Positions 1 to 64,000 of a stretch of DNA of 64,000 bases are shown here, one piece after another. The position numbers and the translations under genes were made by a program. The stretch lies in IMG/VR virus record IMGVR_UViG_3300030019_000003, positions 1-64,000 of that record; one strand, written 5' to 3'. The notes beneath the pieces were generated by a model that was not told the DNA's origin, did not search any database, and saw only the letters and a program-made list of their open reading frames with translations. How positions within the stretch are numbered: the first letter of the stretch is position 1; each line of letters begins with the position of its first letter.

Positions 1-352
1 AATCAATACCTTCTGTTATTGAAAAGTAGACATCTCTTATAAGTTTCACAGTAGCTTTAAGACAAGTGTCTCTTTCTTCAAAACTAATAACAAGAGTGTT
101 TAACGATTTAACGATAGAAGCCTGTAAAGCACGCTGACCCATACTGATGGCTTGTTGACGTGTGAACTCTCCATTTAGACCCGTTAGAACGCCTTTAAAC
201 GCTATGTTTAAATCTTCATCTCCAAGCAAATGTAACTCGTTAGCCACAGACTCAGGATTATGAGAAAAAGTTTTATAATAAATAATTGTTTTGTTAAGAT
301 TATCGATAGCCTTATTGATGCCAGCTAACATATCTTTATACGTATTCTCCAT
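1..352 (-). CDS. Hypothetical protein, partial (runs off the window start)
   Basis: Hand translation from ATG at 352 (MENTYKDMLAGINKAIDNLNK...ITEGID) is open to base 1; AAGG RBS-like sequence upstream; not in the ORF track because it is truncated. Confidence 0.7.
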   Translation of the reverse strand, partial: MENTYKDMLAGINKAIDNLNKTIIYYKTFSHNPESVANELHLLGDEDLNIAFKGVLTGLNGEFTRQQAISMGQRALQASIVKSLNTLVISFEERDTCLKATVKLIRDVYFSITEGID

Positions 353-393
353 GGTAGACCTTTGTTATTTTTTAATTTATAGCAGTATAACTA

Positions 394-1047
394 CTATTTA
401 AAATGTGACTCTCTATAGGCAGTATTAACATCAAAACTTGGTGTATTACCGAAGCTTGTTCTATCATCTCTATAACGAGATGGATCAAACCTATCTACAG
501 AACGTGATTCACCGCGAACAGGATTAGGTTGTGATAAAGCTGGTCCAGCATTTAAGAAACCACCACCAAATATAAGAGTATTAACATCTGTAGTGGAAGC
601 ATCCTCAACCAGAGTATGTTTACCAACGTTAAACAGTAAGTCTCCAAACTCATCCAGTGCCTTAATATAAGCCACTTCAACAGGTAAACTATGAATACTA
701 CGTGAACCATAGTTCTTATATTTTTCTAAGAGTTCCTGTGTGATAGAGTATATCTTAATTGTAGCTTCTTTAATCTCTTCTTGAGTTCCCCAAAGTGACA
801 TAGTAACACCACCTTCTTTAAACAACTGTATCAGTCTAAAGAACTGCCAACATACTTTAACAGGTTCGTTAAAGTTATTAGCAACGGCTTGACCATTAAC
901 GGTTGATATAGGAGAACCCATGGTTTCAATCTCACGAGTTGATATCGTATAGATATAAGGTATTCTTATTTTAAATCGTGTATAATTAAGAAACTTTATT
1001 TCTTGTGTCAACTCGAGTATGGCTTTTTCTACTTTTAAATCAGCCAT
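394..1047 (-). CDS. Conserved phiKZ-like hypothetical/virion-region protein (gp100 position by synteny)
   Basis: 217-aa ORF tightly packed behind the 442-aa gene; position in the gp84-gp101-like block. Confidence 0.5.
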   Translation of the reverse strand: MADLKVEKAILELTQEIKFLNYTRFKIRIPYIYTISTREIETMGSPISTVNGQAVANNFNEPVKVCWQFFRLIQLFKEGGVTMSLWGTQEEIKEATIKIYSITQELLEKYKNYGSRSIHSLPVEVAYIKALDEFGDLLFNVGKHTLVEDASTTDVNTLIFGGGFLNAGPALSQPNPVRGESRSVDRFDPSRYRDDRTSFGNTPSFDVNTAYRESHFK

Positions 1048-1048
1048 A

Positions 1049-2377
1049 TCAATACCTTCTAAATGTTTTTAATAAGGCATCTTTAATAAGAGTTATCACG
1101 ATTGGAATGTAATAATACTGTTCCATAGTAGTCCATCTAGGATAATCTTCTATAAGCTTATCAATGCTTGTGATATCAAATTTCCTATTGTTAAGAAAAT
1201 CAATAACCATTGCCTCTAAAAGAGTATAGGAAGTGACGTTACCAGAATAAAAATTATTCGATAGGACATAACTTAAATCATTAATATCTTTAGCAGGTAG
1301 TATTCGTTTAGTAACATCCACTGCCAGCTCATTAACAACAGGTGGTACAGGTTTAATATAGTCGCCAATATGATTAACAATATAGTCTATATTAAGATAT
1401 TGAACACTACGTGTCAATGGGTCCATATAAACAGAGCTAGCATACATAAAGCCTATGTTCTTATCACATAGTTTTAAAAGATTAATATCTCTAGCAGCTA
1501 GGACATCCCAAAAGGTATAACGTATTGTATCATCCGCTACAGTGTTAAGACGTGTTACTTTCATTAATCCAGGATTATCAATACTGTTTATGATCTTAAA
1601 CAAATACTCTGTTAAAAAGGTATCGGTATAAACAACACCTGTGGTAGGTGGTGCAAATACTCTAGCTCTAGGGTGTAAGAAGCTACGCAGATAGTAATCT
1701 ACTAAGGTAGGAATAGCTTCTCTTAACTCGATCTTCCTAACAAATTCTTGTTTTGTAAGAACAGGTGATGACATTTCTGTTAAGTAGCTAGCATCATAAA
1801 CTTCTTCTTTTACAGTTTTCATAATGAGATCATTATACGTAGTTGTATCTTGATCTACAAACATAGCAAATTTAAAAGTTACTGTGTATACTTCACGATT
1901 GTTATAATGTTTCTGTACAACATTGGTAACATCAAATTTTGCTTCACGTCCTAAACCTGTAAACATGATACAAACATCGCCATGGGTAGGTGATATACCT
2001 GCATCTATGGTAGCATCAAAAGTAACATTCTCATAAGCATCCTGATTAAAAGGACTATCCATGAATAAGATAAGTTTATCAATTCGGCTGTACTGTCTAA
2101 GAGTTGTCGATACAGATGTATCTGAAATACCGTTAGCATCATTAGGATCAACCAGTTGAAGGAAATAAGTTACTTCTAACTTATAACCTCCAAGTTGATG
2201 CATAATACTATCAATAGAGTGATCACGAGAATATACGGTAGATATGCCTGTAACATCTTCTCCTGGAAAGTATTTTTCATGGGTATCTATATCTTCAGGA
2301 TTCTTAGGTAATACTGATTCAGCCTCATCAGCTTCGTCGAAAAACATAGAAGTAGGCTGTACTGGAGTATAACTCAT
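1049..2377 (-). CDS. Putative virion structural protein (phiKZ gp98-gp101 block)
   Basis: 442-aa ORF with ATGA-type overlap to the upstream gene; size and synteny match the phiKZ structural block. Confidence 0.5.
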   Translation of the reverse strand: MSYTPVQPTSMFFDEADEAESVLPKNPEDIDTHEKYFPGEDVTGISTVYSRDHSIDSIMHQLGGYKLEVTYFLQLVDPNDANGISDTSVSTTLRQYSRIDKLILFMDSPFNQDAYENVTFDATIDAGISPTHGDVCIMFTGLGREAKFDVTNVVQKHYNNREVYTVTFKFAMFVDQDTTTYNDLIMKTVKEEVYDASYLTEMSSPVLTKQEFVRKIELREAIPTLVDYYLRSFLHPRARVFAPPTTGVVYTDTFLTEYLFKIINSIDNPGLMKVTRLNTVADDTIRYTFWDVLAARDINLLKLCDKNIGFMYASSVYMDPLTRSVQYLNIDYIVNHIGDYIKPVPPVVNELAVDVTKRILPAKDINDLSYVLSNNFYSGNVTSYTLLEAMVIDFLNNRKFDITSIDKLIEDYPRWTTMEQYYYIPIVITLIKDALLKTFRRY

Positions 2378-3960
2378 GTTTCATCCTTCAATTGTTTAAA
2401 CGCATATACAGTAGTACCATATATTTGTTTTGTTTTGAATTTGCTAAAAGCCCATTCAAAAAGTTTAAAGATAACCTGATCTGGTTTTGTACGGTCATCT
2501 ATAATAGACTTAATAGCATCATCAGGTATATTTAAGATTGCTATTAGTACTTGTGTTAATGAGTCATCTTTAGTACTATGAACATCCATAAGATTGAGTA
2601 TGTCATCTCCAAAGTATTTTTTAATACGATTCCTAGCTTCATCGGTTAAAGCATCCAGATCCGTAACTATGGAGAATGAGAGATGGTATAAACCTTCTAC
2701 GGCTAATGGCTTATCACTATAGATATTACCTAATTCATCCATAGATAATACTATACTTCTATCAGGTTTAAAATTCTTGAATATCTCAATACTAATAAGA
2801 CCTCTATTAACAGAGCTAATATAAAATCTTTCAGAAGCTATAAGATAATTAACAATACTATCTCTTAAGGCTACTGTCTTACTCGGTAAGTTCTTAATAC
2901 TCCCTAATAGTGTACCACCAGGTGATACTTTAAGAAGTACTGTTAAAAATCTTATATAGGTAGATTGTGACACCGGTAATGTTGCTGGATCATACTCTGG
3001 TAATGTTATGTATGTTTTATCAGTTGGATAAAAAATCTTATTATACGGAAGACCTGATCTGTAAAGAGAATCATATCCTGGATTAAATTTAGACTTACTG
3101 GATATTAACCAATCACGTCTTTCGTTAATAAAAGTTCTGAATTTCTTTTTGATAAGAGTATTGTAAATAAGAATAGGGTATTTAGACATAACCGCAATAG
3201 GTTTAGAATAGGTAAAGATATAATTAAACTCTATAAACCACATACCCTTGTCACCATCTTCTTCTACTTCTATCGAAGAAATATCACCATCATAATGTCC
3301 TTCAACATACTCTTGTATCATATGGATAACCAAGTCATACTTTTGGATAACGTTATCTTTAGGTATAACAAGATCCAATCTATCGTCAAATCCTGCTTTA
3401 CAATACTCTTCAAAACTAACAGGAGCTGTAAAACGTAGATTCTTTAAAGTATTAATATGGTCTAAGAATTCTATCGTTACATTAGGTAATACATAATGAT
3501 AAGGTAAAGCGTGTATATTATTAGCAGTACCTAGTGCATTCATATTGCGAATACGGTTAGCTATCTTATTAACAGCACTTCTAGATTTGTTATAATACTT
3601 AAATCCTAAGGTACACGTGTGATCTATCTCAACAGGATAAATAGTTGTTAATATGCTATTATCTTTAAAGATAGGTGACTTATTTGTATATAAGGCTGTT
3701 AGTGCTAAATCATTACCCTCCACATTCTTCTCATCGAAGGTAACGTCAACCAGTTCAACTACTGGACCGTTAAGTCCAGCAATTGTTCCATCTTTATTTT
3801 TCTTTTTTAAAGTAGTGTTCGGATCTTTCCGGATAGGTACATCGTGAGAAATACTGTAGGATCTTAATAGATCTTTAGTAACAGTAATAAAAACACTGTT
3901 AGTAACTGTTTCAGTTATACCATCCAGCTCCACTTGTGTGCTAATCATTTTTATAAACAC
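2374..3960 (-). CDS. Putative virion structural protein (phiKZ gp98-gp101 block)
   Basis: 528-aa ORF in an operon of structural genes; synteny. Confidence 0.5.
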   Translation of the reverse strand: MFIKMISTQVELDGITETVTNSVFITVTKDLLRSYSISHDVPIRKDPNTTLKKKNKDGTIAGLNGPVVELVDVTFDEKNVEGNDLALTALYTNKSPIFKDNSILTTIYPVEIDHTCTLGFKYYNKSRSAVNKIANRIRNMNALGTANNIHALPYHYVLPNVTIEFLDHINTLKNLRFTAPVSFEEYCKAGFDDRLDLVIPKDNVIQKYDLVIHMIQEYVEGHYDGDISSIEVEEDGDKGMWFIEFNYIFTYSKPIAVMSKYPILIYNTLIKKKFRTFINERRDWLISSKSKFNPGYDSLYRSGLPYNKIFYPTDKTYITLPEYDPATLPVSQSTYIRFLTVLLKVSPGGTLLGSIKNLPSKTVALRDSIVNYLIASERFYISSVNRGLISIEIFKNFKPDRSIVLSMDELGNIYSDKPLAVEGLYHLSFSIVTDLDALTDEARNRIKKYFGDDILNLMDVHSTKDDSLTQVLIAILNIPDDAIKSIIDDRTKPDQVIFKLFEWAFSKFKTKQIYGTTVYAFKQLKDET

Positions 3961-4465
3961 CGTATCCTACGTTACGGATAGCAACAAGTATTTCTACTAC
4001 TTCTCTAATAGAGTATTTAGCAAAAAGAATAAAGAGTTCATCTACGAACATTAAAGTACTGATGTTACCTGTAATGATATTACGAATAGGTTGACTAAAC
4101 GCACTATCTTGTTTACGTAAAGCAACATGTCCTGTAAAACGAATCTGAGAGTCACTTGTGATACCAAGTATGATATCTTTTAACAAGATAGCTGTTGTAG
4201 GATTGACAGTTTCACCATCTATTACTAACTTTTTAATAAAGCTTGTAATAGACCCTAATTGACTATCATACCTATCGATTCTAAAAGCCATCTTAAAAGC
4301 TTGTTTAACTTTCATTACATTTCCAGCAAAATCTTTCTCAAGCATATTTGCTAACATTAATGTTTCTAATTCATTAATAAGTGTGATTGTTTTTTCATTG
4401 CCGCCTAAGATAGTTTCTACTTTAACAGTATTTCCGTCACTATCTTTAATACTAAACGTTGTCAT
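3941..4465 (-). CDS. Hypothetical protein, likely virion-associated
   Basis: 174-aa ORF with AAGGA RBS, overlapping the next structural gene. Confidence 0.5.
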   Translation of the reverse strand: MTTFSIKDSDGNTVKVETILGGNEKTITLINELETLMLANMLEKDFAGNVMKVKQAFKMAFRIDRYDSQLGSITSFIKKLVIDGETVNPTTAILLKDIILGITSDSQIRFTGHVALRKQDSAFSQPIRNIITGNISTLMFVDELFILFAKYSIREVVEILVAIRNVGYGVYKND

Positions 4466-4570
4466 GGTAGTCCTTATGTAAGTATATAGCTAAAACTATA
4501 CCTCAATAGGTAAAGATGTAGCTATACCTTGGTATGATTATGATTCATAAAAACAACTGAGCACAAAAAC

Positions 4571-4602
4571 TAGAACACTACTGGTTTCCCAGTAGTGTTC
4601 TA
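4571..4602 (-). terminator. Rho-independent terminator after the 449-aa head protein gene
   Basis: 14-bp stem TAGAACACTACTGG / CCAGTAGTGTTCTA, GAAA loop on the minus strand, followed by a T run on the minus strand. Confidence 0.8.
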
Positions 4603-4625
4603 AGTATAATGTACTTAAAAGATTA

Positions 4626-5975
4626 TTAAGCTTTAGGAGCTTCACCGGCGCCAGCAGCAGGCTCAGTTTTAGCAGGCTCACCGCCGGCTTTTTTAAGAGC
4701 AGCAGAAGCGTAGCTAATAAGATTACGGTTAGCGTAGACCAAACCGTTGATAGATTGAACAGCAACACCTGTAGCGTATGTATTAGCAAGTTTGCTTGCA
4801 GCCTTAGAAGCAGCAGCTTTTTCTTTATCGCCTTCAACAACACTTGCAGCAACTTTTGCATTGTCACTAACAATACCTTCACCAACTTTTCTAATCTCAT
4901 CCGCAAATGCTTTTGTTTTACCGATAACAGCTTTAGCCTCAGTAAGAATAGCAATGACACCAGCTTTGTTAGGGAACACCACTTTAAACGCTTCAACAGT
5001 CTCAGTTTTAAATGTTACTTTAGTTGCATTTCCAGCAGGAGCATCTGGGTTATCACCCAATAAAAGACCTGATAGAGTCATACCGTTAAAAGTAATAGGT
5101 AAATACGCACCTGTAAGTTCTTGGTCAATAGCACCAGGATTCTTAGTAAGATATTCTGATACTGCTTTAACCGTAGGATCAGCTATTTTTTCAAGAGCAC
5201 TAGCAGCAGAAGACATATTACCTGTGGCAACGTCACCTGTAGCTTTACCAATAGCTTTAAACACATAACCACTTGTAGCAGCACCTAGGTATGCTTTAAC
5301 ATGACTTGCGCCAGCATCAACTGTACCACCGCCAAGAATTGCGAGAACAGGGAATTGTTTAGCCCATTTTTTAGACTCATCTTCAGACCAAGTAGCATCA
5401 GCAGCAAATGTCATTTTGTTAGCTTTCTCAAGAAGACCTGTAACAGCTTTAACATCAGTGTTGAACGCAACAAGGATTTTACTCATAAGATCTTTGATTT
5501 TAAGCATAAGAGATGCAAAAAGTTTTTTAATGGTATCAACCATTGCTTTAGCAACTTCTTTAAAACCCTCAGTTGAAATTTTATATGCTGTAGCAGGACC
5601 AGTTTCAATCGTACCATAGTCTTCTTTAGCAATAACGTGATCAGACACAGAACGTCTACCATTAAGACCAGCAAATTCAACAAGAGCTCTTAGTTGTTCA
5701 GTTGCGACTGCAGCTTCAACTGGAGTAATAGGCTCACCTGATTCAATTTTCTCAGTTTGCTCTTCTGCTTGATCGTCAGCTTGCTCTTGAACCTCTTCTG
5801 CTTCTTCAATACCAGCAGCATCGTCTTCAGCATCATCAAATGCTTCAGCCATTTCATCTTCAGCTTCAGTTGCTTCAACAAGTTGTTCTGGCTCTAATGG
5901 AGTCTCTTCTACGATAGGATCTGCACATTCAGCGTCTTCTCTACCTAAAATACGTTGTAGTCTATTGCTCTTCAT
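4626..5975 (-). CDS. Abundant head-internal (inner body/ejection) protein, phiKZ gp93-like paralog family
   Basis: Very acidic N-terminal propeptide, candidate prohead-protease site ISTE|GF, then the family helix KAMVDTIKKLFASLMLKIKDL; Ala/Lys-rich mature part. Confidence 0.7.
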   Translation of the reverse strand: MKSNRLQRILGREDAECADPIVEETPLEPEQLVEATEAEDEMAEAFDDAEDDAAGIEEAEEVQEQADDQAEEQTEKIESGEPITPVEAAVATEQLRALVEFAGLNGRRSVSDHVIAKEDYGTIETGPATAYKISTEGFKEVAKAMVDTIKKLFASLMLKIKDLMSKILVAFNTDVKAVTGLLEKANKMTFAADATWSEDESKKWAKQFPVLAILGGGTVDAGASHVKAYLGAATSGYVFKAIGKATGDVATGNMSSAASALEKIADPTVKAVSEYLTKNPGAIDQELTGAYLPITFNGMTLSGLLLGDNPDAPAGNATKVTFKTETVEAFKVVFPNKAGVIAILTEAKAVIGKTKAFADEIRKVGEGIVSDNAKVAASVVEGDKEKAAASKAASKLANTYATGVAVQSINGLVYANRNLISYASAALKKAGGEPAKTEPAAGAGEAPKA

Positions 5976-6034
5976 TTTAACACCTTTTTTATTTGTTTTT
6001 TTTTTATTAATTTTTTTGCAAAAAAATCTGCATG

Positions 6035-6919
6035 TTATTTATTACGAAGTTTAGAGATTTTATACTCTAGCTCTGTAATTTCATCCTCATAGATTCCAAT
6101 TTGTTTTTGGAGTTCGTCCGTAGGAGCTTTATCTTGTTGTTGCTGTAATTCAAGAACTCTTAATGCGATTAAATCTCTTTTACGCTTTAAGTCTTCCATG
6201 TTACTTATATCCTTATCTACCAGCCACATGCCTATATGGTAGAGAGGATTTCCTATGAACCCATGAGTACTAGGAAGCATAGGTGTTTTCTCAGCACCTA
6301 AGGCAAACGCTAATACATCACTTTCGTTCTTACTTACATCTAGACTAACAGTGGTCATGGTAGAAATTTCTTCAAGCAATGACTCAAATCGTTTCCAATC
6401 ACCATATGTTTTATAGAGCTCTCCAAATGTACTGATATTATTCTTAATATCTTCGATACGTATCTTAGGAATGTTGGTGTTATTCGTTCCGATACTTATA
6501 AGATTCAAGAGATCAAGAATATACACACCCATACTACCAAGGTCACTTACTAATCTTACGATAGCAGCGTCTTTAGCACGTATAGATCTATCTGTTGAGA
6601 CAGAAGCTAGTTCCTTCTCAACTAAAGTCAATAGTTGTCTTTTATACCTAAGTATATTTTCAAACGTTGTCTTTAGTTTTGTTAGAACTGACTTTGAATC
6701 TTTAGGCGAGATATCACACGCCGTTGCCAATGCAGTTATCAAAGTACTATTCTTAATACTTGCAAGAGTGACCGCTGATAAGAGCGTATCAATACTTGGC
6801 AACACATTAGTTTCGTAGTTGGCCATAACACTTTCAAGTGTCTTGGCGACGTCATCTTTTTTAATCGTGTGATATCCATTGCTAAAAAATGAAATAATGC
6901 TGTTAATAAAATTGTTCAT
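6035..6919 (-). CDS. Major head-internal protein, phiKZ gp90-like
   Basis: C-terminal GFIGNPLYHIGMW motif followed by a coiled coil (…IYEDEITELEYKISKL), as recalled for gp90 homologs; directly downstream of the gp89-like gene. Confidence 0.65.
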   Translation of the reverse strand: MNNFINSIISFFSNGYHTIKKDDVAKTLESVMANYETNVLPSIDTLLSAVTLASIKNSTLITALATACDISPKDSKSVLTKLKTTFENILRYKRQLLTLVEKELASVSTDRSIRAKDAAIVRLVSDLGSMGVYILDLLNLISIGTNNTNIPKIRIEDIKNNISTFGELYKTYGDWKRFESLLEEISTMTTVSLDVSKNESDVLAFALGAEKTPMLPSTHGFIGNPLYHIGMWLVDKDISNMEDLKRKRDLIALRVLELQQQQDKAPTDELQKQIGIYEDEITELEYKISKLRNK

Positions 6920-6930
6920 TGCTTCCTCCG

Positions 6931-8136
6931 CTAAAATACTGGGGGCTTATTGCCCAACAGCGCTCTGACTATTTCACTTAGATCTACTTGACTATCTTTT
7001 CTTTTACCAAGACTTTTAAGGCTAAACATAGACTCACCTGGAAGGTCCTTAAGGAAAAGATGTCCACGCTCCCAATCATTATCAATGATAGTACAGCTCA
7101 TTCCTAAAAGTTGCTCAAGCATCTCTTGTCTTGCGCGCTCATTTTTAAGAATGTCTCCGTTAACTTGTTTTTTAAACATAAGTAACTCATCTGAGTTAAG
7201 AATGTACATTTGATAATATTTTTCAAAACCAACTGTCTTATCATACGTGATCTTAGAGTTAGCAGATATAACCCTATTGTTAATAGCGTCCAATAGTCCA
7301 GCTTTATCTTTAAACTTATTTTCTTTGTACTCTTTTATAAGATCAGAGGCAGTAAGTAATTCTCTCCAGCTAACGACACCTGCTTTATGATCAAGCCAAC
7401 GCATAGCAAGAGTTTTCTCAGCACTGTTAGGTTTCATAATAAGCAAGATATTATCAGGGCTGGCAAATCTAACATCAGCGCGAATCATCAGTGGTAGAAT
7501 AATGTTATAGTCAGATGGCTTATCACCGATTTTAATTTTAATCGTGGTAGCAATATTTAAATTTCTGTAAACGATAACCGAATTATTAGAGGCCCCGTCT
7601 TTACCAAACTCAGTTGGTTTCACAGCAGCATAGGCTTTGACGTTACCATTTTTAGTAGTATCGTCTTCAATAGCGATATCCAATGATTCATTACTAAAGA
7701 GTTCTCTAATATAGTCTTTCTCGTAAGATTCTGAAGATCCTTTTAAGAAATTTAAAGAATTAAGACCACCCTTAATAAGGCTTCCGTTTCCTGTACCTAG
7801 GATATCAACTGTCGTTAGTACATCTTTACCGAACATGGTTCTTAATGTTTCAAATGACTGCATATAGAATGCCGCAAAGACATCCATATTCAAATCAATG
7901 ACCTTATCTATATTTTGTGTATTGCGTAAAGATTCAGATACGACGATCATAGGTTGTATCATGAATTTTGATGCTAACTTAGTGGTAGAACCATTCATAA
8001 TCAGCAGTTGTGAATCAGTAGCGCCGAACTCATTAATAACGGCTGCACCTATTTCGCCATAGCTGTCATACTGTTTAGAGGTAACCGTGCTGATAATGCG
8101 GCTGATAATACTTAGACCTACAGCGACTCCATACAT
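6931..8136 (-). CDS. Head-internal protein, phiKZ gp89-like
   Basis: RWLDHKAGVVSWRELLTASDLIKEYK motif and synteny; start moved from 8172 to ATG 8136 because of the AAGGAG RBS; internal S/A-x-E sites (FSNE|S, IAIE|D). Confidence 0.65.
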   Translation of the reverse strand: MYGVAVGLSIISRIISTVTSKQYDSYGEIGAAVINEFGATDSQLLIMNGSTTKLASKFMIQPMIVVSESLRNTQNIDKVIDLNMDVFAAFYMQSFETLRTMFGKDVLTTVDILGTGNGSLIKGGLNSLNFLKGSSESYEKDYIRELFSNESLDIAIEDDTTKNGNVKAYAAVKPTEFGKDGASNNSVIVYRNLNIATTIKIKIGDKPSDYNIILPLMIRADVRFASPDNILLIMKPNSAEKTLAMRWLDHKAGVVSWRELLTASDLIKEYKENKFKDKAGLLDAINNRVISANSKITYDKTVGFEKYYQMYILNSDELLMFKKQVNGDILKNERARQEMLEQLLGMSCTIIDNDWERGHLFLKDLPGESMFSLKSLGKRKDSQVDLSEIVRALLGNKPPVF

Positions 8137-8225
8137 TTTCTTCTCCTTATAAATACTATACTTATCATACAAAATAGTATTAATACCTAACGAAGAGGTT
8201 AAATGATTAAAAATAAGGATGAAAT

Positions 8226-9266
8226 ATGGCTAATGACATTATGAAAGATGTAACTACCATAGATGGTTTTCTACAGAAAACACAACCTATGGGTAGCCAG
8301 GCTAAGGCTATTTCTAATAATATATGGGGATTAAATCACCAAGGAGCTCCAGCCTTTGTTCCTAATAGTAAAGACGTCTATGGTTTAGCTTTGTTCACAA
8401 GACCACAACTTAATCTTAAAACAACGAACTTAAGAAATGATAGAAAGATGTACAGTTTTTTAACAAAACTAACTTCTAAATTATCTTATGCTATCAGAGG
8501 TTGGTTAGATCCAAGATTACACTATAATGAAAATGGTAGTAGCCCGCTAGTAGATTCACAGCAGGCATTTATTTCTATATTAACAAATGATCTTTTATCT
8601 ATGTCTGGGTGGCCTGATGAGGTATTACCAACATTTACTTCTAAAGAAGGAACCCGTAGGGAACAATGGATCATAGGTGATGGTACCGTAGATATTTATG
8701 ATAATTTCAATATAGAAACAACCCATCGTAACACTATTAACGAACCAATCACGGCTATGATTCATATTTGGATACGGTATATCTCTAATGTATTCGAAGG
8801 TATCATGTCACCTTATATGGATTTTATATTAGAAAATGAAATTGATTATAATACACGTATCTATAGGTTGGTTCTAGATGAGTCACGGAGGTATGTTAAA
8901 AAGATAGCCGCAACAGGTGTCAGCTTCCCTGTTAATAATCCGATAGGTAGATTCTTCGATTTTAATGCCAATGTTAAATATTCAGATCAAACTAAGGATA
9001 TGAATATACGTTTCTATAGTATCGGTGCTTTATATCTTGATGATATTCTTATTAAAGAATTTAATGCAGCATCAGGTATCTTTTGTAGTGGTATTCGTGA
9101 CCTTATAGCAAACGGGTCAACTTCATTATGGAAAGTACCAGAGGAATTTAAAATAAGATTAAATAACAGAGGGTATCTATATATTAACCCTAAAACTTAT
9201 GAGTTGGAAATCTATGTTAGTAAAGATTCCCCAGAAGTACAAGCAATCATCTCAGAGATGAGTTAG
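8226..9266 (+). CDS. Virion structural protein, phiKZ gp88-like (tail/baseplate associated, tentative)
   Basis: GLNHQ...PNSKDVYGLALFTRPQLNL motif; divergently transcribed pair with the 955-aa gene, as in the phiKZ gp87/88 inversion. Confidence 0.6.
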   Translation: MANDIMKDVTTIDGFLQKTQPMGSQAKAISNNIWGLNHQGAPAFVPNSKDVYGLALFTRPQLNLKTTNLRNDRKMYSFLTKLTSKLSYAIRGWLDPRLHYNENGSSPLVDSQQAFISILTNDLLSMSGWPDEVLPTFTSKEGTRREQWIIGDGTVDIYDNFNIETTHRNTINEPITAMIHIWIRYISNVFEGIMSPYMDFILENEIDYNTRIYRLVLDESRRYVKKIAATGVSFPVNNPIGRFFDFNANVKYSDQTKDMNIRFYSIGALYLDDILIKEFNAASGIFCSGIRDLIANGSTSLWKVPEEFKIRLNNRGYLYINPKTYELEIYVSKDSPEVQAIISEMS

Positions 9267-9275
9267 AGGTAAAAA

Positions 9276-12143
9276 ATGGCAATAACTATAACTTCAGCCG
9301 ATATGGCTGCAATGATCTATGACCCTACACGGGTTATTAAAACAGTGATAGCAGGGATACAGAGTGATGGCGGCATCAATATTACTAACGCTACTAATCC
9401 TTTTACGATGCTTATTGAAACAGCAGCTACAACCTCTAATGGGTCTACAATATCTGTTAAAAATGACATTAGAAAAATACTACCAAGTTTAGCAGAAACA
9501 GTTGACCAATTATACACACATCTTACAGATGATACATTAGCAAATATGTTTTCAGTTCCTTCAAAAACAAGTATGTTTTTTTATGTCAATACGATGGATC
9601 TGAAACAGTCTGGTTATAGATCTCCTGGCGCTAACTATGTCGAGATGACGATACCTGCTAATACGTACATCACTATTATGAAACAAACTATCGTAACCTT
9701 ACTTAATGATATTGTTGTTAGACTTTATGACGATAATAATATTGTTATTGAGCAGCAAGCTAACAATAGCGATATTGCTATTAATGATATAGGTCTCTTA
9801 ACCTACGATATCTATAACGATGAAGAGGCTGTAAGCTGGATCGTATTCATTACGAATGTTAAACAGGTTAAGGTAACAACATTATCACCTGCTATTAGTG
9901 CAGATGAAGGTGTGAGTGTTACTGTTGATACAACTGATGCTTATTTCTATTGTGAAGTATCCTATGCTAATAACAGTACAAACAATGAGTACATTAGAAT
10001 ACCTATAACACATGCTGAAGAGTTTATAGATCCTACTACCCCTATGGCGTATGTTCAATTAGGTACTAATATGGTGACTGTTAAAATACCGGATGTTTAT
10101 ACAGTAACAGGCATGATAAGCGGAACTTTAAAAATAAATGTATATGAAACAAAAGGTGGGCTATATTTACCTATTAACAAATATCAATTTGCAGATTTTG
10201 TATTAACAAAAGGTGATGCTGGCTCATCATTATCTAAAGCAGCTTGTAAAAATATTGCTCTTCTCGCTAATGCAGGAACACCTATAAGTGGTGGTAGTGA
10301 TGGATTAACATTATCAGAATTAAGGGACAGTATTATTAATAGCACCACAGGTGATATTGACATACCTACTTCTGATTTACAGGTAAGCAGGCTAGGTAGC
10401 ATGGACGGCTATTATGTCTACCTTGCTAAAGATATTATTGGCGATAGAATTTATGTTGCTACTAAAAATCTACCTACTGTAGATAGTACACTTGTAAAGT
10501 GTAAACAAGATGTTCTGTTTAATACAGCAAGTGTCATTCTTAGTGAAGTAAGTGATAATGAAGCTGTTACTATTATGGAAGATTATTTTATTATTAAATC
10601 TGGAACATTGTTCAAGGTTAACAATGGTGTTGTCTCCATACTTACAAACTCAGAGGTTAGTTATTTAACAACTCTTTCCGATGCAGAGAAGATAACGTAT
10701 CTTAAAGCTAATAAGTTTTATTATACCCCTTACCAGTATATTATTAGTAGCGTTAATGGTAATACAGATATGCGCGTTTATAGTTTGGATAATCCTAGTA
10801 TAGCAGGTTTTAGAATTATGTCTCAGAACCCAAGTATGTCTCAAAACGTTAATACTTCTAAATACGTGTTGTCTAGGACAACTACAGGATATAAATTATC
10901 TATTAGTCTAAAAACAGATAGTAATTTTGATGCTCTTGATAAGAATTATGTTAACGTACAATTAGCAATACCTTTAAAAGGTGGCGAAGTAAATGTCTAT
11001 ATTAATGGCAGTTATGATGTTGTTAATGATGTTTATCATTTCCCTATTGAAAGTTCAATGTATGTTGATGCCGACGATTATCTAACAGTTGTTAATGGAC
11101 TATCAACATTAACAAGTAAAACAGTGTCGTTAAGTAGCGATTGTTATTTATACGTTTATACCACAGATGCTACTATTACTGATCCTACTAAGTTCTTAGT
11201 CGGTGAGGTTTACAGAGAAAATGGTTCACGTACTCACGTAGTCTTCTCTAAAGAAAAGATATCATTACAGTTTGGTAAACATGTCGAGAACTTATGGAAT
11301 AGAGTTTACAATACCTATACTGGAAGAAAATATAAAACATACGCGTTTGATTATCCTAAACGTTATACCGAAGATGTTTATGTTACTAATGCCAATGGCA
11401 GTATTTATACAAGTTCAACCGTTAACGGTGAAACAGTATTGGTTAAAAATCTTCTTTATAGCAAAGGTGATATTGTTGTTGACGAAAATGGTAATACTGT
11501 CTATGAACATAAAGTAGGCGATACAATATTGGATGGTAATAACAATCCTATCGTAGATGTTTATTCTGGTATACAACGTTTTATAGATATTATCATGCTA
11601 GAGTATGAATTCAAAGTAGCTAATTCTTCACCGTATGTTGAATATCTATCAACCTGCTTAGATATATTGGATATGTATATCTTTACAGATATGGTAGGTT
11701 ATAATAAAACATTTATAGATCAGACTCAACTGGTTTATAAGTCTTTGAAAAGTTGTTTGGATGTTACCCTTACGAATACAAGTTTAACCTATAACGTGGG
11801 TTATCTTATATCACCTACAGTAACACTGTATTTAAATACATCTGAGTCTCCAACCTCTGTAGAGTTAAATAACTATAGAGATACTGTTGGTAAGATTATT
11901 GATGGTTATTTAGATAAAAGTGTTATTTATCTAAGTGATATTAAAAATGATATTATTGCTAAACTTGGTTCTAATGTACTAAGTGTAAAAATAGCAGGAA
12001 TGGATACCTCTAATAACTCAGAGGTTATTACCGTTGGTAAGTCTTCTAATAAGTTAGTATTAAGTAAGCTCCTTGAGTTTAGTGCTACTAATGATTTAGA
12101 AGTAAAATACGATATAAATATTGTAGCGATTAATCTTGCATAG
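9276..12143 (+). CDS. Large virion structural protein, phiKZ gp87-like (putative baseplate component)
   Basis: 955 aa, N-terminal ATNPFTMLIE motif, GAGG RBS, synteny. Confidence 0.6.
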   Translation: MAITITSADMAAMIYDPTRVIKTVIAGIQSDGGINITNATNPFTMLIETAATTSNGSTISVKNDIRKILPSLAETVDQLYTHLTDDTLANMFSVPSKTSMFFYVNTMDLKQSGYRSPGANYVEMTIPANTYITIMKQTIVTLLNDIVVRLYDDNNIVIEQQANNSDIAINDIGLLTYDIYNDEEAVSWIVFITNVKQVKVTTLSPAISADEGVSVTVDTTDAYFYCEVSYANNSTNNEYIRIPITHAEEFIDPTTPMAYVQLGTNMVTVKIPDVYTVTGMISGTLKINVYETKGGLYLPINKYQFADFVLTKGDAGSSLSKAACKNIALLANAGTPISGGSDGLTLSELRDSIINSTTGDIDIPTSDLQVSRLGSMDGYYVYLAKDIIGDRIYVATKNLPTVDSTLVKCKQDVLFNTASVILSEVSDNEAVTIMEDYFIIKSGTLFKVNNGVVSILTNSEVSYLTTLSDAEKITYLKANKFYYTPYQYIISSVNGNTDMRVYSLDNPSIAGFRIMSQNPSMSQNVNTSKYVLSRTTTGYKLSISLKTDSNFDALDKNYVNVQLAIPLKGGEVNVYINGSYDVVNDVYHFPIESSMYVDADDYLTVVNGLSTLTSKTVSLSSDCYLYVYTTDATITDPTKFLVGEVYRENGSRTHVVFSKEKISLQFGKHVENLWNRVYNTYTGRKYKTYAFDYPKRYTEDVYVTNANGSIYTSSTVNGETVLVKNLLYSKGDIVVDENGNTVYEHKVGDTILDGNNNPIVDVYSGIQRFIDIIMLEYEFKVANSSPYVEYLSTCLDILDMYIFTDMVGYNKTFIDQTQLVYKSLKSCLDVTLTNTSLTYNVGYLISPTVTLYLNTSESPTSVELNNYRDTVGKIIDGYLDKSVIYLSDIKNDIIAKLGSNVLSVKIAGMDTSNNSEVITVGKSSNKLVLSKLLEFSATNDLEVKYDINIVAINLA

Positions 12144-12171
12144 CTATAGCCCTTTCGGGCTATAGCTATGC
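12138..12171. terminator. Bidirectional hairpin terminator between convergent genes
   Basis: 15-bp stem GCATAGCTATAGCCC-TTTC-GGGCTATAGCTATGC overlapping the stop of the 955-aa gene. Confidence 0.75.
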
Positions 12172-12173
12172 TA

Positions 12174-13094
12174 TTAACACAATGATCTAAACATTCTTAG
12201 AATAGTAAGTGACTCGAAGTCATTCTTTAGTACATTTGTAATGTTACTGAGTGTTGTATAACCCGTTTTAGTTTTAGCTGCTGCTGACTCGGGAGCCCAA
12301 TAGTACATACCGTTATCAACATAGTTTAAAGGTATGCCGTCACCGTATCCAGTAGATCCTAATGCATCGGGATTAGCCGATACATAACAACGATTTAATA
12401 ACTCAATAATTGTTGGTAGATTAGAAATGATCTGTTGCATGTCACAAAGTGTGAACTCCTTTTTACAATAAAGTTCACCTCTACTAATAGCCCCTATAAA
12501 GCCTTCAGTATCTAACAATGATCCTAACAACGTAGGCATGTTAGTAATTGTATTGGAAGACTGGAGGATCATTTCGCTAAACCATTCATAGATAGCATCA
12601 TAGGCATGCATACCTTTTGAAGTTGTACCGCACAAACTAAGAACAAAATCTTTATGATTTTCAAAGACGTCAAAGATACCTTTTTCTTTAGCAATATCTA
12701 TAAGGGTGTTTTCTAAGAAGTATGATGTATACTTAATGTCAACCATTCTAGATAATGTCTCAGGTTTTATCTCAAGAAGTTGTTTAAATAAATAGATATA
12801 ATCTCCCAAGTATTTATTATAAGTAGTAGCTAAGTTAACAGCATCATTAGCGGTAATAAGATCTGTTATCTTACATGTATCTCTTGCTTCTTTTAAGATC
12901 TCCATAACTCTTGCGTAGTTGGTGCTAGTACCAAACTCTGTTAATCGTGCTGTACTTACTTTATCAGTGACAATATTAACACCGATAGACTCTTCAAGAC
13001 TCTGTACAAGATTCTTAGAGACTAACTTAGTAGCCTCTAGATCATCAATGTAGCTTTCCAGTGTGAATTTTTGATGTTGTGTCAATTCAAACAT
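12174..13094 (-). CDS. Putative head protein (phiKZ gp86 position)
   Basis: 306 aa; QSLE|ES candidate cleavage site; synteny. Confidence 0.45.
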   Translation of the reverse strand: MFELTQHQKFTLESYIDDLEATKLVSKNLVQSLEESIGVNIVTDKVSTARLTEFGTSTNYARVMEILKEARDTCKITDLITANDAVNLATTYNKYLGDYIYLFKQLLEIKPETLSRMVDIKYTSYFLENTLIDIAKEKGIFDVFENHKDFVLSLCGTTSKGMHAYDAIYEWFSEMILQSSNTITNMPTLLGSLLDTEGFIGAISRGELYCKKEFTLCDMQQIISNLPTIIELLNRCYVSANPDALGSTGYGDGIPLNYVDNGMYYWAPESAAAKTKTGYTTLSNITNVLKNDFESLTILRMFRSLC

Positions 13095-13097
13095 AGG

Positions 13098-13553
13098 TTA
13101 TTCTTCATAGTTTGCTTTAATAAGTTCTTTAAATACATTTGAAATAATAACATATGTATCTGAAAACTCATTAAAATTTGCATTGATCATAGCGATCTCA
13201 GCTGGCGCATAATACTTAGTAAGTCCTACGTAATCTTCAAAAGAACCTGCTCCTAAAATACTGGTAGTCATGCCATTTTTGATTTCAATTTTAAACTCAA
13301 CTGCTTTGCGCAATTTGCTTTGAAAGAAATCTCTATCAATAACAGCTAGTTCATTAAGAGAATCTACTACACGTAGAATGTCCACCATAACACCATCCGT
13401 AGTTTCTTTATTAAGAACTTCAACATAAACATCTGCAATAGCTGCTGCTGTTGCTGTGTATACTACATCTTTATTACCAGCTACAGCTGCTGTTAACTTT
13501 TTCCTAAGAGTACTAAAACGTACGTCTCTTGGGTCTAGGTATCCTATAATCAT
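13098..13553 (-). CDS. Hypothetical protein (phiKZ gp85 position)
   Basis: 151-aa ORF coupled to the upstream gene by a 4-bp overlap. Confidence 0.45.
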   Translation of the reverse strand: MIIGYLDPRDVRFSTLRKKLTAAVAGNKDVVYTATAAAIADVYVEVLNKETTDGVMVDILRVVDSLNELAVIDRDFFQSKLRKAVEFKIEIKNGMTTSILGAGSFEDYVGLTKYYAPAEIAMINANFNEFSDTYVIISNVFKELIKANYEE

Positions 13554-14998
13554 GACTTAACTCCCATTGTTTTAAATTTTAAACTTGATATATAAAGTGG
13601 ATTTTCCATTAGATTTTCTATGGCCTCTTCTATTCTTTTAGCCTCAAAACCATTTCTAGCAGACTCGCTAAATTTAAGATAAAGCTTTTCAAAAAAGTTA
13701 AGGTCATCAATTGGCATTTCTTCTACTAAACGAGCTATCTTATTATAATTATCGAGATAAGCTTTAGCTGTATCTTTATCTAAGTTTAATAAGCGTACTT
13801 GCCTAACAAGATCATTTCTTAAACGAGCTATACGTTGTCTACCGGTATCGTATGTCTGAAAGGTTGAAAGTTGTTTTGATGTACTGCTAACATTACTAAG
13901 CTCGCCTAAAACCGTCATGATAAAAGCAAAAGAAAATAATATAACACCACCACCTGTAGCAGCCAATATAGAAAATCCCGATACGAGCATCAGAACAAAT
14001 CCGTATACGCCAACAAAAGATGACATTATCTTAATATTTTCCATAGGATCATAGACACCATAGTAGATAGCTGCTAATTTTTGATATTTAACAAGTCCTG
14101 ATGATAGCGCACCACCTAGTCCGAATCTGCTTGCAAATTGATCTGCTAATTGTTCGCAATCTGTTGTAACATGATTGCTCAACCCAAAACCATATCCACT
14201 TACATAAATTTCATTAACAGCTGCTAAGAAGACAGTATTAATGTTTTTATCTTTTAATTCAGAACCTGATTTCTTAAATGTCTTTTCATAAGCTAATAAC
14301 AACGATTCTTTAGCATCTTTATTTTGTTTAATAACAGAGTCGCCAATACTTTCTAAAAGAACAGTTGTATTGTAGATAGTTCTATAACTAGCTTCAATAG
14401 TTGTCCACGCATGACCCATCTCATGTATAAAGGTAGCGGCTATCTCTTCAGATGTCTTTTTAACTTCATTAATATAAAACGCTAAGTCGCCTGTAACATA
14501 AACTTTATATTCCTCAGGTAGGTTTTTCATCACAGCATTTTTTCTATCAATAAGAATACCATCTGTATTAAGGGCCTTATTCATTCCTTCTAATGACTTC
14601 ATCATCTTGTACCACATAACGTTATCAGAAGTAGTAGGATTCTTACTAAAGTAAACCTGCATGTCTTTATACCAATCATTAACATCGCCATCAATGATAT
14701 TAAAACGTGGAGGTGGTAATGTAACCACACCAAAGTTATAATATTCATCTGCCAGTTTAATATAGGGTCGTATCCCGATTCGTTTTTTAGTCATATCCTC
14801 AATATCTTCTAGAAGTTTAACATTATCAGGAGATTTTAAAAACCCGGCATTGGTAACATAACCATTATTAATAAAGGCGTTACGTATTTCGTCAAATTTA
14901 GCGATCAGGTCTTTAGTAAATTTATCATTAACCTGTGGATCGATCATTTCGAGTGATAATGTTTCAGAAATAGTTCTTAATCTTTTACTTGTAAGCAT
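13550..14998 (-). CDS. Virion protein with zincin HExxH metallopeptidase motif and transmembrane segment(s), phiKZ gp84-like
   Basis: IAATFIHEMGHAW, downstream EQLADQFASRFGLG (third ligand Glu), hydrophobic stretch FVGVYGFVLMLV...FAFIMTVL, N-terminal LSLE|M site. Confidence 0.65.
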   Translation of the reverse strand: MLTSKRLRTISETLSLEMIDPQVNDKFTKDLIAKFDEIRNAFINNGYVTNAGFLKSPDNVKLLEDIEDMTKKRIGIRPYIKLADEYYNFGVVTLPPPRFNIIDGDVNDWYKDMQVYFSKNPTTSDNVMWYKMMKSLEGMNKALNTDGILIDRKNAVMKNLPEEYKVYVTGDLAFYINEVKKTSEEIAATFIHEMGHAWTTIEASYRTIYNTTVLLESIGDSVIKQNKDAKESLLLAYEKTFKKSGSELKDKNINTVFLAAVNEIYVSGYGFGLSNHVTTDCEQLADQFASRFGLGGALSSGLVKYQKLAAIYYGVYDPMENIKIMSSFVGVYGFVLMLVSGFSILAATGGGVILFSFAFIMTVLGELSNVSSTSKQLSTFQTYDTGRQRIARLRNDLVRQVRLLNLDKDTAKAYLDNYNKIARLVEEMPIDDLNFFEKLYLKFSESARNGFEAKRIEEAIENLMENPLYISSLKFKTMGVKS

Positions 14999-15041
14999 GC
15001 TTTTCTCCGTGGTTATATGTCATTCAATGCACGTAAAAAGG

Positions 15042-15071
15042 TAGAGGTTAGTGGATATCCACTAACCTCTA
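15042..15071. terminator. Perfect 30-bp palindrome, probable terminator
   Basis: TAGAGGTTAGTGGATATCCACTAACCTCTA immediately after the stop of the 830-aa gene. Confidence 0.7.
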
Positions 15072-15076
15072 TTGTT

Positions 15077-17569
15077 CTACATGTACACACTATGTGTCAT
15101 ATCTAGATTCATGACATTTGTATATTCAGCTGCATTAACAGTATCTGCAACTAACTTATCACTACGTGTTACCCATAAGGTATCATAATAGAAAGAGGTA
15201 GTGATGTATTTATCTTCCCAGATAAGTGTTCCTGTATCTTCCATACTGGTACCTTCAACAATAATCTTAGTATACTGATAAGGGTCAAAGATAGTCACTG
15301 TTTCATACATAGGAACAATTAATATATTCTCAGGTTCAGCATAGGTTGCGACCATAGAAGAGTTACCAATAATGACGACCTCTGAATATTTCTTAGAAGA
15401 AATAATATCAGTACCAATCGTGTCATCTCTAGTAACCAATAGTGTTTTATAGTTATATTCTATCGTCTCTTCATCTTGTACCCAACGTAGGATACCAGTA
15501 TCAGCTTCTGTTGTACCAAGAATAGTGATAGAGTCGTATAACCAAGGTTCTTCAACGGTAATGATCTCTTTATAGCCAATAACAAGATCTTTAATATTAG
15601 AAGTAATAACCGTATTAGTATCGATAGCAGCTTCACCCATAGTATCACTGATGTATCTATAAACAACTTGTGGATCAAGTTCTCTATTAGAGATACGAAG
15701 AATATCACCACTACGTAACACTAGGCTATTTCTATAAACAAGGTTATCTGGCATATCATTGTTGTTAATAGTAATACTACTATCAGCAGTGTTAATAACA
15801 AAAGTACGCTGGTCACCTACGCTAACATAATCTGGAACCGCGTTAAACACAACAATCTTACCATCTCTTCTTAAGAAGGATTGAAAACGATACATTGTAT
15901 AAGGTAGTGCTGATATATCACCTATCTTACTAAATGTTTTACTAATAGTATTGAAAACATAGATGTTGTGATTTGTACGAAATGTTTTAATACCATCATA
16001 TTCAGTACTAATGCCAGTCCCGCCTGTACCACCAATAACAACGAGATTATTGTTTCGTGTTATAGCTAAAGAGACATTTTCTATAGCTGTGAATGGAAGA
16101 TCGGCTACCTTATCACGTGTGAATGTTGTTGTATTAAATTTGTATAATGCTAAGGGTTGTTCAGCTCCATTTGCATCAATAGACTTTGCTGGAATGTAAT
16201 AAACATTGTCATCTCTATCTACAACAGCAGAACCTGATAAAGCTGTACTGTAAAGTTCATCTTTATTAACAAGTTTTCCTAACAAGGTTACCTTATTAGA
16301 AGAAGCATTATAGCTATAGACATTAAACACGGAATAAGCTTCATCACCACCAGCGTTATCATAACAGTAGTTTACTGTAAACTTACCAGAATGCATAGGT
16401 AGCACATTAAGATAAGGAATACCAATGTTACTGTCATTTGCTGTTTCAATATCTACAAGCTTACCAATCTCTACTAACTTATCACCATAGATTCTATATC
16501 TAAAAAGAGATTTTGAATCATGCTTACTAAGAATAATAGCCCCATTATAAAACTCACTTGTAGCCTGAACAGTTTGACCGTTCAATAAGAGTTCTTGAGT
16601 ATAATCAAACTTACCAAGATAGTTTAGATTGTCTTTAGGAAGAACTAAAAAGTTTTCTTCAAGTACGTTGGTAGAAACAAGCCTGTAAGGCGTAACGTAA
16701 GAATTCTTTAGTTTTATTCTAGCATAAACAGTGTAGGTATCATAAGGTGTTAATTCACCAATGGCAACACTCGGAACAACTGTTTTTTGGTTCATACCTT
16801 GTGCTACGATATTACCATATCTATCTTTAACAATAATATCAATCGTATCAAACATAGCTGTATAAAGCATCAATTTAAAATAGAGTAACCTGTTTGTTAC
16901 CATGGCACCTATCTGTTTGATATCATAAAGTTTAGCTTCTTTAATATGAAGTGTAAAGTTTAATTTACCTTTTAAAGAAACACCACCTGTCTCGGTAGTA
17001 TGAATAGCAGATAAGATATAGTTCTTATCAGCATCTAGGATCTTACTATTAAATTTAAAAGAGAGTAAGTTAGTCTCATCTCTATCTCTAAAGATAATAA
17101 TGTTACCATCAGTATCCGTTATAGCCCAGCTGGTTGATTTATGAGAACCTATACCAGCGTACATCTTAAAGTCAGAGGTTCTTGCTTCAAAGTTAAAAGT
17201 ACCATCCATAAGTGGAGATCTAGTAAGAATAACAGTTGGTGTTGAGACAATAATATCTGAAAGAGTGAATCCTTCTTGATCTGATCTGAAACTAACAAAT
17301 CTACTAAAGTTATCATCTGTTACTTCACCAGTAACAGTATCTTTAAAATGATAACGTGTTCTAGCATAGATGACGTCACCTAGTTTAAGATCTAATTCTA
17401 CTCTAGAAATCAAAAGATTAACAGTATCCCTATCAGTAAGATGTAATATAGTAGTATCATCATTAACAACAGGTTTATTCCTAATCTCGTAGGAAGTTGC
17501 ATAATGTATCTTGGTAGAATCTGCATCCAAGATAGGAGCATCTATTTTTAGCGTTATAAGTTTAATCAT
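15077..17569 (-). CDS. Putative tail/virion appendage protein: Ig/Fn3-like domains + Kelch-like beta-propeller + two C-terminal repeats
   Basis: H-x-x-T-S-[W/Y] Ig-like modules, propeller-like repeats (LVVIGGTGG, GKIVVFN); clear paralog of 19807-21993. Confidence 0.55.
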   Translation of the reverse strand: MIKLITLKIDAPILDADSTKIHYATSYEIRNKPVVNDDTTILHLTDRDTVNLLISRVELDLKLGDVIYARTRYHFKDTVTGEVTDDNFSRFVSFRSDQEGFTLSDIIVSTPTVILTRSPLMDGTFNFEARTSDFKMYAGIGSHKSTSWAITDTDGNIIIFRDRDETNLLSFKFNSKILDADKNYILSAIHTTETGGVSLKGKLNFTLHIKEAKLYDIKQIGAMVTNRLLYFKLMLYTAMFDTIDIIVKDRYGNIVAQGMNQKTVVPSVAIGELTPYDTYTVYARIKLKNSYVTPYRLVSTNVLEENFLVLPKDNLNYLGKFDYTQELLLNGQTVQATSEFYNGAIILSKHDSKSLFRYRIYGDKLVEIGKLVDIETANDSNIGIPYLNVLPMHSGKFTVNYCYDNAGGDEAYSVFNVYSYNASSNKVTLLGKLVNKDELYSTALSGSAVVDRDDNVYYIPAKSIDANGAEQPLALYKFNTTTFTRDKVADLPFTAIENVSLAITRNNNLVVIGGTGGTGISTEYDGIKTFRTNHNIYVFNTISKTFSKIGDISALPYTMYRFQSFLRRDGKIVVFNAVPDYVSVGDQRTFVINTADSSITINNNDMPDNLVYRNSLVLRSGDILRISNRELDPQVVYRYISDTMGEAAIDTNTVITSNIKDLVIGYKEIITVEEPWLYDSITILGTTEADTGILRWVQDEETIEYNYKTLLVTRDDTIGTDIISSKKYSEVVIIGNSSMVATYAEPENILIVPMYETVTIFDPYQYTKIIVEGTSMEDTGTLIWEDKYITTSFYYDTLWVTRSDKLVADTVNAAEYTNVMNLDMTHSVYM

Positions 17570-17579
17570 AATTTTTTCC

Positions 17580-17981
17580 TTAAATCATTCCGATTGCTAT
17601 TGATGTTGTATAGATAGTGTCTTCACCGTCTTCGGTAATGATGACGTCTTGAATATTTTGATTCTTAGTATCTAAAATAAACCAATCTGATTCATTATCG
17701 TCTACAAAAACCTTAACCCTTGAATAGAGAGAATTTAGATCGGCATAATAACCAGAGCCATCCTGTTTTGGTAGCATACTATACCATATTGCTACTATAG
17801 GTTTTCCTGTTGCAGGAATAGGATAGTTAATAGCATCAAGAACAGGTTGTTTATTTTTATAGGTAGAGTCTATAAGTTTTGTAAATGCGGCATCTTCGGC
17901 AATTTCAACGCTGATAGCGTTAGGGTAACCACCTGTACCAACGTCGATAACGTCATTTATAATAATGTGTGCCATTAGCAA
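17580..17981 (-). CDS. Small Ig-like-domain protein related to the N-terminal module of the neighbouring appendage proteins
   Basis: AISVEIAEDAAFTKLIDS resembles SWQLSTFPDF / SWMIAKDIGFNHTILE modules in nearby genes. Confidence 0.45.
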   Translation of the reverse strand: MLMAHIIINDVIDVGTGGYPNAISVEIAEDAAFTKLIDSTYKNKQPVLDAINYPIPATGKPIVAIWYSMLPKQDGSGYYADLNSLYSRVKVFVDDNESDWFILDTKNQNIQDVIITEDGEDTIYTTSIAIGMI

Positions 17982-18064
17982 CCCTTTAATAGTGTGTCTT
18001 CAAGAAAAGTCCAAATTACAAGCTTTTTGATTAAATGAAAGATTAAAAAAACAAGGAATATCTT

Positions 18065-19777
18065 ATGATAAAGAAATATAAAACCGGTGACTTAGTGTTT
18101 AATTCAAACATAACAATAGCACCCATACCCGTACAAAAACTTACTCAATTTAAGATTGCCTTTGTTTCTGCTATAGAAAAATATAACAAAGAAAATGTAA
18201 ATGATACCATATCTTATAACATAAACACTAAAAGTATTAGTCTGTTATATACAAAATGGGAGTACGATATAGAAAAATCCATAAAAAACTATTTTCTAAA
18301 TAATTTACAAAATCTATTTGAAATTTCTGATATAGAATATGCCGGTGAGAATGAAATAGTGTTATTTAAAAAGTCTAAAGATAGCGTATATGACGTATAT
18401 CTACATATTGATAGCCAAACAGATTTACTTAAATTAACATTTATCACTAGTGGAAGTGCCCTAAAGAGTTTACTACTGGATATGTTTCCGGACGATAGTG
18501 ATGATTTTATAGATAACTATAACATCTTAGATAGTTTAAAAATTATGTATACTAATAATGAATTAGTTTTTTCAAGTGAGGATATAAATATGGGAAAAAA
18601 TAAAACAGTTTCTAAAGAAAATACAGATCAAAACGAGAATAACGAAGAAGCTCTAGAAGACGGAGATGCGATATCACAACATGTGGTTACTTTTGACGAA
18701 TTATCAAAGTATAATGGAACAGGTAAAACAGATGATTCGAATGTTGGTATCTCTAAAGAAGAACTTTTCTCTTATGATGAACTTATTCGTAAGAACAGGA
18801 TGGCTATGATGTCGCCTGCACATACTACTATCGGCTCTGCTATTAATTTTGATAAACTTGAAAAAGAGTTAACAAAGTATATCACCAGTACCAATAATAG
18901 AATGCTAGGTTATGAGTTTATTTCAGGACCAGATAGAGATGATAAAGAAACCAATAATCGTCTAGTTATTATTACGGGTTGTGATGATGATGAAAAAGCG
19001 TTACCTATTTTTGACCACCCTGTCATCGCACACGATCTTAAAAAGAACGTTTATGTTTGTGTTGATGTCAGAAAGTATATTAAGACTATTACTGACCAAC
19101 CTACAGATATCTTACCACTTGCTAAAGATACTGGTGCGGTTACGTTTATTATCTTAAGAGGTCTTATCACTTTAGACTATATCTTTGGTGTTCAACATTA
19201 TATTGGTAATAATAAAACGATAGCAGCTGCCTATGGTATGTTCATAGCTGCGCTTATTAATACTATTATACCTTTGAATCCTGTTGAATCTATGAATGTC
19301 GAAATTGTAGCTGCCTATTTTGGAACTATTATGTTTTATAAAGATAGTGAAATTGAAGATAGCTACAGTAATATTATCGGCAGATTAAGTACAACAGATT
19401 TTCCAGCTAAGATAACAGCATCTTATGTTGAAGAAATACTAGGTAAGATTGATATTTATGGTAGAAACTTAGAAGCTTTAGTTACTAACATTAAAGCAGT
19501 TCTTAATAGTGGTAAAGAATCTCTTGTAGATAGAGCTTCACTGCTAGCTAAATTATCATCATTATGGTATGGACCAGGTGAGAACATGGCCATGGGTATA
19601 GGTTTGGAAAATGGACCTACCTGGGTAGCTTTAATGTATGGTTCTTTAGTAGACAAGAACTTTAAGAAATCTAGACTAGGTGGAATGCTGGATAAATTCA
19701 GTAGATATATTAAACCTCTTGAATTTGATAAATTCATAAATCAATACATCGAACAACATAAACATGAAGAACTATGA
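18065..19777 (+). CDS. Conserved phiKZ-like hypothetical protein with a long N-terminal extension
   Basis: 570-aa ORF; the C-terminal ~320 aa (MMSPAHTT…PIFDHPV…VCVDVRKY) resembles a conserved phiKZ-family protein; internal RBS+ATG at 18590 and 18806. Confidence 0.5.
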   Translation: MIKKYKTGDLVFNSNITIAPIPVQKLTQFKIAFVSAIEKYNKENVNDTISYNINTKSISLLYTKWEYDIEKSIKNYFLNNLQNLFEISDIEYAGENEIVLFKKSKDSVYDVYLHIDSQTDLLKLTFITSGSALKSLLLDMFPDDSDDFIDNYNILDSLKIMYTNNELVFSSEDINMGKNKTVSKENTDQNENNEEALEDGDAISQHVVTFDELSKYNGTGKTDDSNVGISKEELFSYDELIRKNRMAMMSPAHTTIGSAINFDKLEKELTKYITSTNNRMLGYEFISGPDRDDKETNNRLVIITGCDDDEKALPIFDHPVIAHDLKKNVYVCVDVRKYIKTITDQPTDILPLAKDTGAVTFIILRGLITLDYIFGVQHYIGNNKTIAAAYGMFIAALINTIIPLNPVESMNVEIVAAYFGTIMFYKDSEIEDSYSNIIGRLSTTDFPAKITASYVEEILGKIDIYGRNLEALVTNIKAVLNSGKESLVDRASLLAKLSSLWYGPGENMAMGIGLENGPTWVALMYGSLVDKNFKKSRLGGMLDKFSRYIKPLEFDKFINQYIEQHKHEEL

Positions 19778-19797
19778 CCCTAGGGTCATAGTTCTTC
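19766..19797. terminator. Perfect 32-bp palindrome between convergent genes
   Basis: GAAGAACTATGACCCTAGGGTCATAGTTCTTC followed by Ts. Confidence 0.75.
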
Positions 19798-19806
19798 TTT
19801 TTAGTC

Positions 19807-21993
19807 TTAAAGTGTAATGGTTAGCTCTGCATTATAAAGTTTATAGACATCTGAATACCCGCCAGCGTTAAAATCAGCAGAAGATATTGTTGTATCCCTA
19901 GTGATAATATAGTCAGCACTTGTAAAGGTTTTAACAGCATCGTTATACTGCCAGTTAAGTACACCTGTTCCATTAATGGTAACAGATTCATATAGCTGTA
20001 AATCTTCTACATCAATAACTTCACCGTTATTAACAACCAAATTGATAACCGGTGTTAATGGATTAGGATTAGATACTAAATCATTCTCAGTTTTAGTATT
20101 ACTAATATAAGTATACACAAACTGAGGATCTTTAGTATTTGTACTAATACGAATAAAGTCACCTGAATTCAAAGGTATCGTTGTTCTGTACGGTAGAATA
20201 TCAATGGTATGATCGTTAAGCTCTACAGTAACTGTTTTAAGATCTAGATCAATTACATATGATTTTTGATCACCTTGTGAAAGTCCAGTACGGGTAGCGT
20301 TAAACAATACAACTTTACCATCACGACGTAGATAACCTTGGAAGTTATAAATCTCGATAGGTAAGGTATCTGGTAATGAAAGCAATAGAGAAAATGATGA
20401 CGTTGCCGTATCATAAAGATAGATATCGTTATTAGTTCTAGACCAAGCAAAATATCCATTAACAACTGTAGATGATTGCGTACCACCGAGTACTAAAAAC
20501 TTAGTAGCGCTATAAGGAACTAGCGTAACATGTTTATAAGCCTCAAATGGTAAATCCTGTGATGTAAGAGTTCCTGTTGCCATATCAAGTTTTTGTAGAC
20601 TTAATTTAACATAAGCCTCGTTTTCATCAACAGCAGCCGCAGGTACAAAATACACACCACCACCAAAGATACTTACAAGTGAAGAAGAAACTGCAGATGA
20701 TAACCAGAACTGATCAAAGCTGTATTCATTTACTTTTGTAAGTGTTTTAGAAGCACTGTTATAACTAAATTCTATAAACACACTGTGTTGATCTTCTAGT
20801 GTAGCCGTATTAGCACCATAGTTAACTAATAGATTACCATTGTACAACGGAATCAATGTGAAATATTGTAAAACAATATGGGAATCTAGACCTAGATCAA
20901 AAATAGGACCTTCTTCAACAAGCGCGTCATTAACGTAGGTATAACGAAATAGTTTACTACTATTTGCTTTACCAAGAATAATACTACCGTCTCCTAGTTG
21001 ATAAGAAGATTGTGCTGTGATACCATTAAGACTAATATTACCAGCATAACTGTATTTACCAAGATAAACCATTGATTTGTCAATATTGATAATATTGAAC
21101 CCGCTTACGGTTGCAGAATAAATAAGTGTATATGCAGTAGTACTACCATCTTTAAAGTTTAATTTACATTGAACTGTAACAGGAACATTACCTGTATTTT
21201 CAGGAAGTGTAATAGAAGGTGTAATTGTTTTTTGACCTTTTACTTCTGCAAGTTTAGTGCCTGTTATTGTTGACAATAATAGATCATAAGACTCAAAGTT
21301 AGTGGTCAATGGTAATACTTTAAAGAAAGCTTTCTGTGTCTCTTGTAGACCTGCAGGAAGCTGAGCTACTTTAAAATAAACACCATTCATAATTTGTGTA
21401 TCGAAAACACTCAATCCTGTACCACTAACATTGCCATTAGCATCAATATACTTAGCAGAAACTGTATAAGAATGATCGTCCTCTAAATAGCTAACAGGGA
21501 CGCTAACGCTTGTTAATTCAGTAGAACTAACTTTTGAAAATACTTCTGTATCTAATTTGTCACCTACACGCCACTCTGTTTTATCATGTGAACCTGTGCC
21601 AGAATAATAGCTAATAGGAGGAATACTAATAACCAATGCGCCGTTAGTATCAGCGGCATAGTCTAATGTTTTAGTACAAACAGGTGTTTCAATAAGAACA
21701 CGATCAATCATAGGTTGTGTTGTATCAGCAGCACGCTTGATAGTATCTGACCAACCTGAAGTAGTACCATCGCTATAGAATAAAGCATATCTAAAATAAA
21801 CAGCGTTATCTCTTACATTATCGATATCTAAGGTAATAGTTGTTTTATTATCCTTATCAAAAAGACTTGTTTTACCAACAAATGACTTATGAGAAAAGTC
21901 AGGAAATGTTGATAACTGCCAACTGGTTGCTTCGTGTGTTTCACCCGTAGGTGGCGTTACGGTTATACCGCTTAAATCTAAACTAACGTTCAT
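19807..21993 (-). CDS. Putative tail/virion appendage protein: Ig/Fn3-like + Kelch-like beta-propeller
   Basis: Paralog of 15077-17569 (HEATSWQL, HDKTEWRV, FLVLGGT, YLRRDGKVVLFN). Confidence 0.55.
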   Translation of the reverse strand: MNVSLDLSGITVTPPTGETHEATSWQLSTFPDFSHKSFVGKTSLFDKDNKTTITLDIDNVRDNAVYFRYALFYSDGTTSGWSDTIKRAADTTQPMIDRVLIETPVCTKTLDYAADTNGALVISIPPISYYSGTGSHDKTEWRVGDKLDTEVFSKVSSTELTSVSVPVSYLEDDHSYTVSAKYIDANGNVSGTGLSVFDTQIMNGVYFKVAQLPAGLQETQKAFFKVLPLTTNFESYDLLLSTITGTKLAEVKGQKTITPSITLPENTGNVPVTVQCKLNFKDGSTTAYTLIYSATVSGFNIINIDKSMVYLGKYSYAGNISLNGITAQSSYQLGDGSIILGKANSSKLFRYTYVNDALVEEGPIFDLGLDSHIVLQYFTLIPLYNGNLLVNYGANTATLEDQHSVFIEFSYNSASKTLTKVNEYSFDQFWLSSAVSSSLVSIFGGGVYFVPAAAVDENEAYVKLSLQKLDMATGTLTSQDLPFEAYKHVTLVPYSATKFLVLGGTQSSTVVNGYFAWSRTNNDIYLYDTATSSFSLLLSLPDTLPIEIYNFQGYLRRDGKVVLFNATRTGLSQGDQKSYVIDLDLKTVTVELNDHTIDILPYRTTIPLNSGDFIRISTNTKDPQFVYTYISNTKTENDLVSNPNPLTPVINLVVNNGEVIDVEDLQLYESVTINGTGVLNWQYNDAVKTFTSADYIITRDTTISSADFNAGGYSDVYKLYNAELTITL

Positions 21994-22103
21994 AGTTACT
22001 CCTAGTGGTTTTAACTCACCTATTTAACAACGGGTTCGTTACATTTTTTTATAACCTTGTCATAATCTTTAGTCATGAAATCTAATTTTTTATAAGAAAA
22101 TAG

Positions 22104-22136
22104 CTATAGGATGATCCTTAAAGGATCATCCTATAG
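22104..22136. terminator. Inverted repeat / terminator after the 452-aa head protein gene
   Basis: CTATAGGATGATCCTT-A-AAGGATCATCCTATAG. Confidence 0.7.
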
Positions 22137-22138
22137 TA

Positions 22139-23497
22139 TTACGCTTTTGGATACATTTTGTTAGCAATATCAAAAATCAATGTACCTGAATCAAGATGTG
22201 ATTTCTTAAGATGAAGAAGAGATCTTATAACGCCTTCAACCCAATAATTTCTACAATTATTCCAGTTAGCAGCGGCAGGGCCATTGATAATTGAACCCAT
22301 TAGATTTCCAGACATTAAACTGTTTTTAACATTATTGTACATAGTCTCTCTGAATTTCTTCCAATACTCTGCTTTACCAACTTCAGCAAGTTTAATACCC
22401 TTAGGAGCTAAGTCGATGCCGGCTTTTAAAAGTTTAACAATGTCTTGTTGTTTTAACATAGGCGTTTCTTTTTTAGCATACATTTCAGATGGAACAGTAT
22501 AATAGTCATTTCTACAATCTGTTTCAGATGCATTTTGATACACTGAAGTGATGTTAAATTTATGTCCTATAAATTCACTAACAACGGCTGCCTTTGTGTC
22601 TCTATTTAACCATTTTCGTATTTCAGGTAACGTAAATTTGTCAACAACATCTATAGATGGTTTAAACACAGGAATTTCTTTAGCATCTTCCCATCCAACA
22701 GACAATGCCTCAACGACATATTTACAACCGTCTGTAAATAACTTTTTCTCAACAATAAGGTTATACGCCATGTTAATTTGTGTAATAACAGAGTTAACAT
22801 CAAAATTTTGATTACCCATTGCGTAATAAATAGCGAGTTTTTTAGAAACAGCTGTGTTAACAGGATTGTAACTACTAGATGGTTTTCTAGCGCCAGATTC
22901 AATCTCTGCTAAGATATCTTTAAGTTTCTTCTCGTTAAAAGAACGTAATATTTTTGCAGTAGCGTCAAGGTCACTAAACGTTGCTGTTAGACCTTCCCAA
23001 CCATTTTTAAAACTTTTAGTAATACGAGCTAAAAGACCTTGTCTTCCACCATCAAGAGCCTCAATTGCTAATGTTACACCATCGGCACTTTCAAAACTTA
23101 AAGATTCAAATGCCGGGGCGTAATTATACCCTAAATCAGATGACATTGTCATAAAGGATTCTATACTAACGGCTAAATGTTCTTTTGAGAACTTACCAGC
23201 TTTTAATAGCTCAGCGTCTACATTCATACTCGTTTGGAGTTTATTACCAATAGCGCTTAGCCGTACTAGCTCTTGAAGAGCCTCTTGTGCTACTTCTACT
23301 TCTTCATCGAACTTCTCTTGTAACTCATCCTCAGATGCATCTGGTTCAACACCTTCAACACCTTCTAAAACGGCACTTACTTCTTCAGGGTTTTCGGTAT
23401 CGATAATCTCGGTATCAGGAACAAGTCCATCTCCTCCCTCGTCTTCTTTGCATCCATCCAATTTTTCTAAACTTAAACGCTTGCTTCGCATATTCAT
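22139..23497 (-). CDS. Head-internal protein paralog (gp93-like family)
   Basis: Acidic propeptide with multiple candidate sites (VSIE|S, LSFE|S, LAIE|A) followed by an amphipathic helix (LLARITKSFKNGWE). Confidence 0.65.
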   Translation of the reverse strand: MNMRSKRLSLEKLDGCKEDEGGDGLVPDTEIIDTENPEEVSAVLEGVEGVEPDASEDELQEKFDEEVEVAQEALQELVRLSAIGNKLQTSMNVDAELLKAGKFSKEHLAVSIESFMTMSSDLGYNYAPAFESLSFESADGVTLAIEALDGGRQGLLARITKSFKNGWEGLTATFSDLDATAKILRSFNEKKLKDILAEIESGARKPSSSYNPVNTAVSKKLAIYYAMGNQNFDVNSVITQINMAYNLIVEKKLFTDGCKYVVEALSVGWEDAKEIPVFKPSIDVVDKFTLPEIRKWLNRDTKAAVVSEFIGHKFNITSVYQNASETDCRNDYYTVPSEMYAKKETPMLKQQDIVKLLKAGIDLAPKGIKLAEVGKAEYWKKFRETMYNNVKNSLMSGNLMGSIINGPAAANWNNCRNYWVEGVIRSLLHLKKSHLDSGTLIFDIANKMYPKA

Positions 23498-23563
23498 CCT
23501 TTATATGTATAATTTCATAAAAACATAAAACGGCATTCTTTAGTCTCCACTTTTTTATAACCG

Positions 23564-23571
23564 TATATTAT
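23564..23571 (+). promoter_or_regulatory. Candidate early (virion-RNAP) promoter motif TATATTAT
   Basis: Resembles the phiKZ early consensus TATTAC; ~27 nt upstream of the ATG; similar motifs precede the 27072 and 29715 genes. Confidence 0.35.
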
Positions 23572-23598
23572 AAAAGTAACAAACACAAGGAGTATCCT

Positions 23599-24021
23599 AT
23601 GCTAAAAGAAGAAGAGAGACATTCCGATATCTATATTGATGTCTGCTTTAAAGAGGAAGACTATGAACATGTTATCAAAGTCTTGAAAGATGTTTATATC
23701 AAAATGTTATTAGGTATTAAAGAAGTTGCTGTAACAGGTGACTATTCCTATTTACAACGTGTCGTTACAGATCTTAAATCTAGAAAGATGACATGCGGTG
23801 CGTTATCTAAGATAGCGTTTAAATTGTTCTACAGTGATTCTGAGTGTATCCTTAACATAGGTAGAGAGTGTATCACTAGTAAGCCCTATGCTGTATTAAT
23901 GGTAGATGAGATTGAGAACCTTATTAACAGATTCCAAGAAGAAAAAGTAGTATATTCATTTCAACACGATGCCTATTATGTTATAAACGACTGTTCCGGA
24001 TTACACAAAAAAGAATTATAA
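23599..24021 (+). CDS. Hypothetical protein (probably early)
   Basis: 140-aa ORF with CAAGGAG RBS. Confidence 0.6.
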   Translation: MLKEEERHSDIYIDVCFKEEDYEHVIKVLKDVYIKMLLGIKEVAVTGDYSYLQRVVTDLKSRKMTCGALSKIAFKLFYSDSECILNIGRECITSKPYAVLMVDEIENLINRFQEEKVVYSFQHDAYYVINDCSGLHKKEL

Positions 24022-24040
24022 AAAACCAAAAGGATATAAA

Positions 24041-24718
24041 ATGTTAGAAAAAGACAATGCTAAAATAACTAAAATAAAAGATGTTGTTACAGCATATACA
24101 AAATTATGTACCGCTTGTATTCAGGCTATCAACACTAGCGATGCCATCGTTGTTAAATTAACGATTAAAGATCTTAAAGAACAATCTGATATTAACCCTG
24201 AGGTTAACTATACGCCGTTCTTTATCAATGGCGAGGGTTGGATCAAAATGATCAACCATGTTATCAAAAATACCAACACTCGTGACGCTAAGATCACAGC
24301 AAGAGAAATGTTTGAAACCTATATTAGCGTGGTTGAAGCTGATCTAGAAAAATACATCATGGCAGACTGTGATCCTGAAATAGGTATCACTTTCTATAAT
24401 GCGGATAATGATGTAATTACAACAGATCTCGAGAAAGAAATTGAAGCCATTACCAATGAACCAATTGGTGAACAGATCGACGCTATGTATAACGAACATG
24501 TTAAGAATGAAAAAGCTCCTACTGAAAATGAAGAGCAGGAACAGCCTAAAACAGAATCTACTAAAGAGAGTACTTCTTACGAGTCAACCTTCTTAAAAAA
24601 TGTTGGTATCGGATTCGCTATTTGCGCAGGTGCTGTTGCTATTGGATTTGCTGTTGTAAAGTTAATTGCAGCTATTAAAGATGCGAGTGAAGGCGATATT
24701 GTTATTCTTGATGAGTAA
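24041..24718 (+). CDS. Hypothetical protein with a C-terminal transmembrane helix
   Basis: 225 aa; acidic linker then VGIGFAICAGAVAIGFAVVKLIAAI. Confidence 0.6.
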   Translation: MLEKDNAKITKIKDVVTAYTKLCTACIQAINTSDAIVVKLTIKDLKEQSDINPEVNYTPFFINGEGWIKMINHVIKNTNTRDAKITAREMFETYISVVEADLEKYIMADCDPEIGITFYNADNDVITTDLEKEIEAITNEPIGEQIDAMYNEHVKNEKAPTENEEQEQPKTESTKESTSYESTFLKNVGIGFAICAGAVAIGFAVVKLIAAIKDASEGDIVILDE

Positions 24719-24720
24719 AA

Positions 24721-24753
24721 CTAGAGAGTGCTGGCTTATGCCGCACTCTCTAG
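24721..24753. terminator. Hairpin between convergent genes overlapping the polymerase stop codon
   Basis: CTAGAGAGTGC(T)GGC-TTAT-GCCGCACTCTCTAG. Confidence 0.6.
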
Positions 24754-25090
24754 TGTTTCTTTTTCTTTTTCTATCAGATACATAACACGTTTATTCAATT
24801 CAGGAAGCTGCGGAAAGTTCATCATATTAGTAGTATATTCAATCGTGTTTACTTTACCAAAAAGAATATTCATATTTTGGTTTTTAAAATCATTCTTGTC
24901 AACACCATCGATATCAACGATCTCTCTTGTAGTTGTTTCCTTACTAACATTAGCCGATTGTCCATCGCTTGGGTAGCCACTGACCTGATCGACATCCAAA
25001 ACGTGCCCGCGCACATTGGTCATTAACCCAGTACCCTCATTAATAACTTCCATACCCTTATTAGTAACCAGATGGCTCTCTAATATTGCT
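24736..25090 (-). CDS. Split family-B DNA polymerase subunit (phiKZ gp82-like), exon 2
   Basis: Carries the motif-A-like HVLDVDQVSGYPS and NVSKETT; joins exon 1 in frame after intron removal (…LDRWIAILESHLVTNKG…). Confidence 0.8.
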
Positions 25091-25584
25091 CGATTTGTTC
25101 AGATAGTTCGTTAAGCTATCCCGCACCATGATGTGCTACGCTATGCCTTTCGTTAAGGTGTACTCTGCACACCGCATAGACCAGACTATATCATTACCCT
25201 CTGCTATCATCTCAGTAGGGTAGAAACTGTTTTGAAGTCACTTGACCTCTACTCCCAATATGGGATAGTCGTTGAACACACTCCACTGCCTAAGCATAGA
25301 GGAGCTTCGCTGCGCCGATTGCCCATTACACTTCCAGTAAGTATATCTATCTACTAGCAATTGATAACATCGCCTAGGTATAGTATATGTGTAGGTGTTA
25401 ACCATCTAAGGTTATATGTTAACGTTTTCACTATTCTTCACAGCATTACCTGTTAAGTTTCACGTTCTATTTATAGACGTGAGTAGTAGTTAACATCTTT
25501 AGGGGTTCCCCGCAATTAAGTATCTTTGCTGTACTAATTTCGTAGTACAGGGACTGCGCTATCGCTTATTAAGCAGCAGCTTTA
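25091..25584 (-). ncRNA. Group I self-splicing intron (IA2-like), 494 nt, no homing endonuclease ORF
   Basis: P AATTGCGGGGAACCCCT, Q AATGGGCAATCGGCGCAGCG, R GTTCAACGACTA, S TGATATAGTCT; P7 GACUA/UAGUC; P7.1 and P7.2 hairpins; 5' exon ends in U pairing with G of GUCC; terminal G at 25091. Confidence 0.9.
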
Positions 25585-26942
25585 ATCCATCGGTCAAGTC
25601 CTAGTATCTTGTCGTCATCAACACGACTAGGTTTAGAACCAAGAACCTTACCTCTATCAAGATAGAAGAAGTGTAACCCATCTACGATACGCTTAGGACC
25701 TGAGTTAAAGACATCAAATGTTGATGATCCAGATAACGTAGGTACGTTCGTAGAAAGATCTTTTGTTTTATTATCCAGTACCAACATAGACAAACAGTCC
25801 CACTGGTTATAGATAACATATTCTAAAGGTTTATTAGCTAACATATAGCGATGCCAATCGATACTATAAAGATTAGCAGTCTCGTCTGATTTAAAGGTTA
25901 ATTTTTTATATTCAACCCCTAACTCATGCTCTAGGATATTTGTTAAACTATACCCTCCTGGAACAGCTTTAGCACCTACACGTACATAGTTATACGACGC
26001 CATAGCATCTATGATATAGAACCTAGAAGCTGAAGTATATCTGTTCCACTTCTCATGTGGATCATAAGGTCTATACTTACCAGATTCTGTTAATTTAGAA
26101 GTAGCCCCATATGTAAGTTTAAAGTATCTTAACTCCTTAGGAAGTGAAGGGTCTGAGAAGATATCTTCATGTTTTACACCCGCCCTATCACATGCTGCCA
26201 TCACATGCTCAATATCATAACTGGCATTCCACATTGCTAATACATCTGGATCCCATTGATGTGCTGTAGCCATGGATTCTTTTACGATATCTATTTCAGT
26301 TTTACAAATAATATATTCGATATCTATACCTTCTGAAAAAGGTGTTTTAGGAATATATTTATCATAAAGATATTGTAACCTTGAAATAATATCACGTTTA
26401 TTATCAAAGAGCCGTTCATGAATATAAGTTTTTATTTTACCTTTCATAGCTACCGTAGCTATGACTATTTCTTCTGTATAGGTATCAACCTCTGTATCAT
26501 AAACACAGATGGACAATGGTGAAATAGCGTCAGGATATTTTACACGATATTGCTCTTTAATCATTGTAGCAGCTCTAACATCAAGCCCGTAAATAAATGG
26601 TGAGTCACAGACATCTCTAATATGAGTTTTACCTACATAGCGTTGTCCTAATCTAGAAGCAACTGATTTACCGAGATCTGTTTCTGTCGATGTGTACTTA
26701 GTAACTTTCTCTAATGATTCTGATTCTTTCTTTTGTTTATGATTTTGAAATGCTGGCTTTGTTATCCAAAAAGGTCTTTGATAGTTTTTAACTACCCTGA
26801 AAAAAGGTTTTACTGTTCCATCGGCATAATGCCACTTCTCTTTTATAAGATGGGTATCATCCCTAAGTCCAGTTACCGCGGGTAAATGTGTTACAAAAAC
26901 ACATTCCTTACCGACAACTACATTATTAGCGGGTTCGGACAT
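25585..26942 (-). CDS. Split family-B DNA polymerase subunit (phiKZ gp82-like, proofreading exonuclease half), exon 1
   Basis: DEDD-type motifs CVYDTEVD, WNASYDIE, YNQWDCL; spliced product is 570 aa. Confidence 0.8.
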
Positions 26943-27014
26943 TGTATTCCCTTCATACTTCGTTTCTAATTAAATTTTGAAAATAGAAAAATTACTCAAT
27001 ATAAAAAATAACGA

Positions 27015-27022
27015 TATATTAC
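27015..27022 (+). promoter_or_regulatory. Candidate early promoter TATATTAC
   Basis: Contains the phiKZ early consensus TATTAC, ~50 nt upstream of the 362-aa gene. Confidence 0.45.
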
Positions 27023-27071
27023 TTAATTGTACCTAAGAGTACAAATCTAAAAAAAATCACAAGGAGTTACC

Positions 27072-28160
27072 ATGTTACCAGATACCATAATGGGTAAAAC
27101 GTCGAAAGACTTACGTATTACAATAGTTCTTTCCGAGGAGTCCAAACAACATCTTTTTAACAAAAAGATGATAAACCCCGAGGGTGTTGTTACTATGTCG
27201 TTTGTAGACTACAGTAATGTAGTAAAACCTCTTCAGAATAAAGTTATAAATAGCACAGCGTTAGTTGGATATGAGATTGAAGGTATATATGCTCAGTCAG
27301 CTCTAAGTAAAGAAATACCGCATGTGGAATTTCATATTGATCTGCAAATAAGTGATGCCTATGAGGGCATTAAAGATTTCACTGTGCGTGAGGTGCGCAC
27401 TAACCTTTTAGGAGACGGTGTTTGTCAAAATCTTCAAATACCCAATGTTATTAAGCCGGCTACAGTACATGCCAATTATTATGACACATGCGTGTTAACA
27501 AAGAATATTTTGATAGGCGCTTTATCAAAATTACAACCCGGACGTAAGATCGGAAATAATATCATAGCTGACTATGTACCTATAGTTCATGGTGATGTAA
27601 GTAATAGGTATGCCAAGGTTCTTTTTATGGTATACACGGACACTTATAGATATTTCACAGTTGTTCATCATATAGATGATGCGCTTGGTATAAGACACAC
27701 TACTGATGTGTATTTAGACTATCTAAAAAAATATCTGACTGGTAGTGATATTTATGAAATTAATTTTACCAACCTCGTCCAGGATATAGACTATAGGTTA
27801 CATGCCATGCTTAAAGTAACTTCAGGGGCTGAACCATCGGAACTGCTAGATGACAGTGAAAAGACTAACGTTTTATGTTTTGAAATTTATTTGGATCATT
27901 ACCGACTAAGTAGGTTAAAAGAGCAAAAGTATGTTACCCCAAAAATATATAACGCTGTTAATAATTTTGGATATTTTAATATCAAAACAACTTATAGTAA
28001 AATGCTGTTAGCCGCGCTTAACAGTTCCTTAAAACAAACTGATAGTGTTGCCAGTAAAAATGCCGAGATTCTAAGTGCTTATGCGCATGTAAAAGATTCC
28101 ATCGGGTTGGATGATTTCATTAAGTACGCGAGAAATGGTTGTGAACAGGGTGTAGAATAA
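27072..28160 (+). CDS. Hypothetical protein (probably early)
   Basis: 362-aa ORF with AAGGAG RBS; no recognisable motif. Confidence 0.65.
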   Translation: MLPDTIMGKTSKDLRITIVLSEESKQHLFNKKMINPEGVVTMSFVDYSNVVKPLQNKVINSTALVGYEIEGIYAQSALSKEIPHVEFHIDLQISDAYEGIKDFTVREVRTNLLGDGVCQNLQIPNVIKPATVHANYYDTCVLTKNILIGALSKLQPGRKIGNNIIADYVPIVHGDVSNRYAKVLFMVYTDTYRYFTVVHHIDDALGIRHTTDVYLDYLKKYLTGSDIYEINFTNLVQDIDYRLHAMLKVTSGAEPSELLDDSEKTNVLCFEIYLDHYRLSRLKEQKYVTPKIYNAVNNFGYFNIKTTYSKMLLAALNSSLKQTDSVASKNAEILSAYAHVKDSIGLDDFIKYARNGCEQGVE

Positions 28161-28166
28161 GATAAA

Positions 28167-28200
28167 CTAAGAGTAACTCACAAGTGTGAGTTACTCTTAG
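28167..28200. terminator. Bidirectional hairpin between convergent genes
   Basis: CTAAGAGTAACTCACA-AG-TGTGAGTTACTCTTAG. Confidence 0.75.
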
Positions 28201-28207
28201 AAGTTAT

Positions 28208-29611
28208 TTATTTTTTACTTTCTGCCTGCCTGTCAAGAGACTTATTAGCCAGTGCAAGAATTCTTAATACGGCCTTGTTTGTATAAATACAAGATAGTAT
28301 AATATCTACAACTAGTTCATTTTTAATACTAATCATTTTTTGAAGTTCTCTAAGCTTACGAGTAGCCTCAGTATCTGTTTTATCGACCTTATTAGCAGCT
28401 TCAAGTTCCTTAAGCACTTTATCAAAATCTGCATCAAGAGGTTCATATTCTTTAAAAATATGTTTCATGGCTTCGCTTGATTTAGAAATAGCGGCGCTCA
28501 TTTTCACAAGCGTACCTAAATCAAATTTGCGTATAAGTTTTATTGTTTCATCTGAACTTTCCATAGCGCCATCTCGTCTGCTATATGTGATATTAGAACC
28601 ATGGTTTTCTACAAGATCAATAACACGGTGTTTACTATAGGTAACCCTCCACGCAATATTTGTTTCTTCGTTCCTGTCAATGGTTATCACGCCAAAATAC
28701 TGACCTTTACACCAGATTAAATATTGTCCTGACCCACTACTATGGGGGTCTATGTCAGGAAGTTTAGGGTCTATATCGCCTTTAACATCTTTAGCGTTAA
28801 TTTTTTTCTGCCCAAATTTATCAAAATTACCACCAATTCTTATGGAGTTAAACCCTTGGAAATCTTTAGTCTCTATACCAATAGCTCTAAGATTATCTAC
28901 TATGTCAATATATTCCTCATAGATATCAAATACGCATTTTGAATTGACAGGATTAAAAAATTCGATCGCGGATACACTTTTATAAATATTTTTTAAGGTA
29001 TTTGTATTTACAAAAATCCCGCCGTTTTTTAAATTAGCGACATAGTCATCACCGACTTCAGAAACAAAATTTTTACCAGTATTTTTTAAATTAAATTCCT
29101 GAAACTTAGCTTTTATTTCATCTTCAATACTTTGAGCTTTTTTAACATCTATTTGAGTAACTATTAATATTTTAGCCCACCACATTTTAATCTTAATGAT
29201 GATAGCTTTGATAAATTCTTTAATGTTGCGAATTATAGTCAACACGGTGTCCCTAAAATCTTCATTAGAAAAACTATCAAAAGATTCAACACTCATGATA
29301 CTTTTCTTAAGCTGACAGCCACTAATGTTACAAGCAGTGATATAACTGATCTTAAGATCATTCATCATCTCTGTTGTTACTTCAGTTCCAGCTGACTCAA
29401 CGATCTCAACATTCGTTATAAGATCATCTACAGCCTCACCAGAGTCATTAACATGCTGTGTCGCAGCTTCAATATCTCGCTCATCTTCAACAGCACTGTC
29501 TTCTTGTTCATCACCCTCTATAACATCTGTTGTTGTTAATGGTTCTAGAATCTCTTCGTCGGCATCTTCTTTGCTAAGGCGATTTAAGACACTAATAAGT
29601 TTACTTTTCAC
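28208..29611 (-). CDS. Head-internal protein paralog (gp93-like family)
   Basis: Start moved to GTG 29611 behind AAGGAG; acidic propeptide, MSVE|S and FSNE|D sites, then IIRNIKEFIKAIIIKIKMWW helix. Confidence 0.65.
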   Translation of the reverse strand: MKSKLISVLNRLSKEDADEEILEPLTTTDVIEGDEQEDSAVEDERDIEAATQHVNDSGEAVDDLITNVEIVESAGTEVTTEMMNDLKISYITACNISGCQLKKSIMSVESFDSFSNEDFRDTVLTIIRNIKEFIKAIIIKIKMWWAKILIVTQIDVKKAQSIEDEIKAKFQEFNLKNTGKNFVSEVGDDYVANLKNGGIFVNTNTLKNIYKSVSAIEFFNPVNSKCVFDIYEEYIDIVDNLRAIGIETKDFQGFNSIRIGGNFDKFGQKKINAKDVKGDIDPKLPDIDPHSSGSGQYLIWCKGQYFGVITIDRNEETNIAWRVTYSKHRVIDLVENHGSNITYSRRDGAMESSDETIKLIRKFDLGTLVKMSAAISKSSEAMKHIFKEYEPLDADFDKVLKELEAANKVDKTDTEATRKLRELQKMISIKNELVVDIILSCIYTNKAVLRILALANKSLDRQAESKK

Positions 29612-29680
29612 ATGTACTCCTTTTTTATTATTACCTATATTCAAAAAAATGCCTTAGAAGATTCTAAAACATCATAATGA

Positions 29681-29688
29681 TACATTAT
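29681..29688 (+). promoter_or_regulatory. Candidate early promoter variant TACATTAT
   Basis: Same position relative to a CAAGGAG RBS as the motifs at 23564 and 27015. Confidence 0.3.
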
Positions 29689-29714
29689 TAAATTAGAAAA
29701 CCAAGGAGTATACA

Positions 29715-30212
29715 ATGAATAATCCACTCGTATTTATATCAACTTTTCTAGGTGAAACTAGAGAACACCAAGCCTCTATAGGTTGGGATACTAAAAGGTT
29801 GATAGAAACTATTTGTGATGAAGTAAGATGTGAGTTAAAACCAAAAGGATTAACTAATCTTACTAAAACCTTTGTTATAGACGAAGAGGTCTATGAACTG
29901 CATTTATTTATCGGTTTAACCGGTGTTAGATTTACACGTATGAATCAATTTGGTGTTGATATTAATAAGGCTATTATATCAACGTATATTACTGTTAACC
30001 CAGAGGACAAAAGACCTGGTATAACATGTCCAAACTTTAATACCGTGGGCATTACTACGTTAGAAGATCTTTTTGATGCACGAAGTGATTGTTGGCATAA
30101 GCTATTAACAAGTTTTAATATCTATATGAGCAACAAGAGACATACGACACCAGAAGGTGGTAAAATAAAATTAAAAAGAAGAGAATCTCTTCTAGTTAAG
30201 ATTCAAAAATAA
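29715..30212 (+). CDS. Hypothetical protein
   Basis: 165-aa ORF with CAAGGAG RBS. Confidence 0.6.
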   Translation: MNNPLVFISTFLGETREHQASIGWDTKRLIETICDEVRCELKPKGLTNLTKTFVIDEEVYELHLFIGLTGVRFTRMNQFGVDINKAIISTYITVNPEDKRPGITCPNFNTVGITTLEDLFDARSDCWHKLLTSFNIYMSNKRHTTPEGGKIKLKRRESLLVKIQK

Positions 30213-30238
30213 AGTGTAAACTGTGCGAGGTATACGAA

Positions 30239-30604
30239 ATGAAATCTAAATATAATAAACGTAGTGTTTGGCTTGTGCCAAAAGACTTCTTAACAGGTAG
30301 GTATCTGCAGCTTAGAATAGTTACTAATACTTTCATCAGGGCACCTAAAATAAGCATTTATAATAAAGAAGGCGAGTTACCCTTCCTTATAACACGCTTT
30401 GCCAGTTATGGTGGTTTAAAGTGCTATAGATCAGCTACTATCTTTATTAATAAATCTTTATTAGATAAAGATGTTATGCTAAGGTTATATGGTGAGAGAG
30501 TTAATACCAAAAGTTATCTGGATCCTGTATCTATCTTTAACGATGATACTTTTGAAGCAGATAAAGCTTATGGTAGGAAACGTAACCTAGTTGCTAAATA
30601 TTAG
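30239..30604 (+). CDS. Hypothetical basic protein
   Basis: 121-aa ORF with GAGG RBS. Confidence 0.55.
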   Translation: MKSKYNKRSVWLVPKDFLTGRYLQLRIVTNTFIRAPKISIYNKEGELPFLITRFASYGGLKCYRSATIFINKSLLDKDVMLRLYGERVNTKSYLDPVSIFNDDTFEADKAYGRKRNLVAKY

Positions 30605-31196
30605 CGAGTTATTAAAAAATAAACATAAGGAAAATCCTATGATCGAAGTTAAAACAATATTCTTGGGTAAAGAAACAACAAAAGAGTTTGAAGACGCGAA
30701 TGCCGTTCTATCCTACTTGTCAAGAAGTAGTAATGAGAAATATGATTCATTCAGTAACATCTTACAGCCTGTTAGTTTAACTAAAAGTTGTATCGGCGGT
30801 ATGATCAATACCAGTGTTGATTTTACACTCTCTTCTGAGTTAAAACAAGTTGGTGAAACCTATGAGGTTGAGATTAGAATTTCTAAAATTGAAGGTCTGA
30901 TCAGAACACCTTGGGGTAATAAACAGTTTACCTATACTGATATTAAACAAAATGTTAAAAGCCCCGTAGAAGCTTTTGAGCTTATCTGCGACTCTATGTA
31001 TCAGAATGTAACAGATAAATCATTAGAGTTGTTCTACTATAGCCGTGGAACAGGTAATGCTGTTAAAGGTATCATGTCTGGTAAGGTACAAGTAGTTAAA
31101 AGCTATTGGTACAGCGTATTATTTAATGCAGGTACAAGAGTACTTAATAAGGTATCCAGCCTTATTAATCAGTTTAGAGAAGTAGCGGGTATATAG
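30591..31196 (+). CDS. Hypothetical protein (true start may be the ATG after AAGGA at about 30638)
   Basis: 201-aa ORF ending at a palindrome. Confidence 0.55.
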   Translation: MLNISELLKNKHKENPMIEVKTIFLGKETTKEFEDANAVLSYLSRSSNEKYDSFSNILQPVSLTKSCIGGMINTSVDFTLSSELKQVGETYEVEIRISKIEGLIRTPWGNKQFTYTDIKQNVKSPVEAFELICDSMYQNVTDKSLELFYYSRGTGNAVKGIMSGKVQVVKSYWYSVLFNAGTRVLNKVSSLINQFREVAGI

Positions 31197-31226
31197 TAAC
31201 AGAGTAGCCTAGGCTACTCTGTTACT
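31195..31226. terminator. Perfect 32-bp palindrome between convergent units
   Basis: AGTAACAGAGTAGCCTAGGCTACTCTGTTACT. Confidence 0.75.
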
Positions 31227-31228
31227 TA

Positions 31229-31402
31229 TTATTTTTTATTTTTTAAAGCATCTTCAATAAGCTTTATTAGATCAGGATATTTTTTAACTCTAGAATCTAA
31301 AAGCTCCTCAAGAGACTGCCAATCTTTATTTTTTATAGCCGTCTCGATAATTTCTTTGTATCCGTCATATTTAACATCATCATCAATTAGTTTTCTAATT
31401 AC
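31229..31402 (-). other. Startless 57-codon -1-frame extension of the 401-aa head protein, reachable through an A10 run / A_AAA_AAG
   Basis: GAA AAA AAA AAG TAA; the -1 frame reads VIRKLIDDDVKYDGYKEIIETAIKNKDWQSLEELLDSRVKKYPDLIKLIEDALKNKK then TAA TAA, right before the terminator. Confidence 0.5.
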
Positions 31403-32604
31403 TTTTTTTTTTCGACAACACTAATTTGTGCTTCTATTAACCAAGCGATATTTTTCATGGTATAAAAATAATTAAGCAAACACCCATTTCCAGCTTTACC
31501 TGTTATGACAATAGACTTGTTTATAACTGATAATGTGCTTTTAATATCGTGACTATCAAATTTTTTACTTAAGCTTTCAGTCATTTTTAAAAGGGCTTTT
31601 CCATCGGCAACATCGTTATCAACGCCACCCTTGTACTTATTAAAATTAGACAACATTTTTTCTAATTCTAAAAGTAGATTGCTAACCTGCTGTTTACTGT
31701 ACCTAGGTAATGGTAATGACTCTTGGCCACTATTTGTAGCTGCGGTATGAAATCCTATTTTACCCGTATCCTCTATAATATATAAACCTGTTAGTTTATT
31801 ATCATGAAACTCTATAGGAATAATAACCACGGATGTATTAGAATTGGGAACTATGCCATCATCCACTAGTGATTGTTTCAATTTACCGGTGATAGTATTT
31901 TTAACATTGTTAAGATGATTATTAAAATAATCAAAAGCTCTTTTAACGTAAAAATTCAATAAGTCACTCTCAGGGACATCTTCTTCTTTAATATGGTACT
32001 CTTTGTCAAACGTATCCTGATTTGTTATACCCCAGGCTATTGAATTATTAAGTTCTCCTATATTTCTAGGAGTTGTCGCTATCTTAATAGCATCTAAAAT
32101 TCTTTCATAACTTAATTGGTTATTTTGAACAAGCCCTGAGAGGCAAATCATTGCAAATTTTCTAGTGAAAGCGGGAGATTCAATACCGCCCTTAGTTTCT
32201 TTAAAATCTGGTAATGTACCTAATGTTGATTTTAACTCAGCTACGTGTTTTTCAAGAAGTTTTGTACCAGTCACAATGCTAACAATGAGACGTTTAATAG
32301 CGGCAATGATACTTTGAAATAACTTATACATATTAGCAATGATCGTATTAATAACATCTTTAAACGATTCTTTACTAAGTTCTTCAAATGTTACTTGTTT
32401 ACCATGAGGTACTGTAATATCTGTAAAAGCTAAAATAGTTCTTAAAGCCTCAGTAGTAATGGTACCATCATCATTAACAACATCCATTACGATATCTGCA
32501 TCGCCCATAACATCAGTAGCCTCGCCAATGAACTCGCTTTCATCATTTATGCCACTCTCGGCATCTTGTAATTCTGATTCTTCCTCAAATGATAAACCTA
32601 ACAT
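31399..32604 (-). CDS. Head-internal protein paralog (gp93-like family)
   Basis: LSFE|E and LSKE|SF sites, IIANMYKLFQSIIAAIKRL helix; similar to the two adjacent genes. Confidence 0.65.
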   Translation of the reverse strand: MLGLSFEEESELQDAESGINDESEFIGEATDVMGDADIVMDVVNDDGTITTEALRTILAFTDITVPHGKQVTFEELSKESFKDVINTIIANMYKLFQSIIAAIKRLIVSIVTGTKLLEKHVAELKSTLGTLPDFKETKGGIESPAFTRKFAMICLSGLVQNNQLSYERILDAIKIATTPRNIGELNNSIAWGITNQDTFDKEYHIKEEDVPESDLLNFYVKRAFDYFNNHLNNVKNTITGKLKQSLVDDGIVPNSNTSVVIIPIEFHDNKLTGLYIIEDTGKIGFHTAATNSGQESLPLPRYSKQQVSNLLLELEKMLSNFNKYKGGVDNDVADGKALLKMTESLSKKFDSHDIKSTLSVINKSIVITGKAGNGCLLNYFYTMKNIAWLIEAQISVVEKKK

Positions 32605-33800
32605 TATCTCTCCTCATCTTGGTCTACAATACTTAGACATAGTTGTCCATAATGTAAAATATTTTTAATCTGCATATAGTAATTTGCCATATCAGAATTA
32701 CCTATTCTTGGTGCCGTTACACTGTACTCTTGTATAAAGTGCATATTGTCGTTGAACATAGTTTGACTTGTGTCTTCATCGTCAATAACACGATCAGCTT
32801 TATTAAAATTAAAGACAATCTTTTTACAGGTTTCAATATCATTATCAACAAGATCTTTAAATCCATCTAGTCTCATACAGAGGCGTTTAGCCATCTTTAG
32901 AACATTTAGTAATGTTGTCCTAGAAGGTAATTCTTTAAAGGCTGTTAATGTATTACTATAGGTTACTGAACCTTTAGTATATTGAAACTTACCTGTTCTA
33001 GCAATGATACCGGCACAACGATTACCATAGTATTCAACTACAATCACATGATCTTTTTCAACGGTACTTTGTATCTGCTCTGGTATATGATCATAAAGGT
33101 ATTTATTTAATACGGCGTTAACACCTAGTCCAGGTTTCATACCTTTAGCAACAGCTTCTGTTGTAAAAACTATCTTATCAAAGTTAATACGTTGTAACCC
33201 GGATTGTATTACGTTGGTCATAGGAGCTGTTAACTTAGGAGATCCTATACTTTGTTCTGCTTTTAATAAGAATTTACAAAGATTCTCATTCGTATCGATA
33301 TTACCACCTGCTCTTATCATCGTTGAGAAATAACGATATACTGAAGTAATGTCCATCTCAGAGAGATATTTATAAAAATGTTCGGTGTTCATCTTTTCAA
33401 GACGTTCTATCATACCTTCTATATTGGATTCTATAATTCCTATAGAATGAACAATACGTGTGAAGAGCTCTTTAAACATGTTCATAACAACGTTAATAGC
33501 ATCACTAATGATCTTACCCGTTCGTTCCAAAATACCATGTCTGTCCTCTTCTAAAGACAGAGTATTATCTTCATGAGTGTATTCCATCTCAGATAGGATT
33601 GCTTTATAAGATTCTAAACCAACAACATGTTCTAAACTGTTAGGTTCGCTCTTATCAATACGATCGACACTCTCTTCAAGCTGACCATAGTTTTCTAACT
33701 CTTTATCAATTTCATCACAAAGAGTATCGATTTTTAATTTCTGTTCTAAGAACTCTTCATGGGCTATAAAAAAGTTATAGTTCTTATCCATTGTAACCAA
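32604..33800 (-). CDS. Head-internal protein paralog (gp93-like family)
   Basis: GLE|SY and LSLE|E sites; shares EYYGxxCxGII and PxxGNxxxxNY motifs with neighbours. Confidence 0.65.
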   Translation of the reverse strand: MVTMDKNYNFFIAHEEFLEQKLKIDTLCDEIDKELENYGQLEESVDRIDKSEPNSLEHVVGLESYKAILSEMEYTHEDNTLSLEEDRHGILERTGKIISDAINVVMNMFKELFTRIVHSIGIIESNIEGMIERLEKMNTEHFYKYLSEMDITSVYRYFSTMIRAGGNIDTNENLCKFLLKAEQSIGSPKLTAPMTNVIQSGLQRINFDKIVFTTEAVAKGMKPGLGVNAVLNKYLYDHIPEQIQSTVEKDHVIVVEYYGNRCAGIIARTGKFQYTKGSVTYSNTLTAFKELPSRTTLLNVLKMAKRLCMRLDGFKDLVDNDIETCKKIVFNFNKADRVIDDEDTSQTMFNDNMHFIQEYSVTAPRIGNSDMANYYMQIKNILHYGQLCLSIVDQDEER

Positions 33801-35052
33801 CCTTTACTGTTTCTGGTTTACTTACGTTATCAAAACACGTACTTGCTAGCCAATACATATTCTTTAAGAAGTTAAAGTAGTTAATGATATTAGCATTTCC
33901 AAGTTTAGGAACAGTTCGAGTATATTGATTAACAATTCTCATACTGTAGTCCAGTTTCTTAACTTCACTATGTTCCATAGCATTGACATTAGTAACCATG
34001 ATATGCGCTAACATAACATCACATAGTATGATACTATTATCTATAGCTTTTTTAAAGTTACTATAGTTTCTATCCATGTTATTAAGATCTCGCATGAAGC
34101 CTCTAAGATGAGTAACTGTAATATCGCTGGTCATCTCTTCTTTACCTGTTTTAGTACAGAATACACCATACAACTCAGTAGCACCAAGATTCTTATATGC
34201 CTCAGTATACTGTATAGCACCATCTCTAACAATGATGCCTTTACAGGTAGTACCATAGTACTCTATACATGCGCTGTGTTTTGTTTCAGCATCATTATAG
34301 CCTTCTAGCATATTGTTAAAGTGCTCTTTCAGTTTTCGACTATTAACACCGCTATTGATCTCATCGATCTCAGTATCGATGATCTCTTGACCATCTTCAT
34401 CCAGTTTATCATAATCCGCGCTATGGGTTACCGTAACATTAATAATATCAACGATACGCTTACCCGCATTAATAGTAATCTTAGGAGAAGATATATCTTC
34501 AAGAACATCATTAATATTACGCATAACGTCTTTAACCGTTAATGTTCTAGTATTGGTCTGTATGATTGTCCCAAAGCGTTTAAACACTTTTAAAGTATCA
34601 CTACTATTAAAATCACTAATAGGATTACTAGCAGGTAACGTCATTATCTTACTACTCAGTCTTTTTATCATTTGACTGTAAATAACAGTACTGTTTGTAA
34701 TATTAATAAATATCTTCTTAATAGCAGCAACAATCTTATTAAAGGTTGCAAGTATGATACCCATTAATGTTTTAAAAGCTTCTTTAAACTTAGTACCTTC
34801 ATCAACACTCTCAACAGAGAGTTCTTCTAACCCTATACTCTCAACACTAAGATTATACGATTCTATAATATACTTTGCAGTAGTAGGTTTATAACTTTCA
34901 CTTGTTACAGCAGTAATACAATCGTTTATGTTATCCTTAGCATCTATCATGTCTGTTAACTCAGTATCAAGATAGTTATACTCTTCTAGGTCATCATGTA
35001 GTTCTTCCAGAGATGCTGTTAGCTCTCTGGTCTCAGCATCGGTTATCGTCAT
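33784..35052 (-). CDS. Head-internal protein paralog (gp93-like family)
   Basis: Start moved to ATG 35052 behind AAGGGAG; LSVE|S repeats; shared motifs with 31399-33800. Confidence 0.65.
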   Translation of the reverse strand: MTITDAETRELTASLEELHDDLEEYNYLDTELTDMIDAKDNINDCITAVTSESYKPTTAKYIIESYNLSVESIGLEELSVESVDEGTKFKEAFKTLMGIILATFNKIVAAIKKIFINITNSTVIYSQMIKRLSSKIMTLPASNPISDFNSSDTLKVFKRFGTIIQTNTRTLTVKDVMRNINDVLEDISSPKITINAGKRIVDIINVTVTHSADYDKLDEDGQEIIDTEIDEINSGVNSRKLKEHFNNMLEGYNDAETKHSACIEYYGTTCKGIIVRDGAIQYTEAYKNLGATELYGVFCTKTGKEEMTSDITVTHLRGFMRDLNNMDRNYSNFKKAIDNSIILCDVMLAHIMVTNVNAMEHSEVKKLDYSMRIVNQYTRTVPKLGNANIINYFNFLKNMYWLASTCFDNVSKPETVKVGYNG

Positions 35053-35478
35053 GGTATCTCCCTTATGGCTCATTCTATCATTGAAGTGTCTCGCCACTAA
35101 CATCCTATTCGCACCTATGGTCTATCTACAACTATACCTTAGAGTATAGTTGTTATTCGTTAATAACTATATTAATATGTATATATTATATATAATAACA
35201 ACTCACACCTAGCACAACCCCCTATCCCCCCATACGTATTATGTTGTTATCATATATAATATTATATCTTTACATCTCTCCCCGGATACTTTCATCACTT
35301 CGTTCTTCAAGTATCCGACCCTCTCTTAATAAAAGTTAAGATACTCATCTAATATAATTTTGTAATTATTATTAAAAACATATTATTCATCTATAAGGGA
35401 GAATAAAATACTGTTGTCTACATATTTAAATAATAATCTAAAAAGAGGTAATCAAATGATTAATCATAAGGGAGTGAT

Positions 35479-37536
35479 ATGAGCAGTTCATCTGTAACTA
35501 ATAACGTTGTATCTAACAGTGATGTAGTTAACGCAGTTCCTGTACGAGAGTTGATGGGGTTTAAACCTGAAGAGTTATTAAAGGGATTACGTAAGAATCT
35601 TGATGTACTCTTTGAGGACAATGTCGTTATAAAGATGCGGTGGGCTGAGGTTGTACTTAACCGGTATGTCTTCATACTTTTAGATTATGCTCCGAATATT
35701 CCTATTCTTAGCAAGTATTGTATTAAGAACTATTATAACAACGGAATTTATACTTCCAAGACTATTAATAAAGTCTTGGAAAAGATATTTGAAAGTATCG
35801 TAAAGAATATCTGTGTTCCGATGGGTAATAGAGATCTTATCCCAGTCTTAGCCAAGACAATTTATCAACTTCATAATCGTATCTATAATGAAGTAGTTTA
35901 TGAGTTATTGGAATACGCTGGATCCGTTGATATCGTTGACTTCTTGGAGATACAAAAAGATCCAAGACTTCTAAAAGCAATACAAAAAGTAGATGAAAAT
36001 AAAGATGCTCGTTCTATTAATGAAGCTTATGATGTACTTGAGACAGTTATTAAAGAAACACCTGATAACATTATCTCTAAAGGGTATATTGGAACAACGT
36101 TTAATCCTAATCAGGTTAAACAACTACTAGGACCACGTGGACATATTACAGAAATCAATAGTGATATTTTCAAATTCCCTGTAGCTTCTTCATTTGTTCT
36201 TGGTATGAACTCTATGACAGATATTGCTATGGAATCAAGAGCAGCCGCTAAAGCATTACACCTATCTTCTACAGCAGTACAACAATCTGAGTATATTGCT
36301 AGAGAGATGCAAATGGTCTCTATGTATATTCAAGGTCTATGGTATGGTGATTGTGGTACTAAGACATATACAGATTGGTACGTTCGTGGTGATGAACCCG
36401 GTGTTAAATCGGATATACCTTCTTTAACAGGTAAATGGTTCTTAAACGATGCAGGTGTTGAGGAATGTATCACATCAGATCATAAGTATTTAGAAGGTAA
36501 AACTATCAAACTACGTATGATTCATAACTGTAGACTTCCTGATAAACGTTGTGTATGTTCTAGATGTTATGGTGAGCTATCATGGTCTATACCTAAGCAT
36601 GCTAATATTGGTCACTATAGTTCAACGTACATAACTCAAAAGTTAACACAGGCTATCTTATCTACGAAGCATCATACTTCTTCTGCTGTATCTTCTACGA
36701 TTGTTCTAGATGACTTGAGTAAACAATATATGGTAGTTAAACAAGGTGCTAGTTATGCATTTAGACCTAATCTATTAGGTAAAGTAAAAACGAAGTACTA
36801 TATGATTGTTACTCAAGCTGAAGCTCCAGGTATTAAAGATTTTGATTATCGTACCAATGTTAATAAACTTAGACCTAATCGTGTAAGTCGTATTCGTAAG
36901 ATCATCTTGATGGAAGAAAGTGAACAAGCTACTAAGTTCATCGATCTTCCGATTAAAGATGGCAATCGTATAGGAAGTTTCACATATAAGTTCTTAGAAC
37001 ATATTCGTGATGTTGGTTATAGTCTTGATAAGAAAAATAGGTTTGTTATTAGTCTTGAAGGTTGGGGGAATAAAACGTTTATTGATTTACCTAACCTAGA
37101 GTTTAATCACCTTGAAATGATCAAGATGATCCGTACAGAGTTAAAGTATATGAAAACAGAAAAAGCAGGATTTAAAGCAGAAACAATTGAATCATTTGTT
37201 GTTAAGCTTAATGATATGCTAAACAGTAAACTAGATGTTCCATTGATTCATACTGAAATTGTTGTTGCAGCGCATACTGTAGCTAATCCAGAAAATAGAA
37301 ATTACGATATGGCTAGAAATAACGCTGAATCAGGGTTAGCTAACTATCGTAACATATTAAGTGGTAGGTCGCTAGGTGCTGGCTATGCTTGGGAACGTGT
37401 TATGGGTATGATGCTTAAAACACCTTTAGGGTATGGTAACCAAAGAACAACAAGTCATCCTATGGATGTATTCATTAGACCTAATGAAGCTATATCTGAA
37501 TATGAACGACGTGGTAAATACTTAGCAAGAAGTTAA
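35479..37536 (+). CDS. Non-virion multisubunit RNA polymerase beta-prime subunit, C-terminal part (phiKZ gp74-like)
   Basis: NQVKQLLGPRG, bridge-helix region SRAAAKAL…SEYIAREMQ, GDCGT, Zn site CRLP…VCSRCYGE, trigger-loop region TQKLTQAILSTKH. Confidence 0.85.
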   Translation: MSSSSVTNNVVSNSDVVNAVPVRELMGFKPEELLKGLRKNLDVLFEDNVVIKMRWAEVVLNRYVFILLDYAPNIPILSKYCIKNYYNNGIYTSKTINKVLEKIFESIVKNICVPMGNRDLIPVLAKTIYQLHNRIYNEVVYELLEYAGSVDIVDFLEIQKDPRLLKAIQKVDENKDARSINEAYDVLETVIKETPDNIISKGYIGTTFNPNQVKQLLGPRGHITEINSDIFKFPVASSFVLGMNSMTDIAMESRAAAKALHLSSTAVQQSEYIAREMQMVSMYIQGLWYGDCGTKTYTDWYVRGDEPGVKSDIPSLTGKWFLNDAGVEECITSDHKYLEGKTIKLRMIHNCRLPDKRCVCSRCYGELSWSIPKHANIGHYSSTYITQKLTQAILSTKHHTSSAVSSTIVLDDLSKQYMVVKQGASYAFRPNLLGKVKTKYYMIVTQAEAPGIKDFDYRTNVNKLRPNRVSRIRKIILMEESEQATKFIDLPIKDGNRIGSFTYKFLEHIRDVGYSLDKKNRFVISLEGWGNKTFIDLPNLEFNHLEMIKMIRTELKYMKTEKAGFKAETIESFVVKLNDMLNSKLDVPLIHTEIVVAAHTVANPENRNYDMARNNAESGLANYRNILSGRSLGAGYAWERVMGMMLKTPLGYGNQRTTSHPMDVFIRPNEAISEYERRGKYLARS

Positions 37537-37550
37537 AGACTTCTTGCACA

Positions 37551-39965
37551 ATGGAGATAACTGTGGAAAAATTGATTATTAATGTGCATAACACTAACTT
37601 TGAAGTTATCGTCAAAGATAGCATCGTGTATAGAGTTATTGATATGCTAAAGAACCGATATACAACCCATAGTTATCTCTATTCTAAGTCTCCCTTTAAA
37701 GGAGCTAGACCAAAGCTAACTATGGTTCCGGATAAGATGTATTTTTCAGAGAACAAAAAAGATAAATCTTATCGTTTTTCTATATCTGTATTAAAAGACT
37801 TTATTATTCTTCTTGGGCAACAACGTATTAGAAAAGAAGATATTGTTGTTAATAAAGATAAAGACTATGAGATAGCTCCTTTAGATGTTAATATTAAAAA
37901 TGGTTATACGCCTAAAGATTACCAGTATCGGTATATTGATGCACTTCTTGGCGAAAAAGCTAAGAAGATAGCATTGATAGATCTTATCATGGGTTATGGT
38001 AAGGCACAACCTTTAGATTCAGGAATACTGATACCAACGGGTTGGACAACAATGGGTAGCATCGAAGTAGGTGAGCCTATTATTAATCCAGATGGCTCTA
38101 TAGGTAAGGTTACAGGTAAATACCCACAAGGTAAGAAAAAAGTTTATAAACTTACTTTTGAAGATGGTAGAACCTGTAGAACATCAGGCGAGCATCTATG
38201 GAAAGTATATACTTCAGAAGATAACGAAATAGGATGTGTTATTGATACCCACAGGTTAATGGAATTAATGTATCGTCCTGAAGGAAGTAGTAGGATCTTT
38301 ATAGATCTTATTGTTCCACATGAGTATCTTCCAGATATCATTGTTAATGAGTCACTTTATGATGTAGGTACTAAGTTTGCTAAAGGCGAACTTGAAGTAT
38401 TTAAAGATGAATATCATAGGTGCAGTTTAAAACAACGTATCGAAATTCTTCAAGGATTATTTTTTAATAAAAAATGGAATTTTAACTTTAACGAGATTGT
38501 GGTAAGGGTTGAAAATATTAAAGTAGCAGAACTCATTGTTGCCTTAAGCAGGTCTATAGGCGATATTGCAGAGTTCACTCTTAACGCAGCTCTTAACTAC
38601 GACTTTGAAGAATACAGTCCCGTTGTTAGGATCTATACTAGTAAACCGTACTGTTATTTTATTAAAGATGATACAACGGATTATGATTTAAAAATTAACA
38701 CGTACTTAAAAGAAATGTTACAGCTAGAAGATTTTAAAATTGAAAACTTTGAAGAGGACCCTATTCGATTAGAGTTGAAGAAAGTAAAAATAGATAGTTA
38801 TGAAGAAACATGCTGTATCTCTGTAGATCATCAAGATCAACTCTATATAACAGATAACTTTGTTGTAACGCATAATACTTTTATTTCAGTCTTTACGATT
38901 GTTAAATTAAATATGCGAACTTTGATCATTATACTTCCAAAGTATATTGATAAATGGATCAACGACTTAAAAGAATATACAGATGTTGATATTAAAAACG
39001 ATGTATATATTGTAAAAGGTGGCGACAGCCTTATTGATCTTATGAGTAAAGATGAGATACCTTATAAATTTATCATTTGCTCAATGCGTACAGTTTCTAA
39101 CTATATCAAAGAGTTTGAAGACGGGAGCACGTTATATCCTGTTAGACCTGAAAACTTTATACGTAAGTTAAAAGTAGGTGTTATACTTAATGATGAAACC
39201 CATCAAGAGTTTCATGCTTTATTTAAAGCAAGTCTATATTTTGATCCTCCTAAACTCATAGGTATGACGGCAACAATAGAAACAAAAGACACGGTGATGG
39301 ATAGGATGTATAAAACATTATTTCCTCCTGATGTTAGAATTTCTAATCTTGTTGAGTACATAAGGTATGTTGATGTTAAAGCAACTGCATATACTATGGA
39401 TTCAACACGTGGTATCAAATGTAGAAGACCTGCCGGTTATAACCATGTTCTTTTTGAGCAAACACTAATGCGTAATAAATTAGCGCTCCGTGAGTATATC
39501 GGCATGATCGTGTATTATATAGAGTTAGATTTTATTAGGCGTAGAAAAGTAGGAGAACGCGCTATTATATTTGCAGCAACTGTAGATTTCTGTAGTATCT
39601 TAACAAACCATCTTAAATCAAGATATCCTAACTTAGATGTTAGGAGATATGTTGAGGATGACCCTCTTGAAAATATACTTGTCGCTGACTTAACATGTAG
39701 CACTGTCATCTCGGCGGGCACAGCTATAGACGTCAAAAAGCTTATTTATGTGCTACAGACAATATGTATTTCAAGCATGCAATCTAACCTACAAGCATTT
39801 GGTAGATTAAGAGATTTAGAAGGATCTGAGAAAGTATTTAGATATTTCTATTCCAGAAATATACCAGATCAATATCGTTTACATATCGATAGAAGAGCTG
39901 CATTGTATAAGTTATCTAAGACTTATGAACATGAAGAGTATCCTCATATCTTAAGAGTAAAATAG
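37551..39965 (+). CDS. SF2 (DEAD/DEAH-like) helicase, phiKZ gp75-like, containing an intein
   Basis: Walker A MGYGK|T split by the intein, Walker B ILNDETHQ, motif III GMTAT, AGTAIDV, motif VI QAFGRLR; follows the gp74-like gene as in phiKZ. Confidence 0.85.
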   Translation: MEITVEKLIINVHNTNFEVIVKDSIVYRVIDMLKNRYTTHSYLYSKSPFKGARPKLTMVPDKMYFSENKKDKSYRFSISVLKDFIILLGQQRIRKEDIVVNKDKDYEIAPLDVNIKNGYTPKDYQYRYIDALLGEKAKKIALIDLIMGYGKAQPLDSGILIPTGWTTMGSIEVGEPIINPDGSIGKVTGKYPQGKKKVYKLTFEDGRTCRTSGEHLWKVYTSEDNEIGCVIDTHRLMELMYRPEGSSRIFIDLIVPHEYLPDIIVNESLYDVGTKFAKGELEVFKDEYHRCSLKQRIEILQGLFFNKKWNFNFNEIVVRVENIKVAELIVALSRSIGDIAEFTLNAALNYDFEEYSPVVRIYTSKPYCYFIKDDTTDYDLKINTYLKEMLQLEDFKIENFEEDPIRLELKKVKIDSYEETCCISVDHQDQLYITDNFVVTHNTFISVFTIVKLNMRTLIIILPKYIDKWINDLKEYTDVDIKNDVYIVKGGDSLIDLMSKDEIPYKFIICSMRTVSNYIKEFEDGSTLYPVRPENFIRKLKVGVILNDETHQEFHALFKASLYFDPPKLIGMTATIETKDTVMDRMYKTLFPPDVRISNLVEYIRYVDVKATAYTMDSTRGIKCRRPAGYNHVLFEQTLMRNKLALREYIGMIVYYIELDFIRRRKVGERAIIFAATVDFCSILTNHLKSRYPNLDVRRYVEDDPLENILVADLTCSTVISAGTAIDVKKLIYVLQTICISSMQSNLQAFGRLRDLEGSEKVFRYFYSRNIPDQYRLHIDRRAALYKLSKTYEHEEYPHILRVK
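38004..38876 (+). mobile_element. Class 3 intein (291 aa) with a degenerate LAGLIDADG endonuclease region
   Basis: Starts AQPLDS, block B SGEHLW (Trp), block F ETCCISV (Cys), block G FVVTHN (Thr), +1 Thr. Confidence 0.9.
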
Positions 39966-39988
39966 TAGGATACTTCTAATCTTTTATA

Positions 39989-40537
39989 ATGATACATTAT
40001 AAAGGTACTAACTTAAAGGAGTATCCTGTGTACTGTAAAGTAAAACGTGTTGTTCTTATTGTAAAAGTAGGTACTGGCATATGTGAGTCAGTTGTGGAAT
40101 TAGATATTCCTGGTAATCATAAAGTTAATCTCGGCTTAATTACCACTAATGGAACAGAGATGCCTGAGAAGATCATCGAGATGTTAACAAGCAGATCTTT
40201 AACAGGTAATGAATTTACTCTTGTTTCTAATTATGGTAATCTAATTCAGGCATTTGTAGATTTAGATCACGATAATCTTATCACTGCAACATCTTCATCA
40301 GGTGTAGTATTGACAACAGATGAAAGTTCTTTTTTAGCTGTACGTAATGATGCTGATTTTGATGGCAAGAGATTACGTTATAACTCAGGATCTTTAGCAG
40401 TTCCTGAGGCAGACGAATTAGAAATTACTATTACTACAAAACCTATTGCGAGTATTATGACAGGTACTTCAACTTTTTCGATCTATAAACTGCGTGATGG
40501 TATGCAAGTTCTTTATACATTTCCAAAATCTGAATAA
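39989..40537 (+). CDS. Hypothetical protein
   Basis: 182-aa ORF ending at a palindrome; beta-rich composition. Confidence 0.55.
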   Translation: MIHYKGTNLKEYPVYCKVKRVVLIVKVGTGICESVVELDIPGNHKVNLGLITTNGTEMPEKIIEMLTSRSLTGNEFTLVSNYGNLIQAFVDLDHDNLITATSSSGVVLTTDESSFLAVRNDADFDGKRLRYNSGSLAVPEADELEITITTKPIASIMTGTSTFSIYKLRDGMQVLYTFPKSE

Positions 40538-40566
40538 GTAACAAGACTCGTACGAGTCTTGTTACT
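40537..40566 (+). terminator. Perfect 30-bp palindrome followed by a T-rich tract
   Basis: AGTAACAAGACTCGTACGAGTCTTGTTACT. Confidence 0.7.
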
Positions 40567-40637
40567 ATCATTCTTTTTTTCTTTTATTTTTGATCAATTT
40601 TTCTAACAGACTTAATTGATATTTAGGCGTTAAAAAT

Positions 40638-41165
40638 ATGGGCAAGTGTGCCGATAGGCGTCTTATAGAGAGAAGGGGTAACATGGAGAATTACGAATCG
40701 GTGATAGAGTCACTTGGTAGAGTTGTGGACAAGCTTGAAAACATGCGAGAAGACTTATACGATATTAACGATTTTCTAGGTGTTGACGAGACCCTTTATA
40801 AGATTGTTAAACTTGAAGATCTTGATAATGAAACAAGAGAAATCATAGTATTACTTTACAGTAAGTTTAAAGCGGATGCGCAGTTATTAAAGAATGATAG
40901 TTATAAATCAACTTCTAAAACAGTTGATAGTCTGTTAGAGTTAACAAAAGCATGTAAGTATATTGCTGAGGCTATTAGCGCAGCAAATGATGCTAAGTCT
41001 AAAAGAGCTGGGTTCTTTGGTAAAATAGGTTTAGTAGGTGGTGTTATTCTTGTAATACTTGTAACATCATTTACTTTATTCAGTCGAGATCACATAGCCG
41101 GGCAGCTAGTGGTAAATTTGTTTTCAGCTATAGGTAGTACTGTTAAATCAATTTTTGGATTATAG
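40638..41165 (+). CDS. Membrane protein with a coiled-coil N-terminus and C-terminal TM helix (holin-like topology, function unknown)
   Basis: IGLVGGVILVILVTSFTLF TM segment plus an amphipathic tail; alternative start ATG 40683 behind AAGGGG. Confidence 0.55.
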   Translation: MGKCADRRLIERRGNMENYESVIESLGRVVDKLENMREDLYDINDFLGVDETLYKIVKLEDLDNETREIIVLLYSKFKADAQLLKNDSYKSTSKTVDSLLELTKACKYIAEAISAANDAKSKRAGFFGKIGLVGGVILVILVTSFTLFSRDHIAGQLVVNLFSAIGSTVKSIFGL

Positions 41166-41174
41166 GATCAACGT

Positions 41175-41864
41175 ATGAAAGATATTATTAAAAGAGTATT
41201 ATATCTCGTGATTACGAACATGATACGTATTATTAAGAAAGTATCAAAGCAACCCATCACTGGGACTAATGCCTGTGATGTTCCTGATACCACACAACGT
41301 AATCATACCCGAGATGAACTATTAGGGATGTTTGATTTTAGTAAAGTCCCAGAAGTTAAGACTGGAGAAGGTACGGGTCCTAATTTACTTATAGTAGATG
41401 ACATACCCGAAACAATGTACCTGATGAAGTCTACAAGTAATGAATTAAGAAGAAGACACACTCATGATTTTTTTACTGACTTTGCGGTAACACCTATCCT
41501 TATGATAGGGTGTGGTTTTACCACCTATAAATATGTTATGACACCGGGAGTTAAAATAGATTATGCGCTATTAGATATCTCTATAGCTACTAGAGCTAGT
41601 GTACAGAAAATAGATATTCTGGAACTAGACGGTATTGATATTGCAGATATCATTCTTAAGAAGAATCCTGAGGCTAAAGTACGTTTCTTTACAGCTCATA
41701 CTTTGGGTAGAGATGACAAGCGTATGGATGGTTATTATAAAAAATGTAAGGCTCTATTAGGTACAGATCTATTAGATATGACTATCTTTAAAAATAGTGA
41801 TAGATTCGATAGTCTTAACACATTTCTTTATGGTGCTGAAGAGGTTACTGACAATGAGCGGTAA
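41175..41864 (+). CDS. Single-domain response regulator (receiver domain) with an N-terminal extension
   Basis: LLIVDD acidic pocket, YALLDISI phospho-acceptor Asp, LDGIDIA, RFFTAH Thr, IFK Lys; no output domain. Confidence 0.8.
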   Translation: MKDIIKRVLYLVITNMIRIIKKVSKQPITGTNACDVPDTTQRNHTRDELLGMFDFSKVPEVKTGEGTGPNLLIVDDIPETMYLMKSTSNELRRRHTHDFFTDFAVTPILMIGCGFTTYKYVMTPGVKIDYALLDISIATRASVQKIDILELDGIDIADIILKKNPEAKVRFFTAHTLGRDDKRMDGYYKKCKALLGTDLLDMTIFKNSDRFDSLNTFLYGAEEVTDNER

Positions 41865-43284
41865 TCTTAGAATGCTTATTAATGGCACTGATGTTAAGAA
41901 TAGCATCATGTCAAGTATATTGGTAAGCGTAGGGGTAAGTTTAATGTTTATTATATCCATCGTCTATATGTACGATGGAGTTGTAAATGATTACAAGAAT
42001 CGTTTAAAGAGTGTTGCCTATACTGAAGGTATAGACATCAGCTTAATGTGTAACATAGTCTCTTGCAAGTATGCTACGGTTAATATCCATGGTGACACCA
42101 AGACTTATGTTAACAATAATAGTATACTGGAACCTGCTAAGATTGCAGTATCGGATAAACCTCATTTTTATTTTAAACATATTACAGATGATGGTTTAAC
42201 AAATGTTATTTATACCGATGGTGTTACTAAAATTATTTATACGTTTTATATCGATGACTATATCTATTATGATATGGCTTATGCTATTATTCGTAATATT
42301 TTTTTAGTATTAACTATCATGTTGTTTATAGGTTTTATTAACATTGCAAGTAAGCGTAATAAACTTGCAGCGCAAGATGTTAAGACCTTTAAAGATACTA
42401 CAAGAGCGGAGTTTAGACACAACCTGATGGAGTCTCTAAATCATGAATTAAGATTACCTGTCGAAATAGTTAAAGCGTTGCTACGCGAAATGTTTATTAT
42501 GCTATACCCATGTCAATATACTGAAACAGGAATATGTGAATATCAAGATGATACTCCTGTTACTGAAAGTTGCTCTGGATGTAAATACGCACATTCTAAA
42601 AGGGCTGTTGATAAAATAGCTATCGATTACTATCATAAGATGTTATCTCAGACGGATAGAATAGATGCTATTATGAACATATTAGCCGATGGTAAAGAGA
42701 TTAAGTATTCTAATGGAACAGTAAGTATACATGCTATATTACAAAATGTTATGAGCACGTTAAACACATTTACATATCCAAAGTTAGGATGTACCTTTAT
42801 TAATGATGATTTGTTTTTAAATTATGCTACAGGCGGTACTCTTCATAATGGAGATACACAAGGGTTATTTAATATTATGATTAACAATAGTATTGAAGCT
42901 AAAGCCAGTAACATGACATTTAAAGCAGAGAAAGTAGAAAATGGATTTTTAACAATGTATATTACTGATGATGGTCGTGGTATACGAGATCTTTTGGATA
43001 AAATATCCAAAGATGATAAGGTATTCATGTACGGATACTCTAACAAAGATATTTATGGTAATGGATTACGTGCTGTAGGATTCTTAGAAAGAATCATCGT
43101 TAGATGGAATCTTGTGGAAGAGGGTAACTCACCAAGGGGTGTAGGTCTTTCGCATAATAAAGGGTTGCTCAGTGCCACTGGTGGCGGTATTTTTATACAC
43201 GATACGAGTCCTTCAGGTACAACGTTTAAAATTGTTTTACCGGTTAAGGAGAAAAGAAATGGAGAAAAAACTACTAAACTGTAG
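41854..43284 (+). CDS. Membrane-bound sensor histidine kinase
   Basis: Two TM helices flanking a periplasmic domain; H-box LNHELRLP, N-box NIMINNSIEA, G1 ITDDGRGI, F-box FMYGYSNK, G2 RGVGLS, SGTTFKIVLP; start moved to ATG 41854 (GAGG RBS). Confidence 0.88.
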   Translation: MSGNLRMLINGTDVKNSIMSSILVSVGVSLMFIISIVYMYDGVVNDYKNRLKSVAYTEGIDISLMCNIVSCKYATVNIHGDTKTYVNNNSILEPAKIAVSDKPHFYFKHITDDGLTNVIYTDGVTKIIYTFYIDDYIYYDMAYAIIRNIFLVLTIMLFIGFINIASKRNKLAAQDVKTFKDTTRAEFRHNLMESLNHELRLPVEIVKALLREMFIMLYPCQYTETGICEYQDDTPVTESCSGCKYAHSKRAVDKIAIDYYHKMLSQTDRIDAIMNILADGKEIKYSNGTVSIHAILQNVMSTLNTFTYPKLGCTFINDDLFLNYATGGTLHNGDTQGLFNIMINNSIEAKASNMTFKAEKVENGFLTMYITDDGRGIRDLLDKISKDDKVFMYGYSNKDIYGNGLRAVGFLERIIVRWNLVEEGNSPRGVGLSHNKGLLSATGGGIFIHDTSPSGTTFKIVLPVKEKRNGEKTTKL

Positions 43285-43552
43285 TTTATTTATCATATTG
43301 CTTATGACCATTACATTGAACTCCGGTCAAATGGCTGAGCAAAGTAAATGTCTCATACTGCTTGATAGATACGGCATACGCCCTGATTTAAAATCTAACT
43401 CAGGCTGGGCTAGGGTGTGTAATAATGATAAACTAGATTTATATACCTCTAACGGCTTGAGTACTACTGAAAAAGAGGCTATTTGTAAATGCCTTGTATT
43501 CGGAGTAAAAGACAGATCAATTGAAGTTTTCAAGGACGGCAAAAATGAGTAG
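43259..43552 (+). CDS. Small secreted/periplasmic Cys-containing protein
   Basis: Start moved to ATG 43259 behind AAGGAG; signal-like MEKKLLNCSLFIILLMTITLNS; four Cys in the mature part. Confidence 0.6.
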   Translation: MEKKLLNCSLFIILLMTITLNSGQMAEQSKCLILLDRYGIRPDLKSNSGWARVCNNDKLDLYTSNGLSTTEKEAICKCLVFGVKDRSIEVFKDGKNE

Positions 43553-44789
43553 AGTATTAGTACTACTAATAATACTTATGCAAATGGTATATGCCGATGT
43601 AACTTATAAGAATTCTGGTAGTTTAGATTACAGTCTAACTAACATGAACAATAAGAATGTCAACATGGTTGATGTGATTATTAATAATGATTTTTACATC
43701 GGTGATAATACTAAAATAGTGTTCTCACCAGGGGTTCTTACAGATGACAGAGGTACTTATAATAGTATCGTCAAAAGTAATGTTAACAAAATATCGGAAG
43801 TTTATATTAATGAACTTTATGTAAGCTATCTTTTAACCGATAACTTAAGTATAGCCGTAGGTGTATTCCCCTTTAGAAAGGGTGCGTTTTATGAATACGG
43901 ATTTAATGGATATAGAGCAGGAAATGGTTTATATAGTATAACGGATAATGTGTTACAAGGATTTGTAGTTTCATACACATTAGCAGATACTGTATTTCAA
44001 ATAGGAACTGTTTCCTATCAAAAGTTTTTTAAATCGTCACATGATTATGATGAAAAAGCTAGTCCTATAACCTATGATAGTTATAAAGGTAGCGGGATGG
44101 ATTACTTTGCTATTAAACAGAATCTAGGTAAATGGTATCTAGATCTTGAAGTAGCAAATGTTTATCAGTATATGAATACTGTAGATGTTATTGATAGTAA
44201 TGTATACTCTTTAGGAGTATCGTATGATGAATCGGTAACAACAGGCAGAACCTATTATGCTATAGCATCATGGAGCCAGAGTAAAGGTGACACGGGATCA
44301 CTAGCCTATACCTATGATTATTCATATGGTGTGTATAGTCCTATGTACAAACCAGATCCAGATGGAGGACAACCTGAACCACCTAATGGTTCACAACCTT
44401 TTCATAATGATTCTGCTCAGTATGATAGTTTTAAGACATCAGGTTATTTTGCTCTGATAGGTGTTAAACAAGAGATTGATAACGTTATATTTGGAAAAGA
44501 TCTTGTTTTATCGGCAGAGTATGCCTATCGATCTGGCGGTTATCATAGTTTATTAGCAGGAAGACCTTTATCACCTCATGCTTATGCAGATATAGGTAAT
44601 TTTTATAATTTATCTGCAGGTGTTAGGATCGATAAAAATAATATGATTAAACTACGGTACTATATGTATGATACGAATGGGGCGAGTACAAAATACGGGT
44701 TTACACCTGTTACAACAGACGCCACTAATGTTAATGGTGCGTTAACTCGTTATCAAGCTATCATACTACAATGGTATTATGACTTTTAA
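43545..44789 (+). CDS. Outer-membrane beta-barrel protein (porin-like)
   Basis: Signal peptide MSRVLVLLIILMQMVYA|D, alternating aromatic beta-strands, C-terminal AIILQWYYDF with terminal Phe (BAM signal). Confidence 0.75.
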   Translation: MSRVLVLLIILMQMVYADVTYKNSGSLDYSLTNMNNKNVNMVDVIINNDFYIGDNTKIVFSPGVLTDDRGTYNSIVKSNVNKISEVYINELYVSYLLTDNLSIAVGVFPFRKGAFYEYGFNGYRAGNGLYSITDNVLQGFVVSYTLADTVFQIGTVSYQKFFKSSHDYDEKASPITYDSYKGSGMDYFAIKQNLGKWYLDLEVANVYQYMNTVDVIDSNVYSLGVSYDESVTTGRTYYAIASWSQSKGDTGSLAYTYDYSYGVYSPMYKPDPDGGQPEPPNGSQPFHNDSAQYDSFKTSGYFALIGVKQEIDNVIFGKDLVLSAEYAYRSGGYHSLLAGRPLSPHAYADIGNFYNLSAGVRIDKNNMIKLRYYMYDTNGASTKYGFTPVTTDATNVNGALTRYQAIILQWYYDF

Positions 44790-44820
44790 GAGGATTATAT
44801 TTTTTATATAAGGAAAAAAC

Positions 44821-47073
44821 ATGGGTAATATAATGACACTACTTGATAATGTCACAGGTAAAACAATTAATGTGAATGTAGGTAGCGACAGCATACAGGA
44901 AGACGCCAATATTATATTTGGTGGCAATGGCGGTACTGTATTAACCTATGAAGAAATGAATGACCCTAGCAATATACCTGATGGCTTTAAAGCAGGTTTA
45001 AAAACATATTTTGATACTTTGTACTCTGCAGGTAGTGGTGGTTCTGGTACTATTACAGGCTCTTCAACAGCTCCTATTTTAACAGGTCCTAATGTTGGTA
45101 ATGAGACGGCAACAATTACTATAAGTGTTGATAACTACGATCCTTCAAGTATTTATACTTTTGATGTATCTGGTGGTAGTTTTTCAAGAGTAGCAGGTGT
45201 TGTTACGTGGATACTTCCACAAGTAACAGATTCAGCCGCACACAAGCTTACTGTAACTGTAACCAATCCTGGTAAAACAGTAACATCAGTATATCACTCT
45301 GTAAATGTTTTTAATATTAACGCGACTGTCGACTCTATGGTTGTTTACCAGGATACGACTATGGCACAGTTTAGTAATTTATATAATGCTAGTATTGTTA
45401 ATAGTAAGCTATTAGCAACAGACGATACTGTGTTATCAGTAGGAAATAATAAGGTTATCGCCGTAGCTGTTATGGAGAAAGGTGACAATATTTATGTTGA
45501 TGGTAATGTGTATAATGTGGACACGTTAACAACAATGTCACCTATCACTAATGGTGCTTATTTATTATCTACAACTAACAGTGTTCCGTTTTTGACTGCT
45601 GCGAATAGTAGTCCTACTATTGGAACTGCTATAGGTAGTGGCAATTGGTCTACATACTACCAACCCTATACAGTATTTGGAACACCACAATATGGTGTAT
45701 GGGCAGATACTAAGTTAACAAATGCGTGGGTAGGATTTACATTTCTAACTGCTAAAGTTATTAACAAGTACCTTATTAAAGGTTTTAAATTGGTAGGTGG
45801 CAGTGGTGTTACAGCTACATGTGCTCCTAAAAGTTGGATGTTACAGGGTAGTAATGATGGTACAAATTGGGCTACACTAGATACTGTTTTAAACCAGCCA
45901 ACATGGAATGATGATGAGGTTAGAATATTCGTATGCGAAAATGGTGTAGCGTACACAAGTTACAGAATTTTCATTACTGCTAATCAAGGTAACACAACTG
46001 TAAGCGGTCTTAGTAATCTTTCATTCGTAGAGGCAGTAGGCTCAGTAACGTTAGTAACCGGAACAACACCAACTCTACCACAGTTTATTACATCTGCTAA
46101 ATTATTAACAAAATATGGTGAGAGTGCCGTTATAACACAAGATACCTATGAAACAGATTTTACAGGGTTAACAGCTATAGAAGCTATTTATGAACAATAC
46201 AATATTGTGTCAGATTCAACTACAGTAACTTCCGCACCTACGGGAAATGTTATCTTAGGGGATACTGTTATTTTTGGAAATACTACAGATGGTGAAAGAT
46301 CATTAACTGTTAATAGCTCTAACTATAGTAATAATATCTTGGATATTTCATCTTTAGGTTTTACAGTTGTACCGACGTATGGGTATAGAAAAGATTCAGT
46401 TTTAAAAATAAATATAGGTGATAATGTATTATTATCAGATACTAGAACAGATGTTATTTTATCAACTCCTATGTTTGTTTCGGATGGTAGCAAGAATACA
46501 TCTGTTGTAAACGCTGTCCCAGTTTTATCAAGTGCAAGTGCTGCTGTATTATTAGGAGCCGTTTATGGTGGGTATACAGGTTGGTATGCCTTTGACTCAG
46601 GTCTTGTTGATACGGTACAGACATGTTTATTAAATGTTACCGCTACAGTACCATCGTGGTTAGGTTACGACTTTACTAGAAAGATCATTATTAATAAGTA
46701 TGGTATTAATTCTAGAGTGAACTGGAGTGGTCCAGGAACATGGAAGTTACAAGCATCTAATGATAATGTTACGTTTATAGACTTAGACACGCAGACAGGT
46801 ATCACTTGGACAACAACTGCTACTACAAAATGGTTTACATTTAACAATGCCGTTGCTTACAGATATTATAGAATATATGTAACAGCCCCTGTTAACTATA
46901 TCGATATTACAGAGTTAATATTTGTAGAGAACAATTCTACTAAGATGCGGATTAAAACTGATTATAGCGATATCATCACTGGTAATTCAGCTAGAACGTT
47001 AAAGTTCAAAGTTAAGTTAAATAAGATTGGTGATGCACTAGCAAAATTAACAGCAACTATACAAAAACTATAA
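44821..47073 (+). CDS. Tail fibre/receptor-binding protein with two discoidin (F5/8 type C) domains
   Basis: APKSWMLQGSNDGTNWATLD…YTSYRIFIT and PGTWKLQASNDNVTFIDLD…YRYYRIYVT; followed by a tail-assembly-type gene. Confidence 0.75.
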   Translation: MGNIMTLLDNVTGKTINVNVGSDSIQEDANIIFGGNGGTVLTYEEMNDPSNIPDGFKAGLKTYFDTLYSAGSGGSGTITGSSTAPILTGPNVGNETATITISVDNYDPSSIYTFDVSGGSFSRVAGVVTWILPQVTDSAAHKLTVTVTNPGKTVTSVYHSVNVFNINATVDSMVVYQDTTMAQFSNLYNASIVNSKLLATDDTVLSVGNNKVIAVAVMEKGDNIYVDGNVYNVDTLTTMSPITNGAYLLSTTNSVPFLTAANSSPTIGTAIGSGNWSTYYQPYTVFGTPQYGVWADTKLTNAWVGFTFLTAKVINKYLIKGFKLVGGSGVTATCAPKSWMLQGSNDGTNWATLDTVLNQPTWNDDEVRIFVCENGVAYTSYRIFITANQGNTTVSGLSNLSFVEAVGSVTLVTGTTPTLPQFITSAKLLTKYGESAVITQDTYETDFTGLTAIEAIYEQYNIVSDSTTVTSAPTGNVILGDTVIFGNTTDGERSLTVNSSNYSNNILDISSLGFTVVPTYGYRKDSVLKINIGDNVLLSDTRTDVILSTPMFVSDGSKNTSVVNAVPVLSSASAAVLLGAVYGGYTGWYAFDSGLVDTVQTCLLNVTATVPSWLGYDFTRKIIINKYGINSRVNWSGPGTWKLQASNDNVTFIDLDTQTGITWTTTATTKWFTFNNAVAYRYYRIYVTAPVNYIDITELIFVENNSTKMRIKTDYSDIITGNSARTLKFKVKLNKIGDALAKLTATIQKL

Positions 47074-47079
47074 GGAAGT

Positions 47080-47412
47080 ATGATGCAAATTATAGAAACA
47101 TTAAAACAAACAGGTGCCTTTATTAGAAAAGTTTATCAGGAGATTCCTGATACCTATAGTAGTACTAAAGGTAAACGTATGCTAGACGTTAGCCGTATTA
47201 AGGTCACTATTACTATTGATGGTCAAGAGATAGCATTTGATGGTGATGAGCGATCTCAAGATAGGCTTAATCGGGCTTATACAGTAGCTAAAGGTAAGAA
47301 TAAACTTGCTAAATGGAAAACCTACGACAATGCTGATGTTATGCTAACAGCTGATCAAATACTTGATATACTTGATGCAGCCGGAATGGAACAAACTAGT
47401 TTATGGTTTTAA
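47080..47412 (+). CDS. DUF4376-like phage tail-associated small protein
   Basis: IDGQEIAFDGDERSQDRL…WKTYDNADVMLTADQI…LW pattern. Confidence 0.65.
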   Translation: MMQIIETLKQTGAFIRKVYQEIPDTYSSTKGKRMLDVSRIKVTITIDGQEIAFDGDERSQDRLNRAYTVAKGKNKLAKWKTYDNADVMLTADQILDILDAAGMEQTSLWF

Positions 47413-47513
47413 CATACTGCCCAGTATAGTTAGTATATAAAAATTATTATCATACTTATGGTCTAAAAGCCATAAGTATGAATTTTAAATAAAAAAGAGA
47501 GAGAGGAATAATA

Positions 47514-49886
47514 ATGAATAATGTTATGACACTAACAGACCCTATTACCAATAACAATATAAACATTAGTGTAGAGGGTGATAGTATCGTGAAGAGTGTA
47601 GATATTGTTTTTGGAAAAGATGGTGGTAAGGTTATAACTTTTGAAGAGTTATCCGATCCAGCAAAATTGCCAGCTGAATTCTTAGCAGCGGTCAGTGGTA
47701 CTGATGCCGATGGTGTGATTTCTATATTTACAAACGCTACAAGTGATAATGTAATAGCTGATACAGATAAGATACCATTTGTAAATGTTGGTGATGGTAC
47801 TAATGAGAGTATTAACAATATACCATTTGGAAGTTTTAAAACAGAATTAAAAACATATTTTGATACGCAGTATGCCGGTAAAAATGCTGATGGTACCACA
47901 GTAGGTTCATCTGCTGCCCCAGTGATATCAGGACCAGATATTGGTAATGAAACAGCTACTATTGTGCTAACCGTTGACAATTACAATACGAGTAGCATTT
48001 ATACTTTTGATGTAAGTGGTGGTAGTTTCTCTAGATCAGGTGGCGTAGTAACCTGGTTATTACCACAAGTAACAGATTCAACAGCGCATAAGTTAACGGT
48101 GACAGTTACTGATGCTGGTAAGACTCCTACGACTGTTTTTCATTCTGTTAACGTTTTTAATATTAACACTACAGTAGACTCTATGGTACTTTATGAAGGA
48201 AGCACATTAAGCGAGTTTAGCAATTTATACAACATGAGTGTTGTAGCTAGTCGACTACTAGCTACAGGTGATACTATTTTAACTGTTGCTAATAATAAAA
48301 TAGCTACAATTCCAACAATGGAAAGTGGCGATAAGATTTTAGTAGACGGCATAACATATGAAATATCATCTTTTGCCCTTGGTGAAGATGGCGCTAGTAA
48401 TACCTCTTTATTAAGCGCAGTGCCGGTATTAACAAGTAACACTAGTAGCACACTAGGTACAGCTATTTGTAGCAATGCTTACTCTGGTCATGCGGCATTT
48501 AATAGTTTTAATATGGGTAATATAGCTAATAGCTGGATAACGAATAGTTTTGCGGGAACCGACTATTTGGGATTTAATTTTATAGCACCCATAGTTATTA
48601 ACAAGTACACTATGATTGGAAATGGGTATGATAAGGTTTCATCTCCTAAAAGTTGGATATTACAAGCATCTAATGATGGCACAACCTGGGTAAATTTAGA
48701 TACTAGACTTAATCAACCAGTGTGGGTTAATTCAGAGTCAAGAACATACACATTTCTAAACTCAGTACCTTATAAAATTTATAGGGTATACATTACAGCT
48801 AATCAAGGTGGCGTATACGCTCAAATAGGTTACCTATCGTTAATACAGCAAGGTACCGTGATTTCAGCGACATTACCAGTATTACCACAATTTATTACAG
48901 CTGCAAAGTTATTAACTAAATTCGCAGAAACTAATACTATTACACAAGATACATATGAAACAGATTTTACAGGTGTATCAGGGTTGACTGCTGTGTATGA
49001 GCAATACAATTTAATAACAGCTGGTGCAACAGTAACCTCTATTCCAACAGTATCTGCCAATGTGGGCGATATAATTATACTTGGAAATAGCGCAGATGGT
49101 GTTAAAACACTAGAACTTACAACTAGTAATTATACTAATGGCGTTATTGATATTTCATCTTTAGGATTCGCAACTGTACCAACATACGGTTATCGCAAAG
49201 ATGCAAAATTACAAGTTGGGATAGGTAGTAATTCATTTGTAGCAGATAATAGAGTAGATACGATATTATCTTCACCTCTTTTTATAGGTGATGGTGCACA
49301 AAACACATCAACAATTAACGCAATACCATTATTAACAACGGATACCCCAGCTTTAACCAATAGTGCCCTGTACAATGCTACCTACCCAGCATGGCATATT
49401 GCAGATGGTGTACTAGTAGACACTGCGTCAACATGTTTAATACAAGTAGCTGCTGGTGCCCCAGCGTGGTTAAAATATGATTTTAGTAGGCCTATCGTTA
49501 TTAATAAATATGGTATTAATTCTAGAGTAAACTGGTCTGCGCCTACAGCATGGACACTACAAGCATCTGATGATAATATCAATTTTGTTATATTAGACAC
49601 TAGAGTAAATATTGTTTATACCGCAACCGCTGAGACTAAATGGTTTACGTTTAATAACGCAAAAGGTTATAGGTATTATAAACTTGTTATTACGGCGCCT
49701 ATAGCTTCTTATGTGGATATTACAGAATTAATTCTTGTAGAGAATAACTCTTCTAAGATGCAAATTAAGACTGTCTATGACGATATCATTACAGGTAACT
49801 CTGCTAGAACACTTAAGTTTCGTGTTAAACTTAATCAAATCGGAGATGCTGTAGAGAAGATTTCTGGAACAATAGAAAAGTTATAA
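47514..49886 (+). CDS. Tail fibre/receptor-binding protein with two discoidin domains, paralog of 44821-47073
   Basis: SPKSWILQASNDGTTWVNLD and APTAWTLQASDDNINFVILD; long shared segments with the 750-aa gene. Confidence 0.75.
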   Translation: MNNVMTLTDPITNNNINISVEGDSIVKSVDIVFGKDGGKVITFEELSDPAKLPAEFLAAVSGTDADGVISIFTNATSDNVIADTDKIPFVNVGDGTNESINNIPFGSFKTELKTYFDTQYAGKNADGTTVGSSAAPVISGPDIGNETATIVLTVDNYNTSSIYTFDVSGGSFSRSGGVVTWLLPQVTDSTAHKLTVTVTDAGKTPTTVFHSVNVFNINTTVDSMVLYEGSTLSEFSNLYNMSVVASRLLATGDTILTVANNKIATIPTMESGDKILVDGITYEISSFALGEDGASNTSLLSAVPVLTSNTSSTLGTAICSNAYSGHAAFNSFNMGNIANSWITNSFAGTDYLGFNFIAPIVINKYTMIGNGYDKVSSPKSWILQASNDGTTWVNLDTRLNQPVWVNSESRTYTFLNSVPYKIYRVYITANQGGVYAQIGYLSLIQQGTVISATLPVLPQFITAAKLLTKFAETNTITQDTYETDFTGVSGLTAVYEQYNLITAGATVTSIPTVSANVGDIIILGNSADGVKTLELTTSNYTNGVIDISSLGFATVPTYGYRKDAKLQVGIGSNSFVADNRVDTILSSPLFIGDGAQNTSTINAIPLLTTDTPALTNSALYNATYPAWHIADGVLVDTASTCLIQVAAGAPAWLKYDFSRPIVINKYGINSRVNWSAPTAWTLQASDDNINFVILDTRVNIVYTATAETKWFTFNNAKGYRYYKLVITAPIASYVDITELILVENNSSKMQIKTVYDDIITGNSARTLKFRVKLNQIGDAVEKISGTIEKL

Positions 49887-49898
49887 TAAAACTTTTAT

Positions 49899-49928
49899 AG
49901 AACATATGAGGCATGCCTCATATGTTCT
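49899..49928 (+). terminator. Perfect 30-bp palindrome after a tail fibre gene
   Basis: AGAACATATGAGGCATGCCTCATATGTTCT. Confidence 0.7.
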
Positions 49929-49981
49929 TGAATTGTTCATCTCGTTTTTATTGATATTTAATCTATTTAGTAGGAGTAATC

Positions 49982-50968
49982 ATGCCAGTCGTAAGTGTTT
50001 CGTTCCACGATAAAACAAGCAGAAAAATATTAACTTTAAAATCTAAGAATACGGTTTTAACAGAGGACGTGGTGTTATATTTTAATAACATTGGAGGGAC
50101 ACTCATAACGTATGAAGAGTTACAGAATCCTGATAGCTTACCAGCTGAATTTATAGCAGCCTGTAAAGGTGATGAGGGTAGAGGTATTAGCTCTATTGAT
50201 TTTGATTCAACAACCGATGTTTCTGGTAAAGCAGGCATACCTGGCGCTACAGATACCTATCGTATTAAATACAGTGATGGTAACTTTTCATTCTATAGCC
50301 TCTATAACGGGCTAAGAGTAAGTGATACGATGACAGTAGCACAAATAAACGCAGCTATTGCTTCTGCTATTGATATTGTGGTAGGCGGGGCACCTACACT
50401 TATGGATACTCTAAAAGAATTAGCCGATATGTTTGGGGATGATCCTAACGCATTTAATGCCTTAGTAGCTACAGTTGGTAAAAAAGCGGATCTAACTACA
50501 GTACAAGCTATAAGAGATACATTACAAACTAACATTGATAAAAAAGCAGATACCTCGGCTGTTAATGCACTTGTTAACAATTTAAACAATGCTGATATTG
50601 CTTTACAAAATAATATTAATGCGTTATCCAATAGTACTGCTGCCTCTGTTGCTAAATTATCCATGTTGCCGCAACTTTATAAAATAGCTGATTATCAATT
50701 AGCTTCAGGAGACCAAGCGTGTTCTGTAGATAGTGCTGCTAACATTTATATACCAACTGATGCTGCTGTTGCTTTACCAGTAGGAACTGTTATCGGGTTT
50801 ACCAATATGTCAGGTGGAACAACATATGTAGTTCCTCAAGCTGGTGTAACTTTAATATTATCAGGTACAACAAGTACTGGTAATAGAACATTAAAAACAT
50901 GGGCTACAGGTACATTCCATAAAGTAGGCGCTAACGTCTGGATCATTTCTGGCTCAGGTGTGCTATAA
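49982..50968 (+). CDS. Short tail fibre protein
   Basis: Common phage fibre motif VVGGAPTLMDTLKELADMFGDDPN, a coiled coil, and a small C-terminal beta domain ending WIISGSGV. Confidence 0.7.
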   Translation: MPVVSVSFHDKTSRKILTLKSKNTVLTEDVVLYFNNIGGTLITYEELQNPDSLPAEFIAACKGDEGRGISSIDFDSTTDVSGKAGIPGATDTYRIKYSDGNFSFYSLYNGLRVSDTMTVAQINAAIASAIDIVVGGAPTLMDTLKELADMFGDDPNAFNALVATVGKKADLTTVQAIRDTLQTNIDKKADTSAVNALVNNLNNADIALQNNINALSNSTAASVAKLSMLPQLYKIADYQLASGDQACSVDSAANIYIPTDAAVALPVGTVIGFTNMSGGTTYVVPQAGVTLILSGTTSTGNRTLKTWATGTFHKVGANVWIISGSGVL

Positions 50969-50999
50969 TGAAACATGTAAAAAATGATGAGGAGAATCT

Positions 51000-51902
51000 A
51001 TGAAAGTTCTTATTTATAAGAATAATAAACTAACTGTTGTTAACGATAATAAATCTGTATTTGAGATTACAGCAGAAAAGCCAGCGTACCTAACAGCAGA
51101 TGAAATTCATTACGATGTTTTTGTAAAAACGATTACTACTAATGGTGTGACGACAGATATGACAGAAAATGAAATGGCTGTCGCTGAGGCATTTATTACC
51201 AGTTATTCTTTTACAGTGGCTGCTGCTGATATAACTCCTGATAATAAAGTTTATTGTATCAATACTTATGGTGACTATATAGGATTTAAAGTACTCACTG
51301 CTAATGAAGTAGCTGTTGCAAGTATGCCACCACAAGATGGTAAACATTATTTTTGGGATGGTACAGATTGGAAACTAGCTATGGCTGTAAATGCATCAGG
51401 CACGTTAGCAGGTTTAGGTATAGTGGCTACTGGTACACAATTTTATATCGACGCCTCATTAGTGACTACAACTGGTTTAACAGCAGCCCAGACTTATGAT
51501 ATTGCAACTAAAACTATCGTCACAAACATGAGTGTAGCTAGAACAACTATTCTAAAATACATCCAACGCAGCATGTTTAACATTTATAATGACAATGTTG
51601 GTATATTGGGGATAAATGAAGTTAGCTCATTCACAACACAGGCTGCTGAAGCCAATGCCTGGAAAGCTGACAATACGTCTTTAACTCCATTTATAGACGT
51701 ATTGCTAATTAGACGTAGACAGAATGAAACTAAAGAAGAGTTGGTAAATAAGATTATTGCCAAGTCATCAGTTTACACACCGGTATCTGCTGGCATTACA
51801 GGTGATTTTCAATATTATAAAAAACGTATTGAAGATGCTACAGATTTACCTAGCTTAATAGTAATTCGTGATGAGTGGGATAAACTAGTGGAGGTAGCCT
51901 AA
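51000..51902 (+). CDS. Tail fibre assembly/chaperone-like protein
   Basis: PPQDGKHYFWDGTDWK and C-terminal EVSSFTTQAAEANAWKADNTSLTPFIDVLL…ETKEELVNKII; paralog of 56741-57688. Confidence 0.6.
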   Translation: MKVLIYKNNKLTVVNDNKSVFEITAEKPAYLTADEIHYDVFVKTITTNGVTTDMTENEMAVAEAFITSYSFTVAAADITPDNKVYCINTYGDYIGFKVLTANEVAVASMPPQDGKHYFWDGTDWKLAMAVNASGTLAGLGIVATGTQFYIDASLVTTTGLTAAQTYDIATKTIVTNMSVARTTILKYIQRSMFNIYNDNVGILGINEVSSFTTQAAEANAWKADNTSLTPFIDVLLIRRRQNETKEELVNKIIAKSSVYTPVSAGITGDFQYYKKRIEDATDLPSLIVIRDEWDKLVEVA

Positions 51903-52612
51903 TGTCTGGAATACTTGCTGACCTTGCCGGAAGTTCCGGCGGTATACCTACCTATACATTTACAAGTAACTATGACTGGGGTGATTTCAATCTTGCTACA
52001 GTATTTGATGCGCTAACGGTTGCTAATAGTAATAAATTCATAATCAACATACCTGCTGGTATTACAGTGTCAGGTGGTGGTGGCTCAGGTGTTCTTTCTG
52101 CTTTTAACTTTTCATATACTGAAGGTAAAACTATCACCATTAATAATGCTGGGGTTATTGCAGCCGGTAAGGGACAAGTTATTAACCAATATTTACGCGG
52201 AACACTTGGTAGCTATAACAACTATCAGTATGGTCCTTTTAATTGCTGGGGCGCTATGGCTAACCCTAATGGCGGATATGGTGGGTGTAGCGGTAATGGA
52301 TACTATATGATAGCAGATTCTGGACGGGCTTATGCTATTTGTGGAAATAAAGAGGTATATGCTGCGATGTCGTGGTCTTGGACTGATAATTCATCCATGC
52401 CGTCAATGCCTGCTAGTGGGTGCACTGGAATCTGGGGGTGGACATTGGTACAGGTTACAGGTGGCGAGGTGGTGAGTGACATTATCACAGGAAATAATAC
52501 TGTTAATGTTGGCGGCGCCAGGTATAATGGGTCTACCAGTGCTAATAATTATTATGAGTCTAATGAAAGTGCCAGATGTGATTGCGACTGTTGCGATTAT
52601 ACCAGCGGGTAA
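51902..52612 (+). CDS. Gly-rich gp38-like tail-tip adhesin with a Cys-rich C-terminus
   Basis: FNLATVF…IINIPAGITVSGGGG…TITINNAGVIAAGKG resembles T2/S16 gp38-type adhesins; ends RCDCDCCDYTSG. Confidence 0.55.
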   Translation: MSGILADLAGSSGGIPTYTFTSNYDWGDFNLATVFDALTVANSNKFIINIPAGITVSGGGGSGVLSAFNFSYTEGKTITINNAGVIAAGKGQVINQYLRGTLGSYNNYQYGPFNCWGAMANPNGGYGGCSGNGYYMIADSGRAYAICGNKEVYAAMSWSWTDNSSMPSMPASGCTGIWGWTLVQVTGGEVVSDIITGNNTVNVGGARYNGSTSANNYYESNESARCDCDCCDYTSG

Positions 52613-52638
52613 TTCTAAATAAATAATTTAAACATAAT

Positions 52639-52666
52639 AGCGTCAGGGAGTATACTCCCTGACGCT
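52639..52666 (+). terminator. Perfect 28-bp palindrome
   Basis: AGCGTCAGGGAGTATACTCCCTGACGCT. Confidence 0.65.
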
Positions 52667-52692
52667 GTAATAAGAAATTCAAAGGATGATTT

Positions 52693-53715
52693 ATGGAGGA
52701 GATTAAGACACCTACTGGTGGGACGGTTGTTATGTTAGTAGATACTTTTTGTGCAACAGGATGTAGCTATTGTCATTTAGCTACTAGAGAGAAAAACCCT
52801 GCTAGTTATGGTTATGAAAAATTGAATAATCTAATGAAATATATTAGACCAAAGTCTATTACGGTATATGCAGGGGATACATTTTATAATCACGATAACA
52901 TTAAGAAAGCCTATGAGTATGCGTTGTCTATACCTTCAGTACTTAAGGTCCAGTCTGTATCAGAAATTCAAAAGCTCTACAGGGATTTTGATATTAGAAC
53001 AGAAATTTTCGATATGTGCCTTTCTAGAGGTAAAAACTGTGGTGTGGAATTTAGTTTAGATCTGGCTGGTACTAAATCTGGAAACTATGTAGATTTATTA
53101 AATGCTTTTTATGCTGAAACGGGTACACCGATTTCTTTCACATGTGTTCTAACAATGGAACAAGTTTTGACACCAGATATTGATATTATTATTAAAGAGT
53201 ATATGAACACTTATAAAGGATTAAATTTTCTAGGCACTGTAGGGATTGCTCTAGATTATAATTCTGCTTTAACAAGGAGTTCTGATTATAACACCATTTT
53301 AAATCAGGTTGAGAAAGTATTTGCAGCTTTTTATGGGTCAGTCGATATTATGTCTTTTAAAGGTTTAAGACCGCAATTACTAAGTCAACGAGGATGTTTA
53401 TCTAGGCAAGCTCAAACATTAGTTAAATACGATGGTATGCTGTCAACATGTGGTAAAGTAAGACCTGATTTAGATATAACACCAATTTCTGCTTTAGATA
53501 TGTCAAGAGAGAATTATGAGACGTTTTATGACTCTAAATTAGTATTCCAAAAAGAAGTTAACTTTGATATCTGTGAAACGTGTGAAGCAAAGAATATTTG
53601 TGTTAGGTGTCCTAAGTTTATATTGCAGTCTAAGAATTTTGATGGTACCGCGGATACGTGTATGTTTTACAAATCAATGGTCGCTGTTGCAAAGAGACGC
53701 GGCATACTACTTTAA
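52693..53715 (+). CDS. Radical SAM enzyme with a SPASM-type auxiliary Fe-S domain
   Basis: CATGCSYC (CxxxCxxC); C-terminal RGC…DGMLSTC…CETCEAKNICVRC…TC. Confidence 0.85.
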   Translation: MEEIKTPTGGTVVMLVDTFCATGCSYCHLATREKNPASYGYEKLNNLMKYIRPKSITVYAGDTFYNHDNIKKAYEYALSIPSVLKVQSVSEIQKLYRDFDIRTEIFDMCLSRGKNCGVEFSLDLAGTKSGNYVDLLNAFYAETGTPISFTCVLTMEQVLTPDIDIIIKEYMNTYKGLNFLGTVGIALDYNSALTRSSDYNTILNQVEKVFAAFYGSVDIMSFKGLRPQLLSQRGCLSRQAQTLVKYDGMLSTCGKVRPDLDITPISALDMSRENYETFYDSKLVFQKEVNFDICETCEAKNICVRCPKFILQSKNFDGTADTCMFYKSMVAVAKRRGILL

Positions 53716-53738
53716 ACTGGTTAAGGGAGGGAGTTTAA

Positions 53739-54707
53739 ATGTACGATAAATGGGAAAATACCTTAAGGTATATGTTTAATGCCGCACAAGATAATAGTGC
53801 TCAATTTAAGTTAGCTAGGTTATTACATTTGAAATTAGCAGAGCATACCCTAGATAGAACAGGGACAACAGAGACTGAAAAAGACTATGTTATATGCAGC
53901 CCTATTTCAGAAGTATCTCTTAATCCAATTCCACTATCGGATATAATGGTAACTAGAGGATTAGAAATAATGAAAGACGAAACTAGAGATATTTATCTCA
54001 TGTGGAGTGGTGGCATGGATTCAACAGGAGCCTTTTATGCCTTATTGAATACTGGAAAACATTTTAATGTTATTTTTAATTCAAAATCTGTTAATGAGTA
54101 TGCTGATTTAGGTAACAAATTAATTAATGGTTATTTTGAAAATGTTACTACTATGTACAATCCTAAGAAATTTGATCTTCCTGAGTTTATAGCGAGTCAT
54201 CCTAATGCTACTATAGTAACAGGTGAACTTGGTGATCAAACCTTTGGTAGTGACAGTATGTTTAAATATTATCCTGAAGAAAGAAAACTAAATGTTCTAA
54301 CCGCTGTTGAAAATGAACTTTTAGATAAAGATGTTTTTGAATACACGGCACCCAAGGTTATGCTAGCTCTTGGATTACAAGATTTTAGTAATACAACTCT
54401 GGCAGCTTATTTGTGGGCATTAAACTTTATTTTTAAATATCAAAATGTACAGTTACGTTTTGGATATCTTAACATAATGACAAATGATCCATCTGGCAAA
54501 AATAACGGGCTACATTTCTACGACACAAAAGAATTTAATAGCTATGCTATGCTTAATTATAAAAATAATGCCAATTTTGAGAAAGATACTGATTACAAGA
54601 TGCCGTTAAAAGAATATATCTTTAGTCAAAACAATGATGCCGTCTACCGCGATACCAAAATTAAATTAGGTTCACTACGCTATACTGACTATAGTATAAG
54701 GAAATAG
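53739..54707 (+). CDS. Asparagine-synthetase-like PP-loop ATP pyrophosphatase (synthetase domain only)
   Basis: YLMWSGGMDST PP-loop and VTGELGDQTFG (AsnB-type SGEGADExFG); no N-terminal Ntn glutaminase domain. Confidence 0.7.
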   Translation: MYDKWENTLRYMFNAAQDNSAQFKLARLLHLKLAEHTLDRTGTTETEKDYVICSPISEVSLNPIPLSDIMVTRGLEIMKDETRDIYLMWSGGMDSTGAFYALLNTGKHFNVIFNSKSVNEYADLGNKLINGYFENVTTMYNPKKFDLPEFIASHPNATIVTGELGDQTFGSDSMFKYYPEERKLNVLTAVENELLDKDVFEYTAPKVMLALGLQDFSNTTLAAYLWALNFIFKYQNVQLRFGYLNIMTNDPSGKNNGLHFYDTKEFNSYAMLNYKNNANFEKDTDYKMPLKEYIFSQNNDAVYRDTKIKLGSLRYTDYSIRK

Positions 54708-54709
54708 AC

Positions 54710-55444
54710 ATGATTCAGAATATACCATCTGAATTTATTTTATCGGATCCTAGAAAAGATAGAGGTAATGCTAAATTAACCACACATAGTTTAATGGCTC
54801 GTTGGGAGGGGTTCACAAATAATATAAATCTTAAAGATAAGGTAATTCTTGATTTAGGTTGCGCTAACGCTGCTTTCGGTTATTTATCACTTGAGGCTGG
54901 CTGCAAGAATTATACTGGTGTTGAGGTTCAAAATGAATACTATAATACTGGTACGCACCTATTAAAAAAATACTACCCTGCGGGAAAATGGTCTATTAAA
55001 AAAACGGATATTACATCTTTTTTTAATACGCAACAGGGTGAATATGATATAGTTTTTGCCTGTGGTGTGATATACGGGGTATTTGATATAATAAGCTTAC
55101 TTAAAAACTTATTTAAAGTTACAAAAGAAACCCTAATAATAGAAAGCGTGAACCCACTTTCTGAAATAGATAGCCCGGCTATTGAGGTAACCTATGCAAC
55201 TATGGTAGATCACACGGATATTTTATACCCACTCCATGGTATTGGTTTTTTACCTAATTTTAAAGCACTAGCTTTAATTTCAGCTGTTTTTGGATTTGAA
55301 GCAGAGCTTATTGATTTATATCTACCAGAATATAATCAGATTCGCCGTAAGAAAAACAAAAGATATTTTTGTAAGTTTACTAATAAAAAACACCAAACAG
55401 CATGCGCACTAGAGACAATGATAATAAATAGGGGGAAAGAGTGA
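54710..55444 (+). CDS. Class I SAM-dependent methyltransferase
   Basis: KVILDLGCANA motif I, YTGVEV, YDIVFACGVIY. Confidence 0.8.
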   Translation: MIQNIPSEFILSDPRKDRGNAKLTTHSLMARWEGFTNNINLKDKVILDLGCANAAFGYLSLEAGCKNYTGVEVQNEYYNTGTHLLKKYYPAGKWSIKKTDITSFFNTQQGEYDIVFACGVIYGVFDIISLLKNLFKVTKETLIIESVNPLSEIDSPAIEVTYATMVDHTDILYPLHGIGFLPNFKALALISAVFGFEAELIDLYLPEYNQIRRKKNKRYFCKFTNKKHQTACALETMIINRGKE

Positions 55445-56721
55445 ATATAGAGAAATTCTTAGTTGCAAACAGAACATTAACATTCTTGTTAACATCCATT
55501 TCTATTGCATCTGCGTGGATATGGGCACCTGCATTATTTGTGTCTGCAACGGTAGCCTATAAATGGGGACTAGAAGGGTTATTGTGGTTTCTTATACCTA
55601 ACGTTTTAACATTAGTATTATTTGCTTTTGTTGGAAAAGTTCTAAGAGATAAGGATGAACGTGGGTATACCCTTTCGCAGTATATAAAAGAAAGAACCTC
55701 AAACAGATTACAGTATTTTTATATATTTGAATTACTGCTAATATCGGTATGCTGTATCGCAGTTCAACTGATTGCGGGTGGTAAACTACTATCTGGATTA
55801 TTACCTGTACTAAGTTATTTTGAATGGGTTGCAGTTCTTGGTGGCGTACCTGCTTTATATACTTTCTTTTATGGGATTAAGTCATCTGTTCTTATGGATA
55901 TTATACATTACACACTAATGTTCATATGCCTGGTAGGGATTACATTATTTTTAATATTTAGTAAACATTTAAGCAGTATACCTTTTACAGGTGTTGTTAA
56001 TACATCCAGTCTTAGTATCGCTTTAAGTTTTGGAATACCTACTGCTATAGGGCTATTAGCCGGAGCATTTGGTTCACAGGACTTTTATCAGCGTGCGTAT
56101 GCCGTTGTTAAAGAAGATGTTTTTAAATCCTATCTTGCTGGAGCAGGATTATTTATAGTCATACCTATCATGGTATCATTATTAGGCTTTACAGCTATTA
56201 ACGAAGGTTTTACTATTAAAGATATTGGTATGGTTAACTTTGAAACACTAGGATTTTTAAATATACCTTTAGCATCAACAGCACTAGCTATTGCCATTCT
56301 CTGTGGATTAACGTCGACTATTGATTCTTCTCAAACTTCGGTATCGGCTATATTCGGAAATGATATTTCAAAAATATTTTACGGTGACAGCAAGGTTTGG
56401 TTAGCAAGACTGGGTATTATCATAGTTACGGTGTTAGCTATCATTATTGCTAATACGGGTATTACTATTTTACAACTGTTCTTAACTTATGGTGCTATAA
56501 GATCATCGGTATTCTTAGTCTCATTGATGGCGGTATTAACAGATAGGATACTAAATAGCAACGCTGTTGTATACTCATTATTAGCTGTTGTTTTAATATT
56601 AGTACCTATTAATATTTATGCTATCCTAAATAAGATAGAAATACTACAGACAACGATGGCTATTTTGATTGTTGGCATACCAGGTATTGTTACCTATATA
56701 ACAAGTAAACAAAAAATATAA
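55441..56721 (+). CDS. Sodium:solute symporter (SSS) family transporter
   Basis: About 12 hydrophobic helices; SIASAWIWAPAL, GYTLSQYIKERT, GIKSSVLMDIIH, QDFYQRAYA, GLTSTIDS motifs. Confidence 0.85.
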   Translation: MNIEKFLVANRTLTFLLTSISIASAWIWAPALFVSATVAYKWGLEGLLWFLIPNVLTLVLFAFVGKVLRDKDERGYTLSQYIKERTSNRLQYFYIFELLLISVCCIAVQLIAGGKLLSGLLPVLSYFEWVAVLGGVPALYTFFYGIKSSVLMDIIHYTLMFICLVGITLFLIFSKHLSSIPFTGVVNTSSLSIALSFGIPTAIGLLAGAFGSQDFYQRAYAVVKEDVFKSYLAGAGLFIVIPIMVSLLGFTAINEGFTIKDIGMVNFETLGFLNIPLASTALAIAILCGLTSTIDSSQTSVSAIFGNDISKIFYGDSKVWLARLGIIIVTVLAIIIANTGITILQLFLTYGAIRSSVFLVSLMAVLTDRILNSNAVVYSLLAVVLILVPINIYAILNKIEILQTTMAILIVGIPGIVTYITSKQKI

Positions 56722-56740
56722 ATTAAGATAGGATTACATC

Positions 56741-57688
56741 ATGGCTATAAAAGTACTTATATACGAAAATGGCTTACTTACAGTAACACGTGACTACAGA
56801 AGTGCTGTTAGGATACCAGCAGAAAAACCTAATTTTATTATTGGTGACAGATTTTATTACAGTTCTGAAAAGAAAAGTATCGTTGAAGACTGGAATAATA
56901 CAGCTGAGCTAACAGAGTGTGAAATAAACGCTGCAGAAGAGTTTATCAATAGTTATGTTTTCGCTCCTATTGTTACTATCCCTACTACGATGCCGATGAG
57001 CGACATTAAGGAGCTTGTATTGGTAGATAGCAAGGGTGCCTATAAAGGTACCAGTTTTGCTAATCCTGGGCTTATAGTTGTTCCATTGATGCCTACAGAT
57101 CCTAATAAGTATTATTGGGATTTTGAAACAAATAACTGGATAGAAGGATATACTATAGTAACTGAAACAGGGATGCTAGTAGGAAGCACTATTCTCACAG
57201 GGGAGACCTATTCTTATATACCCGCTTCGTTAGTAGATAAAAATCTGTGTTCTATGTGCCAAGTCTATGATGCCACTCTTAAGAGAGTAGTCATTGACAT
57301 CGCTAAGTATAAGATGAAAGCTTATAAAACAGTATCCGAGGCTATGAGTAAAGCCATTGATACACGTTTAGATAAACCTGGTAAATATGAGGTAGTATCA
57401 TTCTTTGTACAAGTGGCTGAAGCTAAATCTTATTTAACCTTTAAAGATTTTCCAACACCTTATTTAAGTACGTTATTAGCTAGAAGAAAACGTATAATAG
57501 AGGGTAGACCTGAAACCATGGATGATCTTGTTGATAAGATCATTAAGAAGTCAATTCCGTTTGAAATATTTCATGCTGGTGTACTTGGTGAATACCACAG
57601 GCTAAAAGATCTTATTGATAATGCCGAGACGGTAGAAGAGATAGATGCCATAACAGAGACAATGGATTTTTTAGAAAACAAAGAATAA
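56741..57688 (+). CDS. Tail fibre assembly/chaperone-like protein, paralog of 51000-51902
   Basis: KVLIYENGLLTV N-terminus, EVVSFFVQVAEAKSY…TPYLSTLLARR…ETMDDLVDKII C-terminus. Confidence 0.6.
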   Translation: MAIKVLIYENGLLTVTRDYRSAVRIPAEKPNFIIGDRFYYSSEKKSIVEDWNNTAELTECEINAAEEFINSYVFAPIVTIPTTMPMSDIKELVLVDSKGAYKGTSFANPGLIVVPLMPTDPNKYYWDFETNNWIEGYTIVTETGMLVGSTILTGETYSYIPASLVDKNLCSMCQVYDATLKRVVIDIAKYKMKAYKTVSEAMSKAIDTRLDKPGKYEVVSFFVQVAEAKSYLTFKDFPTPYLSTLLARRKRIIEGRPETMDDLVDKIIKKSIPFEIFHAGVLGEYHRLKDLIDNAETVEEIDAITETMDFLENKE

Positions 57689-57693
57689 TTAAA

Positions 57694-57729
57694 CTTAACA
57701 AGAAACACGTAATCGTGTTTCTTGTTAAG
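57694..57729 (+). terminator. 16-bp stem hairpin
   Basis: CTTAACAAGAAACACG-TAAT-CGTGTTTCTTGTTAAG. Confidence 0.65.
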
Positions 57730-57782
57730 ACTGTTTTCTATGATTAAACGCGGTTTAATAAGACTTTTATTAGGAGAAATCA

Positions 57783-60734
57783 ATGGCGTCATGTACTTTA
57801 ACCGATGAAAAAACCGGCAGTGAAATAAATCTAGAGATGAATGGCCTAACACTGCAAGACAGTGTTTTTTTATTGCCAGTGGTATCTGGACAGATTGCCA
57901 GAGAAGAAGATTATGAAAATGTTGTAAAAAAATATTCAGCTATCCTTAATAAACAAGCATTCTGTATACATACACCTACCATACTTATACCTGAAGATGG
58001 TGCGAAAGATGTTTATGGTGTATTCATGTCAAGTCCATTTTCAACTATCAGTAGTTATAATGGAGAACACCTTGCTTCACAATGGCAGATCGGTATTGAT
58101 TCTACTTTTACTAATAACCTTTATGACTCAGGTGTTAGTACCGACAACTTAACCTCTTGTCTTTTTAACCCTATATTATTTTCAACTACTCATTATGTAA
58201 GGGTACGTTATTTCTCTGCTGAATTTATAAGCAATTGGTCATCAGTAGTCACTTTTGAGAGTAAAGCAACATTGGTTAAAGCTCCAGAGGTTACTACGAA
58301 TGAATCTGCTACAGGAACTTCTTTAACACCTACATTTACAACTAGTGCGTTCTCTGTTCTTAATGGTACAGATACTTTACTAAGTGTAAGCTGGATGATA
58401 GCTAAAGATATCGGGTTCAACCATACTATCCTAGAAAAAACTATCACAGATAACCCAACTATTTTAACACTTGATACACCTTTAGAGATAGGTGTAACCT
58501 ACTTTATTAAAGCACGATTTAACGGTCAGGCATTTACAAGTCCATGGGGCACAGCGTTAATGTTTAAAACAGTAAGTAATACTGAGAAACCTATCTTAAC
58601 AGGTTCATTAGGTATTGTAGAGAATACAACTACAACTGTTAATGTTAGTAACTATAAACCATCTCAAACATATACTTATAGTGTATCACTCGGTGGATGT
58701 ACTTTTTTAGATGGTATCGTAACGTGGAAATTACCACGTGTTAATGGTGATACTGTAGCTGCATTAACAATGACTGCTACGGATACTGTTAATGGTTTAA
58801 ATACCAGTGAAGTAACAGTATTTGCTATTACGGTACTAGATACACCTATGCTAGCAGATAATGTCATTACCTATAATGATACGACAATAGCAGCATCATT
58901 CTTAAATACTAATTTAGAAACAGATAGTAATGAACTTCAACCTGTGTTAGGAGATATTCATGATCTTTATAACAAAAATACTTTAGATAAGATATATGTT
59001 AACACACTTATGTATAACCCTAAATCTGGTGATGTTTTAAAATCTGATAAAGGTGAACTATTTACAGTGGGTAGTATTGGTAATGATGCTGTAGTACCTA
59101 TGATAGGTATTAAAGTTATATCAGGCGGTCTTAGACATTATGCTTGTATAAAAGAAGATGGTTATGTCTATACTGTTGGTGACAATACCTATGGTCAATT
59201 AGGTTTAGGTAACAATGATAATAGTATGGCATGGGTTAATACCGGTATCAAAGCTATACACGTGGTATGCGGATCTTATAGTACTTTTATTATAACTGAA
59301 AATAATGAACTGTTTGCTACAGGTTTAGGAACATCAGGTGAATTCGGTAGTGCTTCTGAAATACGTAACACTTTCTTAACATGTAACATTAATGTTAAAG
59401 CAGTTGATATTAGCGATCGTACTACTGTGATTATTGATCTAAATGATAATGCTATGATTACGGGTAAAAACACTTATGGTCAATGCTCTGATGGTAGTGT
59501 TGTGACACGCTACAGTTGGAATAACACTAATATCAAAGCTAGTAAAGTATTTGCAGGGTTACATAATATAGGCTGTATTGATTCTACGGGTATAACTTAT
59601 ACTGCGGGTAGGAATGATTATAATCAATGTGGTTATGCTAACAATGGTGAAGATACCAGTGTAAAAGCTTTAAATCCTTTAGATGTAACATGTGATACAT
59701 TAGCATTTGGAGACGCGCATCTTGTTATTAAGAAACCGGATAGTACTATATGGGGTATTGGTAGAAATGACCTAGGTCAAGTAGGTTTAAAACATTATGA
59801 TGTTGTAGACGTATTAACACAAACTACTTATACCGCAGCAAGTATTTTTTCAAGAGGAAACTATTCTGCTTTATTAACAAGTGATGGTAAAATTCTAACT
59901 ACAGGTTTCTCTGGTAACGGTGAGACAGGTAAGAATAGTGTTAACAATACAAATGATTACTCGATGGTTCTATCAGGTGCTGTTGCGCTTGCTGGAGGGT
60001 ATTACGGTATACTTATGTTAACATCAACCGGAACACTTTATATAACGGGTAAGAATGATTTAGGTCAATTAGGTGTTAATAGTAAGAATACGGTAATGTA
60101 CCTTATTCCTACTTTGTCATTAATGCAAAAGATCTTTACAAATGTAAATACTAAACCCAATACATGGATAACACCGTTAGGGTCACCTTTAGCATCTCCT
60201 GCTTTAAAAGTGTATATACAAAAGCATTACGGCATTTCATTACCTGTTACACAAGAGGCAGGCGAGAATAACTTCGCGCAGGTATATACATCTTATACAA
60301 CTGAAAGAGTGGTAGACGTGTTAAATCATGATAAGCTTAATGCCCCAGATAGACTCTATATTGATAATAGATTATTAGATAGTGCTATTGGGATGTGGTT
60401 TATTACAGATTATGGCCAAATATTCTATGCTAAAAATGTTGGTACAGATGATGCGGTCATTAGCGTATATTTGGATAAGGAATATTTTGTAACCTATTAT
60501 ATTATTCCTGATAGAGAACTTGCTAAGATACCTTTAGCTGTTTATTCTATTACAACGGTTAGCTACAACGAAGCAACTCCTGCTCCGATAGATGCTACCT
60601 ATTTAAATAATGTACTAGTGGTAACCTATGATATTGCAGATATTACACCAACACAGGTTGTTACAACCACAGTGGTTATTCCTTCTAGCAATATACTAAC
60701 AAGCCTTACAGAGTATTTATACAAATTGAAATAA
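57783..60734 (+). CDS. Large tail appendage protein: Fn3/Ig-like modules + RCC1-like beta-propeller
   Basis: Repeats such as VYTVGDNTYGQLGLG, TGKNTYGQC, AGRNDYNQCG, GRNDLGQVG, TGKNDLGQLG. Confidence 0.75.
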   Translation: MASCTLTDEKTGSEINLEMNGLTLQDSVFLLPVVSGQIAREEDYENVVKKYSAILNKQAFCIHTPTILIPEDGAKDVYGVFMSSPFSTISSYNGEHLASQWQIGIDSTFTNNLYDSGVSTDNLTSCLFNPILFSTTHYVRVRYFSAEFISNWSSVVTFESKATLVKAPEVTTNESATGTSLTPTFTTSAFSVLNGTDTLLSVSWMIAKDIGFNHTILEKTITDNPTILTLDTPLEIGVTYFIKARFNGQAFTSPWGTALMFKTVSNTEKPILTGSLGIVENTTTTVNVSNYKPSQTYTYSVSLGGCTFLDGIVTWKLPRVNGDTVAALTMTATDTVNGLNTSEVTVFAITVLDTPMLADNVITYNDTTIAASFLNTNLETDSNELQPVLGDIHDLYNKNTLDKIYVNTLMYNPKSGDVLKSDKGELFTVGSIGNDAVVPMIGIKVISGGLRHYACIKEDGYVYTVGDNTYGQLGLGNNDNSMAWVNTGIKAIHVVCGSYSTFIITENNELFATGLGTSGEFGSASEIRNTFLTCNINVKAVDISDRTTVIIDLNDNAMITGKNTYGQCSDGSVVTRYSWNNTNIKASKVFAGLHNIGCIDSTGITYTAGRNDYNQCGYANNGEDTSVKALNPLDVTCDTLAFGDAHLVIKKPDSTIWGIGRNDLGQVGLKHYDVVDVLTQTTYTAASIFSRGNYSALLTSDGKILTTGFSGNGETGKNSVNNTNDYSMVLSGAVALAGGYYGILMLTSTGTLYITGKNDLGQLGVNSKNTVMYLIPTLSLMQKIFTNVNTKPNTWITPLGSPLASPALKVYIQKHYGISLPVTQEAGENNFAQVYTSYTTERVVDVLNHDKLNAPDRLYIDNRLLDSAIGMWFITDYGQIFYAKNVGTDDAVISVYLDKEYFVTYYIIPDRELAKIPLAVYSITTVSYNEATPAPIDATYLNNVLVVTYDIADITPTQVVTTTVVIPSSNILTSLTEYLYKLK

Positions 60735-60743
60735 GGACAAGAC

Positions 60744-63700
60744 GTGAATTCTATTTTAGATAAAATAAAACCTATCATTAGTTTATATCATATTTCTAAA
60801 AAGTTTATGATAAGGGTGTTCTTAACAGATCATCCTACTACTGATATAACCATAACCTTTCCAAGAGAAGATGGAACATTGTTAACAGTAGATGAATTAG
60901 ATACTACTATATTAACAACAGCAGAAATTGCCTCTAATAATATACTTGCTATCGTAAAACCGGCTATTACTTTTCCAGTTAATGGGGCAACAGGTTTCTA
61001 CGGTACTGTTATAGCAACGCCTTACCAGTATAATGGAAACTTTATAGGTGAACATACTGGAACAGATTGGGAGTTTTCTACAGTAGCTGATTTCTCTGTA
61101 AAAGAAACAGCTATTAAGAATGATATGATAAACCTAACAAGTTATCCTATTGATCCTAACCTAACAGATACTCTTTATTATGCTAGAGTTAGATACCGAA
61201 GCGGTACTATCGTTAGTCAGTATTCAGATGTCATTAGTTTTACAACACCTTCTGGATATGCCGTTAAGCCTACAATTTCTGTTAAAAATGATAGATTTAA
61301 AACATCTTTGTTACCTAATCTAGCATTAACAGATCTTAAGATCATTGGTGATAACGATACTATTACTAAAGTAGATTGGGAGGTAAGCGCTAATCTTAAC
61401 TTCACCGATATCAAATTCAGTTCTTATAACGATACTGTGAATCTTACAGGTATCACCGTATCAAGTGGTGTAGCGGTAGGTAACACTTATTTTGCTAGAG
61501 CTAGACAATATGGTGATAAGTATGAAACTAGTTGGTCTGAGCCAACGAGCTTTACAGCGGGTACACAAACTACTGATCCTATATTAGTAGGTGATACAGA
61601 AGCCTATGAAAGAGGCACACTAACTGTTACTATTTCTAACTATGATAGTAACTGTTCATATACCATTACTAATAATGGTGGTAGTGTTACTCGTAGCGAT
61701 GATGTTCTAACATGGGTGCTACCAGGTGTTGTTACAGATCAAGATTATTTTTTAAGTGTTACAGCCAAAGATCTTTTAGGTGGTTTACCTGTAAGTAATA
61801 GTGTTAAACATACTGTTACAGTTATGAATATTGCAACAGGTTATGACCAGATGCTATCGTATAACCCAACTACGATTCCGTTATCTTTTAAAGATACCTC
61901 TTTGAATCTTGTAAATGGTGTATCTGAAAATAGACCTTTCAATCTACATGATAAAAGTATTGCTAGTAGAGTAGATAAGATAGCGATTAATAACTATTAC
62001 TATACACCAGTAGTAGGCGATAAACTCTATACCGATACAGCTGAAGAATTTGAAGTAAAATCGTTTACAGCAAATGTCACTGTTGATCTTACAAATGTAA
62101 TATCCGGGGCATGTGGTTCTGATTATACAATGTTATTAAAAAGTAATGGTGACCTGTATGCAGCTGGATCTAACATGTATGGTCAATTAGGTTTACCCGA
62201 TACTATTGCTGGAGTAGAATATTTTACATTAGTAACAACGGGTGTTAAACAAGTAAGCGCTGGTCTCTATCATACTGTTATTGTTAAAAATGATGGTAAG
62301 GTTTATGTTACAGGAAGAAATAACTTTGGGCAACTAGGGTTAGGAGATAATGTAGATAGGCACGGTTTTACAGAATTGAGTATTGGTAGCTTACTTACAG
62401 TATTTGCTTTTGATAATCAAATAGCTGTATTAAGAACAACAGGTACCGTTGCAACATGTGGGTATAACATGGGTGGCGAGTGTGGTGTAGGTGACCTTAG
62501 TAACAAGATGGCTCTTACGGAAACAAACCTAACAGGTATTACCTTTATTGTTGTAACAGGTAGTGGTATAGCATGTCTTGATGCTGCTGGTAATGGATAT
62601 GTTACTGGATTAAACACACAGGGTATGTTAGGTACTGGAAATACTACTCCAACAACTACTTTTATTAAAACAAGTACTACAGGTTTATTAAACTTAAGCA
62701 TAGGCTATACTCATGGGTTGTTTGTAAAAGCAGATGGTACAGTAGTAGTTGTAGGTTCAAATACTTATGGACAAATTGGTCAAGGCGTGTTACCTAGTTC
62801 AAGTGCGCTATTAACATTACCTATTACTAATATTAAAAAAGCATTTGCCCCTAGATGGAGTAGTTTACTATTAGCTAATGACGGTAGTGTATATGCAGCT
62901 GGATTTAATAACTTTGGTCAAACTGGCCTAGAAGTTACAACTGCTAATATTACAGCATTTACATTAACAGGATATAAAGCTTCTGATATCATAGCTGGTC
63001 CAAACCATACATTAGTTATTAAAGCAGACGGGTCAATACTTTTATTTGGACTAAATGCAAGTAACCAACTTGGTTTTAAATCAAGAGATATTAACAAGAT
63101 TTATATTAACACACCAAGTTTGTATTATCCGGATATGTATGTTACACCTGTTACTAACTTGGGACATGTACCTATTGGTGTACATCGTAAAGATGTTACT
63201 ATTATAGCAGAGCCAGTTGTTCAAAATACAGGTGATTCTGATTTTTCAGCTGTTAATGATTGTGTTATTTCAGAGTCTACTCGTAATGTGATAGACAGTA
63301 CATTACAATCAACGGCTAATAAGCTTTACATCAATAACCAGTATGTTGACTTAAAACTAGGTCAGCAACTTATAACTGAGAATAACGAAATTATTACCAT
63401 AGGTAATATTGGTAGTGATGGTTCTGATACTGCTATATCTGGTATCAAAAGTATTATAGGTGCTACTTCAGGTGTGTTTGCTATTAAAGAAAACTCTGAG
63501 CTTTGGTATATAGGTTTAAACATCTACGGTGAAGCTGGTGTTGGCCATAATAGTAATCTAACGGAATGGGCCTATTGTGGTATTAAAGTTAGTTCAATTG
63601 CTACAGGTAAAGGATTTACATTAGCCATTAGAGATACTGATGGAATGGTTCTTAGTGCAGGTATTAATGTTTATGGCCAATTAGGACTAGGTACCGTTAC

Positions 63701-64000
63701 TGATACTAATATCTGGAAAGAATCTAATTTTTATGCAACTCGTGTAGCTGCTGGTAATAACCATGCTTTAGCACTAGATCTACAAGGATTACTTTATGCT
63801 GTAGGTTTAAATAATCATGGACAACTTGGTATTAACTCATCTACTATTCTTAATAAGACCGTGTGGACAGCTTGTGTTCTTCCTCCTACTGTTTATACTG
63901 TAGCTGCTAGAATCTATTGTGGCGGTGATAGTTCTTACGTTATTAGAACAGATAGTGTGTTATATTCAGCCGGTAGAAATGATTATGGTCAATTAGGTAT
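60744..64000 (+). CDS. Very large tail appendage protein with Fn3/Ig-like modules and at least two RCC1-like propellers, partial (runs off the window end)
   Basis: GTG start behind AAGGA; frame checked by hand at several points (HTGTDWEFS, AAGSNMYGQLG, final YSAGRNDYGQLG); missing from the ORF track because no stop lies in the window. Confidence 0.75.
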   Translation, partial: MNSILDKIKPIISLYHISKKFMIRVFLTDHPTTDITITFPREDGTLLTVDELDTTILTTAEIASNNILAIVKPAITFPVNGATGFYGTVIATPYQYNGNFIGEHTGTDWEFSTVADFSVKETAIKNDMINLTSYPIDPNLTDTLYYARVRYRSGTIVSQYSDVISFTTPSGYAVKPTISVKNDRFKTSLLPNLALTDLKIIGDNDTITKVDWEVSANLNFTDIKFSSYNDTVNLTGITVSSGVAVGNTYFARARQYGDKYETSWSEPTSFTAGTQTTDPILVGDTEAYERGTLTVTISNYDSNCSYTITNNGGSVTRSDDVLTWVLPGVVTDQDYFLSVTAKDLLGGLPVSNSVKHTVTVMNIATGYDQMLSYNPTTIPLSFKDTSLNLVNGVSENRPFNLHDKSIASRVDKIAINNYYYTPVVGDKLYTDTAEEFEVKSFTANVTVDLTNVISGACGSDYTMLLKSNGDLYAAGSNMYGQLGLPDTIAGVEYFTLVTTGVKQVSAGLYHTVIVKNDGKVYVTGRNNFGQLGLGDNVDRHGFTELSIGSLLTVFAFDNQIAVLRTTGTVATCGYNMGGECGVGDLSNKMALTETNLTGITFIVVTGSGIACLDAAGNGYVTGLNTQGMLGTGNTTPTTTFIKTSTTGLLNLSIGYTHGLFVKADGTVVVVGSNTYGQIGQGVLPSSSALLTLPITNIKKAFAPRWSSLLLANDGSVYAAGFNNFGQTGLEVTTANITAFTLTGYKASDIIAGPNHTLVIKADGSILLFGLNASNQLGFKSRDINKIYINTPSLYYPDMYVTPVTNLGHVPIGVHRKDVTIIAEPVVQNTGDSDFSAVNDCVISESTRNVIDSTLQSTANKLYINNQYVDLKLGQQLITENNEIITIGNIGSDGSDTAISGIKSIIGATSGVFAIKENSELWYIGLNIYGEAGVGHNSNLTEWAYCGIKVSSIATGKGFTLAIRDTDGMVLSAGINVYGQLGLGTVTDTNIWKESNFYATRVAAGNNHALALDLQGLLYAVGLNNHGQLGINSSTILNKTVWTACVLPPTVYTVAARIYCGGDSSYVIRTDSVLYSAGRNDYGQLG

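What the first reader, a model, noticed from the sequence alone, without database searches (positions are those of the whole stretch)
24736..26942. ORF-less group I intron hides the polymerase motif A of the split DNA polymerase
Seen in sequence: the 457-aa ORF stops at WIKAAA* and a separate 105-aa ORF carries DVDQVSGYPS. Between them lie all group I core elements (P, Q, R, S, P7 GACUA/UAGUC, P3 with one mismatch, P8, and the IA2-type P7.1/P7.2 hairpins). Splicing after U25585 and after the terminal G25091 gives an in-frame 570-aa protein reading LGLDRW-IAILESHLVTNKG. The 494-nt intron has no homing endonuclease, so it is either immobile or mobilised in trans. Automated annotation would call two broken genes. 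Established: phiKZ-like phages have group I introns in RNA polymerase genes. Whether this polymerase site is already described I cannot check.
Basis: seen in the sequence. Interest (0 to 1): 0.7.

Follow-up and report, generated by a model that had tools for sequence, protein, structure and literature searches.

The report
ORF-less intron in phage DNA polymerase
A 494-base self-splicing (group I) intron without its own mobility gene interrupts the N-terminal DNA polymerase subunit gene of an uncultivated phiKZ-like jumbo phage from peat; this is a sound annotation correction at a newly recognised insertion site, but the kind of element is well known.

Summary
ORFs of 457 aa (25569-26942, -) and 105 aa (24736-25053, -) are separated by a sequence that Rfam scores as a group I intron (RF00028, 51.4 bits, cut-off 50, E 3.7e-10).

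Joining after U25585 and after G25091 gives a 570-aa protein. It aligns without a gap across the junction to uninterrupted PhiKZ gp82-type DNAP-N proteins (W-I-[AVI]-[ITL]-L). Exon 2 carries motif A (DVDQVSGYPS, residues 485-494). The partner subunit DNAP-C lies intact elsewhere in the 252-kb genome.

The intron has no endonuclease gene. The closest relatives carry an intron at the identical site and codon phase, with an HNH/NUMOD1 homing endonuclease gene in the P1 loop.

Among 119 related protein clusters, 69 are uninterrupted, 22 stop at this site and 28 stop at a second site inside motif A. PhiPA3 and Goslar are interrupted at that second site, and the Goslar intron is already mentioned in a 2026 preprint.

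Two more ORF-less group I introns lie in the same genome, in the terminase and RNA polymerase genes.

No spliced RNA could be found, so splicing is inferred. Verdict: a new member of a known kind, of modest interest.

The parts
25585..26942 (-). Exon 1 of the DNAP-N gene (PhiKZ gp82-type N-terminal subunit of the split family-B DNA polymerase). It holds the N-terminal and 3'-5' exonuclease domains (Exo I motif DTE at residues 149-151) and ends with the first two bases (AU) of the Ile453 codon.
   Evidence: phrog_3011 'DNA polymerase', E 1e-129, profile positions 5-462 of 576. 34-37% identity to FLC9 gp346, RSL2 ORF179 and PA7 gp298. DTE motif.
25091..25584 (-). Group I intron, 494 nt, with no endonuclease ORF. 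GC is 41.5% against 34% for the window.
   Evidence: RF00028, 51.4 bits, E 3.7e-10. Boundaries from homolog alignment and P1. MFE z = -2.99. 73% identical to the ribozyme part of the orthologous intron in L013.
24736..25090 (-). Exon 2 of DNAP-N, 117 codons plus the stop at 24736-24738. It starts with the third base of the Ile453 codon. The first 12 codons (AILESHLVTNKG) lie upstream of the ATG that gene callers use.
   Evidence: phrog_3011 profile positions 464-568, E 5.7e-21. The alignment is conserved right up to the base after G25091.
24967..24996 (-). Polymerase motif A (DVDQVSGYPS, residues 485-494 of the spliced protein).
   Evidence: Aligns with DLDVSASYPN (FLC9) and DLDIVSTYPN (PA7). 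PhiKZ gp82 D562 in motif A is catalytic. Coordinates.
25569..25571 (-). UAA stop in frame with exon 1, 14 nt into the intron, in the loop of the P1a hairpin. It ends translation of unspliced RNA after ...WIKAAA.
25584..25588 (-). P1, 5' strand: GGAU|U. The last four exon bases plus the first intron base; the cleaved bond follows U25585.
   Evidence: Pairs with AGUCC at 25555-25551. A local RNAfold recovers the helix. The same GGAU/GUCC pairing occurs in L013, L014 and L015.
25551..25555 (-). Internal guide sequence AGUCC (P1, 3' strand). G25554 forms the U.G wobble with U25585.
25558..25580 (-). P1a hairpin inside the P1 loop (GCUGCUGCUU / AAGCGAUAGC). In relatives this loop holds a 1.1-1.2-kb endonuclease gene.
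25529..25550 (-). P2 hairpin (CUGUACUA-CGAAAU-UAGUACAG).
   Evidence: -8.1 kcal/mol. Different sequences form a 7-9-bp hairpin at the same place in L013, L014, L015 and the terminase and RNA polymerase introns.
25519..25525 (-). P3, 5' strand AGAUACU.
   Evidence: Pairs with AGUUUCU at 25228-25222 with one U.U mismatch. L013 has C-G at that position.
25509..25514 (-). P4, 5' strand (the 'P' element, AAUUGCGGG).
   Evidence: Rfam alignment
25322..25505 (-). P5 and a long P5 extension of about 185 nt. Only the L013 ortholog shares its full length.
25276..25314 (-). P4 3' strand (the 'Q' element, CGCA) and the P6 hairpin.
   Evidence: Rfam alignment. P6 pairs show compensatory changes.
25266..25270 (-). 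P7, 5' strand GACUA (within the 'R' element GUUCAACGACUA).
   Evidence: The terminase intron has the compensating GAUCA/UGAUC.
25234..25265 (-). P7.1 and P7.2 hairpins between P7 and P3', the mark of subgroup IA.
   Evidence: P7.2 pairs covary
25222..25228 (-). P3, 3' strand AGUUUCU.
25196..25221 (-). P8 hairpin.
   Evidence: -8.1 kcal/mol; Rfam alignment
25184..25188 (-). P7, 3' strand UAGUC (within the 'S' element AUGAUAUAGUC).
25102..25179 (-). P9/P9a, P9.1 and P9.2 hairpins. The P9.2 loop carries the UAACGAAC motif, largely conserved (AACG invariant) in all eight introns compared.
   Evidence: The 3' end also resembles introns in rV5-like phage DNA polymerase genes.
25091..25091 (-). Terminal G (omega-G) at the 3' splice site.
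   Evidence: It is the only G that gives an in-frame, gapless junction. The orthologous introns in L010, L011, L013, L014 and L015 also end in G before the same codon position.
24721..24753 (.). Strong hairpin (local fold -25.7 kcal/mol over a 78-nt window) followed by a U run, between the convergent DNAP-N gene and the 225-aa ORF; a likely bidirectional terminator. The DNAP-N stop codon sits in its loop.

Best explanation
The two ORFs are one gene, the DNAP-N subunit of a two-subunit family-B DNA polymerase of the PhiKZ gp82/gp50 type, interrupted by a 494-nt subgroup-IA group I intron.

Inferred mechanism, following standard group I chemistry:
- The pre-mRNA folds into the P1-P9.2 ribozyme.
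- An external guanosine bound at P7 attacks the bond after U25585, which sits in a U.G wobble with the guide sequence AGUCC.
- The freed exon-1 end then attacks the bond after the terminal G25091.
- The ligated mRNA encodes a 570-aa protein with the exonuclease domain and polymerase motif A. This pairs with DNAP-C (732 aa, genome positions 193175-195373).
- Unspliced RNA would give a 457-aa protein without motif A, ending at a UAA 14 nt into the intron.

The intron has no homing endonuclease gene, so it cannot mobilise itself. Its closest orthologs, at the same site, carry an HNH_3/NUMOD1 endonuclease gene in the P1 loop. Intron and exon have diverged by similar amounts. The simplest history is therefore a long-resident intron that lost its endonuclease gene in this lineage.

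Shown here: the RNA family match, the splice-site geometry, the restored protein, and the orthologous and intron-less alleles. Inferred: the catalysis itself and the direction of endonuclease gain or loss.
For: - Rfam RF00028 over the full model, above the gathering score, starting at the proposed 5' splice site.
- phrog_3011: exon 1 covers profile positions 5-462 and exon 2 covers 464-568, so the two are contiguous.
- Gapless alignment of the spliced protein to the uninterrupted FLC9, RSL2 and PA7 proteins, with W-I-[AV]-[IT]-L across the junction.
- The intron-less allele L022 reads ...TCATGGAT|AATT... continuously at the same point.
- P1 GGAUU/AGUCC with a U.G wobble.
- Five orthologous introns at the same site and phase, all ending in G.
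- 17 of 35 RNAalifold pairs show compensatory changes, including P7 and P6. P2 hairpins have unrelated sequences.
- MFE z = -2.99.
- Conserved coding sequence runs 12 codons upstream of the first ATG of the 105-aa ORF, right up to G25091.
- DNAP-C is intact (phrog_2927, E 3e-180). In PhiKZ the two-subunit enzyme needs the motif A aspartate of gp82.
- The intron-bearing DNA is identical in three independent peat metagenome runs.
- Ribozyme 73% and exon 1 72% nucleotide identity to L013; 60% and 62% to L014.
Against: - There is no direct RNA evidence. The single metatranscriptome run that holds the gene has only a 140-nt piece of exon 1 and no joint.
- The Rfam score is only 1.4 bits above the cut-off.
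- P3 carries a U.U mismatch where the closest ortholog has C-G.
- P10 pairing with the 3' exon is weak or unclear.
- Loss rather than gain of the endonuclease gene rests on three endonuclease-bearing relatives only; the two other site-1 relatives are on truncated contigs.
Confidence: 0.88

Rival explanations
1. The intron is a dead relic. It no longer splices, so the polymerase N-terminal subunit is either a pseudogene or is made as two further pieces (457 aa plus 105 aa starting at ATG 25053) that assemble without covalent joining. That would make a three-piece polymerase.
For: No spliced RNA was seen. The Rfam score barely passes the cut-off. P3 has a U.U mismatch. An ATG with AAGGG just upstream exists at 25053. 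This polymerase family already tolerates one natural split.
Against: - The 12 codons between G25091 and that ATG are conserved in protein alignments with uninterrupted homologs. Only splicing can bring them into the protein.
- AAGGG lies only 1 nt from the ATG, a poor spacing, whereas the real start at 26942 has GAAGGGA at 6 nt.
- All conserved core positions are kept: 57 columns are invariant among eight introns.
- The genome is complete, recurs in many samples, and has only this one DNAP-N gene.
- 69 of 119 related clusters encode one uninterrupted protein.
Confidence: 0.06
2. The intron splices, but at boundaries other than U25585 and G25091. For example, it might use G25100 as the terminal G, which would add three residues.
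For: Boundaries were inferred, not measured. G25100 lies 9 nt upstream and is in a compatible phase.
Against: Only U25585 with G25091 gives a gapless match to homologs. With G25100 the junction would read WITNRAIL. The orthologs L013, L014, L015, L010 and L011 all place their terminal G directly before the same codon position. The U.G wobble in P1 is at U25585.
Confidence: 0.03
3. The interruption is an assembly artefact, or a chimera of two phage variants in the metagenome.
For: The genome is a metagenome assembly.
Against: Contigs from three independent runs cross both exon-intron borders with no differing base (records 1, 4, 11 and 12). Related phages from unrelated samples have an intron at the same place.
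Confidence: 0.01

Closest known systems
Self-splicing intron in Escherichia phage Goslar DNAP-N (gp068, with the homing endonuclease gene gp069), noted in the Methods of bioRxiv 10.64898/2026.10.01.755736
   Same: Same gene family (chimallivirus DNAP-N, the PhiKZ gp82 type). Group I intron: Rfam 44.7 bits in L023. The gene is annotated as truncated, and motif-A-proximal coding sequence is cut off.
   Different: Goslar's intron sits 34-35 codons further downstream, inside motif A after the D-x-D (called site 2 here). It carries an HNH_3/NUMOD1 endonuclease gene. The window's intron is at the W-I site (site 1) and has no ORF.
Unannotated ORF-less group I intron between PhiPA3 gp085 and gp084 (found here)
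   Same: An ORF-less group I intron splitting DNAP-N of a cultured chimallivirus into two 'hypothetical proteins': Rfam 71.7 bits, exons ending ...HVADLD and starting VSTYPN....
   Different: It is at site 2 (motif A), is only about 350 nt long, and has a different ribozyme sequence. I found no paper in the searched library that describes it.
PhiPA3 gp210 intron in the RNA polymerase beta-subunit gene (Birkholz et al., Science 2024, PMC11620839), together with the PhiPA3 DnaB-helicase and Serratia 2050HW RNA polymerase introns
   Same: Group I introns in essential replication and transcription genes of phiKZ-like phages. The window's intron core is about 70% identical over 90-145 nt to the PhiPA3 helicase and 2050HW RNA polymerase introns.
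   Different: They lie in different host genes. Those introns carry HNH endonucleases, and gp210 acts as a weapon against co-infecting PhiKZ. The window's intron has no endonuclease.
Classical phage DNA polymerase introns: SPO1/SP82 (I-HmuI), Bastille (I-BasI), LUZ24, Pf-WMP3, and rV5-like phages such as FFH2
   Same: Group I (mostly IA) introns at conserved sites of phage DNA polymerase genes. The relatives' endonucleases are I-HmuI-like (PF22083, HNH_3, NUMOD1). The last 44 nt of the window's intron are 86% identical to the FFH2 polymerase intron.
   Different: Those polymerases are family A or single-chain enzymes. Here the host gene is one half of a naturally split family-B polymerase.
T4 nrdB intron, an endonuclease-defective and non-mobile group IA2 intron (from general knowledge; see PMC2790892)
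   Same: A splicing-competent intron kept without a working endonuclease, while a close relative (RB3) keeps an intact one.
   Different: T4 nrdB keeps a truncated endonuclease ORF. Here no remnant is detectable.

Membership tests
Group I intron (Rfam RF00028) | Conserved catalytic core (P3-P9 with the P/Q/R/S elements), scored by the family covariance model | tested here: met
   51.4 bits against a gathering score of 50, E 3.7e-10, model positions 1-253. 17 of 35 consensus pairs show compensatory changes across eight related introns.
Group I intron (Rfam RF00028) | 5' splice site after a U that forms a U.G wobble in P1 with an internal guide sequence | tested here: met
   GGAU|U pairs with AGUCC (U25585.G25554). 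The orthologs L013-L015 have the same pairing, and the terminase intron has GGGU/GCCC.
Group I intron (Rfam RF00028) | Terminal G at the 3' splice site | tested here: met
   G25091. Five orthologous introns also end in G before the same codon position.
Group I intron (Rfam RF00028) | Removal restores an intact, conserved host reading frame | tested here: met
   570-aa frame. Gapless alignment to uninterrupted homologs.
Group I intron (Rfam RF00028) | Guanosine-dependent self-splicing | not testable with these tools
   The only RNA run holds 140 nt of exon 1 and no joint.
Subgroup IA (IA2, T4 td-like) | Extra P7.1/P7.2 hairpins between P7 and P3' | tested here: met
   UCCCAUAUUGGGA and GAGGUCAAGUGACUUC at 25265-25234. 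P7.2 covaries.
Subgroup IA (IA2, T4 td-like) | Best match to a subgroup-specific model (IA2 against IA1, IA3 and others) | not tested
No subgroup models are available here.
Mobile (homing) group I intron | Intron-encoded homing endonuclease | tested here: not met
   The longest intron ORF is 55 aa and crosses core helices. tblastn with four relatives' endonucleases finds nothing in the intron. Relatives at the same site do carry HNH_3/NUMOD1 genes.
Mobile (homing) group I intron | A cognate free-standing endonuclease elsewhere in the genome that could act in trans | tested here: inconclusive
   There is one 140-aa HNH_3 ORF at genome positions 186656-187078, with only motif-level similarity (28 aa) to the site-1 endonucleases. 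There is no GIY-YIG and no PF01844 HNH. LAGLIDADG was not searched.
Chimallivirus-type split family-B DNA polymerase (PhiKZ gp82 DNAP-N plus gp50 DNAP-C) | An N-terminal subunit with the exonuclease motifs and motif A, homologous to gp82 | tested here: met
   phrog_3011, E 1e-129. 34% identity to PA7 gp298, the 638-aa gp82-type protein. DTE at residues 149-151 and motif A at 485-494. Compare gp82 D151/E153/D562.
Chimallivirus-type split family-B DNA polymerase (PhiKZ gp82 DNAP-N plus gp50 DNAP-C) | A separate C-terminal subunit with motif C, encoded elsewhere | tested here: met
   Genome positions 193175-195373 (+), 732 aa, DTD at residues 426-428, phrog_2927 E 3.1e-180. PhiKZ gp50 is 731 aa with D426.
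Chimalliviridae (nucleus-forming phages) | Chimallin (ChmA) shell protein | not tested
   Not searched. 'PhiKZ-like' rests on the polymerase pair and the split RNA polymerase beta/beta' genes.

The most novel reading that the evidence does not exclude
In a large, uncultivated, AT-rich branch of phiKZ-like jumbo phages, the 35 codons in front of polymerase motif A may be a long-standing arena of intron warfare. Two insertion sites are occupied in about 40% of lineages, and endonuclease genes appear to have been gained and lost repeatedly in the P1 loop. On this reading the window's ORF-less introns (DNA polymerase, terminase, RNA polymerase) are not decaying relics. They would be kept because an occupied site shields the phage from relatives' HNH endonucleases during co-infection. 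The Ala-Ala-stop ending of all three intron read-through products might then act as an ssrA-like degradation tag for proteins made from unspliced RNA.
Probability: 0.12. Interest if true: 0.55.

Novelty: new member of a known kind. Interest (0 to 1): 0.3.

Why it matters
- Annotation: the phage's only DNAP-N gene is filed as two unrelated ORFs (457 and 105 aa), and the catalytic motif A ends up in an unnamed small protein. The same error affects about 40% of related metagenomic entries, and also PhiPA3 gp085/gp084.
- Biology: the segment just before motif A of the chimallivirus-type DNAP-N has two recurrent intron sites. Matched ORF-less, endonuclease-bearing and empty alleles are all available. 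That is good raw material for studying the homing cycle and intron-mediated competition between jumbo phages, building on the PhiPA3 gp210 work.
- It does not reveal a new mechanism.

Tried and rejected
- Megablast of the region against 50,697 phage records found no match. The IMG/VR pattern scan with exon 1 found no relative. Relatives came instead from the protein collection.
- RNA evidence: two run searches found one metatranscriptome, which holds a 140-nt exon-1 contig flanked by adapter sequence. There was no joint, so this neither supports nor refutes splicing.
- PDB sequence search with exon 1 found no hit.
- Pfam on the exons gave only a sub-threshold RNase_H_2 hit. PHROGs was informative instead.
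- Rfam at E<=0.01 missed the introns in L015 and L016; at E<=1 it missed the 5'-truncated ones in L010-L012. Those were recognised by eye and by alignment.
- A hand-written structure for the count of structure pairs was not attempted. It needs a 670-character string, and the MAFFT alignment is out of register in P2 and P8. RNAalifold counts and per-sequence helices were used instead.
- I first took GGGGAU/GUCCCC as P1 of the RNA polymerase intron. The PHROG alignment of that exon runs on to ...DEHFV, so those boundaries are unsettled, and I do not use that intron as P1 covariation evidence.
- I considered an intein, a frameshift or another genetic code. None is needed, and nothing in the sequence suggests them.
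Full report
**What is there.** On the minus strand, a 457-aa ORF (25569-26942) ends ...LGLDRWIKAAA*. A 105-aa ORF (24736-25053) contains DVDQVSGYPS. Between them, Rfam's group I intron model RF00028 matches 25584-25163 over its full length, at 51.4 bits (gathering score 50) and E 3.7e-10. It is the only Rfam hit in the window, even at E<=1.

The model stops at P9. Another 72 nt of hairpins (P9a, P9.1, P9.2) run to G25091. The 494-nt stretch folds better than all 100 dinucleotide shuffles (z = -2.99). Its GC content is 41.5%, against 34% for the window.

**Splice sites.** Joining 25585 to 25090 gives a 570-aa frame. PHROG family 3011 ('DNA polymerase', 576 profile positions) is matched by exon 1 at positions 5-462 and by exon 2 at 464-568. 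The two pieces are therefore adjacent parts of one protein.

The spliced protein aligns without a gap across the junction to the uninterrupted proteins of Burkholderia phage FLC9 (651 aa), Ralstonia phage RSL2 (660 aa) and Phikzvirus PA7 gp298 (638 aa). The junction reads W-I-[AV]-[IT]-L. An intron-less metagenomic homolog (L022) reads ...TCATGGAT|AATTCTA... straight through the same point.

G25091 is the only G that gives this gapless frame. The next candidate, G25100, would add three residues. At the 5' site, GGAU|U pairs with AGUCC (25555-25551). This puts U25585 in the U.G wobble that marks group I cleavage sites, and a local RNAfold finds this helix unaided.

Conserved coding sequence (AILESHLVTNKG) extends 12 codons upstream of the first ATG of the 105-aa ORF, right up to G25091. 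This is hard to explain unless the exons are joined.

**The host gene.** PhiKZ's replicase is a 1:1 complex of DNAP-N (gp82, 638 aa: exonuclease plus motif A, with catalytic D562) and DNAP-C (gp50, 731 aa: motif C D426) (bioRxiv 10.64898/2026.09.30.755723). The spliced protein has the Exo I motif DTE at residues 149-151 and motif A at 485-494.

The window is the first 64 kb of a complete 252,159-bp virus genome with terminal repeats, assembled from a peat metagenome. A 732-aa ORF at genome positions 193175-195373 has DTD at residues 426-428 and matches phrog_2927 'DNA polymerase' at E 3e-180. Motif A lies 32 codons after the junction, not at it.

**Relatives.** The closest 120 protein clusters (45-69% identity to exon 1) include the window's own. 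They fall into three length classes:
- 69 are uninterrupted (545-590 aa).
- 23, including the window's own, stop right after the W-I junction (site 1). Four of these run on in frame into an HNH_3 domain.
- 28 stop at own residue 487-494, inside motif A after D-x-D (site 2).

I fetched several of their contigs:
- **L013** (68% identical protein) and **L014** have both sites occupied. A 34-codon mini-exon lies between two Rfam-detectable introns. The site-1 intron carries a 383-aa or 373-aa HNH_3/NUMOD1 endonuclease gene between the 5' splice site and the guide sequence, that is, in the P1 loop.
- **L015** has the endonuclease fused to exon 1.
- **L010 and L011** are truncated contigs that show the 3' half of a site-1 intron.

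All of these have TGGAT| at the 5' site and G| before the third base of the Ile codon.

Among cultured phages, 58 of the 60 records sampled evenly from the 291 that matched showed no break near these sites. Goslar (gp068, endonuclease gp069) and PhiPA3 (gp085/gp084, ORF-less, Rfam 71.7 bits) are interrupted at site 2. The Goslar case is stated in the Methods of bioRxiv 10.64898/2026.10.01.755736. In the searched library I found no description of site 1 or of the PhiPA3 case.

**RNA structure support.** I aligned eight related introns: the window's, L013, L014, L015, L010, L011 and the genome's two other introns. This gives 57 invariant columns. RNAalifold returns 35 consensus pairs, 17 of which show compensatory double changes. 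These include P7 (GACUA/UAGUC against GAUCA/UGAUC in the terminase intron), P6, P7.2 and P9.1. P2 is a 7-9-bp hairpin of unrelated sequence in each intron. P3 has one U.U mismatch here, where L013 has C-G.

**Mobility and history.** The intron holds no endonuclease gene or detectable remnant. The genome's only HNH_3 gene is a free-standing 140-aa ORF at 186656-187078. It shares only the catalytic motif with the site-1 endonucleases. No GIY-YIG or PF01844 hit exists.

Ribozyme and exon 1 nucleotide identities track each other: 73% and 72% to L013, 60% and 62% to L014, 50% and 59% to L015. This fits long co-inheritance of intron and gene rather than recent transfer. The three relatives whose P1 loop is known all carry an endonuclease gene, so loss in this lineage is the simpler reading. 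That direction is an inference.

DNA contigs from three independent peat runs cross both borders without a difference, and no intron-less form was seen.

**What is missing.** There is no spliced read. The one RNA run holds a 140-nt piece of exon 1 only. Splicing is inferred from four things: the intact core, the conserved exon 2, the essential role of motif A, and the fact that this is the genome's only DNAP-N gene.

**Verdict.** This is a new member, at a newly recognised insertion site, of a well-known class: group I introns in phage polymerase genes. The wider pattern adds some interest but no new mechanism. That pattern comprises two hot spots flanking a 34-codon segment, ORF-less, endonuclease-bearing and empty alleles, and three ORF-less introns in one genome.

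Noticed in passing
genome G000 positions 135020-135458 (-), outside the window; locus L008: A second ORF-less group I intron (RF00028, 52.2 bits) splits the large terminase gene into 257-aa and 421-aa ORFs. The N-terminal part matches phrog_2 (terminase large subunit, E 1.7e-42). P1 would be GGGU/GCCC. Its ribozyme is closer to the L014 polymerase intron (68%) than to the window's own polymerase intron (52%). Boundaries were inferred by analogy only.
   Followed up: partly
genome G000 positions about 232907-233415 (+), outside the window; locus L007: A third ORF-less group I intron (RF00028, 56.6 bits) interrupts an RNA polymerase subunit gene next to the catalytic NADFDGD motif (phrog_2987, E 3.4e-100). 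The exact splice sites are unsettled: a P1-based guess (after ...GGGGAU) conflicts with the PHROG alignment, which runs on to ...DEHFV.
   Followed up: partly
window 25569 and 24736; genome 135444, 133634, 232949: Only 5 of 229 ORFs of at least 100 aa in the genome end in Ala-Ala-stop, where about 0.8 would be expected. All five are exon ORFs of the three intron-bearing genes: three read-throughs into introns, plus the true C-termini of DNAP-N and the terminase. The read-through stops lie in or next to GC-rich hairpins (GCN codons), and the DNAP-N stop sits in a terminator loop; the terminase end has no hairpin. It could be a by-product of GC-rich stems in an AT-rich genome, or an ssrA-like C-terminal tag. 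Unresolved.
   Followed up: partly
L013:4353-6549 and L014:4353-6543 (relatives): The two closest relatives carry two group I introns in DNAP-N, 102 nt apart. This leaves a 34-codon mini-exon that ends in the D-x-D of motif A. The first intron holds an HNH_3/NUMOD1 gene in its P1 loop.
   Followed up: yes
L024:4798-5144 (PhiPA3, HQ630627 about 74539-74885): The DNAP-N gene of the cultured phage PhiPA3 is split into gp085 and gp084 by an ORF-less group I intron of about 350 nt (Rfam 71.7 bits) inside motif A (...HVADLD | VSTYPN...). Both parts are annotated as hypothetical proteins. 201phi2-1 gp144/gp143 may be the same case.
   Followed up: partly
genome G000 positions 186656-187078 (+); locus L018:1219-1641: A free-standing 140-aa HNH_3 endonuclease gene starts at the stop codon of a 398-aa ORF. 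The first ~230 residues of that ORF match the C-terminal part of an RNA polymerase beta-subunit family (phrog_2986 profile positions 304-537 of 539). It may mark another invaded or fragmented polymerase gene.
   Followed up: no
L016 (NCBI GCA_053226485.1, 214,766-nt contig in a Campylobacter coli assembly): A jumbo-phage-sized contig in a Campylobacter coli genome assembly encodes a DNAP-N about 50% identical to the window's, interrupted at site 2 by a 426-aa ORF with sub-threshold HNH_3/NUMOD1 matches. This is a possible host clue for this AT-rich phage branch.
   Followed up: no
window 25102-25120 and 25141-25179: The sequence UUAACGAA occurs twice in the intron's 3' domain. A closely related motif ([UC]AACG[ACU][ACU]) in the P9.2 loop is conserved in all eight related introns, and the 3' end resembles rV5-like phage polymerase introns. 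It may be a tertiary-contact motif of this intron lineage.
   Followed up: no

What the first reader, a model, noticed from the sequence alone, without database searches (positions are those of the whole stretch)
31229..31412. Candidate programmed -1 frameshift adding a 57-aa helical tail to a head protein
Seen in sequence: the 401-aa head paralog ends GAA AAA AAA AAG TAA, an A10 run containing the classic bacterial slippery heptamer A_AAA_AAG directly before the stop. The -1 frame stays open for 57 protein-like codons, has no start codon of its own (an in-frame TAG lies just upstream), and ends in TAA TAA exactly at the terminator palindrome. A small hairpin AATTAG-AAAA-CTAATT follows the slip site, though it is weak and close. 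The sister paralogs end at the equivalent position, so the tail is an add-on. Inference: two isoforms of an internal head protein arise by ribosomal frameshifting or RNAP slippage.
Basis: partly seen in the sequence, partly recalled or inferred. Interest (0 to 1): 0.6.

Follow-up and report, generated by a model that had tools for sequence, protein, structure and literature searches.

The report
Slippery A10 extends phage head protein
In an uncultured peat jumbo phage, one internal head protein gene ends in a ten-A slippery run, and a one-base slip there would add a 57-residue helical domain, probably giving a short and a long form of the protein; this is a known trick, not previously reported for this phage group in the paper library I searched.

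Summary
A minus-strand gene (31399-32604, 401 aa, phiKZ-type internal head protein) ends GAA AAA AAA AAG TAA. The -1 frame then runs 57 codons with no ATG, GTG or TTG to TAA TAA, directly before a strong palindromic hairpin.

- **A10 is real:** five other assemblies from peat metagenomes match exactly, so an assembly slip is unlikely.
- **The tail looks coding:**
  - Its codon score is typical of real genes and beats 99.6% of stop-free non-coding frames.
  - Counting it as coding shrinks the genome's largest convergent gap (202 nt) to the usual size (29 nt).
  - It folds as a confident small helical domain, unlike an antisense control.
- **The run is exceptional:** coding regions have 2 A/T runs of 8 or more, against about 36 expected. 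This is the only Lys-Lys-Lys written AAA AAA AAG.

Most likely (about 0.65) a fraction of product is a 458-aa isoform, made by RNA polymerase slippage, -1 ribosomal frameshifting, or both.

Nothing shows expression or conservation. The protein has one distant relative, which lacks the tail. The hairpin after the slip site is too weak and too close to act as a stimulator. This is a new member of a known kind.

The parts
31399..32604 (-). Internal head protein paralog, 401 aa (P0001), zero-frame product
   Evidence: ORF list and translation. Pfam PF12699 phiKZ_IP 28.7 bits (cut-off 27) and PHROG 2497 'internal head protein'. Its ATG overlaps the stop of the upstream paralog (TAATG).
31403..31412 (-). 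A10 run. The in-frame slippery heptamer A_AAA_AAG is 31408-31402, directly followed by stop TAA 31401-31399.
   Evidence: Sequence. Identical in five other assemblies. It is one of only two A/T runs of 8 or more inside called coding regions, and the other lies 2 codons after a doubtful start. About 36 are expected.
31232..31402 (-). -1 frame extension, 57 codons, with no start codon of its own; predicted small helical domain
   Evidence: Translation. Codon score 28.3, against 22.3 +/- 6.9 for real genes and 4.6 +/- 11.9 for stop-free non-coding frames. AlphaFold2 pLDDT 81.6, four main helices. No gene caller ever called it.
31226..31231 (-). Tandem stops TAA TAA ending the extension
   Evidence: Sequence. 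22 of 236 called genes have a tandem in-frame stop.
31384..31401 (-). Weak 7-bp hairpin starting one base after the heptamer; probably not a stimulator
   Evidence: -3.1 kcal/mol on its own; the wider 96-nt region has z -1.7.
31195..31226 (.). Perfect 14-bp palindromic hairpin between the convergent genes. It has a T-tract only on the + strand.
   Evidence: Terminator scan. Fold -23.2 kcal/mol, z -7.6. It breaks the Logan assemblies into a 32-nt piece in all four runs.
30591..31196 (+). Convergent neighbour gene (201-aa ORF, no family match) that defines the gap
32604..33800 (-). Paralog, 398 aa; ends at the position equivalent to the 401-aa stop
   Evidence: Alignment A1; own-genome search.
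33784..35103 (-). Paralog, 439 aa; ends 8 residues beyond the equivalent position
   Evidence: Alignment A1; own-genome search; weak PF12699 hit.
28208..29644 (-). Paralog, 478 aa; the best phiKZ_IP match in the cluster
   Evidence: PF12699 31.3 bits over model positions 9-356; PHROG 2497; alignment A1.

Best explanation
The gene makes two isoforms of a phiKZ-type internal head (inner body) protein.

- **Standard decoding** gives the 401-aa form, ending ...VVEKKK.
- **A one-base slip at the A10 run** puts the ribosome in the -1 frame at G31402. This adds 57 residues that form a small helical domain, giving 458 aa and ending at TAA TAA just before the hairpin.

Two routes give exactly the same protein.
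- (a) RNA polymerase stutters on the ten A's and makes some mRNAs with eleven.
- (b) The ribosome slips -1 on A_AAA_AAG while the adjacent UAA stop is slowly decoded.

I rate production of the long form at about 0.65-0.7. Given that it is made, I lean slightly (about 0.55 to 0.45) to polymerase slippage as the main route.

Shown: the sequence layout, the true A10 in DNA, the coding character of the tail, and the uniqueness of the run. Inferred: that slippage happens, its rate, and that the long form enters the capsid. The role of the tail is unknown. My guess is an extra interaction module carried on a minority of inner-body subunits.
For: 1. **A10 is genomic.** Contigs of three separate peat runs (X1 31197-31942, X3 31197-31636, X4 31197-31455) and JGI contigs L005 and L007 span the run with 0 mismatches and 0 gaps.
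2. **The tail is coding-like.**
   - Its codon log-likelihood is 28.3. Real in-frame 57-codon windows give 22.3 +/- 6.9, and off-frame windows give -60 +/- 25.
   - Only 2 of 468 stop-free non-coding-frame windows reach its score.
3. **Genome layout.** The gap 31197-31398 (202 nt) is the largest of 23 convergent gaps (median 37 nt). With the tail coding it becomes 29 nt.
4. **No independent expression signal.** There is no ATG, GTG or TTG in the 63-codon stop-to-stop frame and no Shine-Dalgarno-like core upstream, whereas 176 of 236 genes have one. No gene caller ever called it.
5. **Slippery runs are purged from coding regions.**
   - A/T runs of 8 or more: 2 observed, 35.6 +/- 4.7 expected under synonymous shuffling.
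   - Runs of 9 or more: 2 observed, 12.3 +/- 2.7 expected.
   - None of 22 Lys-Lys-Lys is written AAA AAA AAA (37% expected), and only this one is AAA AAA AAG.
   - In-frame A_AAA_AAG: 9 observed, 21.6 expected. A_AAA_AAA: 14 observed, 53.6 expected.
   - Depletion grows with run length, which fits a polymerase-level cost.
6. **Fold.** The tail alone gives pLDDT 81.6 and pTM 0.59, with four main helices. The antisense open frame of the same DNA gives 63.8 and 0.38.
7. **Established knowledge.**
   - A_AAA_AAG is the most shift-prone -1 heptamer in E. coli, and about half of bacteria have a single tRNA-Lys (PMC5009743).
   - Runs of 9 or more A/T cause transcriptional slippage. This is used in Thermus dnaX, in Shigella mxiE and in IS elements (PMC1088944).
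8. **Own RNA polymerase.** The phage encodes an RNA polymerase beta subunit at 35479-37536 (PHROG 3015, E 1e-136).
Against: - No RNA or protein data exist. No RNA run holds the locus.
- No conservation can be shown. The exhaustive HMMER search found one real relative (P0003, E 3e-8), and it ends at the short-form position with a convergent gene 36 nt later.
- The tail has no homologue anywhere and no fold match.
- There are no canonical frameshift stimulators. No Shine-Dalgarno-like element lies upstream. The downstream hairpin is worth -3.1 kcal/mol at 1-nt spacing. The upstream region folds no better than shuffles (z 0.07).
- The host, and so its tRNA-Lys set, is unknown. The phage carries only tRNA-Met.
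- All assemblies are identical, so there is no variation to test for purifying selection on the tail.
- Contigs cannot exclude a minority of A11 genomes.
- High pLDDT for a short helical peptide is weak evidence.
Confidence: 0.66

Rival explanations
1. Recent frameshift mutation or DNA-level phase variation. The ancestor had a single 458-aa ORF with A11. This population lost one A in a hypermutable tract. The tail is now silent, or made only through incidental 'rescue' slippage, and has not yet had time to decay.
For: - Homopolymers of 10 are mutation-prone, and rescue of such breaks by slippage is documented (PMC1088944).
- All assemblies are clonal with 0 differences, so an intact tail frame says little about long-term selection.
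- Contigs hide minority variants.
Against: - The three paralogs and the only outside relative end at the short-form position, so the tail is an add-on and not an ancestral part.
- An A11 ancestor would itself break the genome's strict avoidance of AAA AAA AAA (0 of 22).
- The break leaves the ideal heptamer A_AAA_AAG plus a stop exactly in frame.
- The same A10 is seen in contigs spanning the site from four Logan runs or JGI metagenome contigs that are clearly separate; sample overlap between the two sources is unknown.
Confidence: 0.15
2. A separate 56-aa protein. Ribosomes that terminate at UAA reinitiate at the AUU codon that overlaps it (UAAUU, 31401-31397), in the way the UAAUG overlaps elsewhere in this cluster work.
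For: - ATT at 31399-31397 is in the tail frame and overlaps the stop.
- The upstream paralog pair uses TAATG.
- Gaps of -1 and -4 nt (overlapping stop and start) are common among co-directional genes: 7 and 9 cases.
Against: - AUU is a very poor initiator (general knowledge).
- There is no Shine-Dalgarno-like core upstream.
- This reading leaves the unique A10 run and the perfect heptamer at exactly this junction as coincidence, in a genome with 2 such runs against about 36 expected.
- No standalone homologue of the tail exists.
Confidence: 0.07
3. Non-coding 3' region. The 57-codon open frame is chance, and the 170 nt between the stop and the hairpin are untranslated.
For: - By composition, a stop-free run of 57 codons has a chance of about 0.013 per frame (my estimate from 34% GC).
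- The antisense frame is also open.
- There are no homologues.
Against: - The codon score is in the top 0.4% of stop-free non-coding frames and above the mean for real genes.
- The gap would be the largest convergent gap in the genome.
- The fold is confident, unlike the antisense control.
Confidence: 0.06
4. Sequencing or assembly error. The true sequence is A11 and a single 458-aa ORF.
For: Homopolymers are error-prone. Depth in the Logan contigs is low, about 5-6x.
Against: - The virus record, three Logan assemblies from different samples and two JGI contigs all read A10.
- No other gene in the 252-kb genome is broken at a homopolymer.
Confidence: 0.04

Closest known systems
Phage T7 (and T3) gene 10A/10B
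   Same: A -1 shift near the 3' end of a head protein gene adds a C-terminal extension of similar size to a minority of subunits, giving two isoforms in the capsid (PMC5009743; the sizes are from my own knowledge).
   Different: - T7 shifts on G_GUU_UUC in the major capsid protein, with a long-range 3' element.
- Here the site is A_AAA_AAG within an A10 run, in an internal head protein.
- Here polymerase slippage is an equally good route.
E. coli dnaX tau/gamma and IS3-family orfAB
   Same: The same heptamer, A_AAA_AAG, read by tRNA-Lys.
   Different: - Those sites have an upstream Shine-Dalgarno-like element and a strong downstream structure at proper spacing. Neither is present here.
- In dnaX the shift shortens the product. 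Here it lengthens it.
Transcriptional slippage recoding: Thermus thermophilus dnaX (A9), Shigella mxiE, IS elements
   Same: A run of 9 or more A/T in a coding region yields mRNAs with extra bases. In mxiE the inserted base fuses two overlapping ORFs into a longer product, as proposed here (PMC1088944).
   Different: - Those cases use host RNA polymerase.
- Late genes of phiKZ-like phages are transcribed by a phage-encoded multisubunit polymerase (my own knowledge). Its slippage has not been reported in the library searched.
Poly(A)-tract breaks rescued by slippage in the endosymbionts Buchnera and Blochmannia
   Same: In AT-rich genomes, a frame break at a run of about ten A's still yields full-length protein through polymerase infidelity (cited in PMC5009743).
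   Different: Those are degenerating genes rescued by accident. Here the short form matches the normal length of the family, and the extra part is an add-on.
Lambda G/GT tail assembly chaperone frameshift
   Same: A phage structural-module gene in which a -1 shift near the end yields a fixed ratio of short and extended products (my own knowledge).
   Different: The slip site (G_GGA_AAG), the protein and the role all differ. G/GT is conserved across many phages, whereas this case stands alone.

Membership tests
phiKZ-like internal head protein (Pfam PF12699 / PHROG 2497) | Profile match above the curated threshold | tested here: met
   P0001 scores 28.7 bits against a cut-off of 27, but over residues 77-138 only. 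The paralog 28208-29644 scores 31.3 bits over model positions 9-356. PHROG 2497 E 6e-4 and 7e-6.
phiKZ-like internal head protein (Pfam PF12699 / PHROG 2497) | Cluster of diverged paralogs in a phiKZ-like genome | tested here: met
   Four paralogs at 18-25% identity. DNA polymerase is 34-37% identical to phiKZ-like phages. A phage RNA polymerase beta subunit is present.
phiKZ-like internal head protein (Pfam PF12699 / PHROG 2497) | Propeptide removed by the prohead protease after Glu (S/A/G-X-E in phiKZ, from my own knowledge) | tested here: inconclusive
   Glu52 is invariant in all four paralogs within T/G/S-x-E. Cleavage cannot be tested here.
phiKZ-like internal head protein (Pfam PF12699 / PHROG 2497) | Presence inside the capsid | not testable with these tools
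   Uncultured phage from a peat metagenome.
Programmed -1 ribosomal frameshift (X_XXY_YYZ type) | Slippery heptamer in the correct zero-frame phase | tested here: met
   A_AAA_AAG at 31408-31402.
Programmed -1 ribosomal frameshift (X_XXY_YYZ type) | Overlapping -1 ORF that is coding and has no start of its own | tested here: met
Programmed -1 ribosomal frameshift (X_XXY_YYZ type) | Stimulators: an upstream Shine-Dalgarno-like element and/or a stable structure 5-9 nt downstream | tested here: not met
   No Shine-Dalgarno-like element. The hairpin is worth -3.1 kcal/mol at 1-nt spacing. The region has z -1.7. The only possible enhancer is the adjacent UAA stop.
Programmed -1 ribosomal frameshift (X_XXY_YYZ type) | Conservation of the site and the overlap in relatives | tested here: inconclusive
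   There is only one distant relative, and it lacks the tail. No closer relatives were found in phages, IMG/VR or metagenomes.
Transcriptional slippage recoding | Run of 9 or more A or T in the coding region | tested here: met
   A10 at 31403-31412, confirmed in five other assemblies.
Transcriptional slippage recoding | One inserted base fuses the two frames | tested here: met
   A11 would read GAA AAA AAA AAA GTA ATT..., the same product as the -1 shift (sequence).
Transcriptional slippage recoding | Such runs are otherwise selected against in the genome's coding regions | tested here: met
   2 observed against 35.6 +/- 4.7 expected for runs of 8 or more.
Transcriptional slippage recoding | mRNA length heterogeneity at the run | not testable with these tools
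   No RNA run holds the locus.

The most novel reading that the evidence does not exclude
A nucleus-forming-type jumbo phage uses stuttering of its own multisubunit RNA polymerase at a single retained A10 tract to set a fixed ratio of two inner-body protein isoforms. The minority form carries an orphan helical module that is packaged with the DNA and delivered into the host. This would be the first recoding event reported in phiKZ-like head assembly, and the first evidence that these phage polymerases slip and that their genomes are shaped by it.
Probability: 0.3. Interest if true: 0.55.

Novelty: new member of a known kind. Interest (0 to 1): 0.42.

Why it matters
C-terminal extension of phage structural proteins by frameshifting is well known (T7 10B, lambda GT, Listeria phages). 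The principle here is therefore not new.

What would be new:
- A recoded inner-body protein in the phiKZ-like lineage, whose head interior is still poorly understood.
- A hint that the phage's own RNA polymerase is slippage-prone. This genome has about 18-fold fewer long A/T runs in coding regions than synonymous shuffling predicts.

In practice, gene callers miss the tail entirely. Proteomic and structural work on such phages would therefore fail to identify the extra domain unless this kind of junction is checked.

Tried and rejected
**Searches for relatives**
- Megablast and tblastn of the gene against 50,697 phage records found nothing.
- IMG/VR scans with the protein and with a paralog alignment found nothing.
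- The word-index protein search found only the protein itself.
- The exhaustive HMMER search found one distant relative.
- The metagenome scan found only identical copies.
- A conservation test, or a dN/dS test on the tail, was therefore impossible.

**Searches with the tail alone**
- Own genome, phages and the protein database gave no relative.
- Two Staphylococcus phage hits at E 0.08 are taken as chance.
- The Atlas feature search gave weak ankyrin-like leads with a recognition score below the useful level, and I did not rely on them.
- Foldseek against PDB and BFVD gave no match at E of 0.001 or better.

**Stimulators**
- The downstream hairpin is rejected as a stimulator.
- An upstream hairpin of the kind that drives IS-element slippage is not present (z 0.07).

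- The fused 458-aa product was neither folded nor searched.

- Read laying gave contigs only, so counts of minority A9 or A11 reads were not available.

- No other genetic code was used.

Full report
**What is there**

The window is the first 64 kb of a 252,159-bp virus record with direct terminal repeats and 34% GC. The same sequence is found in peat metagenomes.

The feature lies on the minus strand.
- ORF 31399-32604 (401 aa, P0001) ends GTC GAA AAA AAA AAG TAA.
- The A run is 31403-31412. The in-frame heptamer A_AAA_AAG is 31408-31402. The stop is 31401-31399.
- From G31402 the -1 frame reads 57 sense codons (VIRKLIDDDVKYDG...ALKNKK) and ends in TAA TAA at 31231-31226.
- This frame has no ATG, GTG or TTG. 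A TAG closes it six codons upstream of GTA, so it can be entered only across the A run.
- A perfect 14-bp palindromic hairpin (31195-31226; -23.2 kcal/mol, z -7.6) follows immediately. It separates the gene from a convergent plus-strand gene that ends at 31196.

**Identity of the gene**

- P0001 passes the Pfam gathering score for phiKZ_IP (PF12699; 28.7 bits against 27). The match covers only 62 residues. It also hits PHROG 2497, "internal head protein".
- It has three diverged paralogs nearby: 32604-33800, 33784-35103 and 28208-29644.
- The genome context is phiKZ-like.
  - The DNA polymerase is 34-37% identical to those of phiKZ-like phages of Burkholderia, Ralstonia and Pseudomonas.
  - A phage RNA polymerase beta subunit lies at 35479-37536.
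- All paralogs end within about 8 residues of the 401-aa stop. The tail is therefore an add-on to the family's normal length.

**Is A10 an error?**

Probably not.
- Logan contigs from three different peat runs span the run with no mismatch and no gap: X1 31197-31942, X3 31197-31636, X4 31197-31455. A fourth, X2, starts at 31392, only 11 bases before the run.
- Two JGI contigs (L005 from Ga0302286, L007 from Ga0302208) are 100% identical over 2.1-2.4 kb and read A10.
- No other gene in the genome is broken at a homopolymer.

Caveats:
- Some of these assemblies may come from the same samples.
- Depth is low, about 5-6x.
- Contigs cannot show minority variants.

**Is the tail coding?** Four independent lines say yes.

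1. **Codon use.**
   - A codon-frequency log-likelihood trained on the genome's long genes gives the tail 28.3.
   - True in-frame 57-codon windows give 22.3 +/- 6.9, and off-frame windows give -60 +/- 25.
   - Against the fairer control of 468 stop-free windows in non-coding frames (4.6 +/- 11.9), only 0.4% reach the tail's score.
2. **Layout.** The 202-nt gap between the 401-aa stop and the neighbour is the largest of 23 convergent gaps (median 37 nt). With the tail counted as coding it becomes 29 nt.
3. **Start-less extension.** Among 290 off-frame extensions beyond gene ends that do not run into a called gene, this is the only one of 30 codons or more with no start codon. The few longer ones all have starts and are probably small uncalled genes.
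4. **Fold.**
   - AlphaFold2 on the single sequence gives a compact domain with four main helices (pLDDT 81.6, pTM 0.59).
   - The antisense open frame of the same DNA gives 63.8 and 0.38.
   - This is weak evidence on its own, because short helical peptides often score well.

**Is the slippery run special?**

Yes. The genome avoids such runs in coding DNA. Compared with synonymous codon shuffling within each gene:

| Feature in coding regions | Observed | Expected |
|---|---|---|
| A/T runs of 8 or more | 2 | 35.6 +/- 4.7 |
| A/T runs of 9 or more | 2 | 12.3 +/- 2.7 |
| In-frame A_AAA_AAA | 14 | 53.6 +/- 7.1 |
| In-frame A_AAA_AAG | 9 | 21.6 +/- 3.9 |

- The only other long run in a called coding region lies 2 codons after a doubtful start at 95385.
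- Of 22 Lys-Lys-Lys tripeptides, none is written AAA AAA AAA (37% expected). Exactly one is AAA AAA AAG, and that is this site.
- The genome's one tolerated slippery run thus sits exactly where two coding frames abut. The direction is also right: a -1 ribosomal shift, or one extra A in the mRNA.

**Mechanism**

Both routes give the same 458-aa protein.

- *Polymerase slippage.*
  - Runs of 9 or more A/T are the length at which selection against slippage becomes evident in many bacteria.
  - Such runs are used for expression in Thermus dnaX, in Shigella mxiE (where an inserted base fuses two ORFs) and in IS elements (PMC1088944).
- *Ribosomal shift.*
  - A_AAA_AAG is the most shift-prone -1 heptamer in E. 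coli.
  - About half of bacteria have a single tRNA-Lys (PMC5009743).
  - A stop codon in the A site next to a slippery run is the classic "shifty stop" setting (reference).

Three points make me lean slightly to polymerase slippage.
- There are no canonical frameshift stimulators.
  - No Shine-Dalgarno-like element lies upstream.
  - The downstream hairpin is worth only -3.1 kcal/mol and starts one base after the heptamer.
  - The 96-nt region has z -1.7.
  - The upstream 68 nt fold no better than shuffles.
- The depletion of runs grows with run length.
- Eight other in-frame heptamers are tolerated.

The host is unknown. About 75% of genes have a Shine-Dalgarno-like core, and the phage carries only tRNA-Met.

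**What could not be shown**

- *Conservation.*
  - The exhaustive HMMER search of 1.84 billion representatives found only the protein itself, one real relative (P0003, 178 aa, E 3e-8) and one marginal hit (P0004, 1036 aa, E 5.5e-4), which I did not examine.
  - P0003 ends at the short-form position, with a convergent gene 36 nt later and no tail.
- *Homologues of the tail.* None were found, and there was no fold match.
- *Expression.* No RNA data exist.
- *Selection.* All assemblies are identical, so selection on the tail cannot be measured.
- *The fused product.* It was not folded or searched, because the tools take only letter-for-letter translations.

**Rivals**

- A recent A11-to-A10 mutation or phase variation (0.15) is not excluded by clonal data. 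It fits poorly with the family's normal length and with the genome's avoidance of AAA AAA AAA.
- Reinitiation at the AUU that overlaps the stop (UAAUU; 0.07) is possible. It leaves the unique run as coincidence.
- A chance open frame (0.06) and a sequencing error (0.04) are each contradicted by the tests above.

**Comparison and verdict**

- The closest analogues are T7 gene 10A/10B (a head protein extended by a -1 shift), dnaX and IS3 (the same heptamer), and Thermus dnaX and mxiE (polymerase slippage).
- No paper listed from the held library links phiKZ-like phages with frameshifting or slippage.
- I file this as a new member of a known kind. It is a well-supported candidate, of moderate interest, and awaits RNA or protein evidence.

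Noticed in passing
G000:C1 92749-92776, 133609-133635, 167607-167635, 231611-231640 (outside the window): A conserved motif TTCTGTTCACCGAAC recurs. In three of the four cases it follows a T9-T10 run directly, and it lies in intergenic DNA. It may be a phage promoter or another regulatory site. Most long T runs in the genome belong to this motif.
   Followed up: partly
window 31195-31226: The 32-nt perfect palindrome between the convergent genes appears as a separate 32-nt piece in the Logan assemblies of all four runs, with contigs breaking on both sides. It is a hairpin that splits de Bruijn graphs. It has a T-tract only on the + strand.
   Followed up: partly
window 32449-32451 (Glu52 of P0001) and the aligned positions in the paralogs: Glu52 is invariant in all four internal head protein paralogs, within a T/G/S-x-E motif after an acidic N-terminal region. 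It is a candidate prohead protease cleavage site like the S/A/G-X-E of phiKZ (the phiKZ motif is from my own knowledge).
   Followed up: no
window 29715-31196 (+): Three plus-strand genes with no family match (165, 121 and 201 aa) sit inside the minus-strand cluster of internal head protein paralogs and split it in two.
   Followed up: no
window 32509-32604: Metagenome gene callers start this protein at Met33 (P0002, 369 aa). The ORF, however, extends to an ATG that overlaps the stop of the upstream paralog (TAATG), which suggests translational coupling and a 401-aa product.
   Followed up: no
G000:C1 93003-93077 (outside the window): The 252-kb phage carries a single tRNA gene, tRNA-Met (CAT).
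   Followed up: no
G000:C1 95385-95897 (outside the window): An A9 run lies 2 codons after the called start of a 170-aa ORF. The start is probably miscalled, with the run in the leader. It is the only other long run that touches a coding region.
   Followed up: no
L004 4680-5216: The only outside relative (P0003) is a 178-aa protein that matches just the C-terminal third of the family. It lies on a 6.9-kb Logan contig, with 465 nt of apparently non-coding DNA upstream.
   Followed up: partly

Follow-up and report, generated by a model that had tools for sequence, protein, structure and literature searches.

A predicted envelope two-component signalling cassette carried by phiKZ-like jumbo phages

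The window analysed here, a 64,000-nucleotide stretch (positions 1-64000) of the uncultured viral contig IMGVR_UViG_3300030019_000003, carries five same-strand, translationally coupled open reading frames at 40683-44789 (+). These are g1 (40683-41165, 160 aa), encoding a predicted bitopic inner-membrane protein; g2 (41175-41864, 229 aa), a divergent stand-alone receiver; g3 (41854-43284, 476 aa), a two-TM HisKA/HATPase_c sensor kinase; g4 (43259-43552, 97 aa), a small secreted protein with four cysteines; and g5 (43545-44789, 414 aa), a porin-like barrel. Spacing between consecutive genes is +9, -11, -26 and -8 nt. The g1 start at 40683 is preceded by an AAGGGG ribosome-binding site, while the start at 40638 given in a preliminary description of the locus is an upstream in-frame ATG. 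With that start refined, the observation made there, namely five overlapping or closely spaced genes that include a receiver and a kinase with intact catalytic motifs, is confirmed. The arrangement is far beyond chance, as all five genes have dN/dS values of 0.19-0.52 between two relatives and their order is conserved.

Just before g1, an intrinsic-terminator-like hairpin (40537-40585, +), comprising a 13-bp perfect stem (40537-40566) and a T-run, closes the upstream unit. An equivalent 12-15 bp hairpin of different sequence, usually followed by a T-run, lies about 60-110 nt upstream of g1 in 9 of 12 loci inspected. Between the terminator and g1 is an AT-rich motif (40588-40602, +; TTGATCAATTT here, roughly TATGATTAATTT in relatives), recognized by eye in the upstream sequences. 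It is not enriched elsewhere in the window and can only be considered a candidate cassette promoter or operator of unproven function. Downstream of g5, and not separated from it by a terminator, are two paralogous tail-protein-like genes (44821-47073 and 47514-49886, together spanning 44821-49886, +), each with two discoidin (F5/8 type C) domains.

The g1 product is predicted to comprise a helical cytoplasmic domain of about 114 aa, one TM segment (115-133) and a periplasmic tail of about 27 aa, and it matches no known family. A protein of the same size, position and topology precedes the receiver in every locus that includes that region. Significant HMM hits were obtained in 15 related loci, whereas in two others, L016 and L017, g1 is not detectable by HMM and only its architecture matches.

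The receiver of g2 spans about residues 66-222 and is preceded by an N-terminal extension of about 65 aa, consisting of an amphipathic helix (2-24) and a linker, and carries a β-hairpin insert after the acceptor Asp. In an alignment of 7 homologues of 25-34% identity, Asp75, Asp76 (41397-41402), Asp134 (41574-41576), Ala174 and Lys206 (41790-41792) are invariant, with Thr or Ser at position 173 (Thr173 in the window, 41691-41693). Sequence-model matches are marginal: the window protein has no Pfam hit, 2 of 7 homologues hit PF00072 at E 0.02 at best, and a family profile searched against PDB sequences returned CheY/Spo0F-type receivers as the best 14 of its 16 hits, at E values of only 0.016-0.47. 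An AF2 model (pLDDT 81.7) contains the five strand-helix units of a (β/α)5 receiver fold and places the acidic pair, acceptor Asp, Thr and Lys at the C-terminal ends of β1, β3, β4 and β5 (strands 70-75, 130-134, 168-173 and 203-205). All 50 top Foldseek PDB hits to this model are receiver domains (TM by target up to 0.70), and ESM Atlas structural neighbours are Response_reg.

The g3 product has the anatomy of a class I sensor histidine kinase. Hydropathy peaks at 18-36 and 144-162 predict two TM helices bracketing a periplasmic domain of about 107 aa that contains a Cx4C motif (Cys66/Cys71), and the cytoplasmic portion carries the H-box His197 (42442-42444), Asn345, the G1 box (Asp372-Gly376), Phe391 and the G2 box (Gly429-Gly431). 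A Cys4 insert (Cys220/Cys228/Cys240/Cys243) lies in the DHp hairpin and is present in about a third of the family. A family profile gave hits to CheA, YycG, ZraS and HK853, aligning positions 175-212 to the His helix of HK853 entries. HATPase_c matches 53 of 54 diverse members (best 2.5e-14) and HisKA matches 7 of 54 (best 7.9e-7), while the window protein itself is only at the HATPase_c threshold (26.3-26.4 bits against a cut-off of 26.4) and its Atlas model has a pTM of just 0.38. The H+4 residue of the H-box varies (Leu in the window), so phosphatase activity may be weak.

The g4 product has a signal peptide, four invariant cysteines (31, 54, 76 and 78) and no match to a known family; no lipobox is present in any of 6 homologues. 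The g5 product has a signal peptide and a C-terminal ...WYYDF, with an aromatic residue at its end. Its AF2 model (pLDDT 78.7) is all-β, with about 16-18 strands, and gives Foldseek hits to AlgE, OmpM1, Omp32, MOMP and OmpC at E 1e-12 to 1e-8 (TM about 0.5-0.65), in agreement with porin neighbours in the Atlas, although the AF2 alignments used here were shallow (7 and 12 sequences). As no Pfam or NCBIfam hit to a named porin family (Porin_1/4, Porin_O_P, Alginate_exp, DUF3373) was found, we regard g5 as porin-like by fold rather than as a member of any named family. The g5 family comprises about 14 clusters, all on metagenome contigs, and the six examined for context are phage-like.

To determine if the cassette belongs to the phage, as opposed to being the phage-host chimera that the preliminary description had named as a possibility to be excluded, we examined composition, independent assemblies and synteny. 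The 252 kb IMG/VR contig encodes phiKZ RNAP β, DNA polymerase, PhiKZ_VTX and phiKZ_IP genes, and phiKZ hallmark genes flank the cassette. GC content is 0.33-0.34 across the region, the same as the rest of the window, and two independent metagenome contigs match 41083-45035 at 100% identity, including the 44.8 kb junction with the tail gene. The same cassette lies behind the phage helicase/RNAP genes in many assemblies from other samples. The g1-g2-g3 order recurs in all 17 related loci, besides the window, that include the upstream sequence, and g4-g5 follow in 12 of them, with all five genes present even in a distant 183 kb contig. In the remaining 5 loci (L009, L014, L017, L024 and L025) g4-g5 are missing beside the kinase, yet these kinases still keep the periplasmic Cx4C, indicating that the barrel is an accessory and not a requirement for sensing.

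The kinase family contains 146 clusters (50% identity) at E<=1e-30, nearly all full length. Across 141 representatives, His197, Asn345, Asp372, Gly376 and Gly429 are invariant (141/141), Gly374 and Gly431 are found in 140, Glu198 in 137, Pro202 in 136 and Phe391 in 125, and the periplasmic Cx4C is present in 137. All sampled members come from unannotated metagenome contigs, and no member was found in 50,697 GenBank phage records. No bacterial-genome relative was found in 185,579 species genomes apart from a generic 26% HATPase match, and no close cellular homologues of either the kinase or the receiver were found.

Taken together, these data suggest that g1-g5 encode a phage-owned two-component system that monitors the host periplasm or envelope during infection, a reading to which we assign a probability of about 0.6. 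What sequence and models establish is limited to the anatomy: an inner-membrane HisKA/HATPase_c kinase with a nearly universal periplasmic Cx4C, a receiver with every phospho-chemistry residue and no output domain, a bitopic membrane protein that always precedes them, and a periplasmic four-Cys protein and porin-like barrel that are translationally coupled to the kinase in most relatives. The mechanism, including autophosphorylation, phosphotransfer, ligand and output, is inferred without experiment. In this view, the kinase would autophosphorylate on His197 in response to a periplasmic signal, most plausibly thiol/disulfide or envelope-integrity status, that is read by the Cx4C domain and, where present, modulated by g4 and g5 as an outer-membrane-to-periplasm input arm. 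The phosphoryl group would then pass to Asp134 of g2, and phosphorylated g2 would act at the membrane by protein contact rather than DNA binding, with its amphipathic N-terminal helix and the cytoplasmic domain of g1 being the likeliest interface. An output by protein contact suits a phiKZ-like phage that uses its own RNA polymerases. The decision controlled is probably a late-infection one, such as lysis timing or a response to superinfection or envelope damage, although this step is the least supported.

The interpretation offered in the preliminary description is therefore only partly supported. Its assignment to a jumbo phage, its recognition of a complete kinase and single-domain receiver pair, the rarity of such a pair, with no match in 50,697 GenBank phage records, the predicted placement of products in the inner membrane, periplasm and outer membrane, and the position directly before genes it called receptor-binding, here the two tail-protein-like discoidin genes, all hold. 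Its proposals that a cue enters through the barrel, and that the output is lysis timing, superinfection exclusion or host signalling, remain conjecture. It also missed that this is a large, old, phage-restricted family rather than one phage's acquisition, that the kinase carries a Cys4 insert in its DHp hairpin, and that g1 is part of the conserved core.

Other readings must be weighed against this model. The most credible, though still tentative, is that g1-g2-g3 is a signalling unit while g4-g5 is a separate outer-membrane remodelling or superinfection-exclusion pair that merely shares a transcript, by analogy with phage-encoded OMPs such as lambda Lom. The five loci lacking g4-g5 are consistent with this, as are the porin-like proteins of other phages and the frequent occurrence of β-barrel OMPs in huge phages, for which receptor masking has been proposed (bioRxiv 10.64898/2026.10.24.761521). 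However, when present, g4-g5 always sit immediately after the kinase, and g4 and g5 nearly always overlap each other, even in the distant locus L015; the g5 family was found only in this phage group, and both the kinase sensor domain and g4 have conserved periplasmic cysteines. It is less likely, but possible, that the pair mainly hijacks host signalling, with g3 phosphorylating or dephosphorylating host regulators, or g2 acting as a phosphate sink, to silence or trigger host envelope-stress or defence responses rather than to inform a phage decision. Stand-alone receivers often act as phosphate sinks, g2 has no output domain, the H+4 phosphatase position is variable, and phage proteins that interfere with host two-component systems are known, such as PIT4 of a Pseudomonas phage. 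Against this, the kinase and receiver are always adjacent, often overlapping, and have co-diverged over a very wide family, which is the signature of a cognate, insulated pair, and the absence of close cellular homologues among the sequences searched leaves no obvious mimicry.

That the proteins are inactive relics, keeping their folds as a pseudo-receiver or pseudo-kinase used structurally, might be suggested by their extreme divergence but is very unlikely, given that every catalytic residue is invariant or nearly so across representatives sharing <=50% identity and that purifying selection acts on all five genes. A mis-joined contig or a freshly captured bacterial operon with no phage-specific role might be suspected because two-component systems and porins are typical bacterial genes and the contig is a metagenome assembly, but this is effectively refuted by the composition, independent contigs, synteny and family distribution described above. 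At the speculative end, and in our view improbable though not excluded, the cassette could be a viral trans-envelope sentinel in which the phage plants its own barrel and a disulfide-bonded periplasmic partner in the infected cell's envelope to report surface events to the phage kinase, be it adsorption or DNA injection by a second phage, outer-membrane damage or a phage-made extracellular signal. The receiver, acting with g1 at the membrane, would then set the time of lysis or block superinfection, which would constitute a kinase-based decision circuit in a strictly lytic, phiKZ-like jumbo phage, functionally comparable to T4 lysis inhibition or to arbitrium but built from different parts.

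We found no prior description of this cassette, although its components resemble known systems. Like orthodox bacterial two-component systems with a periplasm-sensing HisKA kinase (EnvZ/PhoQ/CpxA type) and single-domain receivers (CheY, Spo0F type), it has a two-TM kinase with a periplasmic loop, an H-box of the SHELRTP type together with N, G1, F and G2 boxes, a receiver with its catalytic residues at the canonical strand ends, and adjacent, overlapping genes. It differs in being encoded by lytic phiKZ-like jumbo phages only, in lacking a HAMP domain or any named sensor domain, in the Cys4 insert found in part of the family, in the receiver's N-terminal extension and β-hairpin insert, and in always having the dedicated bitopic partner g1, while sequence identity to any cellular kinase is too low for a named subfamily. 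The envelope-spanning layout of an outer-membrane barrel, a small cysteine-containing periplasm-facing protein, an inner-membrane accessory protein and an inner-membrane kinase recalls the Rcs phosphorelay (RcsF/OMP complex, IgaA, RcsC/D/B) and the NlpE-OmpA-CpxA pathway (PMC9907809, PMC7553776, bioRxiv 10.1101/2022.10.18.512811). This is a working analogy only, as family searches detected no homology, g4 has no lipobox, the bulk of g1 is cytoplasmic whereas that of IgaA is periplasmic, and there is no HPt step and no DNA-binding regulator.

Among phage-encoded systems, g5 is one more huge-phage barrel of about 16-18 strands with a signal peptide, and a survey of such proteins reports 1,603 OMPs in 1,303 huge phages (bioRxiv 10.64898/2026.10.24.761521). 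That text never mentions histidine kinases, two-component systems or porins, whereas here the barrel is translationally coupled to a kinase operon. The divergent receiver cREC (PMC7824862) is likewise a receiver-fold protein of jumbo phages with conserved catalytic Asp residues, but it is stated never to occur with histidine kinases and to be linked to NAD+/ADP-ribose enzymes, while g2 is always next to a kinase. A membrane sensor histidine kinase gene is also carried by the Clostridium difficile myovirus phiCDHM1, whose agr cassette (agrB, agrC, agrD) comprises quorum-sensing genes of bacterial type in a phage of a Gram-positive host (PMC3901668). That phage is temperate, and its cassette is not known to include a response regulator. 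The cassette described here has its own receiver and envelope partners, and belongs to a large phage-restricted family.

The proposed envelope-signalling cassette lies on the + strand of the 252,159 bp contig IMGVR_UViG_3300030019_000003, the first 64 kb of which form the window, where five ORFs occupy the region between 40.6 and 44.8 kb and nothing credible is found on the other strand. Using ribosome-binding sites, database gene calls and homologue alignments, we place g1 at 40683-41165, g2 at 41175-41864, g3 at 41854-43284, g4 at 43259-43552 and g5 at 43545-44789, and the five-gene arrangement reported in the preliminary description holds. The spacing between consecutive genes is +9, -11, -26 and -8 nt, so the last four are translationally coupled. 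A perfect 13-bp hairpin with a T-run (40537-40585) ends the preceding unit, while no terminator separates g5 from the next gene at 44821. A perfect hairpin of 12-15 bp and of differing sequence precedes g1 in 9 of 12 loci, usually followed by a T-run, and is conserved in structure but not in sequence (the window at 40537-40602, and the related loci L002, L004, L005, L007, L008, L009, L011 and L014). The hairpin is followed by an AT-rich motif resembling TATGATTAATTT, which may be a cassette-specific promoter or operator; it is not enriched elsewhere in the window, and we rejected the possibility that it is a general promoter.

To determine whether the cassette resides in phage DNA, we examined its composition, its flanking genes and independent assemblies of the same region. 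GC content stays at 0.33-0.34 through the region, as in the rest of the window. The window encodes a phiKZ-type RNA polymerase beta subunit (phrog_3015, 1e-136), a DNA polymerase, three paralogous phiKZ_IP internal head protein genes (4626-5975, 28208-29644 and 31399-32604, - strand) and a PhiKZ_VTX gp28 homologue at 18065-19777. These markers place the contig among phiKZ-like jumbo phages, although there is <=31% identity to any cultured phage over the RNAP beta subunit. A helicase gene (37551-39965, +) encodes a protein about 30% identical to those of phiKZ-like phages; its product is 804 aa, against 502-562 aa in the related loci L002, L004, L008 and L009, shows a weak Intein_splicing hit, and matches intein-bearing phage terminase, primase and helicase-loader PHROGs over residues about 115-240. 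Homologues of 805 and 855 aa in L005 and L011, the latter with a faint LAGLIDADG hit, suggest an intein or homing-endonuclease insertion that comes and goes in the clade.

Downstream of the cassette lie two paralogous genes of 750-790 aa (44821-47073 and 47514-49886, +) resembling tail or receptor-binding proteins, each with two F5/8 type C (discoidin) domains and each sharing N-terminal and C-terminal sequence with the other, with a 110-aa ORF between them. Relatives have Laminin_G_3, collagen or RCC1 proteins at the same place, so this is a variable adhesin slot. A 983-aa protein with RCC1-type repeats (57783-60734, +; PHROG 'regulator of chromosome condensation', 8e-34) is encoded further along the window, and an RCC1/WD40 protein also follows the cassette in L011. 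Two contigs from other JGI metagenomes match window 41083-44366 and 42036-45035 at 100% identity, the second crossing the junction between g5 and the tail gene, whereas the upstream junction is supported by synteny, as in relatives the cassette also follows the RNAP-beta and helicase genes. We therefore reject the hypothesis that the cassette is a chimera, a concern raised in the preliminary description.

The g2 protein of the window has no Pfam, PHROG or NCBIfam hit. Taken alone, the preliminary assignment of a receiver was unproven, but the evidence that follows settles it. Seven homologues of 25-34% identity keep D75, D76, D134, A174 and K206 invariant, with T or S at position 173. A profile of these sequences searched against PDB sequences returns CheY/Spo0F-type receivers as the best 14 of 16 hits, aligned in the correct alpha3-beta4 register, albeit with E-values of only 0.016-0.47. 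An AF2 model (pLDDT 81.7), built from a shallow alignment, shows the five beta-alpha units and places the conserved residues exactly at the C-terminal ends of beta1, beta3, beta4 and beta5. All 50 best Foldseek hits in the PDB are receiver domains, and the ESM Atlas structural neighbours are Response_reg. In contrast to canonical receivers, g2 has an N-terminal amphipathic helix (2-24) and a disordered linker, a beta-hairpin of about 11 extra residues between the acceptor Asp and the DG motif, no Pro after the Lys, and no output domain.

Hydropathy analysis of g3 predicts TM segments at 18-36 and 144-162 around a loop of about 107 residues. About 35 residues after TM2, leaving no room for a HAMP domain, comes an H-box that reads NHELRLP in the window, followed by the N box (NNSIEAKA), G1 (DDGRGIRD), F (FMYGYS) and G2 (RGVGLS). 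The family profile hits the catalytic domains of CheA, YycG, ZraS and FixL, as well as the His helix of HK853. An exhaustive HMMER search of 1.84 billion representatives found 146 clusters at E<=1e-30 and 312 at E<=1e-10, nearly all of them 430-520 aa and aligned end to end. In 141 full-length representatives, H197, N345, D372, G376 and G429 are 141/141, and a periplasmic Cx4C (C66/C71) is present in 137/141. Of 54 diverse members, 53 hit HATPase_c and 7 hit HisKA. Between the two DHp helices, the window protein has a Cys4 insert (C-x7-C-x11-C-x2-C; C220, C228, C240 and C243; window 42511-42582) that gives a weak hit to the Pfam zf-like cysteine-rich domain (E 2.7e-4, below cut-off), and four or more cysteines occur there in 48 of the 141 members. 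The insert may be a metal or redox site in an unusual position. We considered whether it is linked to the presence of g4-g5, but rejected this, as the related locus L017 has the cysteines and no g4-g5.

The remaining three genes belong to no named sequence family. The g1 protein is predicted to have a helical cytoplasmic domain of about 114 residues, one TM segment flanked by upstream Lys/Arg residues (N-in), and a short periplasmic tail. A role for g1 as an HPt-like phosphotransfer protein was rejected because its only conserved His is Tyr in the window's copy. The g4 protein has a signal peptide, no lipobox and four invariant cysteines. Searches of g1 and g4 against Pfam, NCBIfam, PADLOC and PHROGs, and profile searches against the PDB, gave nothing significant, and a TIM9 hit at E 0.17 and a designed coiled-coil hit were dismissed. 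A possible g4 paralogue at 30591-31193 was likewise rejected (hhalign probability 33%, cysteines not conserved). The g5 protein has a signal peptide, ends in ...WYYDF and models as an all-beta barrel (pLDDT 78.7, again from a shallow alignment). Its best structural matches are AlgE, OmpM1, Omp32, MOMP and the enterobacterial porins (E 1e-12 to 1e-8), and the Atlas calls its neighbours porins. The best structural neighbour of g5 in the Atlas is DUF3373, mostly Campylobacterota, which is too weak to name a host.

To determine whether this organization is conserved, we fetched related loci (designated L002 onwards) through the kinase and barrel families and scored all of their ORFs with HMMs of the five families. 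The order g1-like, g2, g3 is found in every locus that includes the upstream sequence (17 related loci besides the window), although g1 in L016 and L017 is matched by architecture only. The g4-g5 pair follows directly in 12 distinct related loci: L002/3, L004, L005/6, L007, L008, L010, L011, L015, L020, L021, L022/23 and L026. In L008, the barrel gene (8067-9057) is split over four overlapping frames while the other four cassette genes are intact, reflecting either sequencing or assembly error in a Logan contig or a decaying g5. L015 is a 183 kb contig whose kinase scores only 1e-57. In contrast, g4-g5 are absent beside the kinase in L009, L014, L017, L024 and L025. We read g1-g2-g3 as the core and g4-g5 as a frequent accessory that is either ancient or mobile within the clade. 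Between L004 and L005, dN/dS is 0.21, 0.24, 0.19, 0.52 and 0.25 for g1 to g5. The loci have 24-35% GC, except L015 at 44%, and L017 carries Peptidase_S80 and an RNAP fragment, so distant members are also phiKZ-like.

The family was not found outside metagenomic sources in the collections searched. DNA and protein searches of 50,697 GenBank phage records with the cassette, with the g2 and g3 proteins and with three distant kinases found no member and no cultured relative, the only match being a generic HATPase in a Salmonella record. Scans of IMG/VR with the single kinase and with an 11-member alignment both returned only the source contig. A scan of 185,579 species genomes (GTDB) returned no true relative, only a 26% HATPase match in an Arthrobacter genome of 63% GC, which we rejected as irrelevant. 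Ten family proteins looked up by exact sequence occur only in Logan, ENA and JGI assemblies, and the cassette has no annotation in any source queried.

What the analysis establishes directly is the set of parts and their predicted compartments, the intact catalytic motifs, the coupling of the genes and their conservation; signalling itself, its mechanism and its purpose are inferred. In the reading we favor, g3 would sense a periplasmic condition through its Cx4C domain, autophosphorylate on His197 and pass the phosphoryl group to Asp134 of g2. Phosphorylated g2 would then work by contact at the membrane, with g1 as the obvious candidate partner because it is the only other universally linked gene and exposes a large predicted cytoplasmic domain. 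Where present, g4 and g5 would form an outer-membrane-to-periplasm input arm, and the conserved cysteines on both periplasmic components point to thiol/disulfide or folding status as the signal. The biological decision, whether lysis timing or a response to superinfection or envelope damage, is the weakest link, as it rests only on logic and on the cassette's position before the tail genes. The interpretation in the preliminary description, that the phage may sense a periplasmic or external cue that enters through its own barrel and use it to control lysis timing, superinfection exclusion or host signalling, is supported only in part.

Other readings compete with this one. The pair may instead engage in cross-talk with host regulators, or g2 may serve as a phosphate sink, and g4-g5 may constitute a separate receptor-masking module. 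The proteins may also be inactive relics, while the evidence is strongly against an assembly artefact.

If the cassette signals, giant phages take environmental or envelope decisions during infection with machinery they evolved themselves, and a receiver without a DNA-binding domain would offer a route to study how a phage that transcribes with its own polymerases couples outside information to its cycle. In that case, the family also provides very divergent, compact kinase and receiver scaffolds, a DHp-hairpin Cys4 insert and a new predicted periplasmic Cx4C sensor domain for structural study.

A literature search on phage-encoded histidine kinases returned no hit in the paper collection searched, and the huge-phage survey of 2020 does not mention two-component systems. 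The 2021 jumbo-phage review describes only a receiver-like cREC domain that never accompanies kinases, and a 2026 preprint on envelope proteins of huge phages reports 1,603 barrels but no kinase. The nearest precedent we could cite for a phage-borne kinase is the agr cassette of phiCDHM1 (PMC3901668). That cassette reportedly lacks a regulator. The layout of the present cassette recalls RcsF/OMP/IgaA/RcsC and NlpE-OmpA-CpxA (PMC9907809, PMC7553776, 10.1101/2022.10.18.512811), although this is analogy only, since homology tests failed. Lytic phages are usually thought to read the host's condition indirectly, and known phage sensing uses small receptors such as arbitrium AimR, VqmA-like proteins or T4 RI. 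Here, a complete kinase-receiver pair without close cellular relatives has its own predicted membrane, periplasmic and outer-membrane partners, and is a conserved feature, under purifying selection, of a broad and wholly uncultured clade of phiKZ-like jumbo phages.

What the first reader, a model, noticed from the sequence alone, without database searches (positions are those of the whole stretch)
44821..64000. One tail-appendage scaffold with plug-in binding domains (discoidin versus RCC1 propeller)
Seen in sequence: four large proteins (44821, 47514, 57783, 60744) share the same run of segments. These are an Ig-like unit ILxG…E…xVxNYxxxxxYT…GG…VxTWxLPxV, then DxxxxYxxTT…F, then K-I-x-V…GDxxxxD, then an inserted domain, then a return segment …TQxxxExxF. 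In the first two proteins the insert is a discoidin (F5/8C) carbohydrate-binding domain, with a second discoidin later. In the last two it is an RCC1-like beta-propeller, duplicated in the final gene. Between the two discoidin paralogs the second discoidin is nearly identical while the first has diverged. Inference: a modular chassis that swaps receptor-binding heads gives this phage a multi-receptor arsenal.
Basis: partly seen in the sequence, partly recalled or inferred. Interest (0 to 1): 0.6.

Follow-up and report, generated by a model that had tools for sequence, protein, structure and literature searches.

The report
Phage fibre scaffold with plug-in heads
A 252-kb peat-soil jumbo phage encodes at least eight related large proteins built on one stalk, in which a small "socket" domain carries a sugar-binding discoidin domain, a seven-bladed propeller or nothing in the same loop, so this phage lineage varies its probable host-binding heads by domain insertion.

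Summary
All four ORFs exist. The fourth runs past the window end, to 64748 (1334 aa). The two groups share an Ig-like unit plus linker (BLASTP E 8e-13; hhalign 98%, E 7e-14).

In the RCC1 group I defined a ~100-aa "socket" unit. Its two halves are contiguous in three cases and split by a ~340-aa RCC1 propeller in nine. In two sockets of a related phage the insert is ~550-570 aa, because a glycine-rich domain is nested inside the propeller.

The flanks of discoidin 1 resemble the two socket halves only weakly, but reproducibly (shuffle z 4.5 and 7.0). The flanks of discoidin 2 do not. "Second discoidin nearly identical" is overstated: 62% against 38% identity.

The genome holds four more paralogs outside the window, two of them without heads. 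One orthologous propeller sits in socket 1 here and in socket 2 in a related 239-kb phage.

A profile search found 560 representative proteins with the Ig unit. About 39 of the best 150 carry the wider chassis, some with laminin-G or Kelch heads at the same position. Two of these lie in tail-gene neighbourhoods of small phages.

Tail location and receptor binding remain inferred. Verdict: a new variant of a known kind.

The parts
44821..47073 (+). Discoidin-type fibre paralog 1 (750 aa, P0001). Layout: N-terminal anchor 1-75, Ig-like unit 81-165, linker and socket pre-half 166-240, discoidin 1 insert 241-410, socket post-half with ITQDTYETDF 411-455, middle beta region 456-580, discoidin 2 581-705, C-tail 706-750.
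   Evidence: ORF. Pfam F5_F8_type_C, 2 stretches. phrog_17517 'tail protein' E 6.6e-43. Domain limits.
45061..45315 (+). Ig-like unit of P0001. This is the segment most strongly shared with the RCC1 group.
   Evidence: BLASTP E 8e-13. hhalign 98%. AF2 beta-sandwich strands 92-164, pLDDT 61-72.
45541..46050 (+). Discoidin (F5/8C) domain 1 of P0001, lying between segments that resemble the socket pre-half and post-half.
   Evidence: PHROG stretch 252-403. Shuffle tests of the flanks, z 4.5 and 7.0. 38% identity to its paralog.
46561..46935 (+). Discoidin (F5/8C) domain 2 of P0001, near the C-terminus and not in a recognisable socket.
   Evidence: Pfam best stretch 606-692. Flanks not significant against the socket halves. 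62% identity to its paralog.
47080..47412 (+). 110-aa DUF4376 protein directly downstream of the discoidin gene. The same pairing is seen in two other metagenomic relatives. It may be a fibre accessory or assembly protein.
   Evidence: Pfam PF14301, 35 bits against cut-off 25. phrog_2837 and phrog_1141 tail or tail-fibre families. Conserved synteny.
47514..49886 (+). Discoidin-type fibre paralog 2 (790 aa, P0002). Same layout as P0001, with about 50 extra residues after the N-terminal anchor.
   Evidence: 51% identity to P0001 over the full length. Pfam F5_F8_type_C, 2 stretches.
49982..50968 (+). 328-aa helical fibre-like protein that shares the ~60-aa N-terminal anchor with the two discoidin proteins.
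   Evidence: BLASTP 43% over 54 aa, E 1e-8, to P0002. N-terminal HMM. Several PHROG tail-fibre families over residues 112-223.
57783..60734 (+). RCC1-type paralog (983 aa, P0003). Layout: N-terminus 1-60, two FN3-like domains 61-266, Ig 267-355, linker 356-384, socket 1 pre-half 385-440, RCC1 propeller 441-779, socket 1 post-half 780-835 (VTQEAGENNF), empty socket 2 836-935, C-terminal beta region 936-983.
   Evidence: Pfam WD40_RLD, 168.7 bits. AF2 mean pLDDT 76.3. UVR8 Z 48.3, rmsd 1.9 A over 343 residues. Socket HMM hits 391-438, 783-832 and 836-931.
59103..60119 (+). Seven-bladed RCC1-like propeller inserted in socket 1 of P0003.
   Evidence: Foldseek 4dnw_A E 2.9e-25, TM 0.84 by target. 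VIA Z 48.3. Low-pLDDT tethers at 436-440 and 765-792.
60288..60587 (+). Empty socket 2 of P0003. Both halves are contiguous, joined by a 14-aa low-confidence loop (890-903) at the exact place where paralogs carry a propeller.
   Evidence: Alignment of empty sockets. Alignment with 60744's filled socket 2. pLDDT 31 for the loop.
60744..64000 (+). RCC1-type paralog with both sockets filled. It is 1334 aa in the genome, ending at 64748 outside the window. Propeller 1 covers residues 449-784. Propeller 2 covers 899-1244 and is cut by the window end. The true start may be the ATG at 60807.
   Evidence: ORF open at the window end. Full ORF. Pfam 338 bits. Socket HMM hits 393-446 / 774-838 and 844-937 / 1253-1283.

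Best explanation
The region is part of a tandem family of at least eight paralogous surface fibre or adhesin proteins of a phiKZ-related jumbo phage from peat. They are probably virion proteins.

All members share a stalk made of beta-sandwich modules: a short N-terminal anchor, an Ig-like unit, a linker, and one or two copies of a ~100-aa "socket" domain. The RCC1 group also has two FN3-like domains after the anchor.

The socket has a permissive loop between its third and fourth strands. In different paralogs and orthologs that loop is short (empty), holds a ~340-aa RCC1-like seven-bladed propeller, or (in the two discoidin proteins) holds an F5/8C discoidin domain.

The inserted domain types are ones whose N- and C-termini lie side by side, so they can hang from a loop without disturbing the host domain. 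That point comes from established structural knowledge, not from a test here.

The family grew by tandem duplication and by gain, loss or relocation of heads between sockets. The likely function is adsorption: the heads act as lectin-like binders for different host surface glycans, and the stalk attaches them to the virion.

Shown here: the architecture, the empty and filled socket states, the folds of the propeller and the stalk modules of P0003, the socket change between orthologs, and the wider chassis family with other heads.

Inferred: virion location (tail or elsewhere), oligomeric state, ligand binding and the multi-receptor role.
For: Family and architecture:
- Seven places in the genome match the Ig unit. 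All-against-all BLAST links 8 ORFs between 44.8 and 77.6 kb.
- The socket halves are contiguous in g75716, in P0003 unit 2 and in P0008 unit 1. They are split by 336-357 aa in nine units and by 545-569 aa in two.
- With inserts removed, seven proteins align collinearly from end to end.
- P0003 AF2 model: pLDDT 76; beta strands on both sides of the propeller; disordered tethers; a disordered loop in the empty socket.
- Propeller fold: Z 48.3 to UVR8 and E 2.9e-25.

Link between the discoidin and RCC1 groups:
- hhalign 98%.
- Flank shuffle tests z 4.5 and 7.0.
- The GD register is the same as in the RCC1 group.

Mobility of heads:
- The P0003 socket-1 propeller is sister to the socket-2 propeller of its ortholog P0008 (support 98/99). 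Four other ortholog pairs keep their socket.

Generality:
- 560 representative proteins match the Ig-linker-pre-half profile. About 39 of the top 150 cover the profile to position 150 or beyond.
- Heads among 31 of these: RCC1 13, Laminin_G_3 5, F5/8C 4, Kelch 1, FG-GAP 1, SPRY 1.
- In P0057 laminin-G lies between the GD segment and ITQDTSDTNF. In P0100 a Kelch propeller lies in a second socket.

Heads vary faster than the chassis among five discoidin homologs: 42-43% identity against 68-73%.

Virion or tail hints:
- P0057 lies at the end of a tail module after a tape-measure gene. P0048 lies next to SU10 adaptor-like and portal genes.
- An FN3-like domain is 43% identical to part of an annotated tail fibre of Nitratiruptor phage NrS-2, two genes after its tape measure.
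- DUF4376 neighbour.
- RCC1-like 'DNA condensation' proteins are in the phAPEC6 structural proteome (PMC7247149).
- BFVD matches include RCC1-bearing tail-fibre proteins of Pseudomonas phages Littlefix and PollyC.

The locus is assembled identically in four independent peat metagenomes.
Against: - There is no direct evidence that any of these proteins is in the virion or binds anything.
- No recognisable sheath, baseplate or tape-measure gene adjoins the cluster.
- The array is interrupted by metabolic-looking genes: radical SAM, QueC-like, methyltransferase and a Na:solute symporter.
- The AF2 model of P0001 is poor (pLDDT 44.9), so the socket fold of the discoidin proteins is untested structurally.
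- The socket HMM alone does not reach significance on the discoidin proteins.
- Discoidin 2 is not in a recognisable socket.
- I had no model coordinates, so packing of the pre-half and post-half in P0003 is inferred from the empty sockets, not seen.
- The socket change between orthologs could be reciprocal loss from an ancestor with two filled sockets rather than a move (branch lengths do not decide).
Confidence: 0.6

Rival explanations
1. These are virion decoration fibres (capsid or sheath "hairs" or whiskers, Hoc-like adhesins) rather than baseplate receptor-binding fibres. They would give weak, reversible sticking to cells, biofilm or peat matrix and would not set host range.
For: - The beads-on-a-string Ig and FN3 architecture folds well as a monomer, unlike classical intertwined trimeric fibres.
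- phAPEC6 has hairy appendages on head and tail and eleven RCC1-like proteins, some of them in its structural proteome (PMC7247149).
- Iyer et al. 2021 describe lectin domains, discoidin among them, on various virion components of jumbo phages (PMC7824862).
- No baseplate genes are adjacent.
Against: - Distant chassis homologs sit at the end of tail modules in small phages.
- The FN3-like domain is shared with an annotated tail fibre.
- A DUF4376 gene, a family PHROGs labels tail or tail fibre, lies downstream.
Confidence: 0.22
2. There is no common scaffold. The two groups merely share a promiscuous, mobile Ig-like domain, and the other "shared segments" are chance motifs.
For: - The Ig unit occurs in 560 representative proteins, often as tandem arrays of up to 25 copies.
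- Outside the Ig unit and linker, each discoidin-to-RCC1 match is individually non-significant.
- The flanks of discoidin 2 do not match the socket.
- The register of the K-I-x-V / GD segment is ambiguous between methods.
Against: - Four collinear matches in the same order: N-terminus, Ig plus linker, TQ..DF, C-terminus.
- Flank-specific shuffle tests give z 4.5 and 7.0 with 0 of 500 shuffles reaching the observed score.
- Intermediate chassis proteins (P0057, P0048, P0052) carry the same GD...[head]...TP..P...TQD..D.DF arrangement with laminin-G or unassigned heads.
- RCC1-group N-termini are the best non-seed hits of the discoidin N-terminal HMM, at the right position.
Confidence: 0.12
3. 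These are non-structural proteins acting inside the infected cell or on host chromatin or DNA, as the database label [quoted passage not shown] suggests.
For: - PHROGs files the RCC1 families under DNA, RNA and nucleotide metabolism.
- The phAPEC6 authors speculated on a DNA-ordering role.
- Neighbouring genes include enzymes and a transporter.
Against: - The label is inherited from eukaryotic RCC1. Here the propeller is a loop insert in a stalk of Ig and FN3 modules that alternates with discoidin, laminin-G and Kelch heads, which is typical of extracellular adhesion.
- Homologs lie in tail modules.
Confidence: 0.05

Closest known systems
"Evolved" Dit and other tail proteins of lactococcal and streptococcal siphophages, with carbohydrate-binding modules inserted in loops (PMC6669499, PMC10688798, PMC7533335)
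   Same: A conserved structural tail protein carries a sugar-binding module as an insertion inside a host domain. Presence or absence of the module differs between related phages, and the modules add host-adhesion capacity.
   Different: The host domain here is not Dit. No sequence or family match to Dit or galectin was found. The inserts include whole seven-bladed propellers and, in a relative, a further domain nested inside the propeller. The phage is a phiKZ-related jumbo myovirus-type genome.
RCC1-like proteins of jumbo phages (phAPEC6, GAP32, PBECO4, 121Q group; SP-15; phiCD211) and RCC1-bearing tail fibres of Pseudomonas phages Littlefix and PollyC
   Same: RCC1-like seven-bladed propellers are encoded in multiple copies by large phages. 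Some are found in the virion proteome (PMC7247149) or annotated as tail fibre.
   Different: Those in phAPEC6 are mostly ~40-kDa stand-alone propellers annotated as DNA condensation proteins. Sequence identity to the present propellers is only 25-28%. None is described as a loop insert in a socket domain.
Discoidin, laminin-G3 and SPRY lectin domains on jumbo-phage virion proteins (Iyer et al. 2021, PMC7824862); C-terminal discoidin-like domain of the LKA1 tailspike gp49 (PMC5701251)
   Same: Beta-sandwich lectin domains of the same families are attached to phage adsorption proteins.
   Different: These are described as terminal or tandem domains. Here the first discoidin is internal, flanked by the two halves of a socket that in paralogs hosts a propeller.
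phiKZ gp131 C-terminal seven-bladed beta-propeller (PDB 4gbf)
   Same: It is a propeller domain on a structural protein of a phiKZ-type phage. From my own knowledge of the literature, not tested here, it is located at the baseplate periphery. It is a structural match to the P0003 propeller (Z 16.8).
   Different: The match is at the generic propeller level only, far below the RCC1 matches (Z 36-48). gp131's propeller is C-terminal, not an insert. No sequence relation was tested.
T4 Hoc and other Ig-like decoration proteins
   Same: A string of Ig/FN3-like modules exposed on the virion, proposed to mediate weak adhesion.
   Different: Hoc has no inserted lectin or propeller heads and is a single-copy capsid protein. 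No sequence similarity was tested or found.

Membership tests
F5/8 type C (discoidin) domain, PF00754 | Sequence match above Pfam's gathering score | tested here: met
   P0001 37.6 bits and P0002 36.6 bits against cut-off 28.2, two stretches each.
F5/8 type C (discoidin) domain, PF00754 | Eight-stranded beta-barrel jelly-roll fold with ligand-binding loops | tested here: inconclusive
   In the AF2 model of P0001 only the discoidin cores reach pLDDT 55-87 and the overall mean is 44.9. No fold search was run on it.
RCC1-like domain (RLD) seven-bladed propeller, PF25390 / PF00415 | Sequence match above the gathering score | tested here: met
   WD40_RLD 168.7 bits (P0003), 277.6 bits (P0004) and 338 bits (full 1334-aa protein) against cut-off 150.
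RCC1-like domain (RLD) seven-bladed propeller, PF25390 / PF00415 | Seven-bladed propeller fold | tested here: met
   VIA Z 48.3, rmsd 1.9 A, 343 residues aligned to UVR8 8gqe_B. Foldseek TM 0.84-0.85 by target.
RCC1-like domain (RLD) seven-bladed propeller, PF25390 / PF00415 | Guanine-nucleotide-exchange or chromatin-binding function of eukaryotic RCC1 | not testable with these tools
The context (loop insert in an Ig/FN3 stalk) argues for a binding-module role instead.
Phage tail fibre / receptor-binding protein | Part of the virion, attached to tail or baseplate | not testable with these tools
   The genome is uncultured and comes from peat metagenomes. There is no proteome or micrograph.
Phage tail fibre / receptor-binding protein | Encoded in or next to the tail morphogenesis module | tested here: inconclusive
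   In the own genome no sheath or Baseplate_J match was found anywhere by Pfam, and the neighbours are unassigned or enzymes. Distant chassis homologs P0057 and P0048 do lie in tail-gene neighbourhoods.
Phage tail fibre / receptor-binding protein | Dedicated downstream accessory or chaperone gene that binds the fibre | tested here: inconclusive
   A DUF4376 gene follows the discoidin gene in three genomic contexts. The complex prediction gave no answer.
Evolved Dit-type tail proteins with inserted CBMs | Binding module inserted within a loop of a structural host domain, variably present among relatives | tested here: met
   Empty against filled sockets at one loop. Other head types at the same place in relatives.
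Evolved Dit-type tail proteins with inserted CBMs | Host protein is Dit (N-terminal ring domain plus galectin-like domain) | tested here: not met
   No Pfam or PHROG Dit family was hit by any of the four proteins. The architecture is anchor-(FN3)-Ig-socket. So it works like an evolved Dit but is not a member.
DGR-diversified receptor-binding proteins | Reverse transcriptase and template repeat in the genome; hypervariable target positions | tested here: not met
   No RVT_1 match in the 252-kb genome. The discoidin locus is identical except for one SNP across four peat metagenomes.

The most novel reading that the evidence does not exclude
The ~100-aa socket is a dedicated, evolvable insertion platform used across unrelated phage morphotypes (jumbo phiKZ-like, siphophage-like and SU10-like contigs). 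Any binding domain with adjacent termini (RCC1, Kelch, discoidin, laminin-G) could be dropped into, removed from or moved between sockets. Further domains can be nested inside the guest, as with the glycine-rich domain inside an RCC1 propeller in the related phage. This would be a general route to new phage adsorption specificities, distinct from the familiar swapping of C-terminal tips.
Probability: 0.35. Interest if true: 0.7.

Novelty: new variant of a known kind. Interest (0 to 1): 0.55.

Why it matters
Phage host range is usually thought to evolve by exchanging the C-terminal tips of fibres, or by insertions into a few well-studied lactococcal baseplate proteins. This locus shows a compact repeated host domain with clear empty and occupied states, several guest folds, and an orthologous guest sitting in different sockets in two phages.

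If the sockets tolerate foreign domains, they would give a natural blueprint for displaying binding modules on phage fibres. They would also give a sequence signature (Ig unit, GD strand, guest, TQ..DF) for finding adsorption proteins in uncultured jumbo phages, whose adsorption apparatus is largely unannotated. Finally, it reinterprets the many "regulator of chromosome condensation" annotations in phage genomes as probable adhesion modules.

Tried and rejected
- **Megablast against phages.** The discoidin locus found nothing in 50,697 phage records. tblastn with P0003 found only 25-28% propeller matches and one FN3-like match.
- **AF2 of P0001.** Run with a five-sequence alignment, it gave pLDDT 44.9 and cannot be used for the socket question.
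- **Fold searches with the 983-aa P0003 model.** The propeller filled the lists, so the socket, Ig and FN3 parts were barely tested. The Atlas structure search of residues 836-983 gave only TM < 0.4. I make no claim that the socket fold is new.
- **Socket HMM against the discoidin proteins without a prior on position.** Not significant.
- **Pfam searches of the genome.** No match for Phage_sheath_1, Baseplate_J or RVT_1. phiKZ-type structural proteins are probably too divergent for these models, so this does not show the genes are absent. The reverse-transcriptase result argues against a DGR.
- **Complex prediction.** P0001 560-750 with the DUF4376 protein gave no answer (score 0.00). This is not evidence either way.
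- **Word-based homolog search.** It found only five and two relatives. The exhaustive profile search was needed.
- **Cluster look-up.** Ten chassis relatives returned no names.
- **Reads.** Only Logan contigs were available, so rare variants and expression could not be assessed.


Full report
**Setting**

The window is the first 64 kb of a 252,159-bp IMG/VR virus record with terminal repeats, about 34% G+C. Upstream genes match phiKZ-type core families:
- RNA polymerase beta subunit, phrog_3015, E 1e-136;
- DNA polymerase, phrog_3011;
- several families labelled "virion structural protein".

The nearest cultured relatives of the RNA polymerase subunit are only about 30% identical (Burkholderia phage FLC9, Ralstonia phage RP12). 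The discoidin locus occurs in at least 17 peat-metagenome runs. In four of them it is identical apart from one SNP at 49347. The sequence is therefore a real, recurrent genome and shows no hypervariability.

**The observation**

All four ORFs are present. The last one runs off the window and ends at 64748, giving 1334 aa.

- Pfam finds two F5/8C domains in each of the first two proteins.
- It finds one RCC1-like propeller in the third and two in the fourth.
- The two discoidin proteins are 51% identical end to end.
- The two RCC1 proteins are 27% identical over 927 columns.

Between the groups, the Ig-like unit and the following linker are clearly homologous: BLASTP E 8e-13 and hhalign 98%, E 6.7e-14.

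Identity by segment is Ig 76%, discoidin 1 38%, discoidin 2 62% and C-tail 73%.

**The socket**

Comparing the RCC1-type proteins with each other and with relatives showed a repeated unit of about 100 aa. It reads K-I-Y-I-N-N ... G-D-x-L ... E-x-F-T-V-x-S-V-x-D-D-G, then a loop, then Y-K-P-N-Y-W-I-x-P ... V-P-x-A-V-Y. In the first unit this is followed by I-T-Q-D-x-G-D-x-D-F.

- In three units the two halves are contiguous: genome ORF 75716 unit 1, P0003 unit 2 and P0008 unit 1.
- In nine units they are separated by 336-357 aa, which is one propeller.
- In two units of the related phage they are separated by 545-569 aa.
- With the inserts cut out, seven proteins align collinearly from N-terminus to C-terminus.

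The AF2 model of P0003 (mean pLDDT 76.3) shows the expected features:
- beta strands on both sides of the propeller;
- low-confidence tethers at 436-440 and 765-792;
- in the empty second socket, a disordered loop (890-903) exactly where the neighbouring paralog has its second propeller.

The insert is a bona fide seven-bladed RCC1 fold: Z 48.3, rmsd 1.9 A over 343 residues to UVR8, and Foldseek E 2.9e-25. I had no coordinates, so the packing of the two socket halves is inferred from the empty sockets, not seen directly.

**Do the discoidin proteins use the same socket?**

The evidence is only moderate. A socket HMM does not reach significance on them. Beyond the Ig unit and linker, profile-profile matches are weak but collinear: N-terminus E 1.6e-3, ITQDTYETDF E 0.06, C-terminal ...IQKL E 0.3.

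I then tested the hypothesis at its predicted positions, scoring the five discoidin homologs jointly against column-permuted controls:

| Segment tested | Profile | Observed (bits) | Shuffled mean and SD | z | Shuffles reaching observed |
|---|---|---|---|---|---|
| 55 aa before discoidin 1 | pre-half | 35.3 | -0.6 +/- 7.9 | 4.5 | 0 of 500 |
| 50 aa after discoidin 1 | post-half | 47.6 | -2.5 +/- 7.2 | 7.0 | 0 of 500 |
| flanks of discoidin 2 and other segments | either half | not significant | | <= 1.3 | |

The best HMM alignment puts the G-D strand of the discoidin proteins in register with that of the RCC1 group, so the guest sits in the same loop. MAFFT and hhalign prefer a register shifted by one strand. 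The P0001 model is too poor to decide (pLDDT 44.9).

**More members**

The genome has four further paralogs just outside the window:
- 64757-68800, with two propellers;
- 69917-74116, with one clear and one degenerate propeller;
- 74152-75750, with no head;
- 75716-77620, with no head.

The 328-aa helical fibre-like protein at 49982 shares the roughly 60-aa N-terminal anchor of the discoidin proteins. The best non-seed hits of that anchor profile are RCC1-group N-termini, though weakly (E 0.0085 to 0.9).

**A related phage**

A 239-kb contig encodes one discoidin homolog, again followed by a DUF4376 gene, and three RCC1 proteins in the same order as here. Chassis and propellers pair up as orthologs.

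In a maximum-likelihood tree four propeller pairs keep their socket. The socket-1 propeller of P0003 is instead sister (support 98/99) to the socket-2 propeller of its ortholog P0008, whose socket 1 is empty. This is either a move between sockets or reciprocal loss from a doubly filled ancestor. Either way, whole propellers are gained or lost cleanly at the loop.

In two sockets of the related phage the propeller itself is interrupted by a ~200-230-aa glycine-rich domain, an insertion within an insertion.

**The wider family**

A profile of Ig unit, linker and pre-half (14 sequences) was searched against 1.84 billion representatives. It found 560 proteins at E <= 0.001 and 226 at E <= 1e-10. 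Many hold tandem Ig units. About 39 of the best 150 match to profile position 150 or beyond.

Among 31 of these, Pfam finds RCC1 in 13, Laminin_G_3 in 5, F5/8C in 4, and Kelch, FG-GAP and SPRY once each.

- The RCC1-type relatives show the same pre-half, guest, post-half pattern. Some also have empty sockets, and one has three sockets.
- In P0057 a laminin-G domain (403-568) lies between ...V-N-G-D-I-I-N-V-D-G... and ...I-T-Q-D-T-S-D-T-N-F.
- P0048 and P0052 show the same frame.
- In P0100 a Kelch propeller follows a second G-D strand and is followed by a T-P...V-P...F-Y return.

The chassis-plus-guest design is therefore not peculiar to this genome.

**Function**

Nothing here shows virion location or binding. 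Hints for a tail or adsorption role:
- P0057 is the last large gene of a tail module after a tape-measure gene.
- P0048 follows an SU10 adaptor-like gene.
- The FN3-like domain of the RCC1 group is 43% identical to part of an annotated tail fibre of Nitratiruptor phage NrS-2, two genes after its tape measure.
- The DUF4376 neighbour belongs to families labelled tail or tail fibre.
- RCC1-like proteins occur in the phAPEC6 structural proteome and in annotated tail fibres of two Pseudomonas phages.
- Among the five discoidin homologs the heads are the least conserved parts (42-43% against 68-73% for the chassis), as expected for specificity determinants.

Points against a firm call:
- No recognisable baseplate genes are adjacent.
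- The array is interrupted by genes for a radical-SAM enzyme, a QueC-like protein, a methyltransferase and a Na:solute symporter.
- The well-folded beads-on-a-string model would equally suit capsid or sheath decoration fibres, such as the "hairs" of phAPEC6.
- The complex prediction with the DUF4376 protein gave no answer.

**Comparison and novelty**

- Loop insertion of carbohydrate-binding modules into tail proteins is known from "evolved" Dit and related proteins of dairy phages.
- Discoidin, laminin-G and SPRY domains are known on jumbo-phage virion proteins.
- Multiple RCC1-like genes are known in Rak2/121Q-type jumbo phages.

What I did not find described:
- a dedicated, repeated socket domain with empty and filled states;
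- several guest folds, including whole propellers;
- socket-to-socket differences between orthologs;
- nested guests.

My literature search for RCC1-like receptor-binding proteins in bacteriophages returned nothing, but the library is incomplete. I rate this a new variant of a known kind, of moderate interest. The architecture is well supported, and the function is plausible but untested.

Noticed in passing
window 52693-56721: Four co-directional genes split the fibre array. They are a radical-SAM protein (52693-53715), a QueC-like protein (53739-54707), a class I methyltransferase (54710-55444) and a 426-aa sodium:solute symporter family membrane protein (55441-56721; PF00474 E 8e-17, phrog_20720 E 3e-70). 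The related 239-kb phage has three radical-SAM genes just upstream of its RCC1 array (L012 5239-8425). A phage-encoded SSF transporter is unusual, and its role here is unknown.
   Followed up: partly
window 51000-51902 and 56741-57688: Two paralogous genes (31% identity over 313 aa, E 2e-36; phrog_2618, unknown function) bracket the enzyme and transporter block, as if marking a duplicated boundary.
   Followed up: no
L012 13665-18305 (protein residues ~600-800) and P0008 residues ~740-970: In the related phage a ~200-230-aa glycine-rich domain (weak PF21722 Gly_rich_2) is nested inside the RCC1 propeller, which is itself inserted in a socket. That makes three levels of domain nesting.
   Followed up: partly
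L013 1446-3065 (minus strand): A 206-kb metagenomic contig carries a distant chassis relative (P0009). It also encodes a reverse transcriptase (RVT_1, 539 aa) beside an 814-aa FN3/Ig-type protein. This could be a diversity-generating retroelement. The window's own genome has no reverse transcriptase.
   Followed up: no
window 60744-60807; genome 75716-75752: Two listed starts are probably too far upstream. Alignment with paralogs suggests the 60744 gene starts at the ATG at 60807 (M-I-R-V-F-L-T-D). It also suggests the 75716 ORF starts at 75752, right after the stop of the preceding gene.
   Followed up: partly
genome 77687-78364 (outside the window; L008 17687-18361): A 225-aa protein with a weak endolysin-family match (phrog_315, E 1.6e-5) directly follows the last chassis paralog.
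   Followed up: no
window 47456-47980, minus strand: A 174-aa ORF lies antisense to the start of the second discoidin gene. It is probably spurious and was not examined.
   Followed up: no
genome 69367-69867 (outside the window): A 166-aa ORF lies upstream of the 1399-aa paralog. It has a faint resemblance to the DUF4376 protein (41% over 27 aa, E 0.21). This is not significant, but the position parallels the discoidin-DUF4376 pairing.
   Followed up: no
one search hits P0012, P0014, P0030 and others: The Ig-like unit, which has no Pfam match above threshold in these proteins, occurs in tandem arrays of 15-25 copies in giant metagenomic proteins of 3000-6000 aa. It appears to be an uncatalogued or very divergent Ig-like repeat family.
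   Followed up: no
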